Shown here: piece by piece, positions 1 through 64,000 of the stretch | Position numbering within the stretch: position 1 is the stretch's first letter | Layout of the letters: the number at the start of each line of letters is the position of its first letter | Assembly (NCBI RefSeq): GCF_004010195.1 | Contig: NC_057718.1 | Span: forward strand, 49,749,239 to 49,813,238 | Length of the DNA stretch: 64,000 nucleotides | Source: Chiloscyllium plagiosum | Lineage: Eukaryota | Reading direction: 5' to 3' | Notes under the pieces: generated by a model | Told to the model about the DNA's origin: nothing | Databases searched by the model: none | The model's input: the letters and a program-made list of their open reading frames with translations, nothing else | Program-made: the position numbers and the translations under genes

Positions 1-19
1 TGATACAATAGACATACAG

Positions 20-1075
20 TTATACAGAATAGAAACAGACCCTGCAATTCAACTCATCCATGCCAACCAGGTTTCACAAACCGAACAAGTCTAATTTGTC
101 TGTATTTGATACACATTTGACTTTCTAAACTTTTGCTATCCATGTACCTGTCCAAATGCCTTTTAAATGTTGCAATTGTATCTGCCTCTACCACTTCCTC
201 TAGCAGCTCATTCCCTACATGAACAACCCTCTGTGTGAAAATGTTGCCCCTCAGGTCCCTTTTAAATCTTTCCCCTCTCATCTTAAATCTAGGCCGTAGT
301 TTGGGACTCAATTACCCTGGCTATTCACCTTATCTATGTCCCACATGATTTTATAAACCTCTATAGGGACACCCCTCAGTCATCAAGGCTCCAGGGAAAA
401 CAAGTCCCAGCTGATCCAACCTCTACCTATAACTCAAACCCTTCATTCTAGCAACATCCTTGTAATTTGTTTCTGTACCCTTTCAAGTTTAACAACAAAC
501 TTCCCAGAATTATATGTGGTATTCCAAAAGTAGTCTCAACAATGTCTTGTACAGCCGCAATATGATGTCTCAACTCCAACACTCAATGCTCCTACCAATG
601 AAGGAGGAGTTGAGAGGGTAGTGCTGGAAAAGGACAGCAGGTCAGGCAGCATCCGAGGAGCAGGAGAATTGAAGGGCTTATACCTGAAACATTGTATCTG
701 CTCCTCAGTTGCTGCCTTTGCATTTCCACCACCACACCCTCGACTCTTACCAATGAAGGCAAGCATGCCATAGGTTTGCTTCACCACCCTGTCTATCTGT
801 GACTCCACTTTCAAGGAGCTCTGAACCTGCACTCTTAGGTCCCTCTGTTCAACAACATTCCCCAGCGTCCTACCATTAGCTGTGAGTCCTGCCCTGATTT
901 GCCTTACCAAAATGCAACACCTTCACATTTATCTCAATTAAATCCCATCTGCTACTTCTCAAACTATTGGCCCACCTGATCAAGATCCTGTTGTACACTT
1001 TGATAATCTTCTTCACAGTCCACTATATCACCGATTTTGGTGTCGTTTGCAAACTTACTAACGACACTTCCTATA
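20..1075 (-). mobile_element. CR1/HER1-like LINE 3' part, decayed
   Basis: Minus ORF fragments (RGERFKRDLRGNIFTQRVV..., EQRDLRVQVQSSLKVESQIDRVVK) are typical CR1 ORF2 C-terminus. Confidence 0.85.
605..747. mobile_element. Short PLE-derived fold-back element inserted in CR1
   Basis: gcaggtcaggcagcatc arm with a partial inverted arm. TSD taccaatgaagg at 593-604 and 748-759. Confidence 0.75.
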
Positions 1076-4000
1076 TTATCATGACCTGATACACAATCTT
1101 AGCTCCCTGAACTGCTAATCTCTAGGCTGCTGTAATTGCAAAAACAACGGAGTTGAGATCAATGACAGCAATACAGAGGATATACCTGATGCCCTCCGTG
1201 GGGAAGGTTATTGCAATTGTCCTCAAAGTTTGGGGTTACAAGATCAGAGGTAGCAATGGCTTTTGTGTACCTCTGCCTTCTCCCCTTCAGGCCACACTTC
1301 CTTTACATTTTTCTGCGACTGTGTGGAAGGACCTTGCAGGTGGCCATGCAGCTTAGAGTGAACATTGTCCCACTTGATCTCACAGATCTCTCCACTTGCC
1401 ACCAATCACCCCCCACCCAGTCCTCACATTACGTTGGGGATTGTGACAATTTGCAAGCCCAAAACTGGGATTAAAGCGGAGAAAAAGTTTGGGAACCACA
1501 CTCTCTGAAATTATCCTGCAAACTTGATTTGTTTTACCTCTTTCTGTTTTTGCACCCCCAACTGTACCCTTCATTGCCCCTCCTGGTTCTCTCCACAAAA
1601 TGGAGCATTTTGTATTTCTCCCAATTCAATTTAATTTGCCAGTTGTCTGGTTGCTAATTTCCCCTGTCCTTTTAATACCATTGATCAAAATATGCTCCCA
1701 GGTTTTGCAAAATTCTGAATCTGGGTCCTGGGGGAGGGGATATTGGGTTGAACTGTGCAACAGATTAATGAATACAAGTGCTATATTCGTACATAAAATC
1801 ATATCAAGTCTACACCTCACCATATGGTCAGCTTGCTGCCACCATCCACTTTACGTGTAGAAACCCATACAGAGCCTGATTAGCCAAGTGTGTTGAGGAA
1901 ACTCACTTCCTGGTCTAACTAGAAGAGATGGTTGTACTGAACAAGAGGTAGTTCATTGCATGTTAGTAATTAGTTACAAATTTCTTTGATATAATAATGG
2001 ACCTTGCTACAGTTACTTCAGAGTAAGAACCTGATGTTACATTTCACTCAATCATGATCCTCAGCTGTTTTTCCACCAAGTCCAAATGATATCTTCATAG
2101 TTGGTTGGGCTTAAGGCACTCATAATCATTAATCCTTTCAGAACCTTACACCAATATGTAACACCATAGATTGCATGCACATTGTTCGAAGATGCCACAC
2201 CTTTACTCTGTAATTCACTGTACCAACTGCATTTAAACCACTATGATAAAGCAGAGGGTGGCTATTAGGTGACCAGGACTATCAATTGATCACACGGCTC
2301 ATAGCTCGAGTGCACAATTCACATTCACTAGCATTACAAAATAAGAGATAGAAACAGGAGACAATCATTGAAACCCTTTGAGCTTAGTCCAACATTTAAT
2401 AAGTTAACTGCTAATCTTCTGCCTCAATTCCTTTTGCCTGCCTTGCTGCCATAAACCTTGATTCAATTAGTTTCAAAAACCGGTCTCACACTGCACTGGA
2501 TCTCAGCAACTGAGCATCCACAGTTCTTTGCAATAAAGAACTCTTAAAGTTTCACAACCTTTTCAGTGAAGAAATTTCTCCTTCTCTCAATCCTAAAGGA
2601 GCACTCCATTATTCTGAGGTTGTGCTGTCTGGTTCAATTCTCCGTATTGGTCAAGCACATTCTTTTTTTGAAGTTCTAGTGTGGACTTAATCTGCTAACT
2701 TTCATATTGTAAGAAAATCCCCTCATTTAAACAGCCAGTCCAGTGTACCTCTGTTTCGCTCGCTCTCAGCCAGGTACATTCTTCCTTAGATAAAAGGAAC
2801 TAAACTGTATAGTACACCAGGTGAAAGTGAGGACTGCAGATGCTGGAGATCAGAGTCATGATTAGAGCAGTGCTGGAAAAGTACAGCAGGTCAGGCAGCA
2901 TCCGAGGAGCAGTTGTAAAAATAATGTGTAGTCTTTTGTTTCATCACTTTACATTTAAAAATAATATGACTTTTTAAATTGTTTATTATATTTATTATTC
3001 AGAACTGCCCCGTCAGCTAATCCATTCCATTATTTCAGTTTAGGAAGTCACTGAAGTCTTGGTTAAAGCTGAATAAGTAAAAGAGTTGCTCCAAAGGGAA
3101 GTACAATAAGGACTGTTTAAAAACAAATCATCAGTGTGTAAGGAGTTTAATTTAAAAGCTCCAGAACATAAGTGTTTGGTTAAAACCTGAGAAGGTTATT
3201 TGAAGCTAAGAAAATCTCAGCTCAGTTATATGATGAATCAAGATGAGGCTTTCAGATTCACAATCACAACTAAGTCAAACACAAATTGTGATATAGAAGG
3301 TAATTCTCTCTGGTGTGAATACTGTAAAGCAGTGTTTTTGGAATTGGTAAGATTATAATTTACCATGTGTTTTTAAATATGCAAGTTCATGTCTTATCTA
3401 ACTAATTTAGTTTATTCTATGTGATTGCCATTTCTTTGGCACAGAAATTCTCTAAACCTAAATCTGCAGCATTTCATGCTTGTGTTTCAGTAAAAGATAA
3501 ACTTGTTCAAACAAAGAAAAATCTATCAAGCCAGCTTTCAGTCTGGGATCTAACTTTTCCAGAAATAACATCAACAGTGATCATAACAATGTCATCTAAA
3601 GCTTTGCTGCTTGTGTCCTAATTTACACCAGATTCTGTTCACCCATTCCCACTGTAATGATTACACCGCAATAGTACTTGAGAAGCAACTCAAGAAGCAA
3701 CACATTTTTAAAAGTTCACAGCTTTTGTTCTAACCCAGCCTTCATGACCTTGATCATTAATTTGATTCAGCCATTAATAGATGTGCCGTCAATTATTTGG
3801 GACTAGATTTTGGAATTTCCTGAAAATGCCTCTCTGCTTTTCTGCCGCATGTTCTTTCTTAAAACAAAACCTTTAAAGTCTCTTTTTGGCCATCTCTTCC
3901 AATATCACCGATCAAGCGATGTGGCCTAGTGTTATTCTTTTCTTTAGAAAACTTCTGAGAAATACTTTGAGACTTTTATGAAATTAAATGTGCTCGATCA

Positions 4001-4176
4001 ATATAGCTGTTGTGGTTGTTGACACCCAGTTCCCTCCGAATACTAAAATTTCCAAGTCCTTCCATTTAAAAATATCACACATAGTCTAAAAATAGAATTT
4101 CTGAGACCAGTATTTTCACTGAAAAATTAAGGGGTTAATTTTTATATAGTCAGTGGTTTCAGAAAACTCTGTTCAA

Positions 4177-4510
4177 GGGCAGCACAGTGGCTCAGCAGTT
4201 AGCACAGGTCCGGTTCCAGCCTCAGGCGACTGTTTGTGTGGAGTTTGCACATTCTCCCAGTGTCTGCGTGGATTTCCTCCGGGTGCTCTGGTTTCCTCCC
4301 ATAATCCGAAGATGTGCAGGTCAGGTGAAGTGGCTATGCTAAATTGCTTATAATGTTCAGGGATGTGTAGGTTAGATGCATTAGGCAGGGGTAAAAGTAG
4401 AGTAACAGTGTCGGGGGAAATCAGTCTGGGTGGGATACACTTTGGAAGGTCAGTGTGGGCTTGTTGAGCCGAAGGGCCTGTTTCCATGCTGTAGGGATTC
4501 TATGATTCTA
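4177..4510 (+). mobile_element. HE1/V-SINE-like tRNA-derived SINE
   Basis: gggcagcacagtggctcag head, gtgtggagtttgcacattctcc central domain, HER1-like tail with short tandem repeat. Confidence 0.85.
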
Positions 4511-7031
4511 ACCAACCCTGCACTCACAATATGTAGCTCAGAAGTGATCTCTCCTCCCCAAGCAGGCTGAGATTTGATGATTGAAGGCACAAAACCCAAG
4601 TGATCACTTATGCAATGTTCACGTGCGAAATTTACCTCTGCATCATAATTTTCTGTTCATTATTTATCATTCTTTTTCCATTTCTTGATCATTATTATGT
4701 CTAAATTTGTTCCAATCCTTCATCTCTATAATAACTTCATAAACATCTAGGTTTAATTATGTCAGGTCAAGGCATATAGACAATGATTTAATATTCATAA
4801 TCTCATGAAGTCTGGCATTTATAATATGCGGTTGGGGGATTAAGTTTTATGCATGTGTTTTGATTTAGGTTGAAGTGGAGGTATGAATGGAATCGTGTAA
4901 CTTGTTCTGAGGTGCACTGACAGCAAAGGTGGGTAGCTTGGTTGTTAAAGATTAAAATGAATGTAAATAGTCTCACTGTAAGAACCTGCAATATGTTTGC
5001 ACTTGAAGATAATGGCAGAAGAATCTGAGCTGAAAACGGACAGACAGTTAGTCTCCAAATTACCAAGATGATGTTAAAAATGTGAGGCTGCAAATGGTTA
5101 TATTTTAAAATTTAAAGTTAGGATATAAAATACAGTTGGTGCCGAAAGGATAACTGATCAGCATTTCTGTCTGGATACAAAGCCCATGTGATTCATGCTG
5201 TCATTACCTTTGAGAGTAGCTGGGACATAGGATACAATAGTAAGATTATAAGGTTCTGCTAAAAGGTCCCCGAATTCCACAGACAGGGAAATCTGCAACA
5301 ATGTAATACAGGAAGAGATAGTATGCAGAGGCACCAGATCTCTACGGCTCACCACAGAGAAATTTGGGTGGGAGTTTGTGTTCAGACTAAAAAGACCAAA
5401 ATTATAAGGATTTAAAATGAGGCGAGAAGCTTCATCCTGTTTCAGTGAAAGGGAGAATCTGCTGGAAAACTGTCACCATGGCAGACAATTATTGGATCCA
5501 CCAGAAACTTGGAGGTGAAAGAAATGAACGTAAAACCTCAGGAGCTAAGGATTACTTTGGAAGGGTTCAGGAGAAATAAATGTCAACTTATGCTCAGTAT
5601 AAAGTGTAAACATTGAGAAAGACTTACGATTGTGTTAAGCGTAAACGATTAAGTTTACTTTTCTTGCTGAAACTACATGTTGTCTGCAAAGGTAATATTT
5701 AAGCAATGCTGTTTTAGTTTGTTTTTCAGTAAATGCTATGAATCTCAAAATCTTGTTCAAAGTTAGATAATGAGAATGCAGATTTTTAAAAAGAATTATT
5801 GGTCTCGACAGAGATCATAACAAATGTCAAAATATGGTCTGTTTGCAAAACTGGAAATAAAAAGCCACACTGTCTTTAAATTGCCTATTGATTTTCTTCT
5901 GTTCTAGTTAAGGTACAGCACAGTTAAGTATGTGAGCTTTTCACCTCTGATTTTACCGTGTATCATCTTACACTGGTAATGAGAAGATAACAATATCTGA
6001 AACTCAGAAGTGTGCAAGACAACAGTTTTGATTCAATCTAAAATGCAGACATGTTTCATTTTCCCCTAACCCTGGATTACCCTGTGACAGAAGGTAGTTT
6101 GATAAATTTTGGGGCATAGCCTATTTTAAAGCACAATTACAGCTAGAGCTATTAGTCCTTACAGTAATGCAAGCTCTGGCTGTTGCACAGTTAAAATTAA
6201 TGTGTTTGATTCTATTCCTGGAGTGTTGCAATCAAAATGGAAGCCAAATTGCCTTCATTTATCTTTCAGGTATCAATGAAACTACTTAGGCAAGCTAACT
6301 ATTCATCTTATAAACATTTTTGTTCAGTCCTAAGGGACAGCAACAATGGCAGTGATGGTGTGGCTGAATTATTACCCGATTTTATTTCATCCAAGAGATT
6401 AAACTGGCTAAAAGAATCTTGCTTGGCCCTCTTACAAAATGAATTAACTGAATGGACTGACAAAGTTTATTCCATGTCCTCAGAAGAAAGCACTGTGGAA
6501 TGAGTCAATGGAAACTGTCATGTTAAATACATACATGTCAGTATACCCAAGGTACACCATCAGAAATTTCGAAAACCTGAAACCTACAATGAATTTGAAA
6601 GAAAGTTTTCAATTACTGGATAATAATTCTAAAATCAGATCCCTCTTATGAAAACTTGCAGAAAATAATTTTCTTGGAGGAATTTAATAATGGCACACTA
6701 TTTAATCAAGGATCCTGAATTGAGGTACAAACGGTTACAAGAATCAGAATCACTGCTATCATGAGGATTGTGAATATGAAGCAGATTCTTTAATCAAGGA
6801 AGTCTTTTCTCTAAATACTTCCAGAGGTCAGAGGTCAGAGAAGAACAGAAAATCAGAGAACAATAGGAACTGGGGGATACAGAAAGTGAACATGAGAGGA
6901 AAAAATAAACAAATATGAAGGAGAATGGAATAAAATGGACAAACCACTCTCCAACTTTACAAAGTTGAATTCAGGACTTAAGGGTTTGATCAACTTGCTT
7001 GAACATGTGAAAACAGACTGTTGAATATAAA

Positions 7032-7236
7032 AGGTGAAAGTGAGGACTGCAGATGCTGGAGATTAGAGTTGAGAATGTGGTGCTGGAAAGGCACAGCAGG
7101 TCAGGCAGCATCTGAGGAGCAGGAGAGTCGACATTTTGGGCAAAAGCCCTTCATCAGGAAATTTTGCCTCAAATATCGACTCTCTTTCTCCTCAGATGCT
7201 GCCTGACCTGCTGCGCTTTTCCAGCACCACACCCTC
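7032..7236. mobile_element. PLE-derived fold-back element with decayed hammerhead
   Basis: Inverted arms caggtcaggcagcatc / gatgctgcctgacctg. Near-TSD gactgtt..atataaa on both sides. Confidence 0.8.
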
Positions 7237-8228
7237 GACTGTTAGATATAAATACCAACAGGGGACTCTGTTGTTAAAACTATGACTGTGCCCATGGAAG
7301 CTTGTAAGTTTATGTTCAAATAGAACAATCACAGACCAGAATTTTTTTTTGGAAGATTTTTTTTGTTTATAGGGAAAATGACATCTAGATTTTCTAAGAA
7401 ACCAAAAAAAAAGGTATTCTCAGAGTTAATAGCTTCTTAAAAATTTTCCTTTTGGAAGAAGATGGGCATATTTCACCTAAAAGTCCAGTGGTCACCAGAT
7501 TGCTGGTTGCTGGAGGATGTTTAGAGGTTATTTTAGTTAAGATATACTTGCAGAGTAAGTTACTCACAGGTCTCACAATCGGTGGGGAAATTCCAAGTTG
7601 ACCCATGTGGATTTTTTAAAATGGATAATGATATAGCCGGATGTAAGACAGGAACAGCTCATAGAGACTATAGGGACCAGAAAGGTTAACGAAAAAAAAG
7701 AATTCTGCAGAGGTTCACAGAATTGATTAAACTTCTGGAAGAATTCAACAGTTGGAGACAACATCATTAGATTTTATATGGGCTGAGAGAGGAACAGAAA
7801 CAGGGAAAACAGCTAAAATGGAAACCACAGTGACAGAAATGCAGTAGAAGTGCTGTTAGCTGACAATTTCTCCAAAGATTTAAATGGGGACAAGGAATGT
7901 TCTCCTGCTAATAGGGAGCAATCAAAGTTTGCAGAATAGTCACAAGAGATAGGAGTTCCACGCTCCATCATGCCTTAAAGTTATAAGAAATCATATGCAG
8001 AATTTTCTTAAAGCTCTTAACAATGTGGGTATTGGTGGGATATGTGGAATATTCATGCAAGAAATCAAATGAGGCCTTTCTTGATGTCGAAGCAACAAGT
8101 CATATTTTCCAATTAAATGTTGGATTTCTCACCAGTGAGCGGCGTGAGGTCTACCTTCCTAATAACTTAATATCTCCTCATGAATATGCACTCCTCTGTG
8201 CAGCCACCCTTTGAATAGGAACTCATTG

Positions 8229-8374
8229 GAGAAAGTGAGGACTGCAGATGCTGGAGATCAGACCTGAAAATGTCCTGAAGGAGTCCTGAAGAAGGGCTCA
8301 TGCCCGAAACGCCGATTCTCCTTCTCCTTGGATGCTGCCTGACCTGCTGCGCTTTTCCAGCGACACATTTTCAG
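8229..8374 (+). mobile_element. PLE-derived short element with hammerhead-like core
   Basis: 14-bp TSD ataggaactcattg at 8215-8228 and 8375-8388. CTGAAGA-AGGG..CCC-GAAAC at 8286-8310. Confidence 0.85.
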
Positions 8375-9011
8375 ATAGGAACTCATTGCCAAGAATACCT
8401 GACGTGAAACTCCGAACAGGTACCCGTCTGTGGGTCCCCACGAGCACCACCCTATGAGGAAGGAACACCCAGAGTGAGTTCAACATCCCTTATCCCTTTG
8501 TTGGTGCTGAGCAGTGATGACGTGTAGATGTGTGAAGATCCAGCAGACTCAGACTGCTTTGGACTTGGCTCTCCACGGCAGCTGCCAACCCACCTGTAGA
8601 GGCAACCAGACAACAGGGTCTTAAATGTGTGGCTGTAGTCCTACAACCTTTACGTCAGGCTGCCCATTGCCCCTGACAAACCTGTCTCATGGTCCTGTAT
8701 CTGCTTATACATGTTGATAAAATCCTCCATTGGCAACGTCATTGGGCTCCTCCCCTGCCTGATCCTCCAAATGCCAGTGACCTACAGCATTTCTTCCTCA
8801 CCCAGTTGTGGAGATCTTGCAGTGATGTGCTCACCAACACGTGCTTCTGACACTAACCTAGGTTTTAAAAAAACCCACAAAGGTGTCAGTAACTGAGCTA
8901 GTGAGTGCTGCAGCATTGCTGGTTCCTCCCTCTGAGACATCAGAGCTCTTTTCTCCCTCAGAAGTGGAGGAGAACATAGCTGGTGGTGGGGGGAGGTATG
9001 GGGTCCTCTTG

Positions 9012-9505
9012 AGGAGAAAGTGAGGTCTGCAGATGCTGGAGATCAAAGTTGAAACTTTATTGCTGGAACAGCACAGCAGGTCAGGCAGCATCCAGGGAAC
9101 AGGAGATTCGACGTTTCGGGCACAGGCCCTTCTTCAGGAATGAGCAGAGAGTGTTCAGCAGGAGAAGATAAAAGGTAGGGAGGAGGGACTTGGAGGAGGG
9201 GCGTTGGAAATGTGATAGGTGGAAAGAGGTCAAGGTGAGGGTGATAGGTCGGAGTAGGATGGAGGCGGAGAGGTCAACAAGAAGACTGCAGGTCAGGAAG
9301 GCGGAGCCGGGCTGGAGGGATTCGGCTGAGACAAGGTGGGGGGAGGGGGGATGAAGAAACTGGTGAAGTCCAAGTTCATCCCCTGTGGTTGGAGGGTTCC
9401 CAGTCGGAAGATAAGACGCTCCTCCTCCGACCGTCACGTTGTTGTGGTTTGGCGGTGGATGAGTCCAATGACCTGCATATCCTCGGTGGAGTGGGAGGGG
9501 GAGTT
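9012..9505 (-). mobile_element. Penelope-like element 3' end (GIY-YIG tail + terminal repeat)
   Basis: Minus strand reads as the end of the endonuclease domain (...LIFRLGTLQPQGMN...) followed by the terminal repeat. Confidence 0.85.
9106..9141 (-). ncRNA. Minimal type-I hammerhead ribozyme motif (family A)
   Basis: Minus strand AUUC-CUGAAGA-AGGG CCUGUG CCC-GAA-ACGU-C-GAAU: intact core, stem I AUUC/GAAU, palindromic ACGU stem III, GUC cleavage triplet. Confidence 0.75.
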
Positions 9506-10914
9506 AATAATTAACCTCATTAACTGTAGCAACTACACTCTCCCCTCTGCTTTCAAAATCTTCCTCCAAAGCAAACCTTTTAAGCATGCCTTTGGCCAGC
9601 TCTCCAAAATCAGGCTTGGCATCTGTTTTACCACTCAAACTAAGATTTTACTCTTTAACATGTTTCATTAGGTTAGAGTTATTATAGGAATGGAAGTTGT
9701 ATTTGTTAATATATCACTGCAAGTATACTGTTGGCAAGTACTTCCATTTTCATTTCTTGTTTTGAATGTAACATCAATGACTGATTCATTTCTGAAGTTT
9801 GACCACGATAGAAGTGCTATTTCTTACTGAATTTCTCAATATTAACCTAGAGGGGGGAAATTGCGGTCCTTGAAGAAGGAGGCCATCTGTGTTGTACGTA
9901 TTGACCACAGACAACGTGGACCTCATGCTCATGTCTGCGGAAGACATAGGGAGAAGGTCCTAAAACTGAGAGAAGTGATGGCATGTTACCATTAAATGCA
10001 CAGGGTGAGGGTTGTGGAAAGTGGTCAGGGGGGTGGGGTAGATGATGGCATGTACTCTGGTGGAAAAGCGGTTATTGCATCTTTCTTCTGCACTGCTCAG
10101 TATTTCACCAGACCATGGGACTGTACTGACTCAGGGGCAACCTCAGACCAGGTTGGAAGGTGGCGTGACCTCCTCTTGGAAGAGGACGCGATTCCATTGT
10201 AACCACCCCATGCAACAGGACCTCTTGTCCCCATCTACAAAGCAGAGCATGGAATTCCCCTTTGCAGCCATATCATGGCATCCAACAATGCAGGGCAGCT
10301 CTGGATAGCTAGCGCCTGAATGGATGCATGGCAGCCCTTTTAAATATGGCACCCAGTGCCATGGATGCAGGAATCCTCTGGCTGTGTTGAGTATTTGCAG
10401 CAATGGCAAGTGGTAGAAACGAGCTAGCATTGGATGCGGTGGAAAAGTGCTATAAGGGGACAGTAGGTCATTAATGAGGTGAATTTGGGACAATTTCATG
10501 AGCAATTGCACTTATTAGGCCTTGGTGAGAAAAACCCTTCATGAAGCTCCATAAAAATGGCTCTTCACCAAAATATATTAAGATTCAGCCCTGTGAGACT
10601 TACTGTGGAAGTAAAAGATCTTCCAAAATCTAGAAGCAAACAGTGGTCAGCATAGAGGTCTTCACAGAACTCTTCCCAATCATAACACATCATACATTAA
10701 TCCAGCATTAACTGCCAACCCTGAGGGCAAATAGGACTGAGCAACAAAATGCTAACCTAGCCAGCAATGCCCACACCTCATTAAAACAAACCTTTGATAT
10801 AGTCTGATAAGGGAGATTGCTAACATAATGTCTCAACAAATAAGTGGCCAACGTTTCAAACTCTAAGAAAAATGTTGTTGATTTTTCAAAAGCTTAATCG
10901 TATTGTGTGTGCGT

Positions 10915-11565
10915 TGAGTCATACAGCATATAAACAGACCCTTCGGTCCAACTAGTCCATGCCAACTACGTTCCCAAACTAAACTAGTCACACTGGCCTA
11001 CTCCTGGCCCCTATCTCTCCAAACCTTTCCTATTCATGTACTTATCTAAATGGCTTTTAAACATTGTAACTGTCCATGCATCCACCGCTTCCTCTGGCAA
11101 TTCATTCCACACATAGAACATAGAACAATACAGCGCAGTACAGGCCCTTCGGCCCTCAATGTTGCGCCGATCCAAGCCCACCTAACCTACACTAGCCCAC
11201 TATCCTCCATATGCCTATCCAATGCCCGCTTAAATGCCCATAATGAGGGAGAGTCCACCACTGCTACTGGCAGGGCATTCCATGAACCACATGAACCAGT
11301 GTAAAAATGTTGCCCCTCAAGTTCTTTTTAAAACTTTCTCCTTGCATCTTAAAAATATATCCCCTAGTTTTGAACTCCCCTACCCTAGGGAAAAGACCCT
11401 TGCTATTCACTTTATGCTCTTCATGGTTTTATAAATTTCTATCAGGTCACCCTCAACCTCCTATGCTTCAGTGAAAGGTGTCCCAGCCTATTTTTGTAGC
11501 TCAAACCTTCCATTTCTAGCAACATCCTGGAAAGTCTTTTCTGAACCTTCTCCAATTTAATAATA
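10915..11565 (-). mobile_element. CR1/HER1 3' fragment with a nested second CR1-type tail (~11112-11290)
   Basis: Same 3' tail as the element at 20-500; absent from the duplicate copy. Confidence 0.8.
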
Positions 11566-12382
11566 TCTGAATGTTTCAACTTGAACACAGCAAGTGTTTC
11601 ACAATCTCAATATAGCTCAGACATTGAAATAATATCAAGGACTAATGACAATTGTTTAAATGCTTATGAATTAGGTTAATAATATCTGAACTGTTTAAAA
11701 TATAATTTATTACAAATTAGCCACAGTGCAGCAGGTGGAACAATTTGGCCAGTTTCAGCTCAATAACTTTTTGAATTTAAACAAATATACAATCAGTGAT
11801 AATATGAACACTCTCCAATTCCCCTTGAAAAAAATACTGAGAGCTGAACACATCAATTCTTTTATGCATTTGCAAAATAGAACTCTTCATAACAAAAAGC
11901 TAGTGCCAGAAACAAGCACCAATCTTACTGTAGGGCTGCCATCAAGTGGTCAATTGCGTTAATCATAAAACTTGATAAAAATGACTCTTTGCCAAAATAT
12001 AGCAAGATTCATCCCTGCATGACTTCTTGTGTTGGTTATCTTTCAAAAAGAGAAGGAAAGAATGGTCAGCCTGGGGGTGTTCCCAGATCTCTCCCCATCC
12101 ATAACACATCAGACATCAATCTAGCATTAACTGCCCATCTTGACAGCAAATAGGTTTCAACCACAAAACGCTAGCCTAGCCAGCGATGTCCACATCTCAG
12201 GAACAAACACATTTTTAAGAATCCTTTGATAGTCTGATAAGGGAGATTGCTAACATAACATTTCAACAAACGTCACAAAGTGGCTGAAGTTTCAAACACT
12301 AAGAAAAATGTAGTTGATTTTTCAGAAAACTAATCATATTGTGCGTGAGCTCTGAATGTTCCAACCTGAACAACAGCAAGTT

Positions 12383-12677
12383 GGGCGGCACGGTGGCTAG
12401 CACTGCTGCCTCACAGCACCTGAGACCCGGGTTCAATTCCCGCCTCAGGCGACTGACTGTGTGGAGTTTGCACGTTCTCCCCGTGTCTGCGTGGGTTTCC
12501 TCCGGGTGCTCCAGTTTCCTCCCACAGTCCAAAGATGTGCAGGTCAGGTGAATTGGCCACGCTAAATTGCCCGTAGTGTTAGGTAAGAGGTTAATGTAGG
12601 GGTATGGGTGGGTTGCGCTTCGGCGGGTCGGTGTGGACTTGTTTCCACACTAAGTAATCTAATCTAATCTAATCTAA
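12383..12677 (+). mobile_element. HE1-like SINE, young (CpG retained)
   Basis: tRNA-like head with ggttcaattcc box B, V-SINE-like core, (aatct)n tail. Confidence 0.9.
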
Positions 12678-15479
12678 AAAAAAGTGTTTCACAATCCCAA
12701 TATAAATCAAACACTGAAATAATGACAAGGATTGATGATGATTTTTGGAAGCATTTATGAATTCTGTTAATAATAGTTGAATTGTTTAAAACATAAATTA
12801 TTACAAATTAGCCACAGTGCAGCAGATGGAATGTTTTGGGCCAGTTTCTGCTCAATAACTACTTCTGAATTTAAACACAAATACCATCCATATGGAATGT
12901 CCTCCAGATCCCCTTCAAAAAAATGTACATTACTAAAAGCTGAACACATCATTTTTTAAGCTAGTTTAGAAAATACAATTCTCCATAATATAAAGTCAGT
13001 GCGAGAAATAAATCCTAATCTCATTGTATGGCTGCCATCAAGTGGTCAATTGCATTCATTACAAGCATCATTAGAATCAAATGATGCTTAATGATCAGGC
13101 ATGTGGAACAAAGGTCACCTTAAACCCTTGTACTCATCAAAAGAACATCATAACTACAGTCATTTTATACGCTTAACATATTCATCTAAGTGACGGTTTT
13201 CTATTTTCTGGACTGATGCTCACTGTTTTCCATTAGGCAGTTTCCGAAACTCCACAGCAGCATCTGGGGAATGTGTAGATCAGAATTTCAAAATCAATTT
13301 CCAGTTCATAGAATGAAGATTAATTAGGTTCATCTAAAAGAAAATTCAGAGCTGATATCTTTGGGCTGTAAAATTAATATACAACAATTAAATTGTATTT
13401 AAGTCTACATTCTGTTTCTAAATAGTATCTATCCGCTTTGAAAGCCTGGTTTATGTATAAATATTAATGAGGTAACTATTGCTGTTTTACTGCAATGAGG
13501 CACCTCAGAACAAAGGTCCATAATGGTGGTCAAGGAGTTTGTATCATTGATTTTCCCCGTGCTTTTGAATTCCCAATCCTCAGTTCTGTCATGTGTAAGG
13601 AAGAAATCAAAAATCTCTGCAGAAGATCAGAAGGCTAACACATTGTTCAGTGCTGAATGTGCACAGGTTTATAAAGAGATCATCTATACTAATAACACTG
13701 TACTCATGGGCCAAGGCAAAGAAGAAACAAATAATCGGTAGTTTATTCAAAAAGACGACAGGGAATTTAATTTGGAAAACCAAAATTTAAAATGGCAATT
13801 TTCATTTGTAAAACTTTTTTGACCGTGGAAAAAGTCCAAGGTGTTTTCTCATGTATGACCAAGAAAACCGTCTGAGGATTAAAGAAAGAAATATTAAGTA
13901 GCGTGATGAAAACCTTAAAGAATTGGACTTGAGGATCACTACAAGGTGGAAATGAGGATCGAAGCTAAGTGCATGAAATTCAATGCATGCACCTTATAGA
14001 AGTGAAGGTTTCGTCATCAGTAGTACTTCAAAGGGAACTGAAATGCACAGAAGACCAAAGTGGGTTTCAGTGGGGAATAGTACAAGGCTTGCGATGGTTA
14101 GATTGAGAGAGATAGCATAAACGCATTTAAATGCTTTAAACTTTGAGAACTAAGGGCCAAAGTGGACCATCAAGCACAAATGTCGTGGAACAGCAAGGCT
14201 GCGAGCCGCATAGAATGTTGGTCAGAGTTAGGCAGAGACAAACTTTGCAGTTTGTATAAGAAAACTGCCAAGTGAACATTCAAATAGTGAAAATCTGAAT
14301 GTGGCCAGGCATGGATTAAAGTTTCAGCACCAGATGGATGGGGTTGGAATACTTTATGGAAGTAATCAATTTCTCTATAGGACAGTGAGTGCGCAGAAGC
14401 TCAGGGTCGAGAAGAAAGTCAAAGTTACAAATGCAATGGGTCAACCTGCGACAATGACCCAAAAAAGGGTGGAGTTTGTGGCAAGGGCACAAAGACTCTG
14501 GTGAGTCCAAAACAATAGCGATGATTGTAGTGTGTGGTAATGTGAGGTATGTAATGGACCTGAGTGATGCTACCATTGAAGTGGCATCCTAATGGTTACA
14601 TGTATCCTCTCAGCTTCTCAGAAAAGCTCCCCACTGAATATTTAGCAGCATTTAAGTCCACAAGAAGTTACTAACCTGATCGACCCCATCAATAAGAAAG
14701 GCTGATATTGGTAGGTGGTCTGCAGTGTCAACACAGTATTTGATTGAGGGAAGGACAGTCAGGACAGGTGAAGTATAAGGTTTCCTTTCTCGGATCAGAT
14801 GAGTTTTCCTGTTCAAAAAGACAAATATAAAGCTGCCTCAGTGACCTGCCCTTGCTGCGGCTCTCGGGGGTTTCTGATGGAAAAAGTGTCACCGTTTGGT
14901 CAACTAGGCGTATAATTTCAATTGCGGTCAGGTTCTAATGCTGTCCTCACTGATTGACACATCTAAAACAGGGGAAAGCTGTTAGTCTGTTTTACTTTTC
15001 CCCCTGCCCACTGAAAGCTGGGAAGACTGGCTTAAGAGAAACATAAGTTTCTTCCCAACTTCTCAATGTTGAACTTGGAGGATAATTTACACCAAACAAG
15101 AGTGAATTTTTGCATCGTTGATTTGTTACAGCACAGAGGTCATCATTTGGTCCATCATGCCTATACCAGGTATTCAAACAAGCATCATTGGTACCAATTT
15201 GTTGCTCCATCCCCATTCCTTGCACACTGCTGCAAGGAACTGTGGTTCAACACAGCAGTTTTGAAAAGTGTAAATTTCTAAACAAACCCATGGAAAGAAG
15301 AAAAAAATGATAGGCTCAAGGGAGATCTCTGGTTTGTGAGTAAGGGTAAAGAATTTCAACTTTCTACTGATCTCCAGTATTCAGTTGATAGGACAAGAGT
15401 AAGGTTAAAATGATTTAAAGTATTTAAAACTGCAGTAAATAAAATAACTTTATTATACTTTTAAGTATGGAAGAGTAGC

Positions 15480-16020
15480 TTGGCCAAGTGCAGTGTCTAG
15501 TCTGTAGCATGCAGGAATTTATACATCTACTGCGTCTTAAGATAAGTCCATGAGCAGGAATGGTCACTGGCTGCACCACTTTGAGCTTCAGGTTGAAGAG
15601 CTCGAGCAGCTCGAGTCACTGAGGTGCACTTACAATGCAAATGGCTTCATAGACAGCACATTCAAAGAAATGGTTACACTACAACTTAGGGGCCAACAAC
15701 AGGTAGGGAACAGGTGATTGTGAGGCAGTCTGAGAGAATGAAGCAGCTTGAGCAGGAATTCTCAGAAATCACACTCACTAACTGGTTTTCCATTTGGAAT
15801 ATCAGTGGGGTGCTGGATCCCTGCAGGAGTGCAGCAGGAATATCCGTGGCATCACGGGTGGCCCAGCTATACAGGAGGGGAAGAGGAAGAGTGGAAGGTC
15901 AGTAAGGAAAGAAGATTCTTTGTTGAGGGAAATAGGCAGCTGCTTGTTGGCTGTAAACCAGAATCCAACTTGGTTTGTTGTCTCTCTGTTGATAGGAAAA
16001 GGGACATCACAGAAAGCAGC
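15480..16020 (+). mobile_element. Decayed CR1 ORF1-like fragment
   Basis: Cys-rich start, LELQVEELEQL-like coiled segment and VCCL...RDIT esterase-like remnant, with many stops. Confidence 0.45.
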
Positions 16021-18654
16021 AGGGCTCTGCGTACAGAATGCACTGTCTGGAGGTTTAGTGGGGGCAGGTTCGACTGAGGCACTCAAGGCGGCATTGAGTG
16101 CTTTTTAAGTAAAAACAATATACTGAGTTGTGGGAAAAAGGCTGGAGCTTGGCACTATGGTGAAACGCTTAGAGAGCCAGTTCTGACATTGGCCTGCTTC
16201 TGCAGGGCAGCACTTCTGTCATTCTGTGAAATGAACACAAGAGGCTATGAAATGTGCTGATGGAAAGATGAAATGCGGCATTTTTAGGCAAATCACTATC
16301 AAAACTCTCAGCTTTCTTGCCTGGTTCCACCCCACCTTACTCAGAAATAACTAAATCCCTTATTCATCAAAAGACTCCTAACTTCAACCTTGAAAACGTC
16401 AGTTTATATCCACCCATTGCTCAAATCCAGATTTCTACTCTCACTCTGACCATGCTTGACCTCACAAACATCTTCCTCCCTGACTTCCAGATTTTCATCC
16501 TAGCTAACCTCTAAGTCATCTATAATGCAGTTACCAACTTTATTTCCAACTTACCCATCACCTCAATGGTTGATCTTTCAACTCTAGCCTCTTATGTTAC
16601 CTACCAGTCACCTTAAAGTTATGTCTCTCCTTGTACTCTCCAAATTCCGTTTTTAATGATCATTTTAGTCATCTACCCTAACATTCCATTTGCACCCTGA
16701 TATATGAGAAGCATCTTCCTAACAATTGTAAATCTGCTATATATGCAACCTCAGTCACTGAAATCGTCACCCTGATTACAACTTCCATCTTAAGGAGCTT
16801 TTGACAGCATAATTTTGAGAACATTAATTAGGATTTTTAAAAAAACCCTCCTTTGCATATGTGATTGCAATATAAGAAAGAAAATAATTGATTCTGAACC
16901 CAGTTAAATACATACCTTGTGGTTACTTCAAGTCAATAAAATTTCACCAAAATTATCCTTAAAATTCAACCACATTTTTCATTTCAATTTGTTGATTTTA
17001 ATACTACAACTAATTTTTTATTTTGCTATAAAGTTTAAAATGTTTAAATAAGTTTTCAAATTATTTGCAACTTCAATTGTAATTGCATAATAATATTCAA
17101 GACATTAATCATTAAAATATCTAATGGTTTCAGCAGAGATCCTTTCCTATGTTTTACAGAAATATAGTACATAGTGGACTACTCATAGTTCAGTGTGTGA
17201 AAATCATTCTGAATTTCAGTAGGCAATGGAATACTAACGTGGAAGGATCAATGAGCTTGTAAATCATTCCTCGTGAGACATATGCACTTGGAAAGGAAGT
17301 CACCAAGAAGTATAATTCCCTTCGAGATGTTATTAAACATTGTTTAGGAAATAAGATTGATTATTGACAGAATTATGTAGTTGGTGACATGGATTTATTC
17401 ATAAAGGCATTTGACATATTTGGTATCTTGCTTCTAAACCATTTGCTTCACAGTTGTCTATGTACAAAACCTCAGGCACAATTGTGCCTGCCATTCAATG
17501 ACTCAGGATTATCGAACTGCTCTACCATACACATGTACTGCTCTGCCCATTTTCCCAAAGTCAAAGGATTACTTTCACTACGTGCTTAACACAATCTTTT
17601 AAGATCTGTAGAGAATTATTTGGGCAGCATACCGAGACTAGAAATGACCCCGTAGCAAATGATATCAGCATGCCACATTCAAATTAAATTTGCCTTTCAT
17701 CTATACATTTTATGAATCAACAGTAAATTATTCACTTTATTTTTTAGGGACAGGATATTTCTAATAATTCTAAGAGCTATTATTTGAAGCCCAGTCCTTA
17801 AACCACTTGCATGGACTGGATCCTACGCATCATCCTGAGTCTTTTGCATGAAAGTCAGGTTTGGTTGAAACTGAAATTAAAAAGCCAAATTTCCCAAGCA
17901 GTGGCTTGAGCACTGGTCTGCCACTCCACTCCTTCATTCTTACGCTGCTCCAGTGCTCCACGTTTCTAACCTGGAATTCCATATCAGACCTATTGAAAAA
18001 TGTGGGGTACACCAAACCTTAGAGTCTTACAGCGCAATGCAGGATCACTGCTGTGGGTTAAGCCAAACCCTCTTTTTAAAGATGGTGATTGCTGGCAGGG
18101 TGCCAGGTGGGGCTAGGGTACTAGGTTGGGGCAAGGCTGGGTTCCAGCTGGGTGCAGAGCTAAGTTGTAAGGAAATGGGCTGGGTGTCGGGTTGGGGATA
18201 ATGTACCAGGTTGATTGCTAAGGTGACAAGTAGGTTGGTGTTTAGTTAGGCACTGTGTTTGTGGTACACTAAAATCATAAGTAGAACACGAGGCAGACAG
18301 AAGGTAAACTTGAACGTGAAATATTTTATTGGTGCATCCTCTCAGCTCCACACTCAGTCTTAGACTACCCCCGCCCAGGTCCTGCCTCTGGGTCACCTGA
18401 CCCACTCACTTAAAGGGGCAACAGACTCTCAACTACATACATAAGAGAGCCGGGTAGATGGGCGAGGAGTAGGATTCCAGATGGAAAAGAAAGTTGGGTG
18501 CCAGGTTGGCTTGAGGCTGGGTTTCAGGTGTTCAGGAGCAAAGATATCAGATTTCTAAGTGGGTTGTCTGACTGGCCGGTTGATAAAGGTGGTAGTCAGG
18601 CCAGGGTGAGGGGGTGAGGGGGTGGGGTTGGTTTGAGGGGGTGTCGCAATTAGT

Positions 18655-20030
18655 GTGGTGCTAGAAAAGGACGGCAGGTCAGGCAGCATCCAAGGAGCAG
18701 GAAAATTGACATTTTGGGTAGGAGCCCTTCATCAGGGGACTGAGAGATAAAGTCGGAGGCTGTGATTGTGGAGGAAGATGATGGCTGGGAAGGCAGTAGG
18801 TGGATGCAGCTGGTGTTGATGGTCATAGGTCATTGGGAAGGGTGGGGCAAATAGGTGGGAAGGAAGATGGATAGGTTCAGCAGGTCAAGAGGGCGGTGCT
18901 GAGTTGGAGGGTTGGATCTGCAATGAAGTGGAGGGGGGGGAAAAGGGAGATTTGGATACTAGTGAAGTTGATGCCATGTGACTGAAGGGTCCCAAGGGAG
19001 AAGATGAGGCATTCTTTCTCTAGTTGGCGGGTGGCTGGGATTTGGCAGTGGAGACGGCCCAGGACTTGTATGCCCTTGGTGAAGTGGGAGGGGGAGGTGA
19101 AGTGGGAGGGGGAGTTGAAGTGCTCAGCCACAGGGTGGTGGGGTTGTTTGGTGTGTGTTCCAGAAATGTTTTCTGAAATGTTTCGTGAGTTGGCATCATG
19201 TCTCCCTGATATAGAGGAGACCACATCAAGGACACAGTAGATGAGGTGCTTGGATGTGCAGGAAAATCTCTGCTGAATGTGAAAAGATCCTTTGGGGCCT
19301 TGGATGGAGTTGAGTAGGGAGATCTGCAGATGCGCTGGAGGACATAGTTGATTTCCTCCACTTCCAGCACCTCCGCCCTTGAACCCGACCCTTCCAACCG
19401 CAATAAGGATAGAACCCTCGGTCTCACCGTCCACTCAACTAATCTCCGGATACAGCGCATTATCCCCTGCCATTTCTGCCACCTACAATCAGACCCCACC
19501 ACCCGAGATATATTTCCCTCCCCACCCCTATCTATGTTACACAGAGACTATTCCCTCCACCACTCCCTAATTAAGCCCACACCCACCAGCAAACCATTCC
19601 GCCTTCAGAGTCGGCACCTTCCCTTGTCGCTAAAAGAGGTATAAAACCTATACCCACACCTTCCCCCTCACCTCCATTCAAGGCCCCAAGAGACTCTTTC
19701 ACATCTGGCACAGTTTTTCCCACACATCCAGACATCTCATCTACTACGTCCGTTGCTCTCAATGTGGTCTCTATATTGGGGAGATAGGACACCAACTCGC
19801 AGAACATTTCAAGGAGCATCTCTGGGATACACACACCAAACAACCCCACCGACCTGTGGCTGACCACTTCAACTCCCTCACCTACTCCACTAAGGACATG
19901 CAAGTCTTGGGCCTCCTCCACCTCCACCTCCAAATTCAAATCACCTGAAGACTGGAGGAAGAATGCCTCATCTTCTATCTTGGGACCCTTCAACCACTCA
20001 GCATCAACATTGACTTCACTGATTTCACTG
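18655..20030. mobile_element. Penelope-like element with inverted arrangement (minus 18655-~19335, plus ~19348-20030)
   Basis: GIY-YIG-type sequence (C.S.HLIY...C...YIGE...PVA.HFNSPSH...LIF.LGTLQP) is present in both orientations. Confidence 0.85.
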
Positions 20031-20640
20031 TCAATGACAAAATTCATTAAGTTTAGCATTCCATTCATTGGTTTCAGTTGAATTTTTGATGGCATTATAT
20101 ATTGTTCCACCATAAAATCCCCTTCCACTCTCCTCACCAATATTCGCACACCACCCATTCTCAAATAACAAAATCTCTTGAATATTAATCTGGTGACAAT
20201 TAGAACTGAGTTTTTCAGACAAGCATAATCATTTTGATTGACTTTTTAAAAGCATAAATACATTATTTTGCACATGCTTTATTACAGAAGTGTTCACCAT
20301 TTATTTGCAAAATATTTGTAGGTTTGTTATAAAATAAACTTGCCATTATAACGCATTAGTCATAGGGTCATGGTGATGTACAGCACTATGCCGACCTCTC
20401 TCAATGCTTTGTATTTGCATACCTATCAAGATTTTATAGCTTTCTAGCTAGAATTTTATTTACCACTGCTGTATTGTAGAATGCTCTCCAAAAAAACCTT
20501 GGTGAATGCCCCTCATTGAAGAAAATCTAGGCCTACTGGAAGTAGCAACCCTTCTGTCATTACTAGACCCTTTGCTGTCTGCTACATGTCACGTGATGAG
20601 ATGAACTGATCATTCCTAAATCAGTGTTAAAATAGTGTAC

Positions 20641-20729
20641 TTTATTTAATATAAATCTCAGGAGCAGTTTCCTTACAGTGGGGTTAACAATAAAATAAAA
20701 TGTTTGCAAACCTTTTCTTCCCTTTTATT
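20641..20729 (-). terminator. Candidate TAF1A polyadenylation signals (AATAAA on minus at 20724-20729 and 20641-20646)
   Basis: tttatt on the + strand 79 and 162 nt past the stop codon. Confidence 0.45.
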
Positions 20730-20807
20730 TGAGAGAGATTCCAAATATTTAAAAGTTTCGACAATGACTTTTGATTTCTATGAGCTGTACGTGCAGAGTC
20801 CTACAAT

Positions 20808-20917
20808 TCAAGATTTATTTGGCAGACTGTGATTCTTTATATATTGTCTCATCTTCTTCAATTTCGTTTCCTGAAGTTTATATCCCAGTTGGTAAATGGT
20901 GACAAAGTATTTGCAGC
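20808..20917 (-). CDS. TAF1A: TAF1A terminal coding exon (110 nt incl. TGA)
   Basis: Poly-T tract then tag|. GCKYFVTIYQLGYKLQETKLKKMRQYIKNHSLPNKS*. The ten exons sum to 1353 nt = 450 codons + stop. Confidence 0.9.
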
Positions 20918-21036
20918 CTACAAAAAAAAAAGGAACAAATTCAAAGCTTGGCTAACGGCAGCTGGATGCAGACACAAATCCTCAATCCTGGCAAAATAGT
21001 AACCAAGGCCTCCATTTTAATCAGTGAAGAGTGAGT

Positions 21037-21643
21037 GGAGGGAAAAAGTAGTCAGGTTGGGGAGGGAAAAAGTAGTCAGGTTGGGGAGGGAAAAAGTAGT
21101 CAGGTTGGGGAGGGAAAAAGTAGTCAGGTTGGGGAGGGAAAAAGTAGTCAGGTTGGGGAGGGAAAAAGTAGTCAGGTTGGGGAGGGAAAAAGTAGTCAGG
21201 TTGGGGAGGGAAAAAGTAGTCAGGTTGGGGAGGGAAAAAGTAGTCAGGTTGGGGAGGGAAAAAGTAGTCAGGTTGGGGAGGGAAAAAGTAGTCAGGTTGG
21301 GGAGGGAAAAAGTAGTCAGGTTGGGGAGGGAAAAAGTAGTCAGGTTGGGGAGGGAAAAAGTAGTCAGGTTGGGGAGGGAAAAAGTAGTCAGGTTGGGGAG
21401 GGAAAAAGTAGTCAGGTTGGGGAGGGAAAAAGTAGTCAGGTTGGGGAGGGAAAAAGTAGTCAGGTTGGGGAGGGAAAAAGTAGTCAGGTTGGGGAGGGAA
21501 AAAGTAGTCAGGTTGGGGAGGGAAAAAGTAGTCAGGTTGGGGAGGGAAAAAGTAGTCAGGTTGGGGAGGGAAAAAGTAGTCAGGTTGGGGAGGGAAAAAG
21601 TAGTCAGGTTGGGGAGGGAAAAAGTAGTCAGGTTGGGGAGGGA
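21037..21643. repeat. Minisatellite: 25 identical copies of 24-bp ggagggaaaaagtagtcaggttgg plus a partial copy
   Basis: Directly visible; lies in the last TAF1A intron. Confidence 0.98.
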
Positions 21644-21759
21644 TGGTGTTTGGGGGTTTGGTTTGGTGGAGGCTTGAGAAACGCTGTTAGTGACAGGGTT
21701 ACTCCACAGTTTAAATTGTGCAACACTTGTAGGTTAAGGATTGGGGCGAGTTGCATATA

Positions 21760-22581
21760 CAGAGGAACCTCGATTATCCGAACGAGGTGGGTGGGCACAG
21801 TTTCGTTCAGATAATCAATTATCCGATTAATCGATTCAATGCCTTTCCGCTGGGGTTCGGAGTTTTCTATTAAGGCTGCTCCCTGTTCAGGAGACAATGC
21901 AGCAGCACACCGTGTGCGAGCCCCCACTACCTCCCCCAACCCCATCNNNNNNNNNNNNNNNNNNNNNNNNNNNNNNNNNNNNNNNNNNNNNNNNNNNNNN
22001 NNNNNNNNNNNNNNNNNNNNNNNNNNNNNNNNNNNNNNNNNNNNNNNNNNNNNNNNNNNNNNNNNNNNNNNNNNNNNNNNNNNNNNNNNNNNNNNNNNNN
22101 NNNNNNNNNNNNNNNNNNNNNNNNNNNNNNNNNNNNNNNNNNNNNNNNNNNNNNNNNNNNNNNNNNNNNNNNNNNNNNNNNNNNNNNNNNNNNNNNNNNN
22201 NNNNNNNNNNNNNNNNNNNNNNNNNNNNNNNNNNNNNNNNNNNNNNNNNNNNNNNNNNNNNNNNNNNNNNNNNNNNNNNNNNNNNNNNNNNNNNNNNNNN
22301 NNNNNNNNNNNNNNNNNNNNNNNNNNNNNNNNNNNNNNNNNNNNNNNNNNNNNNNNNNNNNNNNNNNNNNNNNNNNNNNNNNNNNNNNNNNNNNNNNNNN
22401 NNNNNNNNNNNNNNNNNNNNNNNNNNNNNNNNNNNNNNNNNNNNNNAGAAAGAAAGAAAGAAAGAAAAGATGGATGGAGAGAGAGAGCGATGTGATCAGT
22501 AATGGACATATGTCTTTGATATAATGTTTCTGTCGGGATCTCATTTGGATAATTGATATTCGGATAATAGAGGTTCCTCGG
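21760..22581. mobile_element. Tigger/pogo-like (Tc1-mariner) non-autonomous DNA transposon spanning the N-gap
   Basis: TIRs CAGAGGAACCTCGATTATCCGAA and TTCGGATAATAGAGGTTCCTCGG, flanked by TA at 21758-59 and 22582-83. Confidence 0.8.
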
Positions 22582-23887
22582 TATCTAGATCATGTTTCTG
22601 ACTCAGTTAGTGTCAGAATTGTTCACAACACCCAGGAAAGTGTAAATCTGCTCTTCAGACATTTGAAGCTCCCAGGCAGTGCTGTCACAAACATTAGAAT
22701 GCCTTTGGGTGCCCAGTACAAGACAGTAGGTAAAGTTCAATGCACTCCCATTCCTGATAAACAAATTATGGCCCATTATTGTCTTAAATCGTACATACTA
22801 CAGGCTCCTATATCTCACTCCTAGCCAATGTTGAATTGCTTCAACTGGGCAGCAGCTGGGATTCCTACCTGATATTTAGGACCAGAGCCAGAAAGGGAAT
22901 ACCAGATCATCCAGCAATATCTGACAGAAGCACATTTTTAGCTTTAGGGAAATTGATTAAACTTGAATGTGCAAATTTTGTGGCATAGAATATGTTTCTT
23001 TTAGGAATGATGATAAAATAACAATTCCTCAGGCAATCATAAGATGCACTAGTACAGCCAAAGTTGTATTTTCAAAGGAAGTGTGACAATTTGTTTCACT
23101 CACCAAATGTTTCAAATGCTAATAAGTCTATGAGAAATTATCTCAAAGGTCTCAAAAGGAGGGCCCAACCAACTCAATCTTCTGCTGCTTAAGCATACTG
23201 TCTGCATGGTTTAAATCTCAGCTGCACATACAGTTGTGAAGTACAGAGGTTTATTCAGAAGGATATTACGGCTTCTGTTCAAAATCCATGACCTGAACAC
23301 TACGCTCTCTCTACTTTTCCCATTAGAAAATGTCTGCAACTACAAGTTCTTGTGATTGTTAAGTCTTTGAGGAGCACTTTATAAATATATTAAAAAACAA
23401 AATATGACACTGGTGCAAAAGACATTGTCAGGGCAAATGGCCAAAAACATTGCCTGTTGCTAGTTTTTGAGGAGGAAAGAGAGATTGAGAGATAGAAGGA
23501 AGGAATTTCAGAGCTTAGGATCAAATCAGGCAAAGACATAGCAACCAAATAATGGGATTGTTAAAATTACTCAATAGGCTATAATTACTGAGGTGCAGAT
23601 ACCTCGGTGGTTTGTGATACTGGAGAAGAACACAGAGATAGGGAGGGAAGGAAAAAAGGAAAGTTTTAAAATCAAAGCGTTGAACTGGAAGCTGCTGACC
23701 CAACATGTCCAGAGAGTGGACGGATTTATTGCAATTTAGGATGCAGGCAGAGTTTTGGTTGACCTGAAGTTTCTGGAGAATAAAACGCAAGTTTTCCCAC
23801 TGTCCCTTTATAACTGTGGGATTGAATTTGCAAAGAAGTCTAATTCCACAAACATGTGATTAGTTTAAGAGATACATTTTGATTTAC

Positions 23888-24042
23888 CTTTCCCCATTAG
23901 GATTCCTGCAACCATTGCTTTCCTTGAAGCATAGCTCTCATTTTGTTCAAAATCCTTGTGTGCTCGATATTTGCTGAAATGATACGCAGGCCACCAGTCT
24001 TGTCTGGACTCCCACTGCTCATGGATCCAGTCACAGTGACCC
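23888..24042 (-). CDS. TAF1A: TAF1A coding exon 9 (155 nt)
   Basis: tag|...|gtaaat. GHCDWIHEQWESRQDWWPAYHFSKYRAHKDFEQNESYASRKAMVAGILMGK, containing the W.SR..WWP..HFS motif. Confidence 0.94.
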
Positions 24043-24579
24043 CTAAAGGGACAGAAAACAATGGCACTGTAAAATAGACATCTTTGTTATCAATTTGATT
24101 TTCAAACTCCAGTGAGGAAGAATCCTCAGCTCACAGACTGGAGTACAGAATCTAAGCTGACACACTATTACTGCCACTACTGATATTTATATTACAGCCT
24201 TAAAATATTTACTCGTCTCAAAGCCCTTCACAGGAGGCTCATGAAGCAGAATGTGGAACACATAAGGAGATCTCAGAATAGGCCAAAAGTGACAAAGGGA
24301 TGGTGATAATGAGCATCTTAAAAGGAGGAAACAAAAACAAATGACGGAAAAAGCAAAGCAGGTCGGGCAGCATTTGCTGAGAGAAAGAATTAATGTTTCA
24401 GGTCCACTACTCTCCTTCAGAACGGAGGATGTGGATTGTGCAAGGCAGAGGTGGTTTTGGAGTGAGAATTTCAGAGTTCACAGGTTACAGTTTTGCATTT
24501 GAAGGCACAGCCACCGGGGTAGAACAATTAGAATTAATATTCAAAACGCCAGAATTAAACTATCACAGATACCTCGGAT

Positions 24580-24752
24580 AGAGGCAAAACACCTGCAGAC
24601 GCTGGAATCCAAAACGGACAAGCAGGACGCTGGAAGAACACAACAAGCCAGGCAGCATCAGGAGGAGGAATAGTTAAACCCGAAATGTTGACTCCTCCTC
24701 CTCCTCCTGACGCTGCCTATTGGGGGGTCTTGCAGGCTCCTGCTTGTCTACT
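24580..24752. mobile_element. Older PLE-derived fold-back element
   Basis: ggcagcatcaggaggagg / cctcctcctgacgctgcc arms; near-TSD acagata(c/t)ct(c/t)gg. Confidence 0.6.
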
Positions 24753-25749
24753 ACAGATATCTTGGGGACTTGTGGTTTAATTGAGTAGATAGAGATAGTG
24801 ATGGATGAGGCCATGGAAGGATTTTAAGCAATGAATGAGAATTTGAAAGGGGGTTTCAGTGAGCAGAGGGATAGAGAGATCTGGTGCCAATAAGGAAAGG
24901 AGATCCAGGGATCTGGTGCCAATAAGGACACAAAGCTTTGGCGACGTTAAGCTTTCAGAAAAGAGATTCTGGGAGGTTGGCCAGCAGTGTTTTGGAACAG
25001 CCCCAGTCTTGGTAGACTAAGATGGAACAGCAGCAGATGGAATAGAGACTGGATGCCAGCAAAGCAATGTGATCATGTTGGACAGTGAAAGAGTCGAGGG
25101 TGATAATGTTGAGGGAGAGCTGACTGTCCAAGTGAAAACTAACAGGGTTTTTGAGTGATGTTGCCAAAGGACAGCACATTGATAAGCAATAGGAAGCAGG
25201 ATCAAAAATAGACCCAGGGGATTCCAAAGGTAATAAGAATGAATAAGTTGCAAGTAATTCACTGATTAGAACGAGACAAATGCAGCCACATCCAGCCCGA
25301 CAAGCACATTGAGATATTAGAGGAAGATGGAGTAGTCGAACATATCAAAGGTCACATCTAAGTCAAGAAGAACGAAGAGGGAAAGATTACCTTTGTCATA
25401 GTCACTTAGGATGTCAGTTGTGACTCCGATAACAATTGCCTCAGTATGGTGACAGAGAGAAAACCTGATGGAAAGGATTTAAGTATGGAGTTCCAGAGAA
25501 GGTACCAACTGATTTGGGAAGAAAATGGAGGTTGGAGATGGGATGTTCAGTGTTTGAGGAGATTGTAGTTTGCAATGACAGTGAGATCAAAAATCTGTCA
25601 ATTCAGATAACTATGATAACAGATTTGAAGGCAAGATAGACAGTATTTGACCAGCATTAAAAGGATCATCCCGAATGTGGAATTATAATAAACAATGGTG
25701 ACAACATTTAAAAATAATCTACAGTTTAAAGAATGGAATTTACACAGTA

Positions 25750-26460
25750 TTCTCCAGATTGCTACAACTGAATATTGGCCTTTTTGGGCCAAAAAATTTA
25801 TTTAAATCAGCCTAAAGGAAGTGTTCCTCTACATGGACTCAGATCCTTGAGAATTCTCTCTCAAAAAGTTCACTTGGCAGTTTCAATTGTAAGTGTACAC
25901 ACCCAAAAGGTAGAAAATTGGCTGTTTAAGCCATTCAAATTCTCAGTACGTCTTGTCAAGCTGTTTCTGAAGGTTTGAAATTTTTGCTAGCGTACCTCAG
26001 ACACATACTTAAAACAGTTATTTGCACTCTCCTCAGGGAAGAGGGAATAAACTTTACGAAATTTCCCTGTCAGGCTACTCTGCAGTGTCCATTGTCAGAC
26101 TAGCTAGTTTAACTGCTGCCCTAACAGCTCGAAAACATGAAAGATCCACCTCTTCCTGATGACACATGGGGATTAAGTCTACGTTTGGTGGTGTTCTTAA
26201 TTTACCTTAATTTAGATTCCCCTCTCTCAGTTTGCGCTGTCCAGATTTGAACTCCCTTTCTCTACCATTTCCCCTTCCTCTTGCGCACTCTTTTCTGGAA
26301 TTACTTCCTCTTTTTCTCCTGGAGTTCCAGTTCTCACCATAGCCGTTCCAATCTTAATTTATCTGTCTCCACCTCTAGACATTTTGCCAGTCATTTTGCC
26401 ATTTGCATTTAAATGGCTTTTGGGTAGAATCTCATCTCTCAGCGCCTAGTTCCGTTTTTA
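25750..26460 (-). mobile_element. Decayed Gypsy (SCAN/Gmr1-like) gag remnant
   Basis: Minus strand gives an E/K/R-rich coil and YVSEVR*QKFQTFR, resembling the gag motif 'VPEAYRQKFR'. Multiple stops. Confidence 0.4.
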
Positions 26461-29199
26461 CTTCTACACAATGACAATGCCATCAATATTTTGCAAGGTA
26501 CCTCATCCTGCTCTATGAAAGCATTAATATCAAGACATAGACATCTTAGCACCTCAGTATTACAGAACCAAAAAAAAATACATTCTACAGCTACTTTTAA
26601 CAGCTTTTGAAGCAACAATTTGATTCCTCACTCCAATTCTTCAAATAATATTATGGTCCAGCCCATAACTTGGTGATGACCAAGTTAGGAGGGGTTCATC
26701 AGCTCCCCTCTTTTGAGTTTTCAGTTCTGCTTTAAACACTTGCTAGCTTTCTGGTTCCCTGCAACTGCAAAAAGAATTGCTCGATTTCAAAACTGAAATC
26801 TTTTCTTCGCCATTAACAGCCTGAAGCGACTTACAGCTAACAATCAATTATGTGATCAAGCATTTTATGGAAACGATTTCAATCCAGTTTGCACAATATC
26901 AGAAAATAATCTATTTTTCTTTTAAGCACACAGCTATATCACATTTCATTTAAAACTTGGTTCACCGATTCAGAAATGAAGAAGCCAATGATAAGGTTTT
27001 CTTGATGGAAAGAAAGAGGAATTTTATTGCTTACTAACACTGAGAAAAAATAAAATGCAACAGCAAGCACTCTCACATCCACACTTAGTTGCAAAGTTGA
27101 AAAAGTGGAGGACATCTAGCACAAGAAGGATAATGAAGAATATACAATTTGTGAAACGTCCTTAGAACCCTTGCAATACCAGGTCCAACCCAAGAACCAT
27201 GGCTGTTTAATTGTTGATTTGTATCCTTTACTAGTGCAAGATCAGTAGATAGCTTAGAACTCTTAGTGAATGAATGAATTAATGTTTTACCAATTTACTT
27301 TTTCACAGCTATGGAGCTCTTAAGGGCGGAGAGTAAAAAAAGGGAAAGAGACAGAGAAAATTTTTCAGTTCTACTGCAAAAAAAATCATTCTCCTTCCCT
27401 GCTCTGAGCCAAAGCTTCTACTTGAAATAGTGTTCCTCTGGACATTCCCATGTATGACTTCATTGCCTGCTCCCCCACCCATTTCCAAACAGGAATATGC
27501 AATATGTGAAATGTCCACAAAGTGTAAATAAAACAGGAATACAGATGAGTGAATGGTTAGTCACTTTATCAGCCATGTTAATTTCACTTCACACAAAAAA
27601 CAGCTTTTCCATGGTTTTGTGAACTGGCTCAAACTGTGGTCAGGTGATCACCGTGGCATCTTAAGTCAATGCATTTTCCTTTTTAAAAGAAAAGTATTCA
27701 TAAGAGTTCTAGCCGTTATGAATCAGATGATGGAAGTCAAAAATGAATTGCCTATTTTTACCACTACCTTAATAAGGTTGAGAAATAAAATAACCATTAA
27801 AACTGAATATTTGAGCCATCCAGACTTGAAATGTTAGCTTGCTCTCTCTCCATGGATGCTACCTAACCCACTGCGAACTCCAGCATTTGTTGTTTTCATT
27901 GTTTAAAACAAAGACTGAAATATGCAATGTGTAAAATATTTTACAGCTTTCCTCTTAATGATTATATTCACTTGCAGAAAATTGAAGACGGCGCTGGCAA
28001 GTTCCATAAACAATGATTGCAGGAATTGAAATTGCAAACATGGAAAAACCTGGAATTCCTACTGTTGCAAAACTATATTTAATCCCTCCAAATCTTGTCT
28101 GCAGTTATGCAGAAAGGTATATACAACCCTTTAAAGTACCCCAAAAAAACACATCTTCACTCTGGTAGCATAAAGCAACTATTTAAATAAGAATTTATAC
28201 TTCAGTAATCTTGATGTTGTGGTGTGCAAAACTGAGGACAGACAGAAAAAAGTGAGTTAATCCTTCAAATGAACCTGTTATCCATAATACATTGATAAGA
28301 AATACATAGAACACATAACTTCTTTAAAAAATTCCAATTTTGCTTTAAAGACTTGCTGCCTCTCAGGTTCTCCACAGCTCAGGAAAGCAATGCTCGAATT
28401 CAAAAGTGGAGTCTCTCCTTGTTTATAAATTTCTTTAGACTATTAGAGCCAAACAGTCCATTATGCCATCAAACATTTTACAGGAATAATTTCAGTCCAG
28501 TTTGCACAACATTTTTTCAATTTGAAAATAATCTTTAATTCAATGACTGAACAGACCATTCTTAAAAGGTCAAAAGGAGTAAAATTATTGAATAATCAGC
28601 GATGAAATGGCTTAGTGGCATTATCTCTAGATTATTCATCCAAAAACTCAGTTAATGCTCGGGGGACCCTGCTTCAAATCTAGCCACAGCGGATGGTGGA
28701 ATTTGAATTCTACCTGGAGTTCAGAATATACTCATGACCATGGAACCATTCTGATTGTCGGGAAAAACCCATCTGATTCAGTAATACCCTTCAGGAAAAG
28801 AAATCACCTCATCTGGTCTACATGTGACTCCAGACCCACAGCAATGGGGTTGATTCTGAAATGGCAAAGCCAGCCACTCAGTTGTATCAATTGCTACAAA
28901 GTCTCAGCAAAGAAATGAAACCAAGCCAAACACCTGGCATCGAGCTAGTCACTGGAAACGACAATGGCAAATACTGCCCTATCAACTCTGCAAAGTCCTC
29001 CTTACCAACATCTGGAGGCTAGTCCAAAACTGGGGGAGCTGTCACCCAGACCAGTCAAACAACAGCCTAACATTGGCCATAAGTTATGATTCTGTGACTA
29101 TGTCCCATATAGCATCCTCACCACTCAAAGGTATGTCTTGCCCCACCAGCAGGACAGACCGAGCAGAGGTGGTAGTAGTGGCATACAGTTGGAAGGGAC

Positions 29200-30385
29200 C
29201 ATAAGCTGTAGGAACAGAATTAGACCATTCAGCCCATCAAGCCTGTTCCACCATTTGATCATTGCTGATATGTTTCTCAATCCCATTCTCCTGCCTTCTC
29301 CCCGGAGTCTTTAATCCCCTGACTAAACAAGAACATATCTATCTCTACCTTAAAGACACTCAATGACATTGCCTCCATAATTTTCTGTGGCAATGAATTC
29401 CACAGATTCACCACCTTCTCTTTGAAGAAATTTCTCCTCATCTGTGGTGAAACGGTTAAAAATTATGTCCCAATACATGTGTGAATCTAACCGGAATGGA
29501 GGTGTTGCTTAGTCCCGTGTGAATCTTATTACACACCTCCCCGTGTGAATCTTCTTATCTGTATGTAACCAGAATGGAATGTGTTTTTTAGCCTTGCTCT
29601 GCTGTTCACATGAATGTTTATATCTGGAAAAGAGTATATCAGCTGGAAAAGTCTCCAGTTCGGTGAGTCTGCTCCGGGGTTACGTTTAACCGCCGAGCGT
29701 GGGTTGTTGGCAACCGCTCTACGAGAACTGACGGCTCCCAGTTCCGGTAACATGTAGAGTGAGTATAAGCCAGACCCGTTGTATGAGACCTGGTTGTGGC
29801 GACGCTGCGGGGAATAAAATGCCCATATTCTAGCAGACTCGCCTCTTGGTCGTTTGTTCTGTGTCAGACTACTCTCCTACAAACGTGACCTTGAGAATTT
29901 TTTAAAACATCATCTCACTTCTAAAAGGCTGTCCCTTCACCGAGGCTGTGCCCCCCCAGACTTAGTGTCTCCTACTAGCGGAAGCATATTCTCAACGTCC
30001 ATTCAATCCAGGACTCTCCGCTTTCTGAGAGTTTCAATCAAGTCCTTGCCCCTTGCCCGTCCCCCCCAAACCATACTAAGCTCCAGTGGGTACAGGCCCA
30101 GAGTTCTCAACCGCTCATTTGACAAGCTCTTCGTGCCGAAGGCACATGCATGTGCCTTCCTAACTGCCAACTGAACCTGCATTTTAACCTTATGAGAATC
30201 TTGAGCTAGGACTCCGCGCCCAAATCCCACTATGTTTCAGATTTCGAAAGCCTTTCCCCAGTTAGAAAATAGTCAATGCCTCTATACTTCCTACCAATCT
30301 GCATAACCTCACACTTTCCCACACTGTATTTCATCTGCTGTTTCTTTGCCACTCACCTGTCCAAGTCCTTCTGCAACCTCCCTGC
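29200..30385 (-). mobile_element. CR1 3' fragment nested in the larger LINE
   Basis: Minus ORF ...ERLRTLGLYPLE...KDLIET plus a CR1-type tail. Confidence 0.75.
29443..29909 (+). mobile_element. Solo LTR (467 bp)
   Basis: TG...CA ends, 5-bp TSD TCATC at 29438-42 and 29910-14, TATAA at ~29764, AATAAA at 29813-18, internal short repeats. Confidence 0.85.
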
Positions 30386-31361
30386 AGCTTCCAGTTGCCC
30401 TGGGAATCCTTAACATTGATTCTAGCCCCCATGAAGTCTCATGGTATCGGGTTAAACATGGGCAAGGAAACCTCCTGCTGATTAACACATAGCATGCTCT
30501 CTCAGCAGATGAATCAGTATTTCTCCATGTTTAACAACACTTAGGAGGAAGCACTGAGGATGGCAATGACGCACAATGTATTTTTGGCGGGAGATTTCAA
30601 TGTCCACCATCAACAGCACTACTGATCAAGCTGCTAAAGTCCTAAAAGACGTAGCTGCTAAACTGGGTCTGCAGCAGGTGTGAGGGAACCAACAACAGGG
30701 AAAAACATACTTGGCCTCATCCTCACTAATCTGCCGGTTGCAGATACAGCTGCATGACAGTAACGAGAAGAATGACCACTTCACAGTCCTTGTGGAAACA
30801 AAGTTCCACCTCCACTGTGCTGACTGGCACTATTATCATGCTAAATGGGACAGATTTCAAACATATCTAGTAACTCAAGACTGAGCTTCCATGAGGTGCT
30901 TTGGACAATCAGCAGCAGCTGAACTGCACTTCAGCACAATCTGTAACTTCATGGCACAGCATATTTCCCACTGAACCATTGCCATCAAATCAGGGGATCA
31001 GTGCTGGTTCAATGGAGGGTGCAGGATGGCATGCCAGGAGCAGCACCAGACATAACTAAAAATGAGGTGTTGACCTGGTGAAGCTACCAAACAGGATGAC
31101 TTGCACGCCGACCATCAAGTCATTGACAGAGCTAAGCGAGTCCACAACCAACAGATCAGATTTAAGCTCTGCAGTCCTGCCATATAGAGTCGTGAATGAT
31201 GATAGACAATTAAACAACTCACTGGAGGAGGTAGTTCTACAAATACACCCACCCTCCGTGATGGGAGAGCCCAACACATCAGTGCAAAATATAAGGCAGA
31301 GGCATTTGCAGCATTCCTCAGCCAGAAGTCGATGATCCATCTTGGCCTTCTCCAGTGGTCC

Positions 31362-31426
31362 TGCTGCGCTTTTCCAGCATGACATTTTTAAGCTCTGATC
31401 TCCAGCATCTGCAGTCCTCACTTTCT
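31362..31426 (+). mobile_element. 65-bp truncated PLE terminal fragment
   Basis: 16-bp direct repeat ccttctccagtggtcc at 31346-61 and 31427-42. Confidence 0.8.
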
Positions 31427-33013
31427 CCTTCTCCAGTGGTCCCCAGCATTAGATACTAACCTTCAGCCAATTCCATTCACTCCACGTGATATCAAGAAAC
31501 GGTTGGAGGAATTGGATACTGCAAAGATTATGGGGCTCTGATGATAGTCTGGAAAAAATACTAAAGGCTTGTGCTCCACAATCTGTTGCTCACTTAGCCA
31601 AGTTGTTTCAGTACATATTCAACAATGGCGTCTACCTGACAATGTGGAAAATTGCCCAGCTACGTGTCCTTACACAAAAAGCAGGGCAAATCCAACCCGG
31701 CAAATTATCATCCCATTAATCTTCTCTCAGTTATTAGTAAAGTCACTATCAAGCAGCACCTGCTCAGCAATAACCTTCTCACTGTCTCACAGGCCATTCA
31801 GCTCCTGACCACAACACAGCATTGGGTTCAAACAGAGACAAAAGAGCTGAATTCCAGAGATGAGAGGGGAATGACAGCCCTTGATATCAAGGCCACCATT
31901 CGACGGACAGTAGTATCAAGGAGACCTAGCAAAACTGGAGTCAATGGATATCAGGGCAAATTCTCCACTGGTTGTAGTTATGCATGGTACCAAGGAAGAT
32001 GATTGTGGCTGTTGGAGGTCAGTCACCTCAGCTCCAAGGCATCTCTGTAGGAGTTCCTCAGTGTAGGGTCCCAGGCCCAACCATCTTCAGCTGCTTTATC
32101 AATGACCTTTCCTCTACCATAAAGTCAGAAGTCGGAAAGTTCACCAACGATTGCACAATGTTCAGTATCATTTGTGACATCTCAGAAGCTGAAGCAGTCC
32201 ATGTTTAAATGCAACAAGATTTGGGGAATAAACATGGCTTGGATTGACAAATGGCATGTTAACACCACACAAATGCCAGGCTACGACCATCTCCAATAAG
32301 AGGCAATCTAACCACTAGCCCTTGACATTCAATGGAGTTTCCATTACTGAATCTCTACACCTCCCCCCCTCCCCGACACAATCAACATCCTGGTGATATT
32401 GTTGACCAGAAGCTGAACTGCACTCACCATATAAATACTGTGGCTTCAACTCCACACCAAAGGTTAGGAATCCTGCAGCGAGTAACTCACTCTCCAAAGC
32501 CTGTTCACCATATAGAAGACACAAGTCAGGAATGTGATGGAATCATCCCCAGTTGCCTGGCTGGGTTCAACCCCAGCAAAACTCAAGTAGCTTGGCACCA
32601 TCCAGGACAAAACCATCCATTTGTTTGGCATCACATCACTCCCTCCACCACTAACACTCAGTACACACTGCTGCTACTACCTACAAGATGCACTGCAGAA
32701 ATTGATCAGAGATTCTTAGACAGCACCTTCCAAACTAATGACCACTTCCACCTAGAAGGACAAAGGCAGCAGATACAGGGGACCGCCATCACCTGCAAGT
32801 TCCCTTCCATGCCTCCCACTATCCTGACTTCAAAATATAGTGCTTAAGTGTCGCTGGGTCAAAATCCTGGAATTCCTTCCCTAAGTACATTTCAGTCAAC
32901 CTACAGCACATGGACCACCACCACCTTCTTAAGGGGAACTAGGGATGGACAAGAAATGTTGCCAAGCTAGCAATGAGAACATCCCACATGAGAACTGAAA
33001 ACAGTGTACATAC

Positions 33014-33137
33014 TCAGCTATAACTTTCTTCATCTGTTTTATTAAACATTTCCATACGTGGTAGTTTTCTTTCCATGTAGAAAAATCTAGAAGACAGAAG
33101 AGGACACCCAGTGCTTCCTTACGATGCTTCTTTTTTT
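33014..33137 (-). CDS. TAF1A: TAF1A coding exon 8 (124 nt)
   Basis: cag|...|gtatgt. KKKHRKEALGVLFCLLDFSTWKENYHVWKCLIKQMKKVIA, phase 1-2. Confidence 0.93.
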
Positions 33138-33450
33138 CTGAAACCAAATGAGAAAATATGGATGAAGCTTCTGGTTTTAAGTGATAAGATTTTCTTTAAT
33201 TAACTGAGTTCACAGATCAATGCTGTGGTCAGTAGTTAGTACTCTTGTCTGAGTCAGTCAAAGCGGTGCAAATCTTTCCTATAGATATTTTCTAATTAAC
33301 CTGTTCACAGATGTCATGACAGACCTCTAGGGTACTTAGAACTTGAACCCAGGCCTCCTGGCTTGGAGGTAGGGACACCACCACTGTGCCTCAAGATCCT
33401 ATTATACACTTGCTTTTCAGCAAAAACAATATTTTCACTGAAGTACTTAC

Positions 33451-33517
33451 TTGATTGGAGTAGTAGCGAGTGAAATTCTAACATCAGTTCATGGGAAGGA
33501 ACCAGCTGATGCAAGAT
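33451..33517 (-). CDS. TAF1A: TAF1A coding exon 7 (67 nt)
   Basis: tag|...|gtaagt. ILHQLVPSHELMLEFHSLLLQS, containing the VPSH.LMLEFH motif. Confidence 0.95.
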
Positions 33518-35128
33518 CTAAAGATTCAACAGAAACACTTCAGTAAATAGTGCTATGTCCTAAAAGGGGTACAATGGGATAGTACACATTTAATAAACAA
33601 ATCTATCTCCATAAAATGTTACACAATGTATTTCCAAAGCAGACAGGCACAAAATTAATAGATGCTGGTTACTATGAACAAACAGTGACATTACAAGCTT
33701 GTTAAAACAATGTTTCAGAGGCCTGCGGCCTGCAAAACAGGGTACTTGTACCCAACGTTGATGTGTACACGTGCCGACTGGTCAGCAGTCACAGATATGT
33801 ATTTTCACTCTGCTTTCAGATACTGGCTTCTGGGAAGAACTTGCATTTTTCATAAAACATTAAAGAAGAAAATCAAGTGAAATTTATTAATTGTCACTGA
33901 AGAAAACCAACGATTTTTAACAGTATAATAAATATTATAGTTGGAACAGAAGCTAAACCATAACAAAATGATTGAGAATATGGCTAATCAAGAGGTGCAG
34001 TTTCTACAAATGCCCTCTGTGCTTCTGCTCAAAAATAACCAGGACGAGATGGAGGAGCTCCAGCAAACGATCCTTGGAAAGTAAAGGCAGATCTGATCTT
34101 TGACCACATAAGTAATCCACAAGCTTCCACTAGATCTTGGACCTCCAGCCTTAAACTGAACGTCCAAGTCTTAACAGCCACACCAGCCATGCCTGAGTGG
34201 GTAGAACTTTTAGCTTGGAGTCACAACACATGCACTCCAGGGCTTGTGTTTAAACAAAAAAATCTAAGCTAATACACCAGAGGGAATACTGTCGTGTTGG
34301 GAGTGTCATCTTTCAGATGACATGTTAAGACACAGTTCCTTCTTGGTGGAGACACATTGAAGATCCCACTGCACGGTTTTGAAGAGGAACACGGGAGTTC
34401 TCCACAATGCCCCGGCCCATATATGCCTCTCAAGCAGCATCACAAAGCAAAGCTTTAACAAAGCTGTTCTTTCCAAACAAATACAGTAAACCCTTTCTAA
34501 AACAAAAAGTTGTTAGCTAATCTGTACAAAATAATGAGTCAAAATAAAGAGGTTATGAATTCTTCAGTTTGTTACAAGATTGTAATGTGAGTTGGCCTTG
34601 TTCCACCTCAGCCCCTGGCCTGAGATCTAGGCTCAGTCACAATACTGGGAAGTGACTGGTTATTTAGGCTTGAGCAACACCCCCTCAAAGCTCAACCAGT
34701 CAGCACAAGTCAACAGTGAAGCAGACAGTTATTCTGCCTCCTCTATGATGGATTAACCACAACAGGATGGCTCCACGTGCAGAAAGCAGACCAGAGCAAA
34801 TGGATGAGGACAGACAATTGCAACACAGCTTAAGGCAACAGCTGTTAATTCACCAGATATGCCTGCTATCCCATGCAGCAAAACAACCAAAAAAAAGCCG
34901 ACTAAAAATAAAGTCTTTAAAGCTTGCAGTGAAGTGCCACATACAGACAAGTCCAGGAGCATGAACTAGCCAGCTGTAATGTACATACAAATTCAATACA
35001 TCTCCAATCGGTGCAACAGAGGCAAATATGGTCTTTGCAGTGAAGAGGAGAACAATGTAATAAATGCTGTAATCAACAAATGAAGTAAATCAGACCCTTC
35101 TCGCAATATTCAGACAAGTGAATCTTAC

Positions 35129-35287
35129 CCTCAGTACTTTGATCAGTTTTTTAGCCGAGGTATTGTGTTTTTTCAGGAACTCGTACAAATATACATGAGC
35201 ATTTGGGTTTGGTGGAAATCTGCTATTATAAGCATAATTGTTTAACACGGTCAGTGCTTCTTCAAAACCATCATAGAAATCAAGGAG
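35129..35287 (-). CDS. TAF1A: TAF1A coding exon 6 (159 nt)
   Basis: cag|...|gtaaga. LLDFYDGFEEALTVLNNYAYNSRFPPNPNAHVYLYEFLKKHNTSAKKLIKVLR, containing the NYAY..FP.NPNAH.YLY motif. Confidence 0.95.
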
Positions 35288-35574
35288 CTGAAATCAAAAA
35301 CGATACAAGTTATCAACATTTACAAGGGGGGGGGTCAATGGAGATATTCAAATTAATTGCAGGTAAAGGTATATTTTCTGCTCATTCTCATCGGTGACTG
35401 TTTTGGAAGGGGAAGCTTCAACCAACTAGCTAGTTAATCATTCTGCAGCTTCCACACACTTGAAAATAACACAACATTAAGAGCCTCAGCAGTCAGCTGT
35501 CAGGATATCTTAGATAGCAATGACATTTTGAAGGAAACATTCAAAGGCATTGAAAGATCTTATGGAGGCTGGTG

Positions 35575-35870
35575 TCCAGTCACTAAGCCACCCTTTATTT
35601 ACCTGTGCTCAGTACATGGATTCTGACCAGCTAGGACAGAGCCAGTCCCCAGAGGAGTGAATCTTCTAAAGACTGGTTCTGCAATCACTGATAAAGTGAC
35701 ACTGGTATCAACCTCCATTAAAACCAGGTGACCATTTAACCAGATGTCTATTTTGATTGGTTCTGATTTGGATATTGCCAAGCAATTTAAGCATTCCAAA
35801 CCACATGTAGGTAGACTTTCCAGAATATACACACACCAAGATACCAGCCTCCACAGAGTTATTTCAGGCA
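35575..35870 (-). mobile_element. Gypsy-like remnant (aspartic protease fragment + LTR-like piece)
   Basis: PIKIDIWLNGHLVLMEVDTSVTLSVI matches the retropepsin D(T/S)G region. Confidence 0.6.
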
Positions 35871-37198
35871 TAGAGATCTGAAACTGGGACTATTATCCAA
35901 CAATTAGCAGCTGGAATATCTCGCATTAACACTAAAAAAAACAGACCATGCACCACCGTCTAAGGGGTTACAAAATACAAGGAATAACAAATGTTTTTCT
36001 CTTGAGCCTTTTCTTTTATTTCTGACACAGAGACATCATCTATTTCAGCTGTAAATGCTAAACAATAGTTCCTACTGATGATTGAATGCAATCAGCACAC
36101 TGAGTTAGGGGATTCACGTTCAATGGTGATTTCGGAGATGTTTACACCCACAAGCACGACTTTTCACAAAACCAGAGAATCCTGCAGATAGCCCTTGGCC
36201 CAAGTTAAAAGAAAATTATTAATTGATCCCAAATGGCCTAACACACAGAGGAAACATCTCTCAAGCTGGGCTACAAAGAACAGGACTCCGAGAACACAGA
36301 ATGAGGATGTATAAATTCAGTAAACTATTCACTTACAATAGCTGTACGCAAGTCAGAAAGCACCCTCCAGTGGGCAAGTATATGGAAAATTTATGTTCAA
36401 AACACAAGAATCTCGCCACAAGTAAAAATTATGGACAAATGAAAAACAGCGAAGCAAAATTCAGTTACTCCACTTCAGTCAGTATTTAATATATTTGCTC
36501 CATTTGCAATTTAACAGATTTCTTCAACCATGGTCTGCAAGACCTTCTATTCAACTTTCTGATACCTACTCCCCAACATATTTCAGAAAGAATTGTGTAA
36601 ATAGCTAAAAGTTGCAGCACCAATTTCCCAAGCACTCACTCAGGCTGTGAATATGGCAGCAAACCCAACAAAGAACTTGCATTTATTTAAGATCTTTCAG
36701 GGCATTCCGAATCCCTTCACCCTTCAAATAAGTATGTTTTGATGTACGATCATTGCTATAATATAGGTACACACAAGAAGGTCTCATATTACACAATGAG
36801 ACAAATCACCAAATCATGTGAGGGCACTGACTGAGGATAAATATTGATCAAAGTACCAGAAGAGCTCCCATGTACTTCTAGCAATTGTGTCACAGAAGCT
36901 TAGCAGCGACCATACCTTCATGAAATGTTTTATACGTAAGACAGCAATAGTGCAGCACTCAAAGGAACTATAATGAGGAAGAGCCCAGATAGTGCGCTCA
37001 TCTCTTTGGAATGGGACTTGAATCTTTAAACCCATTACTGTGAAGTTATTGTCCCAGCACTCCAACTGTTGTGCTTCGAACCAATAGAAAGGAACACTGT
37101 GGCAGTATTAAGCTCCTTGCAAAAACTAGTTAGTAACAGGGAGAATGTTGAAGTCTTAAAGCATTTTGTGTTAAGTATCCAGAGGTACTGAAACTTAC

Positions 37199-37326
37199 AT
37201 TTACATAACTGAGTATGAAGGGATCCCAAACACCAGGATTTTCTACAGCATCACGTAGACCAATAGAGGCTTGTCGGAAATAGTTGTGCATCTCTTGCAC
37301 TCTGCCCGAATTGATTTCGGCATCAC
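37199..37326 (-). CDS. TAF1A: TAF1A coding exon 5 (128 nt)
   Basis: cag|...|gtaagt. DAEINSGRVQEMHNYFRQASIGLRDAVENPGVWDPFILSYVN, containing the PGVWDPF motif. Confidence 0.95.
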
Positions 37327-37485
37327 CTGGTTTTAGAGTACAAAGTGTTACTTCTTGTAAAAAGTACAAAAACTTACATTCATCCTACTGCATCTTCAAA
37401 TACAAAGTGTCTTACGGTGTTCCCCAGGAGCACAGTCAGACAAAACCAAGAGTGGGTCATAGAAAGACACTCTTTGCATGTTGAT

Positions 37486-37669
37486 AGAAGGTGAGGACTG
37501 CAGATGCTGGAGATCAGAGTCAAAAAGTGTTATGCTGGAAAAGCACTGCAGGCCAGGCAGCATCCGTGGAGCAGGAGAGTCGACATTTCGTGCATAAACT
37601 CTTCATCAGGAATGACATTCCTCGGAAGCTGCCTGACCTTCAGTGCTTTTCCAGCACCACACGTTTTGA
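37486..37669. mobile_element. PLE-derived fold-back element in TAF1A intron
   Basis: 14-bp TSD ctttgcatgttgat at 37472-85 and 37670-83; degenerate hammerhead on minus at ~37582-37609. Confidence 0.85.
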
Positions 37670-38282
37670 CTTTGCATGTTGATGCCAAAAGAGAAACATG
37701 GAGCAATCAAGGCCGAATTTCTGAAGCCTTGCAAAGATAAAAGGACAGGAAGCAAAAGCAGTGCTAGCAATTCTGGCTCTAACTGCACAAGCAGCAGTAA
37801 CAAAACAAATTTTACTGTGTTACATTATAGAGGGGAGATGCTGCAACAGAACAGGGAAGCCAAAACATCAGGGACAACTGAAAGGATAAGGGGCACAAGG
37901 AAAGCTAGTGCATCATGGACATAGTCAAAGAATCAAATGACGATTGTTTCAAAGCTGAAGCAAGGGCTGAAACTCAACTCAAAGATTTCACCATGAGGTA
38001 CTTTCAGATCTTTGGAAAAAGTGAAAACTAGTTTTTAGCAAAATGTGCAGTACAATACTAAAAATCCAAGTCATATAAGTGGTCACAGATAGAGAGGAAA
38101 GTAGGCATTTTACAGTGGGAGATGTGGGAATGGGGAGGGGCAGGATTTTAACCCTGACACAAGCACATTTTGTTGTGCGGTGTGTACATCAATCTCAAAT
38201 CTGAACTCAAAGCTGTCCACTGCCCACTTCCAGAGGAAAGATGACTGGAAGCATACCAACCATCTTCTTGGGGGCAAATTAG

Positions 38283-38652
38283 ATTCATAGAACCGCTACA
38301 GTGCAGGAAGAGGCTGTTTGGTCCATCAGGTCACATACCAACTCTCTGAAGAACATCCCAGCCAGACCCAACATCGTCATCCTGCATTTAGTGAGACTAA
38401 TCCACCTAATTTGCACATCCCTGGGCGCTATGGGGCAAGTTAGCCTGGCCAATCCACCTAACCTGCACACCTTTGGATTGTGGGAGGAAAATGCAGCTTC
38501 CAAAGAACATGAACACAAAATTCTGGCTCCAACTGCACAGGCAGACACGGGGAGAACACTCAAATTCCACACGGTCATCCAAAGTTGAAATCGAACCTGG
38601 GTCTCTGGCACGGTAAGGCAGCAGTGCTAACCACTGAGCCACTGTGCTGCCC
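38283..38652 (-). mobile_element. HE1-like SINE
   Basis: Reverse complement of the family at 4177 and 12383. Confidence 0.85.
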
Positions 38653-38884
38653 AAGTTGCTTGACGCAGCAGGCAAGTGCCTATGTCAAAGTTCACATGGG
38701 CCAAGAGGAGCAGGAGCAATCCTTTCCTGAGATGCCAGCAAACTGCTTTCACAATTGGCCAACACCATCCTGCATAAGGTACCCATTCCTGATTGCATGA
38801 CTGCCCTGCACGTGCACAAACACGCAGTTCAAGCAGGATGCTAAGAATAGCAGTGCACGTTAAGGCTCCACAATAAGCACTTAC

Positions 38885-39083
38885 CTTGCTCATGAAGAGT
38901 ACTATTCTTTTTAACCCATGTATAATAGTCAAGCAATGACCTATAACCCTGAATGAGTTTCAGCACTTTTTGCTGAGCTGCAGAATTTTCACCATATCGC
39001 CATGTTTCAGCTAGAGACAATTCCCTGTAGGCTTCCTCCATCTTTCCATTGCACAACAGGTGAATAGCATGCTCCAAGCAGAT
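38885..39083 (-). CDS. TAF1A: TAF1A coding exon 4 (199 nt)
   Basis: aag|...|gtaagt. ICLEHAIHLLCNGKMEEAYRELSLAETWRYGENSAAQQKVLKLIQGYRSLLDYYTWVKK, containing the characteristic LS.AETWR.GE and YYTW motifs. Confidence 0.95.
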
Positions 39084-39689
39084 CTTGGGGAACAGAGAGA
39101 AGAGGGGAGATTCTAGTTTACTTGATGCTGCAAGTTAGGCTTTTTAAACATGTACACAAGCACATTCACTGGATAGCCACATCAATCCCATAATGCACCA
39201 TGAAGGGTAAGATTTGTTCAGATTTAATAAAGGTCTTGATAAAGTAACTGATCTCTGGCAAGTAATCATAATGGGTACCAACGGTGGGTTAAATCGTTTA
39301 GTACTTATTGAATCTAAATTCTATAAAAACGATCCCAGGAAGGAATCCTTTTATTAAAAGATCCAAACAAATTACAAAGAGATAATAATGTCTCAGAACT
39401 TGTCCGTAATACAAGGGTAACAGGTGATATGAATATCTTGGTGAACTATAAATCAGTAATTCCAAAAAAAGTAAAAATATTTTAAGAAGAAAAAGATGTG
39501 TAAGCTAACAACTTCACCAATTAGGCATTTGAGAACAACACGATCGCAACATTTAAATTCAAACACATTAACAGAGTGAAGTTCACTACACTTTGGAAGT
39601 ACTTCATTGGCTATAAAGATCTTTAAGGTGCCGGAAGGTCACGAGAAGTGCTATAAATGAGGAGGAGCCGGAGTATTTCCTTTACTTAC

Positions 39690-39803
39690 CTTCAGGAAAT
39701 GTTTGACTCCTATACTCTTCATTTTCCTAGCAAATGAACTGACGTCCTCAATGCAGCTATTGGGATGATACTGAAGTATTGCAGTTCCAATCATCCAAAT
39801 GAC
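39690..39803 (-). CDS. TAF1A: TAF1A coding exon 3 (114 nt)
   Basis: cag|...|gtaagt. VIWMIGTAILQYHPNSCIEDVSSFARKMKSIGVKHFLK, phase 0-0. Confidence 0.93.
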
Positions 39804-41086
39804 CTGACATTCAAACAGTACCATTTCAATATTGCTTTAAGTGTTCTCATCAAAATACATTTTTAAAACTTAGAAATAATCATGTTGATACTTTAGCAAA
39901 TTCTATACTGAAAAATCTTCAACGCAAAATGTTTTAAATACTTAGAAATTGTAATTGAAATGATAGAGATAGGATAAAGCAGGGATCTGAAATTATAAGT
40001 GATCATTCAGGGAATACACTTTCCTTAACATTTGCTCAACTTTCATTTTTTATTTGAGTGACTTTGGAACTATATTAATGAGTATGCAACATACACTTAT
40101 ATAATAATGTTGGGTCTGCAGCTAGAAATATTGAATCAAGTACATACCTCCAGGAATAATACTGAACTTCAAGATTACCACATTCTCAAATATTGCTCAT
40201 ATTATAAATACAAAAACAGAGCAAGCGACAGTCTGTGGACTAAGTTCTAGTGCTAGATGCTTAATGTTGTTTGTTAAATGCAAATATTAATAATGTGTAC
40301 AGGAATAGATCTCACATGACATTGCCCACATGGGGAATATTTTGAGAGCTACCAAATCCTAATGCATCCTCTTCCACTGTCTCCCCAGTTAATTCCACTC
40401 AGGAACTACATAACAATGTAAACTAAATCCACAAAAGGGACTCTGCTTGAAACCACTTACTAAGAGAAAGAGCAGGTCATACAGTGAGAATAAAGCCAAA
40501 CCAGCTAATTCAGGAATTAACAATATTGCAAGTCTGTTGAGAGAGTGCTGCAATGTTTACTTTACTCAAGCAGCATTATCAACATGGGAAAATGATAATG
40601 AAGCAACAGCTTTTCATTTACAATTAACTGAATTATCAATTATCACCAACAGATCAATATTCACATTAGCATGGAGTGGATATGGACATTCGGGATAAAA
40701 TAAATGGATGAGGTTGTGTTACTGGACTAATAATTCAGACGATGCATGTTCAAATTGCAACATTTGAATTTTTTTTTAAAAGAAAACTAAAAAGCGGATT
40801 AATACAAGTGACCACAAAATTGTTAGACTGTCAATAACAATCCAACTGAATCTCTAACAGCTTTGGGAAGTGACTGTATATCCTTGTCTGGCCAGCAACA
40901 GCCTCAGACCAGCGCCCAGGAGACTGAATCCTATCTGCCCAATGCAGCTACCTAACATTCATATTGTCAAGAATGTCCAGCACCAATACCTTTCCAGGGC
41001 CAGGCCAAAGATACTCACATTTGGGGCATGATTTCAGATGGGTGGAGAATGTTGAGCTCCAATGATATTCCACAAATGTCCTTTAC

Positions 41087-41256
41087 CTTACTAGTAGAAG
41101 CCTGTTTTCTGGTGGTGTTGTCTTCTAAGATCTGGAAGTAGCTTGTCATCAGTTCTGCAGCAGTCTGCCACTGGTGATGAAGCATGGCTTTCTCAATGCC
41201 ACTCAGACAAGTTTGGACTGTCTGTCGGAAACCAGTTTGCTTTGCATCTTTGATAT
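41087..41256 (-). CDS. TAF1A: TAF1A coding exon 2 (170 nt)
   Basis: cag|...|gtaaag. IKDAKQTGFRQTVQTCLSGIEKAMLHHQWQTAAELMTSYFQILEDNTTRKQASTSK resembles the recalled TAF1A segment 'EALLKHQWQQAAEYM...YFQTLED'. Confidence 0.93.
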
Positions 41257-42239
41257 CTGCACATCACAAGCGTGGTCATGAAAATAATTGCACTGCCAGT
41301 CATTGAACATGCACATAACTGATCAAAGATATGCAGTCACTCAGTCCTTCAAAATTACTGCCAGGATCACACGCACAAAGGAATACAGAAGTAACAGGAT
41401 AAGACTGATCAATGCGTAGCTGGAAAAACTATGGAGGGAGTTTCAAATTTGTGGGAGTCGCTCTGGCAGAGACAGCCCCTACACAAATCAGGCGATTTGC
41501 ACCTGAACGGAACTAAGTTCCTTGAGAGGGATTTCACCAGTGATTGGGAATGCTTTAACCTAACTCTGCAGGGTGGAAGAGAGACAGAAACTTCTCGTGA
41601 ACAGGGCACAATTTTAAAAAGGTGATTTGTCAGAGACGTAAGTGCAAGGCAAAAAGACACATTTTCACACAGTGCTCGACAGGACATGGAATGCAGTTCC
41701 AGGCAGTGTGATGGAGTCCCAGTGAAAGTTGCCACAGTCCCAGAGGACCACAGGCTGCTCTCTCTCATTGAAGGAGATGGGTGGTGGCAAGTTTAATGGG
41801 GAGATCACATAGCCTTTGGCAAGGATAAGGTAGAGGTGGTGGTGGTGAAGGTTCATTTGAGGCTGTCTTGTTTATTGATTCGCAGGATGAAGGCTAGGCT
41901 AGTATTTATTGCCCATACCCAGTTGTCCAGAGGGCAGTTAAGAGTCAACTATACTGCTGTGCGTCTGGAGTCACATATAGGCCAGACCAGGTAAGGATAG
42001 CAGCTTTCTCCCTGTAGGACATGAGTGAATTGGATGGGTCTTTCCGACAATCAACAATCGATTCATGGTCATCATTAGACTCGTAATTCCAGATATTTAT
42101 TGGATTCGAATTTCACTAGCTGCCACAGCAGGATTTGAACCTGGGTTCCCAGAACATTGCCTGGGGCTCTGGATTAACAGCATCAATACCACAAGGCCAT
42201 TGGCTAACGCCTTCTTAAAGGAGAGGCAATTACTTAAAG

Positions 42240-42455
42240 AGTCAGTTAGCTCAGTTGGCTGGACGGCTAGTTTGCAATGCTGAGCAAGGCTTAAAGTGAG
42301 AATTTACTTCCCAGACTGGCTGGGGTCACTCTGAAGATCTCTCCTTTTCAATTTCTCCCCTCACTTGGGTAGCAGTGACCCTCAGGTTAAACAACCGCCA
42401 GTCATCACCCTAAATGAGACAGCAACCCTAATGTCCTCTGGGACGTGGAGACTTT
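42240..42455 (+). mobile_element. tRNA-derived SINE (second family)
   Basis: gttagctcagttggct A-box head; a related copy lies at ~53650-53860. Confidence 0.6.
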
Positions 42456-42866
42456 ATCTTAGCTTAAACAGGAAACAATGTTCAGGGTCGTTGGGAAAGG
42501 CTGGAGTGTGGCACTAAACCATAACACTCATTTGGAGAGCTAGTACAGACACAACGGACTGAATGGCTGCCTTTTGTGCCATAATCATTTTCTGTTCTAT
42601 AAAAACCAATGAGCTTATTAGAGGCAGGGTCATTCAATACATGCAAGGCTGAGACAGACAGATTTCTAACCATTAAGTGAATCAAGGGTTATGGGGTAGG
42701 AAGGGAGATTTGAGGATTATCATGGAGTGGACTTGATAGGCTAAGTGGCCTATTTTCTTCCTACATCTTATGGTCTTATAGTATTTTCTAATGTCACTAT
42801 ATACAGGCTCAGAACTTAAAACGAATTAATAAGTTGAACAGAAATGGCTTACTGAAGTAGCCGTAC

Positions 42867-42993
42867 TTTGGAACTGAAGTATACTCCTAGGCAGGTGTAA
42901 ACAGATCTCTGGCCGTGAGCTGCTGGCCTGAACAGGCCCATCGTCAGTTGAGTTATCTCTTTCTGCTATTAGCTCAGCAATCCCATCATCCAT
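42867..42993 (-). CDS. TAF1A: TAF1A first coding exon (ATG at 42993; exon acceptor at 43023)
   Basis: Acceptor ttttcag|, ATG in aagATGG context, translates MDDGIAELIAERDNSTDDGPVQASSSRPEICLHLPRSILQFQ. The phase-1 donor A|GTACGG at 42867 matches the next exon. The N-terminus is poorly conserved, so the call rests on splice phase and position. Confidence 0.7.
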
Positions 42994-43150
42994 CTTCAGC
43001 TCACCATTAACGTGAAATTAAGCCTGAAAAGTAGAAATCATCTTTAAAAGAAAGAGCCAACATCTGGTTTACTCCAGGTGCCAAATTCAAATAAGGGAAA
43101 GAATAAAAGGACAAAGGTGACAAATCAATGGCTGAAGAGACGGGCATGAT

Positions 43151-43369
43151 TTGGAGATGCCGGTGTTGGAGAGAGCTGGACAAAGTTAAAAATCACACAA
43201 CTCCTGGTTATAGTCCAGCAGGTTTATTTGGAAGCACTAGCTTTCGGAGTGCTGCTCCTTCATCAGCTAGTTGTCTTCACAACCACCTGAAGGAGTAGTG
43301 CTCTGAAAGTTAGTGCCCCCAAATAAACCTGCTGGACTATAACCAGGCGTTGTGTGATTTTTAACTTTG
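43151..43369. mobile_element. Palindromic element (family B) with hammerhead core
   Basis: Near-perfect inverted repeat across 43181-43369. Minus strand 43266-43238 reads CUGAUGA-AGGAG CAGCA CUCC-GAA-AGCU-A. Confidence 0.8.
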
Positions 43370-44074
43370 AAGAGGCGGTGTAATGTTCAAGGATTCAGGT
43401 TTGTGGGATTTCAAATGGGACGAAAAGACCTGTTCAAAAAGGATGAGTTTCACCTGCGCTGGAAAGGAACCAATATCCTAGCGGGAAGAATTGCTAATTC
43501 TATGAAAAGAGACTGTGTACTATCAGAGAAAGGGGGTGGAGGGACCCTAAGTAGCAGAGGAAATAGAAAGATCGATGAGAATGTTTTTTTAGTCTGAAAA
43601 GGACAAGTTAATTAGAAAAGACAGGTAACACCAACTCACAGAATTAAGAATTAAACTGCATTTGTTCAATGCAAGTGCTGTTACAGATAGCACTTAGGGC
43701 ATGTTTAGGAACATGGGATTGGGACATCATAACTATTACAGAATCTTGGCTAAGGCTGGACAGGACTGGAAGCTCAATGTTCCAGGTTTTATGTGCTAAA
43801 GGAGGGATAGACAAAGAGGTAAAAGAGGATGGGGGCGTGGCATTTTTGATAAAGGAAAACATTACTGCTGTAACCAGAGAAGATATTTCCGAAAGACTGT
43901 CTAGTCAAAATAACTACAAATAAAAAAGGTATTGTACAATAGACCCCCCCCCCTTCAGTAGTCAGAGGGAATTTGAGGAACAAATATGCAGAGAGATCTC
44001 AGATACATGTGAATAATAAGGCTGTAATAGTAGATGATTTTAATTTTCCAAACATTAACTGGGACTACCATAGT

Positions 44075-44303
44075 TGAGACAGTGAGGTCTGCAGGTGCTG
44101 GAGATTAGAGCTGAGAGTGTGTTGCTGGAAAAGCACAGCAGGTCAGGCAGCATCTGAGGAGCAGGAAAATCGAAGTTTCAGGTCGGAGTCCTTAATCAGG
44201 AATGCTTCCTGATGAAGGGTTCCGGCTCAAAACATCGATTTTCCTGCAGCCTCAGATGCTGCCTGACCTGCTGTGCTTTTCCAGCAACACACTCTCAACT
44301 GAA
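44075..44303. mobile_element. PLE-derived fold-back element with two opposed decayed hammerheads
   Basis: TSD actaccatagt at 44064-74 and 44304-14; long inverted arms. Confidence 0.85.
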
Positions 44304-45260
44304 ACTACCATAGTGTTCAGGGCTTGGATGGTGAAGAACTTGTTAAATGTGCTCAAGAAAATTTCTTTAACAATATGCAAATGTTCCTATCAGAGAAGAC
44401 GCAAACCTGGACCTTCTCTTGGGTAATAAAAAAGGGCAAGTAACTGAAGTGGTGGTAGGGGAAACACTTTGAATTGAGTGATCATAAATCTATTTGTTTT
44501 AAATAGTTAATGGAAAAGGATAAGCCTTTTATAAAAATTCAAGTTTTTAATTGGAGTAAGGCAAATTTTAATGGTATGAGACAAGAACTTTCAGAAATTG
44601 ATTGGAGAAGACTGTTCACAGGTAAAGGGACATCTGAAAAGGGGAATGCTTTCAAAAGTGTGATAACAAGAGTTCAGAGTCATGACGTCCCTGTTAGAGT
44701 GAAAAGTAAGGCTGGTAGGATGAGAGAACAATGGATGAATAAAGATATTGAGATTTTAGTTAAGAACAAAAAAGAATTATGTTAGATATAAACAACTGGG
44801 TTCAAATGAATCTCTTGAACAGTATAAAGTGTGTAGGGGCATTCTTAAGAGGGAATACAGCAAGACAAAGACAGGATATGAGATGGTCTTGGCAAATAAT
44901 GTTAAGGATAATCCAAAGAGACGCCACAACTACATTAAGAGCAAGACAGCAACGAGGGAAATTACGGCCCCTTAAAGGTCATAGACTGTCTTAGTGTTGA
45001 GCCTCAGGAGTTGGGAGAGACATTAACTGAATATTTCACACTATTTCCTTCTCCACAGTAAAAACTAGAGGCTAGAGAATGCAGGGAAATAAATGCTAAT
45101 GTTTTAAAGACAGCTCACATTACAGAAAAGAAAATGCTGGAAGTATTAGAAAATATAAAAGTAGATAAATCTCCTGGATCTAATCTAGTGTATCCTGGGA
45201 CTTTGTGGGAAGTTAGGGAGGAGGTTGCAGGGCCCCTTACAGAAATATTTGTATCATTCA

Positions 45261-45490
45261 AGGTTTGTGTAAAGATTTGTGGCTTGGGTGCAGGTTGTTG
45301 TGGGTATATTCGCCAAGCTGAGAAGTTGATTTGGGAAGGGCTGCCCCAACAAATTCCAGAAAACACAGTACAGCAGTGCTTCACAGGAGGATCCAAAGCA
45401 CTGAAGATGTCACCCAGACATAGGATGAAACGTCTGCAAATCAACTTCCCAGCTCAGCAAATAAACCCACAATAAACACAAGTGAGGTGC
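45261..45490 (+). mobile_element. Family C short element with hammerhead core at 45398-45437
   Basis: GCA-CUGAAGA-U-GUC...GAU-GAA-ACGU-C-UGC. Terminal inverted arms gctgagaagttgatttg / caaatcaacttcccagc. Confidence 0.7.
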
Positions 45491-45496
45491 CGAATG

Positions 45497-45806
45497 ATTA
45501 GATTAGATTACCTACAGTGTGGAAACAGGCCCTTCGGCCCAACCAGTCCACAATGACCCTCCGAAGAGTAACCTATCCAGACCCACTTTCCTCTGACTAA
45601 TGCACCTAACACTATTAGCAATTTAGCATGGCCAATTCACCTAACCTGCACATCTTTGGACTATGGGAGGAAACTGGAGCACCTGGAGGAAACGCACGCA
45701 GACACGGGAGGGATCGTGCAAAATCCACACAGACAGTTGCCCGAAGCTGGAATCGAACCTGGGACCCTGCTGCTGTGAGGCAGCAGTGCTAACCAATGAG
45801 CCCACA
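45497..45806 (-). mobile_element. HE1-like SINE
   Basis: (attag)n tail plus V-SINE-like core on the minus strand. Confidence 0.85.
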
Positions 45807-46523
45807 GTGGATTGGAGAGTGGCTAATGTTGTGTCTTGGTTTAAGAAGGGATGGATGGAGAAGCATGGAATTGTAGACCTGTGAGTCTGACTTCAGTGGT
45901 GGGAAAGTTGTTGGAAGTGATTCTGAAAGATAGGAATTATATGCACCTGGAGAGGAAAGGAATGGGATAGTCAGCATGGTTTTGTGCGAGGGAAATCATA
46001 TCTCACAAACTAGATTGAGTTTTCTGAGGAAGTACTCAAGAAGATTGATGAGGGCAGTGCAGTAGATGCTGCTTATTTGGACTTCAGTGAGCCAATTAGA
46101 TGTAAAATGGGCTTACTGACACGAACCAGTGATGGTGGACGGTTGTTTTTCACACTGGATACCTGTGGCCAGCAGTGTTTCATGGGGATTGAGTCTGGTT
46201 CCACTGTTGTTTGTCATTTATAAAAATGATTTAAATGAGAATAGAGGGCATTGTTAGTAAATTTGCAGATAACACCTAAATTGCTGGTATAGAAGACAGT
46301 GAAAAACGTTATCGAAGAATGCAAATGGATCTTGGTCAATTGGGCAAAAGGGCTGAAGAATGGTAGATGGAATTTAATTTGGATAAATGTGAGATATTAT
46401 ATTTTGGTAAAAACAAACTAAGGCAAGGCTTATACAATTAATAGTAGGCCTTTGTTTGGTGTTGTACAACACAGACACCTAAGGACTCAGGTACATAATT
46501 CTTTGAAGTTTGCATCAAATATA

Positions 46524-47052
46524 TATGGGCACCCGCATGGGCCCCAGCTATGCCTGCCTCTTCGTAGGATATGTGGTAGTCCCAGTTGAGTGTGTTTTGC
46601 TGGAAAAGCACAGCAGGTCAGGCAGCATCCCGGTTGCCCGAGATAGAAATGGAGAGGCCTAGGAAGGGGACGGAGGAGTCTGAGACGGTCCAGGTAAATT
46701 TGAGGTCAGGATGGAATGTGTTGGTAAAGTGGATGAACTGTTCAACCTCCTCGTGGGAGCACAAGGCAGCGCCGATACAGTCATCGATGTAGCGGAGGAA
46801 AAGATGGGGGGGTGGTGCTAGTGTAGCTGCGGAAGATATCCTTCCACCTATCGCATTTCCAACACCCCTCCCCCAAGTCCCTCCTCCTTACCTTTTATCT
46901 TAGCCTGCTGGACACACTTTCCTCATTCCTGAAGAAGGGCTCATGCCCGAAACGTCGATTCTCCTGCTCCTTGGATGCTGCCTGACCTGCTGCGCTTTTC
47001 CAGCAACACATTTTCAGCTCTGATCTCCAGCATCTGCAGTCCTCACTTTCTC
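46524..47052. mobile_element. Rearranged Penelope-like insertion with intact hammerhead core at 46929-46956 (+)
   Basis: MGTRMGPSYACLF RT piece (+), inverted RT piece (YIDD), terminal repeat. TSD catcaaatata at 46513-23 and 47053-63. Confidence 0.85.
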
Positions 47053-48993
47053 CATCAAATATAGAGAGGGTGGTTAAGAAGGAGTTTAGCATGCTCGCTT
47101 TCGCTACTCAGACCTTTGAGTACAAGAGTTGGGATGTTATGTTGAGGTTATATGGGATGTTGGTGGGGCCTCAATTGGAATACCGTGACTAGTTTTGGTA
47201 GCCTTGTTTTAGGAAGGATATTATTAAGTTGGAGAGTTCAGAAGAGGATGTTGCTGCGAACGGAGGATTTCAGTAATAAGCAGAGTCTAGGGTTCATTTC
47301 ACTGGAGCTTAGCAGGTTGAGAAGTGACCCTATAGAGTTTTATAAAATCAAGAGAGGTATAGATAGGGTGAATGGCAGATGTCTTTTCTCTAGGATAGGG
47401 GATTTCACGACAAGGAGGCACATTTTTAAGGTGACAGGAGAAAGATTTTAAAAAGGACATGATTTTTTTTAAAAAACAGTGTGGTTCGTGAGTGGAATGA
47501 ACGTACAGAGGAAGTGGTGGATGCAGATACAGTTACAATGTTTAAAAGACGTTTAGATATGTACATAAATAAGAAATGTTTGGAGAGATATCGGCCAGGA
47601 GCAGACTGGATGGAAATGTTTAATTTAGGATTATGGTCGGTATGATCTGTTTGGACTGAAAGGTCAGTTTCCATGCTTTATGATTCCATGACTTACTTAA
47701 AGTCTCAAAGTCGTAATCATCAAAAGGCCAGAATCCGAGTTTTAACTTTTCCTGGATTTAGACTTAAAACAAATTTCGTTCTCACAAGAAGCAAAATACA
47801 GACTTAAGTAACAATTTTGGAAGTAACATTAAACTGCTTGTAACTGTTTCCAAAGGGTGTTGGTAAAGTGGATGAACTGTTCAACCTCCTCGTGGGAGCA
47901 CAAGGCAGCGCCGATACAATCGTCGATGTAGCGGAGGAAAAGGTGGGGGGTGGTGCTAGTGTAGCTGCGGAAGATATCCTTCCACCTATCGCATTTCCAA
48001 CGCCCCTCCCCCAAGTCACTCCTCCCTACCTTTTATCTTAGCCTGCTTGGCATACTTTCCTCATTCCTGAAGAAGGGCTCATGCCCAAAACGTCAATTCT
48101 CCTGCTCCTTGGATGCTGCCTGACCTGCTGCGCTTTTCCAGCAACACATTTTCAGCTCTGATCTCCAGCATCTGCAGTCCTCACTTTCTCCATCAAATAT
48201 AGAGAGGGTGGTTAAGAAGGAGTTTAGCACGCTTGCCTTCGCTGCTCAGACCTTTGAGTACAAGAGTTGGGATGTTATGTTGAGGTTATACGGGATGTTG
48301 GTGGGGCCTCTATTGGAATACCGTGACTAGTTTTGGTAGCCTTGCTTTAGGAAGGATATTATTAAGTTGGAGAGTTCAGAAGAGGATGTTGCTGGGAACG
48401 GAGGATTTCAGTAATAAGCAGAGTCTAGGACTCTTTTCACTGGAGCTTAGCAGGTTGAGAAGTGACCCTATAGAGTTTTATAAAATCAAGAGGGGTATAG
48501 ATAAGGTGAGTGGCAGATGTCTTTTCTCTAGGATAGGGGATTTCACGACAAGGAGGCATATTTTTAAGGTGACAGGAGAAAGATTTTAAAAAGGACATGA
48601 TTTTTTTTTTAAAACAGTGTGGTTCATGAGTGGAATGAACGTCCAGAGGAAGTAGTGGATGCAGATACAGTTACAATGTTTAAAAGACGTTTAGATATGT
48701 ACATAAATAAGAAATGTTTGGAGAGATATCGGCCAGGAGCAGACTGGATGGAAATGTTTAATTTAGGATTATGGTCGGTATGATCTGTTTGGACTGAAAG
48801 GTCAGTTTCCATGCTTTATGATTCCATGACTTACTTAAAGTCTCAAAGTCGTAATCATCAAAAGGCCAGAATCCGAGTTTTAACTTTTCCTGGATTTAGA
48901 CTTAAAACAAATTTCGTTCTCACAAGAAGCAAAATACAGACTTAAGTAACAATTTTGGAAGTAACATTAAACTGCTTGTAACTGTTTCCAAAG
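46718..48993. repeat. Recent ~1.14-kb tandem duplication (46718-47855 / 47857-48993)
   Basis: Two nearly identical colinear copies of PLE end + CR1 tail + unique flank. Confidence 0.93.
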
Positions 48994-49925
48994 TCTGCTT
49001 CAGTAGCTGGATCTTCAGGCTTCCTCGCCAATGGATCTCTGCTTATCAAACTGCCCAGGCCACATGTAAAGCAAACACTGATCCTAACACGCTGTGGATT
49101 GAGAAGTGCATCTCATGTCCAATGGAAAGCAACACAGCAGACTAGCACAACTACAATTAAAGGGTGAGGTAGTAGGATTATGATACAAACCACACTTTCA
49201 GACCCATCAGGTCTTCTGTCCCATGTATTCCTGCAGCAAAAAGCACATTTATCCACAGACAGGGGATTCCCTTCTTGAACAGTTTACTGTTGGTTACACT
49301 TGTGTGAACCTGGAACAACTACATAATGAGACAAAGCTAGTTTTTAAGCCTATTTATGGCAGTCTTTCAGAAACCCATCGCTGCTTAATCTCACTTCAGT
49401 CGTTGGTTGCTTCTCGAAAAACAAAAACCTAGCCTGCTCCTTTAAAATATGCATATCAACTTTTGCAACTGGCAAAAATCCTGTGTGCAGAAATACTTAA
49501 TTTCCCTGTGCTTTCTCATTCTCAAAGTGCTGTTTCAGTTTACTTTATTGATTGAAGTACCTTATGTAATCATGCGGAAGTTCAATTTAAGGGGCTTCTT
49601 TTCAAAGGACAGAGGTCTAGTCTCTTTAATTGGCTCTTAATGATTTTTAATTGCTTCTGGGATCAGACTGTACACTGTGTCTAGACTGGCCCCATTTATA
49701 TCATAACACCTACATTTCTCAGAGATGAGAAAGAAATGTAGATTGATGAAAATCGTGAAGAAACAAGAGCAAATGCACAAAGACAAATTTCACAAAATTC
49801 GATTAAAAACAATAAAATAAAAAAGGAATAATGTTTTGCAGTCACATTTGAAATGCATCAAACATGAATACATTGAGGTTTCGTAACTGGATTTACTGAA
49901 TGAACTTTTTCAAGAAAGTACAAAA

Positions 49926-49939
49926 GCTCCATCTGGTGG
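49926..49939 (-). promoter_or_regulatory. CTCF-like motif CCACCAGATGGAGC
   Basis: Close match to the CTCF core consensus, in unique sequence upstream of the first TAF1A coding exon. Confidence 0.45.
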
Positions 49940-50663
49940 TGAAGAATAGACACTGACAGATCATAGCAAAAGCTTCGAAGTCAAGAAACAAACTAAAAAC
50001 GTGCTCATTTCAAACTGTGATACTGGATACTTTGGGCCCTAATTAACAACTTAAGCAAATAACTCATCAATTTGATACATTTCCCTTCTTTGTGTCTTAA
50101 ATAACAAGTTGCAAGTAGTATCGATATTGAAATCGAGTTTTTGAGAGTCAGAGATGTACAGCANNNNNNNNNNNNNNNNNNNNNNNNNNNNNNNNNNNNN
50201 NNNNNNNNNNNNNNNNNNNNNNNNNNNNNNNNNNNNNNNNNNNNNNNNNNNNNNNNNNNNNNNNNNNNNNNNNNNNNNNNNNNNNNNNNNNNNNNNNNNN
50301 NNNNNNNNNNNNNNNNNNNNNNNNNNNNNNNNNNNNNNNNNNNNNNNNNNNNNNNNNNNNNNNNNNNNNNNNNNNNNNNNNNNNNNNNNNNNNNNNNNNN
50401 NNNNNNNNNNNNNNNNNNNNNNNNNNNNNNNNNNNNNNNNNNNNNNNNNNNNNNNNNNNNNNNNNNNNNNNNNNNNNNNNNNNNNNNNNNNNNNNNNNNN
50501 NNNNNNNNNNNNNNNNNNNNNNNNNNNNNNNNNNNNNNNNNNNNNNNNNNNNNNNNNNNNNNNNNNNNNNNNNNNNNNNNNNNNNNNNNNNNNNNNNNNN
50601 NNNNNNNNNNNNNNNNNNNNNNNNNNNNNNNNNNNNNNNNNNNNNNNNNNNNNNNNNNNNNNN

Positions 50664-51330
50664 TCTAGCTTCCCACAGAGTTCTCGGCTACACCTGATGA
50701 GATCCTGGAGATTTATCAACTGTTATGCGTTTCAAGGCATCCAGCACCACCTCTTCTGTAATATGGACATTTTTCAAGATGTCACCAACTATTTTCCCAC
50801 ATTCTTTATTTTCCATGCCCTTCTCCACAGTAAACATTGTTGCAAAATACACATTTAGTATATCCCCCCCCATCTCCCGCAGCTCCACACATACACTGTC
50901 GTGCTGATTTTTAAGGGGCCCTATTCGCTTCCTATACTCTAAGGATTCACTCGATCTATCCTGTCTTTACCTAACATATGCTTCCTTCTTTTTCTTAATC
51001 AAAACCTCAATTTCTTTAGTCATCCAGTATTCCCTATACCTACCAGCCTTTCCTTTCACCCTAACAGGAATATACTGTCTTCTAGACTCTTGGTTATCTC
51101 ATTTTTGAAGGCTTCCCATTTTCCAGCCGTCCCATTACCTGCGAACATCCGACCCCAATCAGCTTTTGAAAGTTCTTGCCTAATACTATCAAGATTAGCC
51201 TTCCTCCAAATTTAGAACTTCAAATTTTAGATCTGGTCTATCCTTTTCCATATCTATTTTAAAACTAACAGAATTATGATCGCTGGCCCCAAAGTGCGCC
51301 CCCACTGACACCTCAGTCACCTACCCTGCG
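50664..51330 (-). mobile_element. CR1/HER1 ORF2 fragment
   Basis: GDILNVYFATMFTVEK...LDALKRITVDKSPG. Confidence 0.8.
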
Positions 51331-51789
51331 TTAATTCAGAAGCTGAGATATTTCAGTAACATTACCCTCTCGTTCTACTACACTATAATGGGTAAAGGCC
51401 CAACTTATACAACCTACCTTCTTATGATAAGCCCTTCACCCCCAAATGAGTCCAGTGTCCCTTATTTGTTCGTAATATGGCAAATCAATTGTAGCACACT
51501 CCAACGTTTGGATCTCCACCTTCACAAAGTTGGAAGGGTTATGCCACCTCACAGAGTGGTATTAGAACCTTGAATCCAGAAATCCCACCTCCCAAGCCCA
51601 GCACTCATTATTTCTGTCAACAGGGAATCATGTGCCTGGGTGTGTGTTGCACATTCACAGATCACAGAGACCGCAGCACACTTAAAAGGTAAAGCTGCAT
51701 GGCTCACAAGTAATTTTTATCACCCTAATTTCTGAAACAGGACTCACGGGTGTGAGACATTGGAAAAAGTGGTCTGAACATATTGCAGC

Positions 51790-52256
51790 TCTTTGAAAGG
51801 ATGTTGCTGGGACTGGAGAGTTTGAGCTATAGGGAGGCGCTGAATAGACTAGGGCTTTTCTTTCCCCCTGGAGTGTCAGAGGCTGAAGGATGACCGCTAC
51901 AGAGTTTTATAAAATCATGAGGGGCAGATATAGGGTGAATAGCCAAGGTCTTCTTCCTAGCGTAGGGGGTGTCCAAAAGTTTAAGTTGAGGCGGGTGGGC
52001 AGGGAAGATTTAAAAAGGACTTGAGGGGTAACCTTTTCACCTAGAGGCTGGTGCATGTATGGAACAATTTACCAGAGGAAATGGTGGAGATGGGTACAAT
52101 TACAAACTTAAAGGCATCCGGATGGGTGCATCAATAGGAAGGGCTTTGACAGTTAAGAGCCAACTGCTGGCAAATAGGACTAGGTCTGATTGTAATGTCT
52201 GGTCGGCACAGACAAGTTGGACCGCAGGGTCTGTTTCCCTGCTGTGTGACTCTATG
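51790..52256 (+). mobile_element. CR1/HER1 3' end
   Basis: Same tail family as 47060-47690. Confidence 0.75.
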
Positions 52257-53009
52257 AGGAGCTCAGATATCCTGTTGGTAAGGTGCAGGTATCTCAATGG
52301 GATTACGACCATATAAATTAGTGTGTAAAAGGAGCATTAAATATGTATTTGTTGTCAATCATATACATCCTCTGCCTTTTAAATTTTGAAAAATTCCCAG
52401 TGATTCTTGTTTGAAAAAAACATTTTGCAATTTCAATGGATATTTGTTGACACAAACCCGAGTTCTATTGTTATTGGATCACTCTGAAGAAAAATTATTG
52501 GACTCAAACATTGTTCCAATGTGCACAGCTGCTGCCAGGATTGAGTCAATCAAGTTTCTCCAGCACTTTGTGTTGAAGAGAGTTCAGTAACGGCATCTTC
52601 CACCTATCACCACAGTGGGGGATGGTAAATTCACAGCTTGGATGGACAGCTCCAAAGGTACCAGCTATATTTCCGGGAGGACTGTGAAATGCAATGGTTT
52701 GTTCTGTAACGGATTAAGCACTTGAATAGATTTAAATCATGAATGAGTTTTTAACAAATGAATGTTACTTACCATAGGGAATTTAACATTAGATGTGCTG
52801 AATTTATTTTATTTCATCTCACCATTGTTTCTGCATTCTGCTGATGGTGGATACTGGGAGTGTTGACATAGAGTGAGTAAGTCAAAGGCTGGCAGTTGAA
52901 TGGTCCCAGATTGGCATTAATTTGGCATGGAGGATGTGTGCGCATAGATGGGCATGGGAAATGTGTGGGGATAGGGGATGCAGTGATGGGAGCTGGAAGG
53001 CCCATTTTT

Positions 53010-53345
53010 AATGTAACTGTATAAAACTGTTGCTCATGTTCTTTTTAAATCTTTTCTCACCTCAAAAATATGCTCCTGGTTTTGAACTCTCCCACCCTAG
53101 GGTAAATATCCTTGTCATCTACCTTATCCACGCCGCGTTGGATTTGATAAACCTCAATAAGGTCACCCCTCAACACGCCAGGGAAACAAGTCCCAACTTT
53201 TCCTGTCTATTTTTGTATCTCAAACCCTCCACTGTCGGCAACATCCTGGTTGATCTTTTCTGAACCTTCTCCAACTTAATATCATCTTTCCCAAAACAGG
53301 GCAACCAGAACTGGACACAGTAGTCCAGAAGAGGCCTCACCTCCT
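53010..53345 (-). mobile_element. CR1/HER1 3' fragment
   Basis: Similar to 230-560 and 11290-11565. Confidence 0.65.
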
Positions 53346-55282
53346 GTGCATGTTGAACATAAGCTCCCTACTTTTCAATTCTGCCCCTCTAGAAATGAAG
53401 TCTAGTGCTTGACGAGTGGCTTTATTGCCCTGTTTGTTTGCAGCAGTACACTTGGGGTTTGGCATGTTTCTACTCCGAGAGCTCTTTACTCCCCTATTCA
53501 CCCAGACCTGCACTTTTCAAATAATAAGTGGACTCCGCTACAGACAACTAAATCTAGTGTACAGGTGCAAAGAGAATCGAAAAAAGGACATGATGTTATT
53601 GGTCTACAGAGCCTTGGTCAGGATCCACCTGGTTTTACCTATCGAATGGGGGCTAGTTAGTTCAGTTGGCTAGACAGCTATTGAGAGTGCAGCATGATGC
53701 CAACAGCACGGGTTCAATTACTGCAGTGGCTTAGCTTCTCACGCTCTCTCCTTCTCAACTTCTCCCCTTGCCTATGGTTTGGCAACCCTTAGTTTAAACC
53801 ACCACCAGTCATCCCTCTAACAGCCAACAGCCTGGTCCAGTATAAACTGCAATGACTTTATCTTTACACTAGTCTTAACAAGTTTACCTCACAGACTGAC
53901 CAGAATTTTAACTAGGGTTTGAAGCACTAAACGAACAATAATTGAATAAAGTCATTGCTGTTGGAGTGTGGAAGCTTTAAAAAAACTGAGGAATTCAACA
54001 GGTTAAAAGGTTACATGTCTGTTTTTATTGATAATTACTTTCAGTCAGCCATACCATTATAAAATCTGATCAGACATTCCAGAAGGAAAAACAAAATCAT
54101 CTAGTACAGTATTATAAAAAGACAACTAAAAAAAATAGAAACTGTAGCAAACATTGACAGAAACCCCAAGGCAAATGTAATGCCTCACTGAGTAAAACCC
54201 CTGGATATCAAGCCCAGACTGTTCCCAGAGTCATCATAAAAGTTAAAAGTTTTATCAAAGTCCCCAATTTATGCCTTATAGGCTCAGATTAGGTTTCTGC
54301 ACTTAACAAAAACTATTAATTATAAATAGACTGCTTCAGCAATAGATAAACAAATATAAACTGCCTGCACATAATTCTACTAGCTAAACTTCTAACACAC
54401 AAAACAAAGAGGGTTATGGGTAGAGTGAAGAAAACTTGGGAAATGAAGTCCCCAGGATTTGATGCAGTGTAAACTTTGTTTCCAAACTCCTTTAGTTCTG
54501 ATTTTTTTCCTTCACGTTCTTCTATTTTGCAGAAGACACACAGTCACTGGTTCACAAATTATAATGTCTCTGACTTATTGGTGCAACACAACAGCTTACA
54601 AGACAATCAGCTTTATTTAGCTTCAGGTATCTTCATAAGAGGAGACACAGACTTTCTTGCTCAGAGGCAACTCGTGCCCTACAAGACTCACTTAGTATCA
54701 GAGATGAATGGCAATAGTGCAAGTTAGTGGAGGTGAGATATATATGAGGAAGTACAGGGATGAATAAATTGGAGGTGGAGAAAACCTAGAAGATTACAGA
54801 CTGTAAACGAACGCAATGTCCTGTTGTGCGTTTGCATCAAATAGTTTTTTAGTGTTGAAAATAATAGGCAAAGGCATGTCAAACCCTTTCCAAAACTATT
54901 TGTTTTCCAGGCAATAAGAAACAAAATATTAAACTTTACGACTGAATATCATCCATGACTTCTTCGCTACTTTGGTTTTAATTTATTTTTAACAAGAGAA
55001 CGCATCAAAATCACAAAGTCTGCAAAAGCTAAACAAATACCGAGTTTTCCCAATTAAGGTCTCCACGCACCTTCTGATCTCTTATCCCCTCCTCGGGTTC
55101 ATTTAGTCATAATACCGAAAGATTTTCCTCCGGAGTGACCAAATATTTAGGGCAGTCTGCTCCACATCAATTACCTTCCTAACTCTCCAAGCTCAGGATT
55201 CGACTCCCAATCCAGGCCACGTTCCATTCCCCGGGCAACATTCCACTCCCCAGCACAACGTTCTACTCCCAGTGAAAAGATA

Positions 55283-55380
55283 CATTTACTTCCCTCGTGC
55301 TGACAATCTCAAACTCCTTCCGGGGTCATGTTGAACGTTGCTGTACTTTCTCTTAAAGCGACTACGTGGTTTTGGGATTA
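55283..55380 (-). promoter_or_regulatory. Candidate TAF1A promoter / non-coding first exon
   Basis: Locally CpG-richer unique sequence with an ETS/GABP-like CCGGAAG on the minus strand (~55317-55323) and a donor-like |GTAAATG at 55289-55283. The first coding exon has an acceptor, so an upstream exon must exist. Confidence 0.3.
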
Positions 55381-55977
55381 TTGATTGTTCCCGTTGATTT
55401 ACGTGGATACTGACTGGAAATGTTTATTCCATGATCTGGAATAAAGCTTCGGGATATTATCTTCCAACAGTTAAAAAAACAACTGTGGGTTTTGGTCAAA
55501 TGCAATTACAGCTACTGCATAGTCGCAGCTTTAACGTGTTTAAGGTTGACATTTATCGTCTTGTGTAGAGTTTCATTCAAATAAACATAACGGTTACTTA
55601 GAGTGATGTATATTTTTAAAGTGGAATTACTGCTTATCTATTTGAACTTGTAGAAATAAGCCCATGTTATTTTCAGGGGTAAAATGCTTCGTGTGAATTT
55701 TACATAAAATTAATAAGACTTGGTAGGCAGACACATAATAGACTCCTTACACAACTATTTACTTTCCAGACAGTAAGAAACAAAATATTGAGCTGTACGA
55801 TTGATATACCCAATCGGCAGGTCTGGCAACATTTTAGAGGAAAAAAGATCCTCTCGACCTGATGAGAATTTCCATGAGTTTTCACAGCGCTTTTCAGATT
55901 TCCAGCATCTTCAGTGCTCTGCTTTTGTTTGAGTGGTACGTCACGCAGATACGTTGGTATGTCATATATTTTAATGC

Positions 55978-56168
55978 CTAGGAGAAAGTGAGGACTTCAG
56001 ATACTGGAGATCAAAGTCGAAAAGTGGAGCAATGGAAAAGCACAGCATCGAGGAGCCGGAGAGTCGACGTTTCGGCCTGACGGGCTTATGCCCTAATCGT
56101 CGACTCTCCTGCTCCTCAGATGCTGCTTGACCTGCTGTGCTTTTCCAGCGCCACACTTTTCGAATTAC
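55978..56168. mobile_element. PLE-derived fold-back element
   Basis: TSD attttaatgc at 55968-77 and 56169-78; inverted arms around deleted hammerheads. Confidence 0.8.
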
Positions 56169-56318
56169 ATTTTAATGCACGTTGTGGAATTTCTTGCCTT
56201 ACGTGATATACCAGACTTAAATAAATGCGGAACACTGCATATGCTGCAAGTCTGAAAAGTACCGCAAAAACTCATGGAAATACTCCTCTAAAATGTTGCC
56301 AGACCCGGTAAGTTCCAT

Positions 56319-56540
56319 TAAGAGAAAGTGAGGACTGGAGATCAGAGTCGAGTGTGTGGTGCTGGAAAAGCACAGCCGGTCAGGCAGCATCCGAGAAGCA
56401 GGAGAATTGATGTTTCGGGAATAAGCCCTTCATCAGGAACGAGCTGATGATGGAAGGGTTTATGCCCGAAACGTCGATTTCCGTGTTCTTGGATGTTGCC
56501 TGAGCAGCTATGCTTTTCCAGCACCACACTCTTGCTGCTG
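56319..56540. mobile_element. PLE-derived fold-back element with two opposed hammerhead-like cores
   Basis: TSD agttccat at 56311-18 and 56541-48; cores at 56409-56436 (-) and 56444-56475 (+). Confidence 0.8.
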
Positions 56541-56715
56541 AGTTCCATGCTTTCTTTTTTATGGCTTCTGGGCATGTTTTTATGATGCATCTGCTCATTA
56601 TCACCAAGCCACATCTCTGTCTGCCAGCTTCTCTTTCTTTGAGCCTCAGTTCTTCCAATTTTTTTCACTTGAAATCTTCCTCCTTTAACCTCACACCATG
56701 TTTTCACTGAGGTAT

Positions 56716-58537
56716 GAGAATCTAGATTAGAGTGGTGCTAGAAAAGCACAGCAGGTCAGGCAGCACACGAGAAGCAGGAAAATCGATGTTTCAGGCTAAA
56801 GCCCTTTGTCAGGAATGAAGGCAGGGAGCCTCCATGGTGGAGAGAATAAATAGGAGGGGGGTGGGGCTGGAGAGAAGGTAGCAATAGGTGGATTGGGGTG
56901 CGGATGAAGGTGATAGGTCAGAGAGGAGGGTGGGGGAAGGTAGCAAAGAGTACAATATGTGGGTGGGGGTGGGGATGAAGGCTATAGGTCAGAGGGGAAG
57001 GTGGAACGGATAGGTGGAAAGGGAGATTGGCAGGTAGGACAGGTCATGAGGACAGTGCTGAGCTGGAAGGTTGGAACTGAGGTAAGGTGGGGGNNNNNNN
57101 NNNNNNNNNNNNNNNNNNNNNNNNNNNNNNNNNNNNNNNNNNNNNNNNNNNNNNNNNNNNNNNNNNNNNNNNNNNNNNNNNNNNNNNNNNNNNNNNNNNN
57201 NNNNNNNNNNNNNNNNNNNNNNNNNNNNNNNNNNNNNNNNNNNNNNNNNNNNNNNNNNNNNNNNNNNNNNNNNNNNNNNNNNNNNNNNNNNNNNNNNNNN
57301 NNNGGGGGGCGTGGACCTGACCAGGTAGTCATGGAGGGAACGGTCTTAGCAGAAAGAGGTGAGGAGGGAAATATATCCCTGGTGATGGGGTCCATTTGGA
57401 GGTGGCGGAAATGTCGGCAGATGATTTGGATTATGCGAAGGTTAGCAGGGTGGAAGGTGAGGACCAGGGGGGTTCTGTCCTTGTTACGGTTAGAAGGGTG
57501 GGGTTTGAGGGTGGAGGTGCGGGATGTGGACGAGATGCGTTGGAGGGCATCTTCAACCACGTGGGAAGGGAAATTGCAGTCTTTAAAGAAGGAGGCCATC
57601 TGGTGTGTTCTGTGGTGGAATTGGTCCTCCTGGGAGCAAATACGGCGGAGGTGGAGGAATTGGGAATACGGGATAGCATTTTTGCAAGAGGTAGAGTGGG
57701 AAGAGGTGTAATCCAGGTAGCTGTGGGAATTGGTGAGTTTGTAAAAAATGTCAGTGTCAAGTTGGTTGTCATTAATGGAGATGGAGAGGTCCAGCAAGGG
57801 GATGGAGGTGTCAGAGATGGTCCAGGTGAATTTAAGGTCAGGGTGGAATGTGTTGGTGAAGTTGATGAACTGCTCAACCTTCTCGCGGGAGCACGAGGTG
57901 GTGCCGATGCAGTCATCAATGTAGCAGAGGGAGAGGTGGGGAGTGGTGCCGGTGTAACTGAGGAAGATGGAGTGTTCTACGTAGCCGACAAAGAGACAGA
58001 CATAGCTGGGGCCCATACGAGTGCCTATGGCTACCCCTTTGTTCTGGAGGAAGTGGAAGATTCAAAGGAGAAATTGTTAAGGGTGAGGATCAGTTCAGCC
58101 AAACGAATGAGAGTGTCAGTGGAGGGGTACTGTTAGGAACGTTGGGAAAGGAAGAAACAGAGGGCTTGTGGCCCTGGTCATGGCAGATGGAGGTGTAGAG
58201 GGATTGGATGCCCATGGTGAAGATGAGGCATTGGGGCTGGGGAAACAGAAGTCGTGGAGGGCGTGGGAGTTGTCTCAAATGCATGTGGCGAGTTCCTGGA
58301 GTAGGGGGAAAGGACAGTGTCAAGGTAGGTGGAAATGAGTTCAGTGGGGCAGGAGCATGCTGAGACAATGGGTCGGCCAGGGTGGTCAGGCTTGTGGATC
58401 TTGGGAAGGAGGTAGAATCGGGTGGTGCAGGGTTCCCGGACTAGTAGGTTGGAAGCTGTGGGTGGGAGATCTCCTGAGGTGATGAGGTTGTATATGGTCT
58501 GGGAGATGATGGTTTGGTGGTGGGGGGTGGGGTCATG
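56716..58537 (-). mobile_element. 5'-truncated Penelope-like retroelement (RT region, frameshifted; N-gap inside)
   Basis: FYLLPKIHKPDHPGRPIVS, MGPSYVCLFVGYVE, YIDDC, HPDLKFTW, SHSYLDYTSSH. 14-bp TSD tttcactgaggtat at 56702-15 and 58538-51. Confidence 0.92.
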
Positions 58538-58589
58538 TTTCACTGAGGTATCCTCATTGCTTTGCTGTCAGCCAAGGTTGTGAGTGATA

Positions 58590-60060
58590 GCCCCAAAGAT
58601 TGGGATAAATTCAGAATCCAGCAAAGGAGGACTAAAACGATAATAATGAGTGAGAATAAATTTTGAGGGCAAACGAGCGAGGAATATAAAAACTGACAAT
58701 AACAGCTTACTTAAATCAAGGGTTGCGTAAAGCTTTGTAGCTCAGATGCTGGTTGCTATGGTTGTGGGTATGTTTGCCGAGTGGGGAAGTTGATTTGCTG
58801 ACATTTTGTCCCATGTCCAGGTAACATCTTCAATGCTTTGGGACCTCCTGCTTCACAGAATGATTGGCTAATTGGCCTATACTTACGTCTCCATCGCCAC
58901 ATCTTTTAGGATCCATCAGGACTGGGGACAAAGCTACCTTTAGCGCCATTAGTTTGTCTAATCCTATTCTTTAACAATGGTGATTCTTCTCCTGTCTTCT
59001 TTAGTATTAATGGAAACATTTGATGTATCTTCCACTGTGATGGCTGATGCAAAATGTCTGTTTAACCCTCTGCTATTTCTTTGTTCGCCAAAACCCCCTC
59101 CCTAGATTCACAGAAGGCTCCAGAGGACTGAAGATGCCACCTAAACAAATCAATTTCCCAGCTCGGCTTATATGTAGGGGTATGGGTGGTTTGCACTTCA
59201 GCGGGTCAGTGTGGACTTGTTGGGCCGAAGGGCCTGTTTCCACACTGTAATGTAATGTAATCTAATCTAATGTAATGTAATCTAATCTAATATACCCAAA
59301 ACCATGTCAGCTTATTTACATATAAAGAAAGGAAGAGGGAAGAAAGTGAACATAGGCCATGTAGAACATGAATCTAGGGAGGGGGTTTTGGGGAACAAAG
59401 AAATAGCAGAGGGTTAAACAGATATTTTGCAACAGCCTTTACAGTGGAAGATACATCAAACATTTCCATTAATACTAAAGAATACAGGAGAAGAATCAAG
59501 TATCCATCACCATTGCTAAAGAATAGTATGAGACAAACTAATAGGGTTCAAGGTAGATTTGCCCCTGACCGTGATGACTTGCATCTGAGGATCCTAAAAG
59601 ATGTGATTACAGAGACAGTGGGACGCATTGGTTATAAGTTACCAACCCCTTTGGATTCTGGAGAAGTGCGAGAGGATTGGAAATCTGCTAATGTGACATC
59701 CCTATTCAACAGGGGATGTAGGCAAAAAACAGGTAACCATAGGCCAATTAGCCTAACATTTATTGTTGGAAAAGCATTAGTGTCAATTATTAAGGATGCA
59801 ATAGAATATTTGGAAAATCATCAGTGTTAGAGGTCATATATTGGCATGGATAGAGAATTGGCTAATGGACAGGAAGCAGCGAGTGGGGATAAGGGGTTCT
59901 TTTTCAAGTTGGCAAACCATAGCCAGTGGGATTCCACAGGGATTAGTGCTGGGACCGCAAAATACATTCCTGATTTGGAGTAAAGAAGTGAACGTACTGT
60001 AGCCAAATTTGCAGATGACATAAGAGTAGGTGGAAAGGCGGGTTGTGAGAAGGATGCAGC
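58590..60060 (+). mobile_element. Decayed CR1 ORF2 with nested family C element and HE1 3' fragment (59172-59290)
   Basis: EDWKSANVTSLF, NHRPISLT, GIPQGLVLGP, KFADD motifs. Confidence 0.8.
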
Positions 60061-60069
60061 TTTCAGAGA

Positions 60070-61740
60070 GAAAACCCAAAAGATCTGCAGGTGCTGGAAA
60101 TCAGAAACAAAACAGAAATTGCTGAAAAAACTCAGCAGGTCTGGCAGTATAGTGGAGAGAAATCAGAGTTAACATTTCGGGTCCAGTGACCTTCTTTAAA
60201 ACGGGTAGGAAAAAGTTGGTTTGATGCAGGTGACTGGGTGGGGTGAGAGGGAGAAAAAAAACCAAAAGGTGGAGATAGAACCCAAAGAAAGAGGAAAAAC
60301 AGTTGAACAGACAGAGCAGTGGATAATTGGTAGCCTAGGAGAATGAGTGGCTGCTAAGGGGTGGCTAACAATGAGTTGTGTGTAATAGCAGTCATTGTGA
60401 TGACAAGGCCTGATGTGCAAGCATAGGGGAAAGACATGGAGAAGGTGCTCAAGCAATAAAATTGTTAAACTCAATATTGAATCCTGAAGGCTGCAGGGTT
60501 CCCAAGCAGAAAATTAGGTGCTGCTCTTTCAGCTTGCACTGAGCTCCAATAGAGCACTGCAGCAAACCTGAGACAGAAGTGTTGGCCTGGGAACAGGGTG
60601 GTGTGTTGAGGTGGCAGGCAGCTGGAAGCTCAGGATCTTTTTTTTTCCATCAGATCAAAGATGTTCTGCAAAGCAGTTGTCCAGTCTTTGCTTCATTTCC
60701 CCAGTATAGAGGAGACCACATTGTGAGCAGCGAATGTAGTCAACTGGACATCTGGATTTCCCTGACACTTCACATCAATTTCAGAATTTCCAGTTTGTGG
60801 GCTCCAGTTGCATTCTCTTTACCATTGATGTCAATCCCTTCACACATCCATTCCCCCATCAGCATGGTCTCAGGGCTCTCAACTTTTTCCTGGAAAAAAG
60901 GACCTGAACTGACTCCATCAATGACCGCTCTCCTCTGCCTGGCCAGGCTCGTCCTCACTCTAAACAACTTCTCCTTAATTGTGCTCATTTCCTCCAGGTC
61001 AGAGAGGTGGCATGGGTATTCACATGAGCCCCAGTTATGCCTGTCTCTTTCTGGAGTACGTGGAACATTCCTTGTTGCAGTCCTATTCAGGCTCCCATCC
61101 ACAACTCTTTCTCCGGCATATTGATGATACCATTGGCACTGTTTCCCTCTCTCCTCGGGAATTGGAGAAACTTATCAATTTCACTTCCAATTTCCACACT
61201 GCTCTCACTTAAGCCTGGTCCACGTCTGACTCTTCCTTTCCCTTCCTTGACATCTCTGTTTCTGTTTCTGGGGAAAGGCTGGCCACCAATATCCTACTAC
61301 AAACCCACTGTCTGCCACTGTTAACTGGACTATACATCCTCGCACCCTGCTTCCTGGAAAAAACTCTGTTCCATTCTCCCATTTCCACAATATCCTTTGC
61401 ACCTATTCTGAGGATGCCGACTTCAACAAGGGTACCTCTGAAACGTCCACCTTCTTCCTCAACTGAGGATTCCCCAGTACTGTAGGTGACAGAGTGTTCA
61501 GCTGGATCCAACTCATCTCCTCTAATTTTGGTCCTCACCCACTCTCTTCCCTCCCACAATAGCAATAAGGTGCCCCTCGTCCTCACATCCATTCCATCAA
61601 CATTCACGTCCAGAGGATTATTAGCCGCCATTTCTGCCACCTCCAGACACAGATACTCCTCCCCTCCCTTCACAGTTTTCCACAATGACTGTTCCCTGTG
61701 GGCGACCCTGGTCCACTCCTCCTTCACTCCCAAATGGACA
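60070..61740. mobile_element. Older Penelope-like element, inverted arrangement (minus 3' end 60070-~60745, plus RT ~60750-61740)
   Basis: MSPSYACLFLEYVE...RHIDD...FH (+). Terminal repeat with a decayed GAAA-UGUU core at ~60169-60197 (-). Confidence 0.82.
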
Positions 61741-63339
61741 TGAGGAATGTTGGATCAGCCATGATCCTATTGAATGGTGGAGCAGGCTCATGGGGCTGAA
61801 CAGCCTACTCCTGTTCTGATTTTTTATGGCCATGACTCTAACATAATAGGATTGGGAGCATGAGTACTGCTCAGCATAGGGTTCAAACAGGGAAACTAAT
61901 CTTCTGGTTAGTCACATCTGCCTGTTTGGCAGTGCCACTCAAAACACTCCAATTCCCACTGTTTGGTACATGGATGATCGCAGTGTGATTCCTCACACAC
62001 ACAAACAAAGGGCCAAAGAGAAGAGAATACTCTCAGATTCGATCTCCCACAGACTGATCTGGAAATATGAGGACAGTTGATCACTCAGCTCTTAGACTTT
62101 GAAGCAATTTTAACTGATCACCTGACTTCTGAGTTCACTCTCTTCTACATAGAGATTAGGTGCCCAAGTTACTTAAAAATAATTCAAAGCAATTCCCAAT
62201 CCCCGAGTGTTCACTTCCAACATTATTAGCCCGGTGAATATTTGATTGATCCTGGGAATGCTTTGAATTCCGAAAGAAACACACAGCCCAGTTTCAAGGC
62301 CTGATGTTCTTGGCACTAACGTCCTGGCTGTTGATATGATAGTGACTCCTGATTGCCCTGAGAATGTTCTGCCCTTGGAGAAAACCAATTTTTCTCTTAT
62401 TTTACTTTGGACTGTATTTTTCTGATTGATTTTCTAGATTTTCAGCATCTGCAGTCCTCACTATCTCCTAACTTTTGGACTGTGCCCAAGTACAACAGAA
62501 TATATGGTTGTATGTTTTCTGAGACCATTGTTATGATCCCTGATGGGACAATCAAGTATGTGTTTTGGCCTGGCTAGGTATCAATAGCTTTTGTTTTTGC
62601 TTAAAGTGGACAAAGGTTGAAATTGCAGATATTTCTGAAGAGAATAAAGCCTCAAGATTCCACAGGTTTGAACAAACAAACTGCCGAGAATTAGAAAAGT
62701 AAAACAATGTGCTTTATACTCTGAGATTAATGATTAATATGTGGTTCATATGGGTAAAGCCCCCACGTGTAAATTATTGATATTGCTGGCACCAAATCCA
62801 ATTAAAATGTCTTATTTACAAGGGAGCTTAATTTGTCACATTCTAAGATCTAGCTTAGAAACCCCATCTGACACCTCATTATCAAATACTTCCATAAGTA
62901 CTCATGTTCTGGCAGTTCAATTGTTTCCACTGAAGCTGCATTCATATAGAATCCTGAGACTGCACTGTAGAATCTACTCACAGCAGATGTCCACTCTTTC
63001 ATAGATAGTTAGCTTCACTAGATTGACATTAATTTGGGGTCTCTCTGAGCTTCAATTTAGCTCTACTGCATGAAACAAACAACACAGCACTCCCCACTCC
63101 AACTCTCATTCACACTGATTATTCAGTGGTACCTAAGGTTCCTTCTGAGCCTCAATTGGTTTCAGGATTTCTAAGCCCTAAACCCAACTCTTAGCTACAC
63201 ATACTGGCACCCAGGGCTTGTGTGAGTCATAAAAGGCCAGCCAAAGACAGCGACATCTTTTCAGTATGAGGCCTCTTCCCTGCTGCTGACTACAAGCCAA
63301 TCATGTGGCTTATCATGTTGATCCCACGGTCAGATAGTC

Positions 63340-63790
63340 AAGCCACCACCACCCCACAAGTACCTGGCAACTGCTCTTCCTTCGACCACAAGAAACTACA
63401 GAAAGTTGTGAACGCAGACCAGTCCACCACGCAAACCAGCCTTCTATCCATTGACTCTGTCTGTACTTTCTGCTGTCTTGGGAAAGTAATCAACATCATC
63501 AACACCATCAAAGATCTCTCCCAACTCGGTTATACTCTCTTATACCCTCGTCCGTCAGGCAGAAGATATAATAGTTTGAATACCCAAACAAATAGCTTCA
63601 AGAACAGCTTCTTCCCTGCTGATATTAGACTTTTGAATGGATCTCTCAAATGTTAATTTTGATCTCTCTGTCTCTCTCTGTCTGTCTCTCTGCACCTTCT
63701 CTGTGACTGTAACAGTATTCTGAACTCTGTTCTGCTACCCTGATGCACTTTGTATGGCATAATCTGCCTGTCTCATATGCAAAACAACAC
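63340..63790 (+). mobile_element. Rex1/Babar-like LINE 3' end
   Basis: KKLQKVVN...PSGRRY.SL..QTNSFKNSFFP..IRLLN C-terminal motif. Confidence 0.7.
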
Positions 63791-64000
63791 TTCAGAGTTC
63801 TTTGACTAACATCAACAAATCCATCATTACAGGTTCAGTGGCTGAGAAGTCGAACTGCATCAGTATTATCGTGTCTAATGTAGCAGTGACCATAGACTAT
63901 ACTTCAATCTTGTTCTGATTTGCACAGAAAGATTAATTAATTATGTAATCTGGAATTGATCCAAGAAATATGTTGTCTCTTATAAAAAAGATTTTTGCAC

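Follow-up and report, generated by a model that had tools for sequence, protein, structure and literature searches.

Two accounts describe insertions of endonuclease-positive (EN+) Penelope-like elements (PLEs) as a pLTR with an inverted, 5'-truncated copy next to it, a tail of 30-40 bp on a single side and target-site duplications (TSDs) of 8-10 bp (PMC8557442, PMC3846280), and the way in which PLEs form tandem and inverted inserts is still described as undefined (PMC8557442). The insertion reaction has been followed in vitro with Poseidon of Anolis carolinensis (PAc), a lizard element of another family than that in our window. In that study, both target strands are nicked and serve for extension, the tail is delimited by two start sites inside the RNA, the template is required as far as nt 172 of the ORF although priming occurs at 111-118, and hammerhead mutants leave insertion unchanged (PMC11167929). 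In Schistosoma, according to Cervera and de la Pena 2014 (PMC4209133), dual minimal hammerheads lie ~100-700 bp apart on opposite strands, and dispersed motifs are tied to truncated PLEs. Metazoan non-LTR retrozymes (PMC7229834; bioRxiv 10.64898/2026.07.22.740005) are organized as head-to-tail repeats with same-strand, mostly canonical ribozymes, and yield unit-length linear and circular RNA.

The window studied here, i.e., the whole 64-kb stretch of DNA that was analysed, from a shark-like vertebrate genome, shares with the canonical EN+ PLE units the head-to-head arrangement, a tail on one arm, a minimal hammerhead in the repeat, TSDs of 8-16 bp and, in long copies, RT followed by GIY-YIG-type coding beside the repeat. 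It differs from them in short insertions (hereafter minis) without any coding, in a very high density (16 tail-bearing insertions counted in 64 kb) and in inner ends that cluster just upstream of the hammerhead, a feature not described in the accessible parts of PMC8557442 and PMC3846280. Compared with the Schistosoma motifs of PMC4209133, those found here are closer together, TSD-delimited and located in a vertebrate. As in the PAc study, two 3' end classes bound the tail and templates cross the hammerhead cut; however, the species is another one, the clade probably so too, and inverted inserts were not reconstituted there. The minis resemble retrozymes in being non-coding and in their type I hammerhead, PLE terminal-repeat ancestry and long TSDs, but each is one head-to-head insert whose minimal motifs have decayed and whose ends are apparently set by priming sites.

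Reference terminal repeat

A linear, little decayed terminal repeat on the + strand (46835..47053) served as reference; it belongs to an inverted 470-nt insertion (46584-47053) in which an RT fragment is also present. An initiator-like motif (46923..46929, +; A at 46925) immediately precedes the hammerhead core on its upstream side and is followed by a minimal type I hammerhead with an intact core (46929..46956, +), in which an ACGT palindrome replaces helix III; the motif type follows PMC4209133. The predicted cut falls at 46956|46957, and arm positions are counted from it. The "tail" (47015..47053, +) is the stretch between two 3' end classes (47010-47014 and 47053). Intact cores are present in the linear copies at 9012 and 46835, and an Rfam search gave 0 matches at the gathering score. 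Scans for the exact motif retrieved 0 and 0 matches in viral contigs and 0 in GTDB genomes. Five metagenome loci carrying it were rejected as chance matches, their likeness being limited to the 22-25 nt motif.

The eight short insertions

An earlier sequence-only reading had proposed at least eight short insertions, each with its own TSD (one imperfect) and made only of PLE terminal-repeat sequence. This description held for all eight, which align exclusively to such sequence. Six are fold-backs: E1 (605..747; TSD 593-604 / 748-759), E2 (7032..7236; TSD 7016-7031 / 7237-7252), E5 (37486..37669; TSD 37472-37485 / 37670-37683), E6 (44075..44303; TSD 44064-44074 / 44304-44314), E7 (55978..56168; TSD 55968-55977 / 56169-56178) and E8 (56319..56540; TSD 56311-56318 / 56541-56548). 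E3 is inverted without forming a hairpin (8229..8374; TSD 8215-8228 / 8375-8388), and E4 is a linear 3' end on the + strand (31362..31426; TSD 31346-31361 / 31427-31442); neither the fold-backs nor E3 are assigned a strand. TSDs are thus found in 8/8, being exact over 12 (E1), 14 (E3), 16 (E4), 14 (E5), 11 (E6), 10 (E7) and 8 bp (E8), with 2 mismatches in the 16 bp of E2; among 386 random sites, repeats of at least 8 bp occurred in 10 and of 10 bp in 1. An inverted truncated copy adjoins head to head in 7/8. That most are hairpins is correct for six of them (folding z -6.6 to -17.8, 40 shuffles each) and not for E3, whose arms scarcely overlap (z -0.3), or for E4 (z +1.3). An older PLE-end structure surrounds E7. 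Judging from these alignments, the eight insertions are terminal-repeat pieces of EN+ PLEs, joined head to head.

The tail is present on exactly one arm in six of the seven two-armed copies, ending at +95 to +97, and the tail-less partner ends at +54..+63, about 35-40 nt before; these two positions are consistent with the pair of start sites known for reverse transcription. The tail and short arms span, respectively, -31..+97 (antisense on +) and ~-13..+54 in E2, -33..+96 and -31..+63 in E6, -10..+97 and ~-23 (or -29)..+59 in E7, and -35..+96 and ~-28..+54 in E8. In E5 the tail arm covers -34..+95 and the short arm aligns at +12..+58; by eye the latter starts at -33 and has lost its hammerhead through a microhomology deletion. 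E3 joins an inverted tail-only arm (+52..+96) to a body arm (-30..+61), with an 8-nt duplication at the junction, and E4 spans +32..+95 without a hammerhead. The exception is E1, where neither arm has a tail and the arms start at ~-2 and -23. Most arms run through the cut site, and 1 of 14 (in E1) could have begun there. All seven head-to-head junctions differ, as had been stated, yet they are clustered, which had gone unnoticed.

Opposed hammerheads, also proposed previously, proved to be overstated and were recovered as remnants: near full-length on both strands in 2/8 (E6 at 44075, E8 at 56319) and partial in E2 (7032) and E7 (55978), with two intact motifs in none of the eight. Both cores of E6 are mutated; in E8, one hammerhead has a 2-3 nt insertion, and the other has a mismatched stem II and has lost the ACGT palindrome. 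Head-to-tail repeats with a same-strand hammerhead per unit were found in 0/8 insertions. Arms diverge by 12-29%, and in 8/12 comparisons an arm has its sister as first or second nearest neighbour, the sister ranking 4th to 15th in the other four.

Other PLE copies in the window

Further fold-backs belong to other families, none of them with an assigned strand. The one at 43144..43367, missed previously, has an 11-bp TSD with 1 mismatch, a hammerhead motif or remnant on both strands and an extension on one arm. An old one from a diverged family lies at 24575..24752 (10-bp TSD, 1 mismatch), and a third PLE-end family is represented at 45258..45472 and at 58716..59170, the latter interrupted by a younger 255-nt insertion, itself flanked by a 9-bp TSD. 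Linear and tail-only copies stand beside the inverted ones: a tail-only insertion (62416..62473, +; 10-bp TSD), a copy on the - strand comprising endonuclease end, terminal repeat, intact hammerhead core and tail (9012..9506), and a long 5'-truncated copy (56716..58537, -; 14-bp TSD) with RT region, assembly gap, terminal repeat and short end. Two long insertions are head-to-head, again without assigned strand: 18649..20030 has decayed GIY-YIG-type coding on both arms, and 60085..61730, from a diverged family, has endonuclease and terminal repeat on one arm and the RT region on the other. Searches for TSDs at 2819, 9012, 18649, 45258 and 46584 found none. The arms of the minis align to the repeats adjoining RT and GIY-YIG-type coding in the long copies. 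Pfam searches with six long frames and the RT piece, which are decayed, gave no match; Atlas look-alikes carry PF26215 (score 0.97). In the 18649 copy, the endonuclease is preceded by a decayed linker of Cys type, a hint of the Neptune clade.

Clustered arm ends

Arm starts fall within -35..-23 in 9 of 19 arms in the window (4 of 20000 uniform simulations, a null that is arbitrary; the count omits three long copies and one duplicate). In DNA contigs of two organisms, which cover the joints without their flanks, loose 5' ends peak at 46924/46925; this peak is partly an artefact, other subfamilies diverging upstream of 46925 and the loose letters at 46924 being C-rich. An initiator-like motif stands at the inner-end site in 4/4 long copies, the pattern being degenerate enough to occur 1-5 times per upstream region. 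A splice acceptor was ruled out as the cause of the -33 end, there being no AG before 46925. Together, these observations suggest that the motif at 46923..46929 is a candidate 5' end of the PLE RNA. For the many arms that stop near -33, run-off of the enzyme at the 5' end of uncut RNA is a tentative explanation, to which we give somewhat less than even odds. Separate insertion events share one place for their inner ends, so that shared breakpoints, which had been offered as an indication of autonomous amplification of a short element, are confounded and would not alone demonstrate it.

On the 3' side, loose ends in the contigs peak at 47053 (2233 and 2349 records in the two organisms) and at 47010/47014 (765+538 and 802+548 records), with no peak at the cut position 46957 among the 24 entries listed of 1018. 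The part from the hammerhead to the short end is ~8-10x deeper than the upstream repeat. Joints of the E3 type (46925/47014, 46934/47018) recur. Among the 15 listed of 124 joints, the best head-to-head joint by count reaches 6 contigs, versus >2200 tail-end records. Joint 46926/46958 (-31/+2), found in two contigs from organism A, reaches ~19 times the single-copy depth, and joints 46959/46926 and 46925/46967 reach ~9 and ~8 times. The first is absent from the listed joints of organism B and could lie in a duplicated region. At least four go-back joints occur, in 4-7 contigs each (X1 DNA contigs), and therefore head-to-tail tandems may exist elsewhere in the PLE family.

Origin of the short insertions

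We consider it probable (roughly 0.8) that each mini arose just once, dead on arrival, through the activity of a complete PLE protein. Its endonuclease, of GIY-YIG type and joined to an RT, would nick both target strands 8-16 bp apart, which would account for the TSD, and both nicks would prime reverse transcription within the terminal repeat of PLE RNA in a single event. The far start site would give the arm with the tail and the near one the arm without it, and the two cDNAs, stopping early, would be joined end to end into a head-to-head insert. The hammerheads would be passengers: a transcript across a fold-back has its ribozyme base-paired to the complementary copy and does not contain what follows the tail, and thus should neither cleave nor be recopied. 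Other families (43144-43367, 24575-24752) show the same architecture, as do long inserts with coding sequence (18649, 60085, 46584). In LINE-1 twin priming, two target nicks prime two cDNAs, which are joined to give an inverted, TSD-flanked insert. E3 has the same non-overlapping layout, whereas the arms of most minis overlap, which implies that the same RNA stretch was copied twice, from two RNAs or by strand displacement. The missing tail of E1, the four comparisons in which sister arms rank low and the several-fold depth of some joints count against double priming, and the simple form of this model leaves unexplained the end-to-end joints 47014/47053 seen in 23 and 22 contigs. The TSDs, arm geometry and end classes nevertheless support truncated, inverted PLE insertion products, which had been named previously as the alternative.

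The second arm of such dead products could instead come from self-priming (snap-back), either of one cDNA or of an antisense template, one end being trimmed by the endonuclease at the near site. Snap-back has been proposed for palindromes at head-to-head PLE junctions (PMC3846280), the tail has been ascribed to endonuclease resolution (PMC8557442), and in four of the six tail-bearing copies (E2, E5, E6, E8) the short arm begins no further upstream than the inner end of the tail arm, as snap-back would demand. We regard this as unlikely: in E3 and E7 the short arm extends upstream past the end of the tail arm, so that one cDNA cannot template it and two priming events are needed, and the near end coincides with a start site of reverse transcription demonstrated in vitro (PMC11167929). 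Very improbable is a later loss of the centres of longer inverted PLE insertions. Long palindromes are unstable, long head-to-head copies are present in the window and E5 has an internal microhomology deletion, but random loss would not place both arm ends within ~13 nt of one site, nor would it give the host-like loose letters before 46925 in the contigs.

The retrozyme-like origin from ribozyme-processed RNA favoured by the sequence-only reading fits poorly with arms that mostly cross the cut site, the head-to-head geometry and the decayed ribozymes. More broadly, a short non-autonomous fold-back (retrozyme-like or SINE-like), transcribed, perhaps released by its hammerheads and self-amplifying via PLE enzymes, has some points in its favour: PLE-derived retrozymes and non-autonomous PLEs exist, the junction of E1 would allow one arm to begin at the cut, the hammerhead-to-short-end part is over-represented, and the joint at ~19 single-copy depths, with a neighbour at ~9, has one arm 2 nt from the cut. 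Against it stand the seven different junctions, the low count of the top listed joint relative to tail ends, the uncertain status of the multi-copy joint noted above, the eight insertions without head-to-tail repeats or any copy with two intact motifs, and the requirement of minimal hammerheads, which cleave poorly, for a same-strand partner. The divergence between arms gives no sign of a young master. Such self-amplification is the least credible of these explanations, with hardly any weight on our part.

Within the double-priming reading, the minis might record both ends of the PLE reaction, with ~-33 as the RNA 5' end at the initiator-like motif and the -31/+2 joint as cDNA from uncut RNA joined to cDNA from hammerhead-cut RNA (or as a small self-amplified fold-back subfamily). 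We hold this to be doubtful; if true, the minis would preserve, as fossils, both double priming from two templates and in vivo hammerhead cleavage. In the lizard study, RNA-seq did not show such cleavage for the Poseidon element (PMC11167929).

Host transcripts and significance

A TAF1A-like host gene (23889..41263, -) was recognized from eight open stretches matching PF14929 in exon order; it was seen by relaxed exon scans, a strict exon scan giving nothing. The intronic location suggested for the insertions applies to E4 (31362) and E5 (37486), i.e., 2/8, one of them a hairpin. The RNA data are one poly(A) single-cell run, a library ill-suited to circles; begin/end peaks were not seen in it, and the 15 listed of 124 joints had 0 RNA reads. 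Of 16 sites with an A>G or T>C change, 11 are biased toward A-to-I editing (p 0.11; among 40 of 248 entries listed), and two A>G sites are strand-skewed 2.6-3.1x, other changes also reaching ~2-fold and the DNA not being locus-matched. The editing signal is a hint, and dsRNA hairpins inside host transcripts are plausible; long dsRNA in these transcripts may commonly derive from them.

The system as a whole is ordinary, known PLE insertion debris, and its value is that of a dataset: with thousands of TSD-delimited minis, counts of junction classes could separate double priming, snap-back and run-off at the 5' end.

Structure of the insertions

The eight short elements (minis) lie at window positions 605-747, 7032-7236, 8229-8374, 31362-31426, 37486-37669, 44075-44303, 55978-56168 and 56319-56540, as the sequence-only reading had placed them, and the 8-16 bp target-site duplication (TSD) that it assigned to each is exact in seven, that of 7032-7236 being imperfect (16 bp with two mismatches). 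At random sites of like length, matches of at least 8 bp occurred in 10/386 cases and of at least 10 bp in 1/386. Alignment to the linear repeat copy 46835-47053 (+) shows two arms in head-to-head order in seven elements and one linear end, with a single arm, in 31362-31426. The junctions of the seven two-armed copies are all distinct, confirming the different breakpoint previously noted for each copy, and carry 0-10 nt of overlap or filler. Self-complementary hairpins, claimed for most copies, were recovered in all but 8229-8374 and 31362-31426, with z from -6.6 to -17.8 in the six (40 shuffles each). The hammerhead said to lie on each strand in some copies is present as remnants at 44075 and 56319 and partly at 7032 and 55978, two intact motifs being found in none of the eight. 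An Rfam search gave no matches at the gathering score; a relaxed scan recovered a minimal hammerhead core with stem II, in which an ACGT palindrome replaces helix III. This form is the one described for Penelope-like elements (PLEs), and opposed minimal hammerheads from truncated PLEs are already on record in Schistosoma (PMC4209133).

The same layout is found in fold-backs of other repeat families, at 43144-43367 (11-bp TSD, one mismatch), 24575-24752 (10-bp TSD, one mismatch), 45258-45472 and 58716-59170, and in larger head-to-head inserts with coding sequence, at 18649-20030, 60085-61730 and 46584-47053. Therefore, the eight minis are the short end of a continuum and not a separate family. 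Alongside are a linear copy of 1.8 kb, flanked by a 14-bp TSD, and a tail-only insert of 58 nt whose TSD measures 10 bp. In the long copies of the window, the same kind of repeat adjoins decayed RT motifs and a GIY-YIG-type motif. Their decayed reading frames were unrecognised by Pfam; Atlas look-alike clusters of the RT-side piece carry PF26215 at 0.97, a family that we take to be linked to PLEs. The long copies share the canonical order of endonuclease-positive PLEs, namely RT, endonuclease and repeat with hammerhead, as given in the available text of PMC8557442.

Eight open stretches (188 frames scanned) match PF14929, in order, and delimit a TAF1A-like gene at 23889-41263 (-). As this gene spans from about 41263 to 23889, the elements at 31362 and 37486 are intronic, the two of the eight for which such placement is shown; 37486-37669 is located about 180 nt from a TAF1A-like exon.

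Other features were observed in the window. At 55820-56548, the element 55978-56168 lies inside an older inverted PLE-end structure with 56319-56540 at its edge, and a long copy follows 175 nt beyond, forming a PLE nest. One fold-back is split by a 255-nt insertion (58852-59115) that has a 9-bp TSD and is an inverted copy of the adjoining LINE-like 59369-59605. A stretch of about 1138 bp that holds a PLE terminal repeat and LINE-like sequence is duplicated in tandem (46807-48993, 96%), perhaps genuinely, perhaps as an assembly haplotype. A perfect 24-bp tandem array of about 25 copies (21037-21643) adjoins an assembly gap. Copies of a tRNA-like SINE family (4205-4502, 12375-12677, 45496-45802, 59172-59270) presumably resemble the shark HE1 SINE. 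Three regions (10539-13059, 26719-28512, 54865-55804) hold old direct duplications of local sequence that does not look repetitive, the copies being 75-87% alike and 0.9-1.6 kb apart.

Outer and inner ends of the arms

Relative to the predicted hammerhead cut (46956|46957), six of the seven two-armed copies pair an arm that ends at +95 to +97 with one that ends at +54 to +63; 605-747 lacks the tail (47015-47053). Public contigs of two organisms (X1 and X12) were aligned to the linear copy at 80% likeness. Among the best 24 of 1018 rows, 2233 records of X1 and 2349 of X12 have a loose 3' end at 47053; the corresponding counts for X1 and X12 are 765 and 802 at 47010, and 538 and 548 at 47014. 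The available text of PMC8557442 and PMC3846280 describes the PLE tail as a 30-40 bp extension at one unit end, with an inverted truncated copy flanking the unit, and the outer arm extension of the minis is this tail. For a lizard PLE in vitro, both strands are cut and extended, two internal reverse-transcription start sites bound the tail, hammerhead cleavage is dispensable, and template RNA is required to ORF nt 172, although priming occurs at 111-118 (PMC11167929).

Arm starts cluster at -35 to -23 in 9/19 arms (three long copies and one duplicate excluded), equalled in 4 of 20000 uniform simulations, an arbitrary null. Among loose 5' ends, counts are highest at 46924 and 46925 (405 and 550 in X1, 537 in X12; best 24 of 1018 rows). 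The loose letters are AT-rich and host-DNA-like at 46925; those at 46924 are C-rich, like the sequence upstream of other subfamilies, so the peak is partly an alignment edge. An initiator-like motif, whose A falls on position 46925, stands there in 4/4 long copies, although the pattern, matched to what we take to be the initiator consensus, is degenerate. An internal promoter with an initiator is described in the available text on D. virilis Penelope (PMC2377424). The inner-end cluster could, at somewhat below even odds, reflect run-off at the 5' end of uncut RNA; in the literature, mostly outside subscription journals, no link between such a cluster and initiator run-off was found.

Origin of the minis

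The sequence-only reading had proposed a retrozyme-like system, and this fails on three counts: the geometry, the integrity of the motifs and the position of the ends. According to the available text of PMC7229834 and bioRxiv 10.64898/2026.07.22.740005, a non-LTR retrozyme consists of head-to-tail repeats, and its same-strand hammerheads yield unit-length and circular RNA; the minis are head-to-head and none has two intact motifs. In X21, a poly(A) single-cell RNA run and as such poorly suited to revealing circles, read beginnings and ends form no peak, and none of the 15 joints listed, of 124, has a read. There, 3908 of 12,955,460 records matched the repeat, on both strands, and 94% continue into unlike sequence; this pattern fits passive presence in host transcripts. 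Strand-skewed A>G changes (46985, 47023) and T>C changes (47011, 47013) in family copies give a weak hint of A-to-I editing within 46943-47023. In this run, sense reads prevail 2.3:1 in the tail and 1.5:1 in the body. In 13/16 insertions of the window, the sense strand of the tail-bearing arm is (-), as is that of the host gene (p 0.02; orientations by eye), a possible insertion or selection bias.

As PLE insertion products, the minis would arise when two target nicks prime two cDNAs, one per start site, both stopping near the RNA 5' end or earlier and then being joined. Snap-back also fits 7032, 37486, 44075 and 56319; 8229-8374, which consists of a tail-only arm and a body arm, and 55978-56168 require two primings. 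Joints like that of 8229-8374 turn up again in contigs (46925/47014, 46934/47018). The likeness between sister arms is 71-88%, and in 8/12 comparisons each is the first or second match of the other, which fits old copies made from one source. When a transcript reads through a fold-back, the sole sense hammerhead is paired with its own complement; minimal hammerheads need a same-strand partner (PMC4209133), and the insert lacks the RNA beyond the tail. Re-mobilisation of fold-back inserts is therefore unlikely.

Some joints count against the insertion-product reading. The head-to-head joint 46926/46958, in which an arm lies 2 nt away from the cut, has a summed depth of 286.5 in at least two X1 contigs; this is about 19-fold the mean for the eight listed pieces (neighbour joint about 9, 46925/46967 about 8). 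Such multi-depth joints could stem from duplication of a locus, from events that recurred at fixed RNA ends, or from a small master element. Likewise, end-to-end inverted joints 47014/47053, from short end to tail end, occur in at least 23 X1 and 22 X12 contigs (positions only, without spacing; joint counts are lower bounds, some joints being left out), and within 47010-47054 perhaps reflect an insert placed where body and tail meet, or fold-backs arranged in tandem.

Arm geometry, tail ends and TSDs uphold the alternative of truncated and inverted PLE insertions. The eight minis are thus real, ordinary PLE insertion products, of modest value as a dataset on the mechanism of PLE integration.
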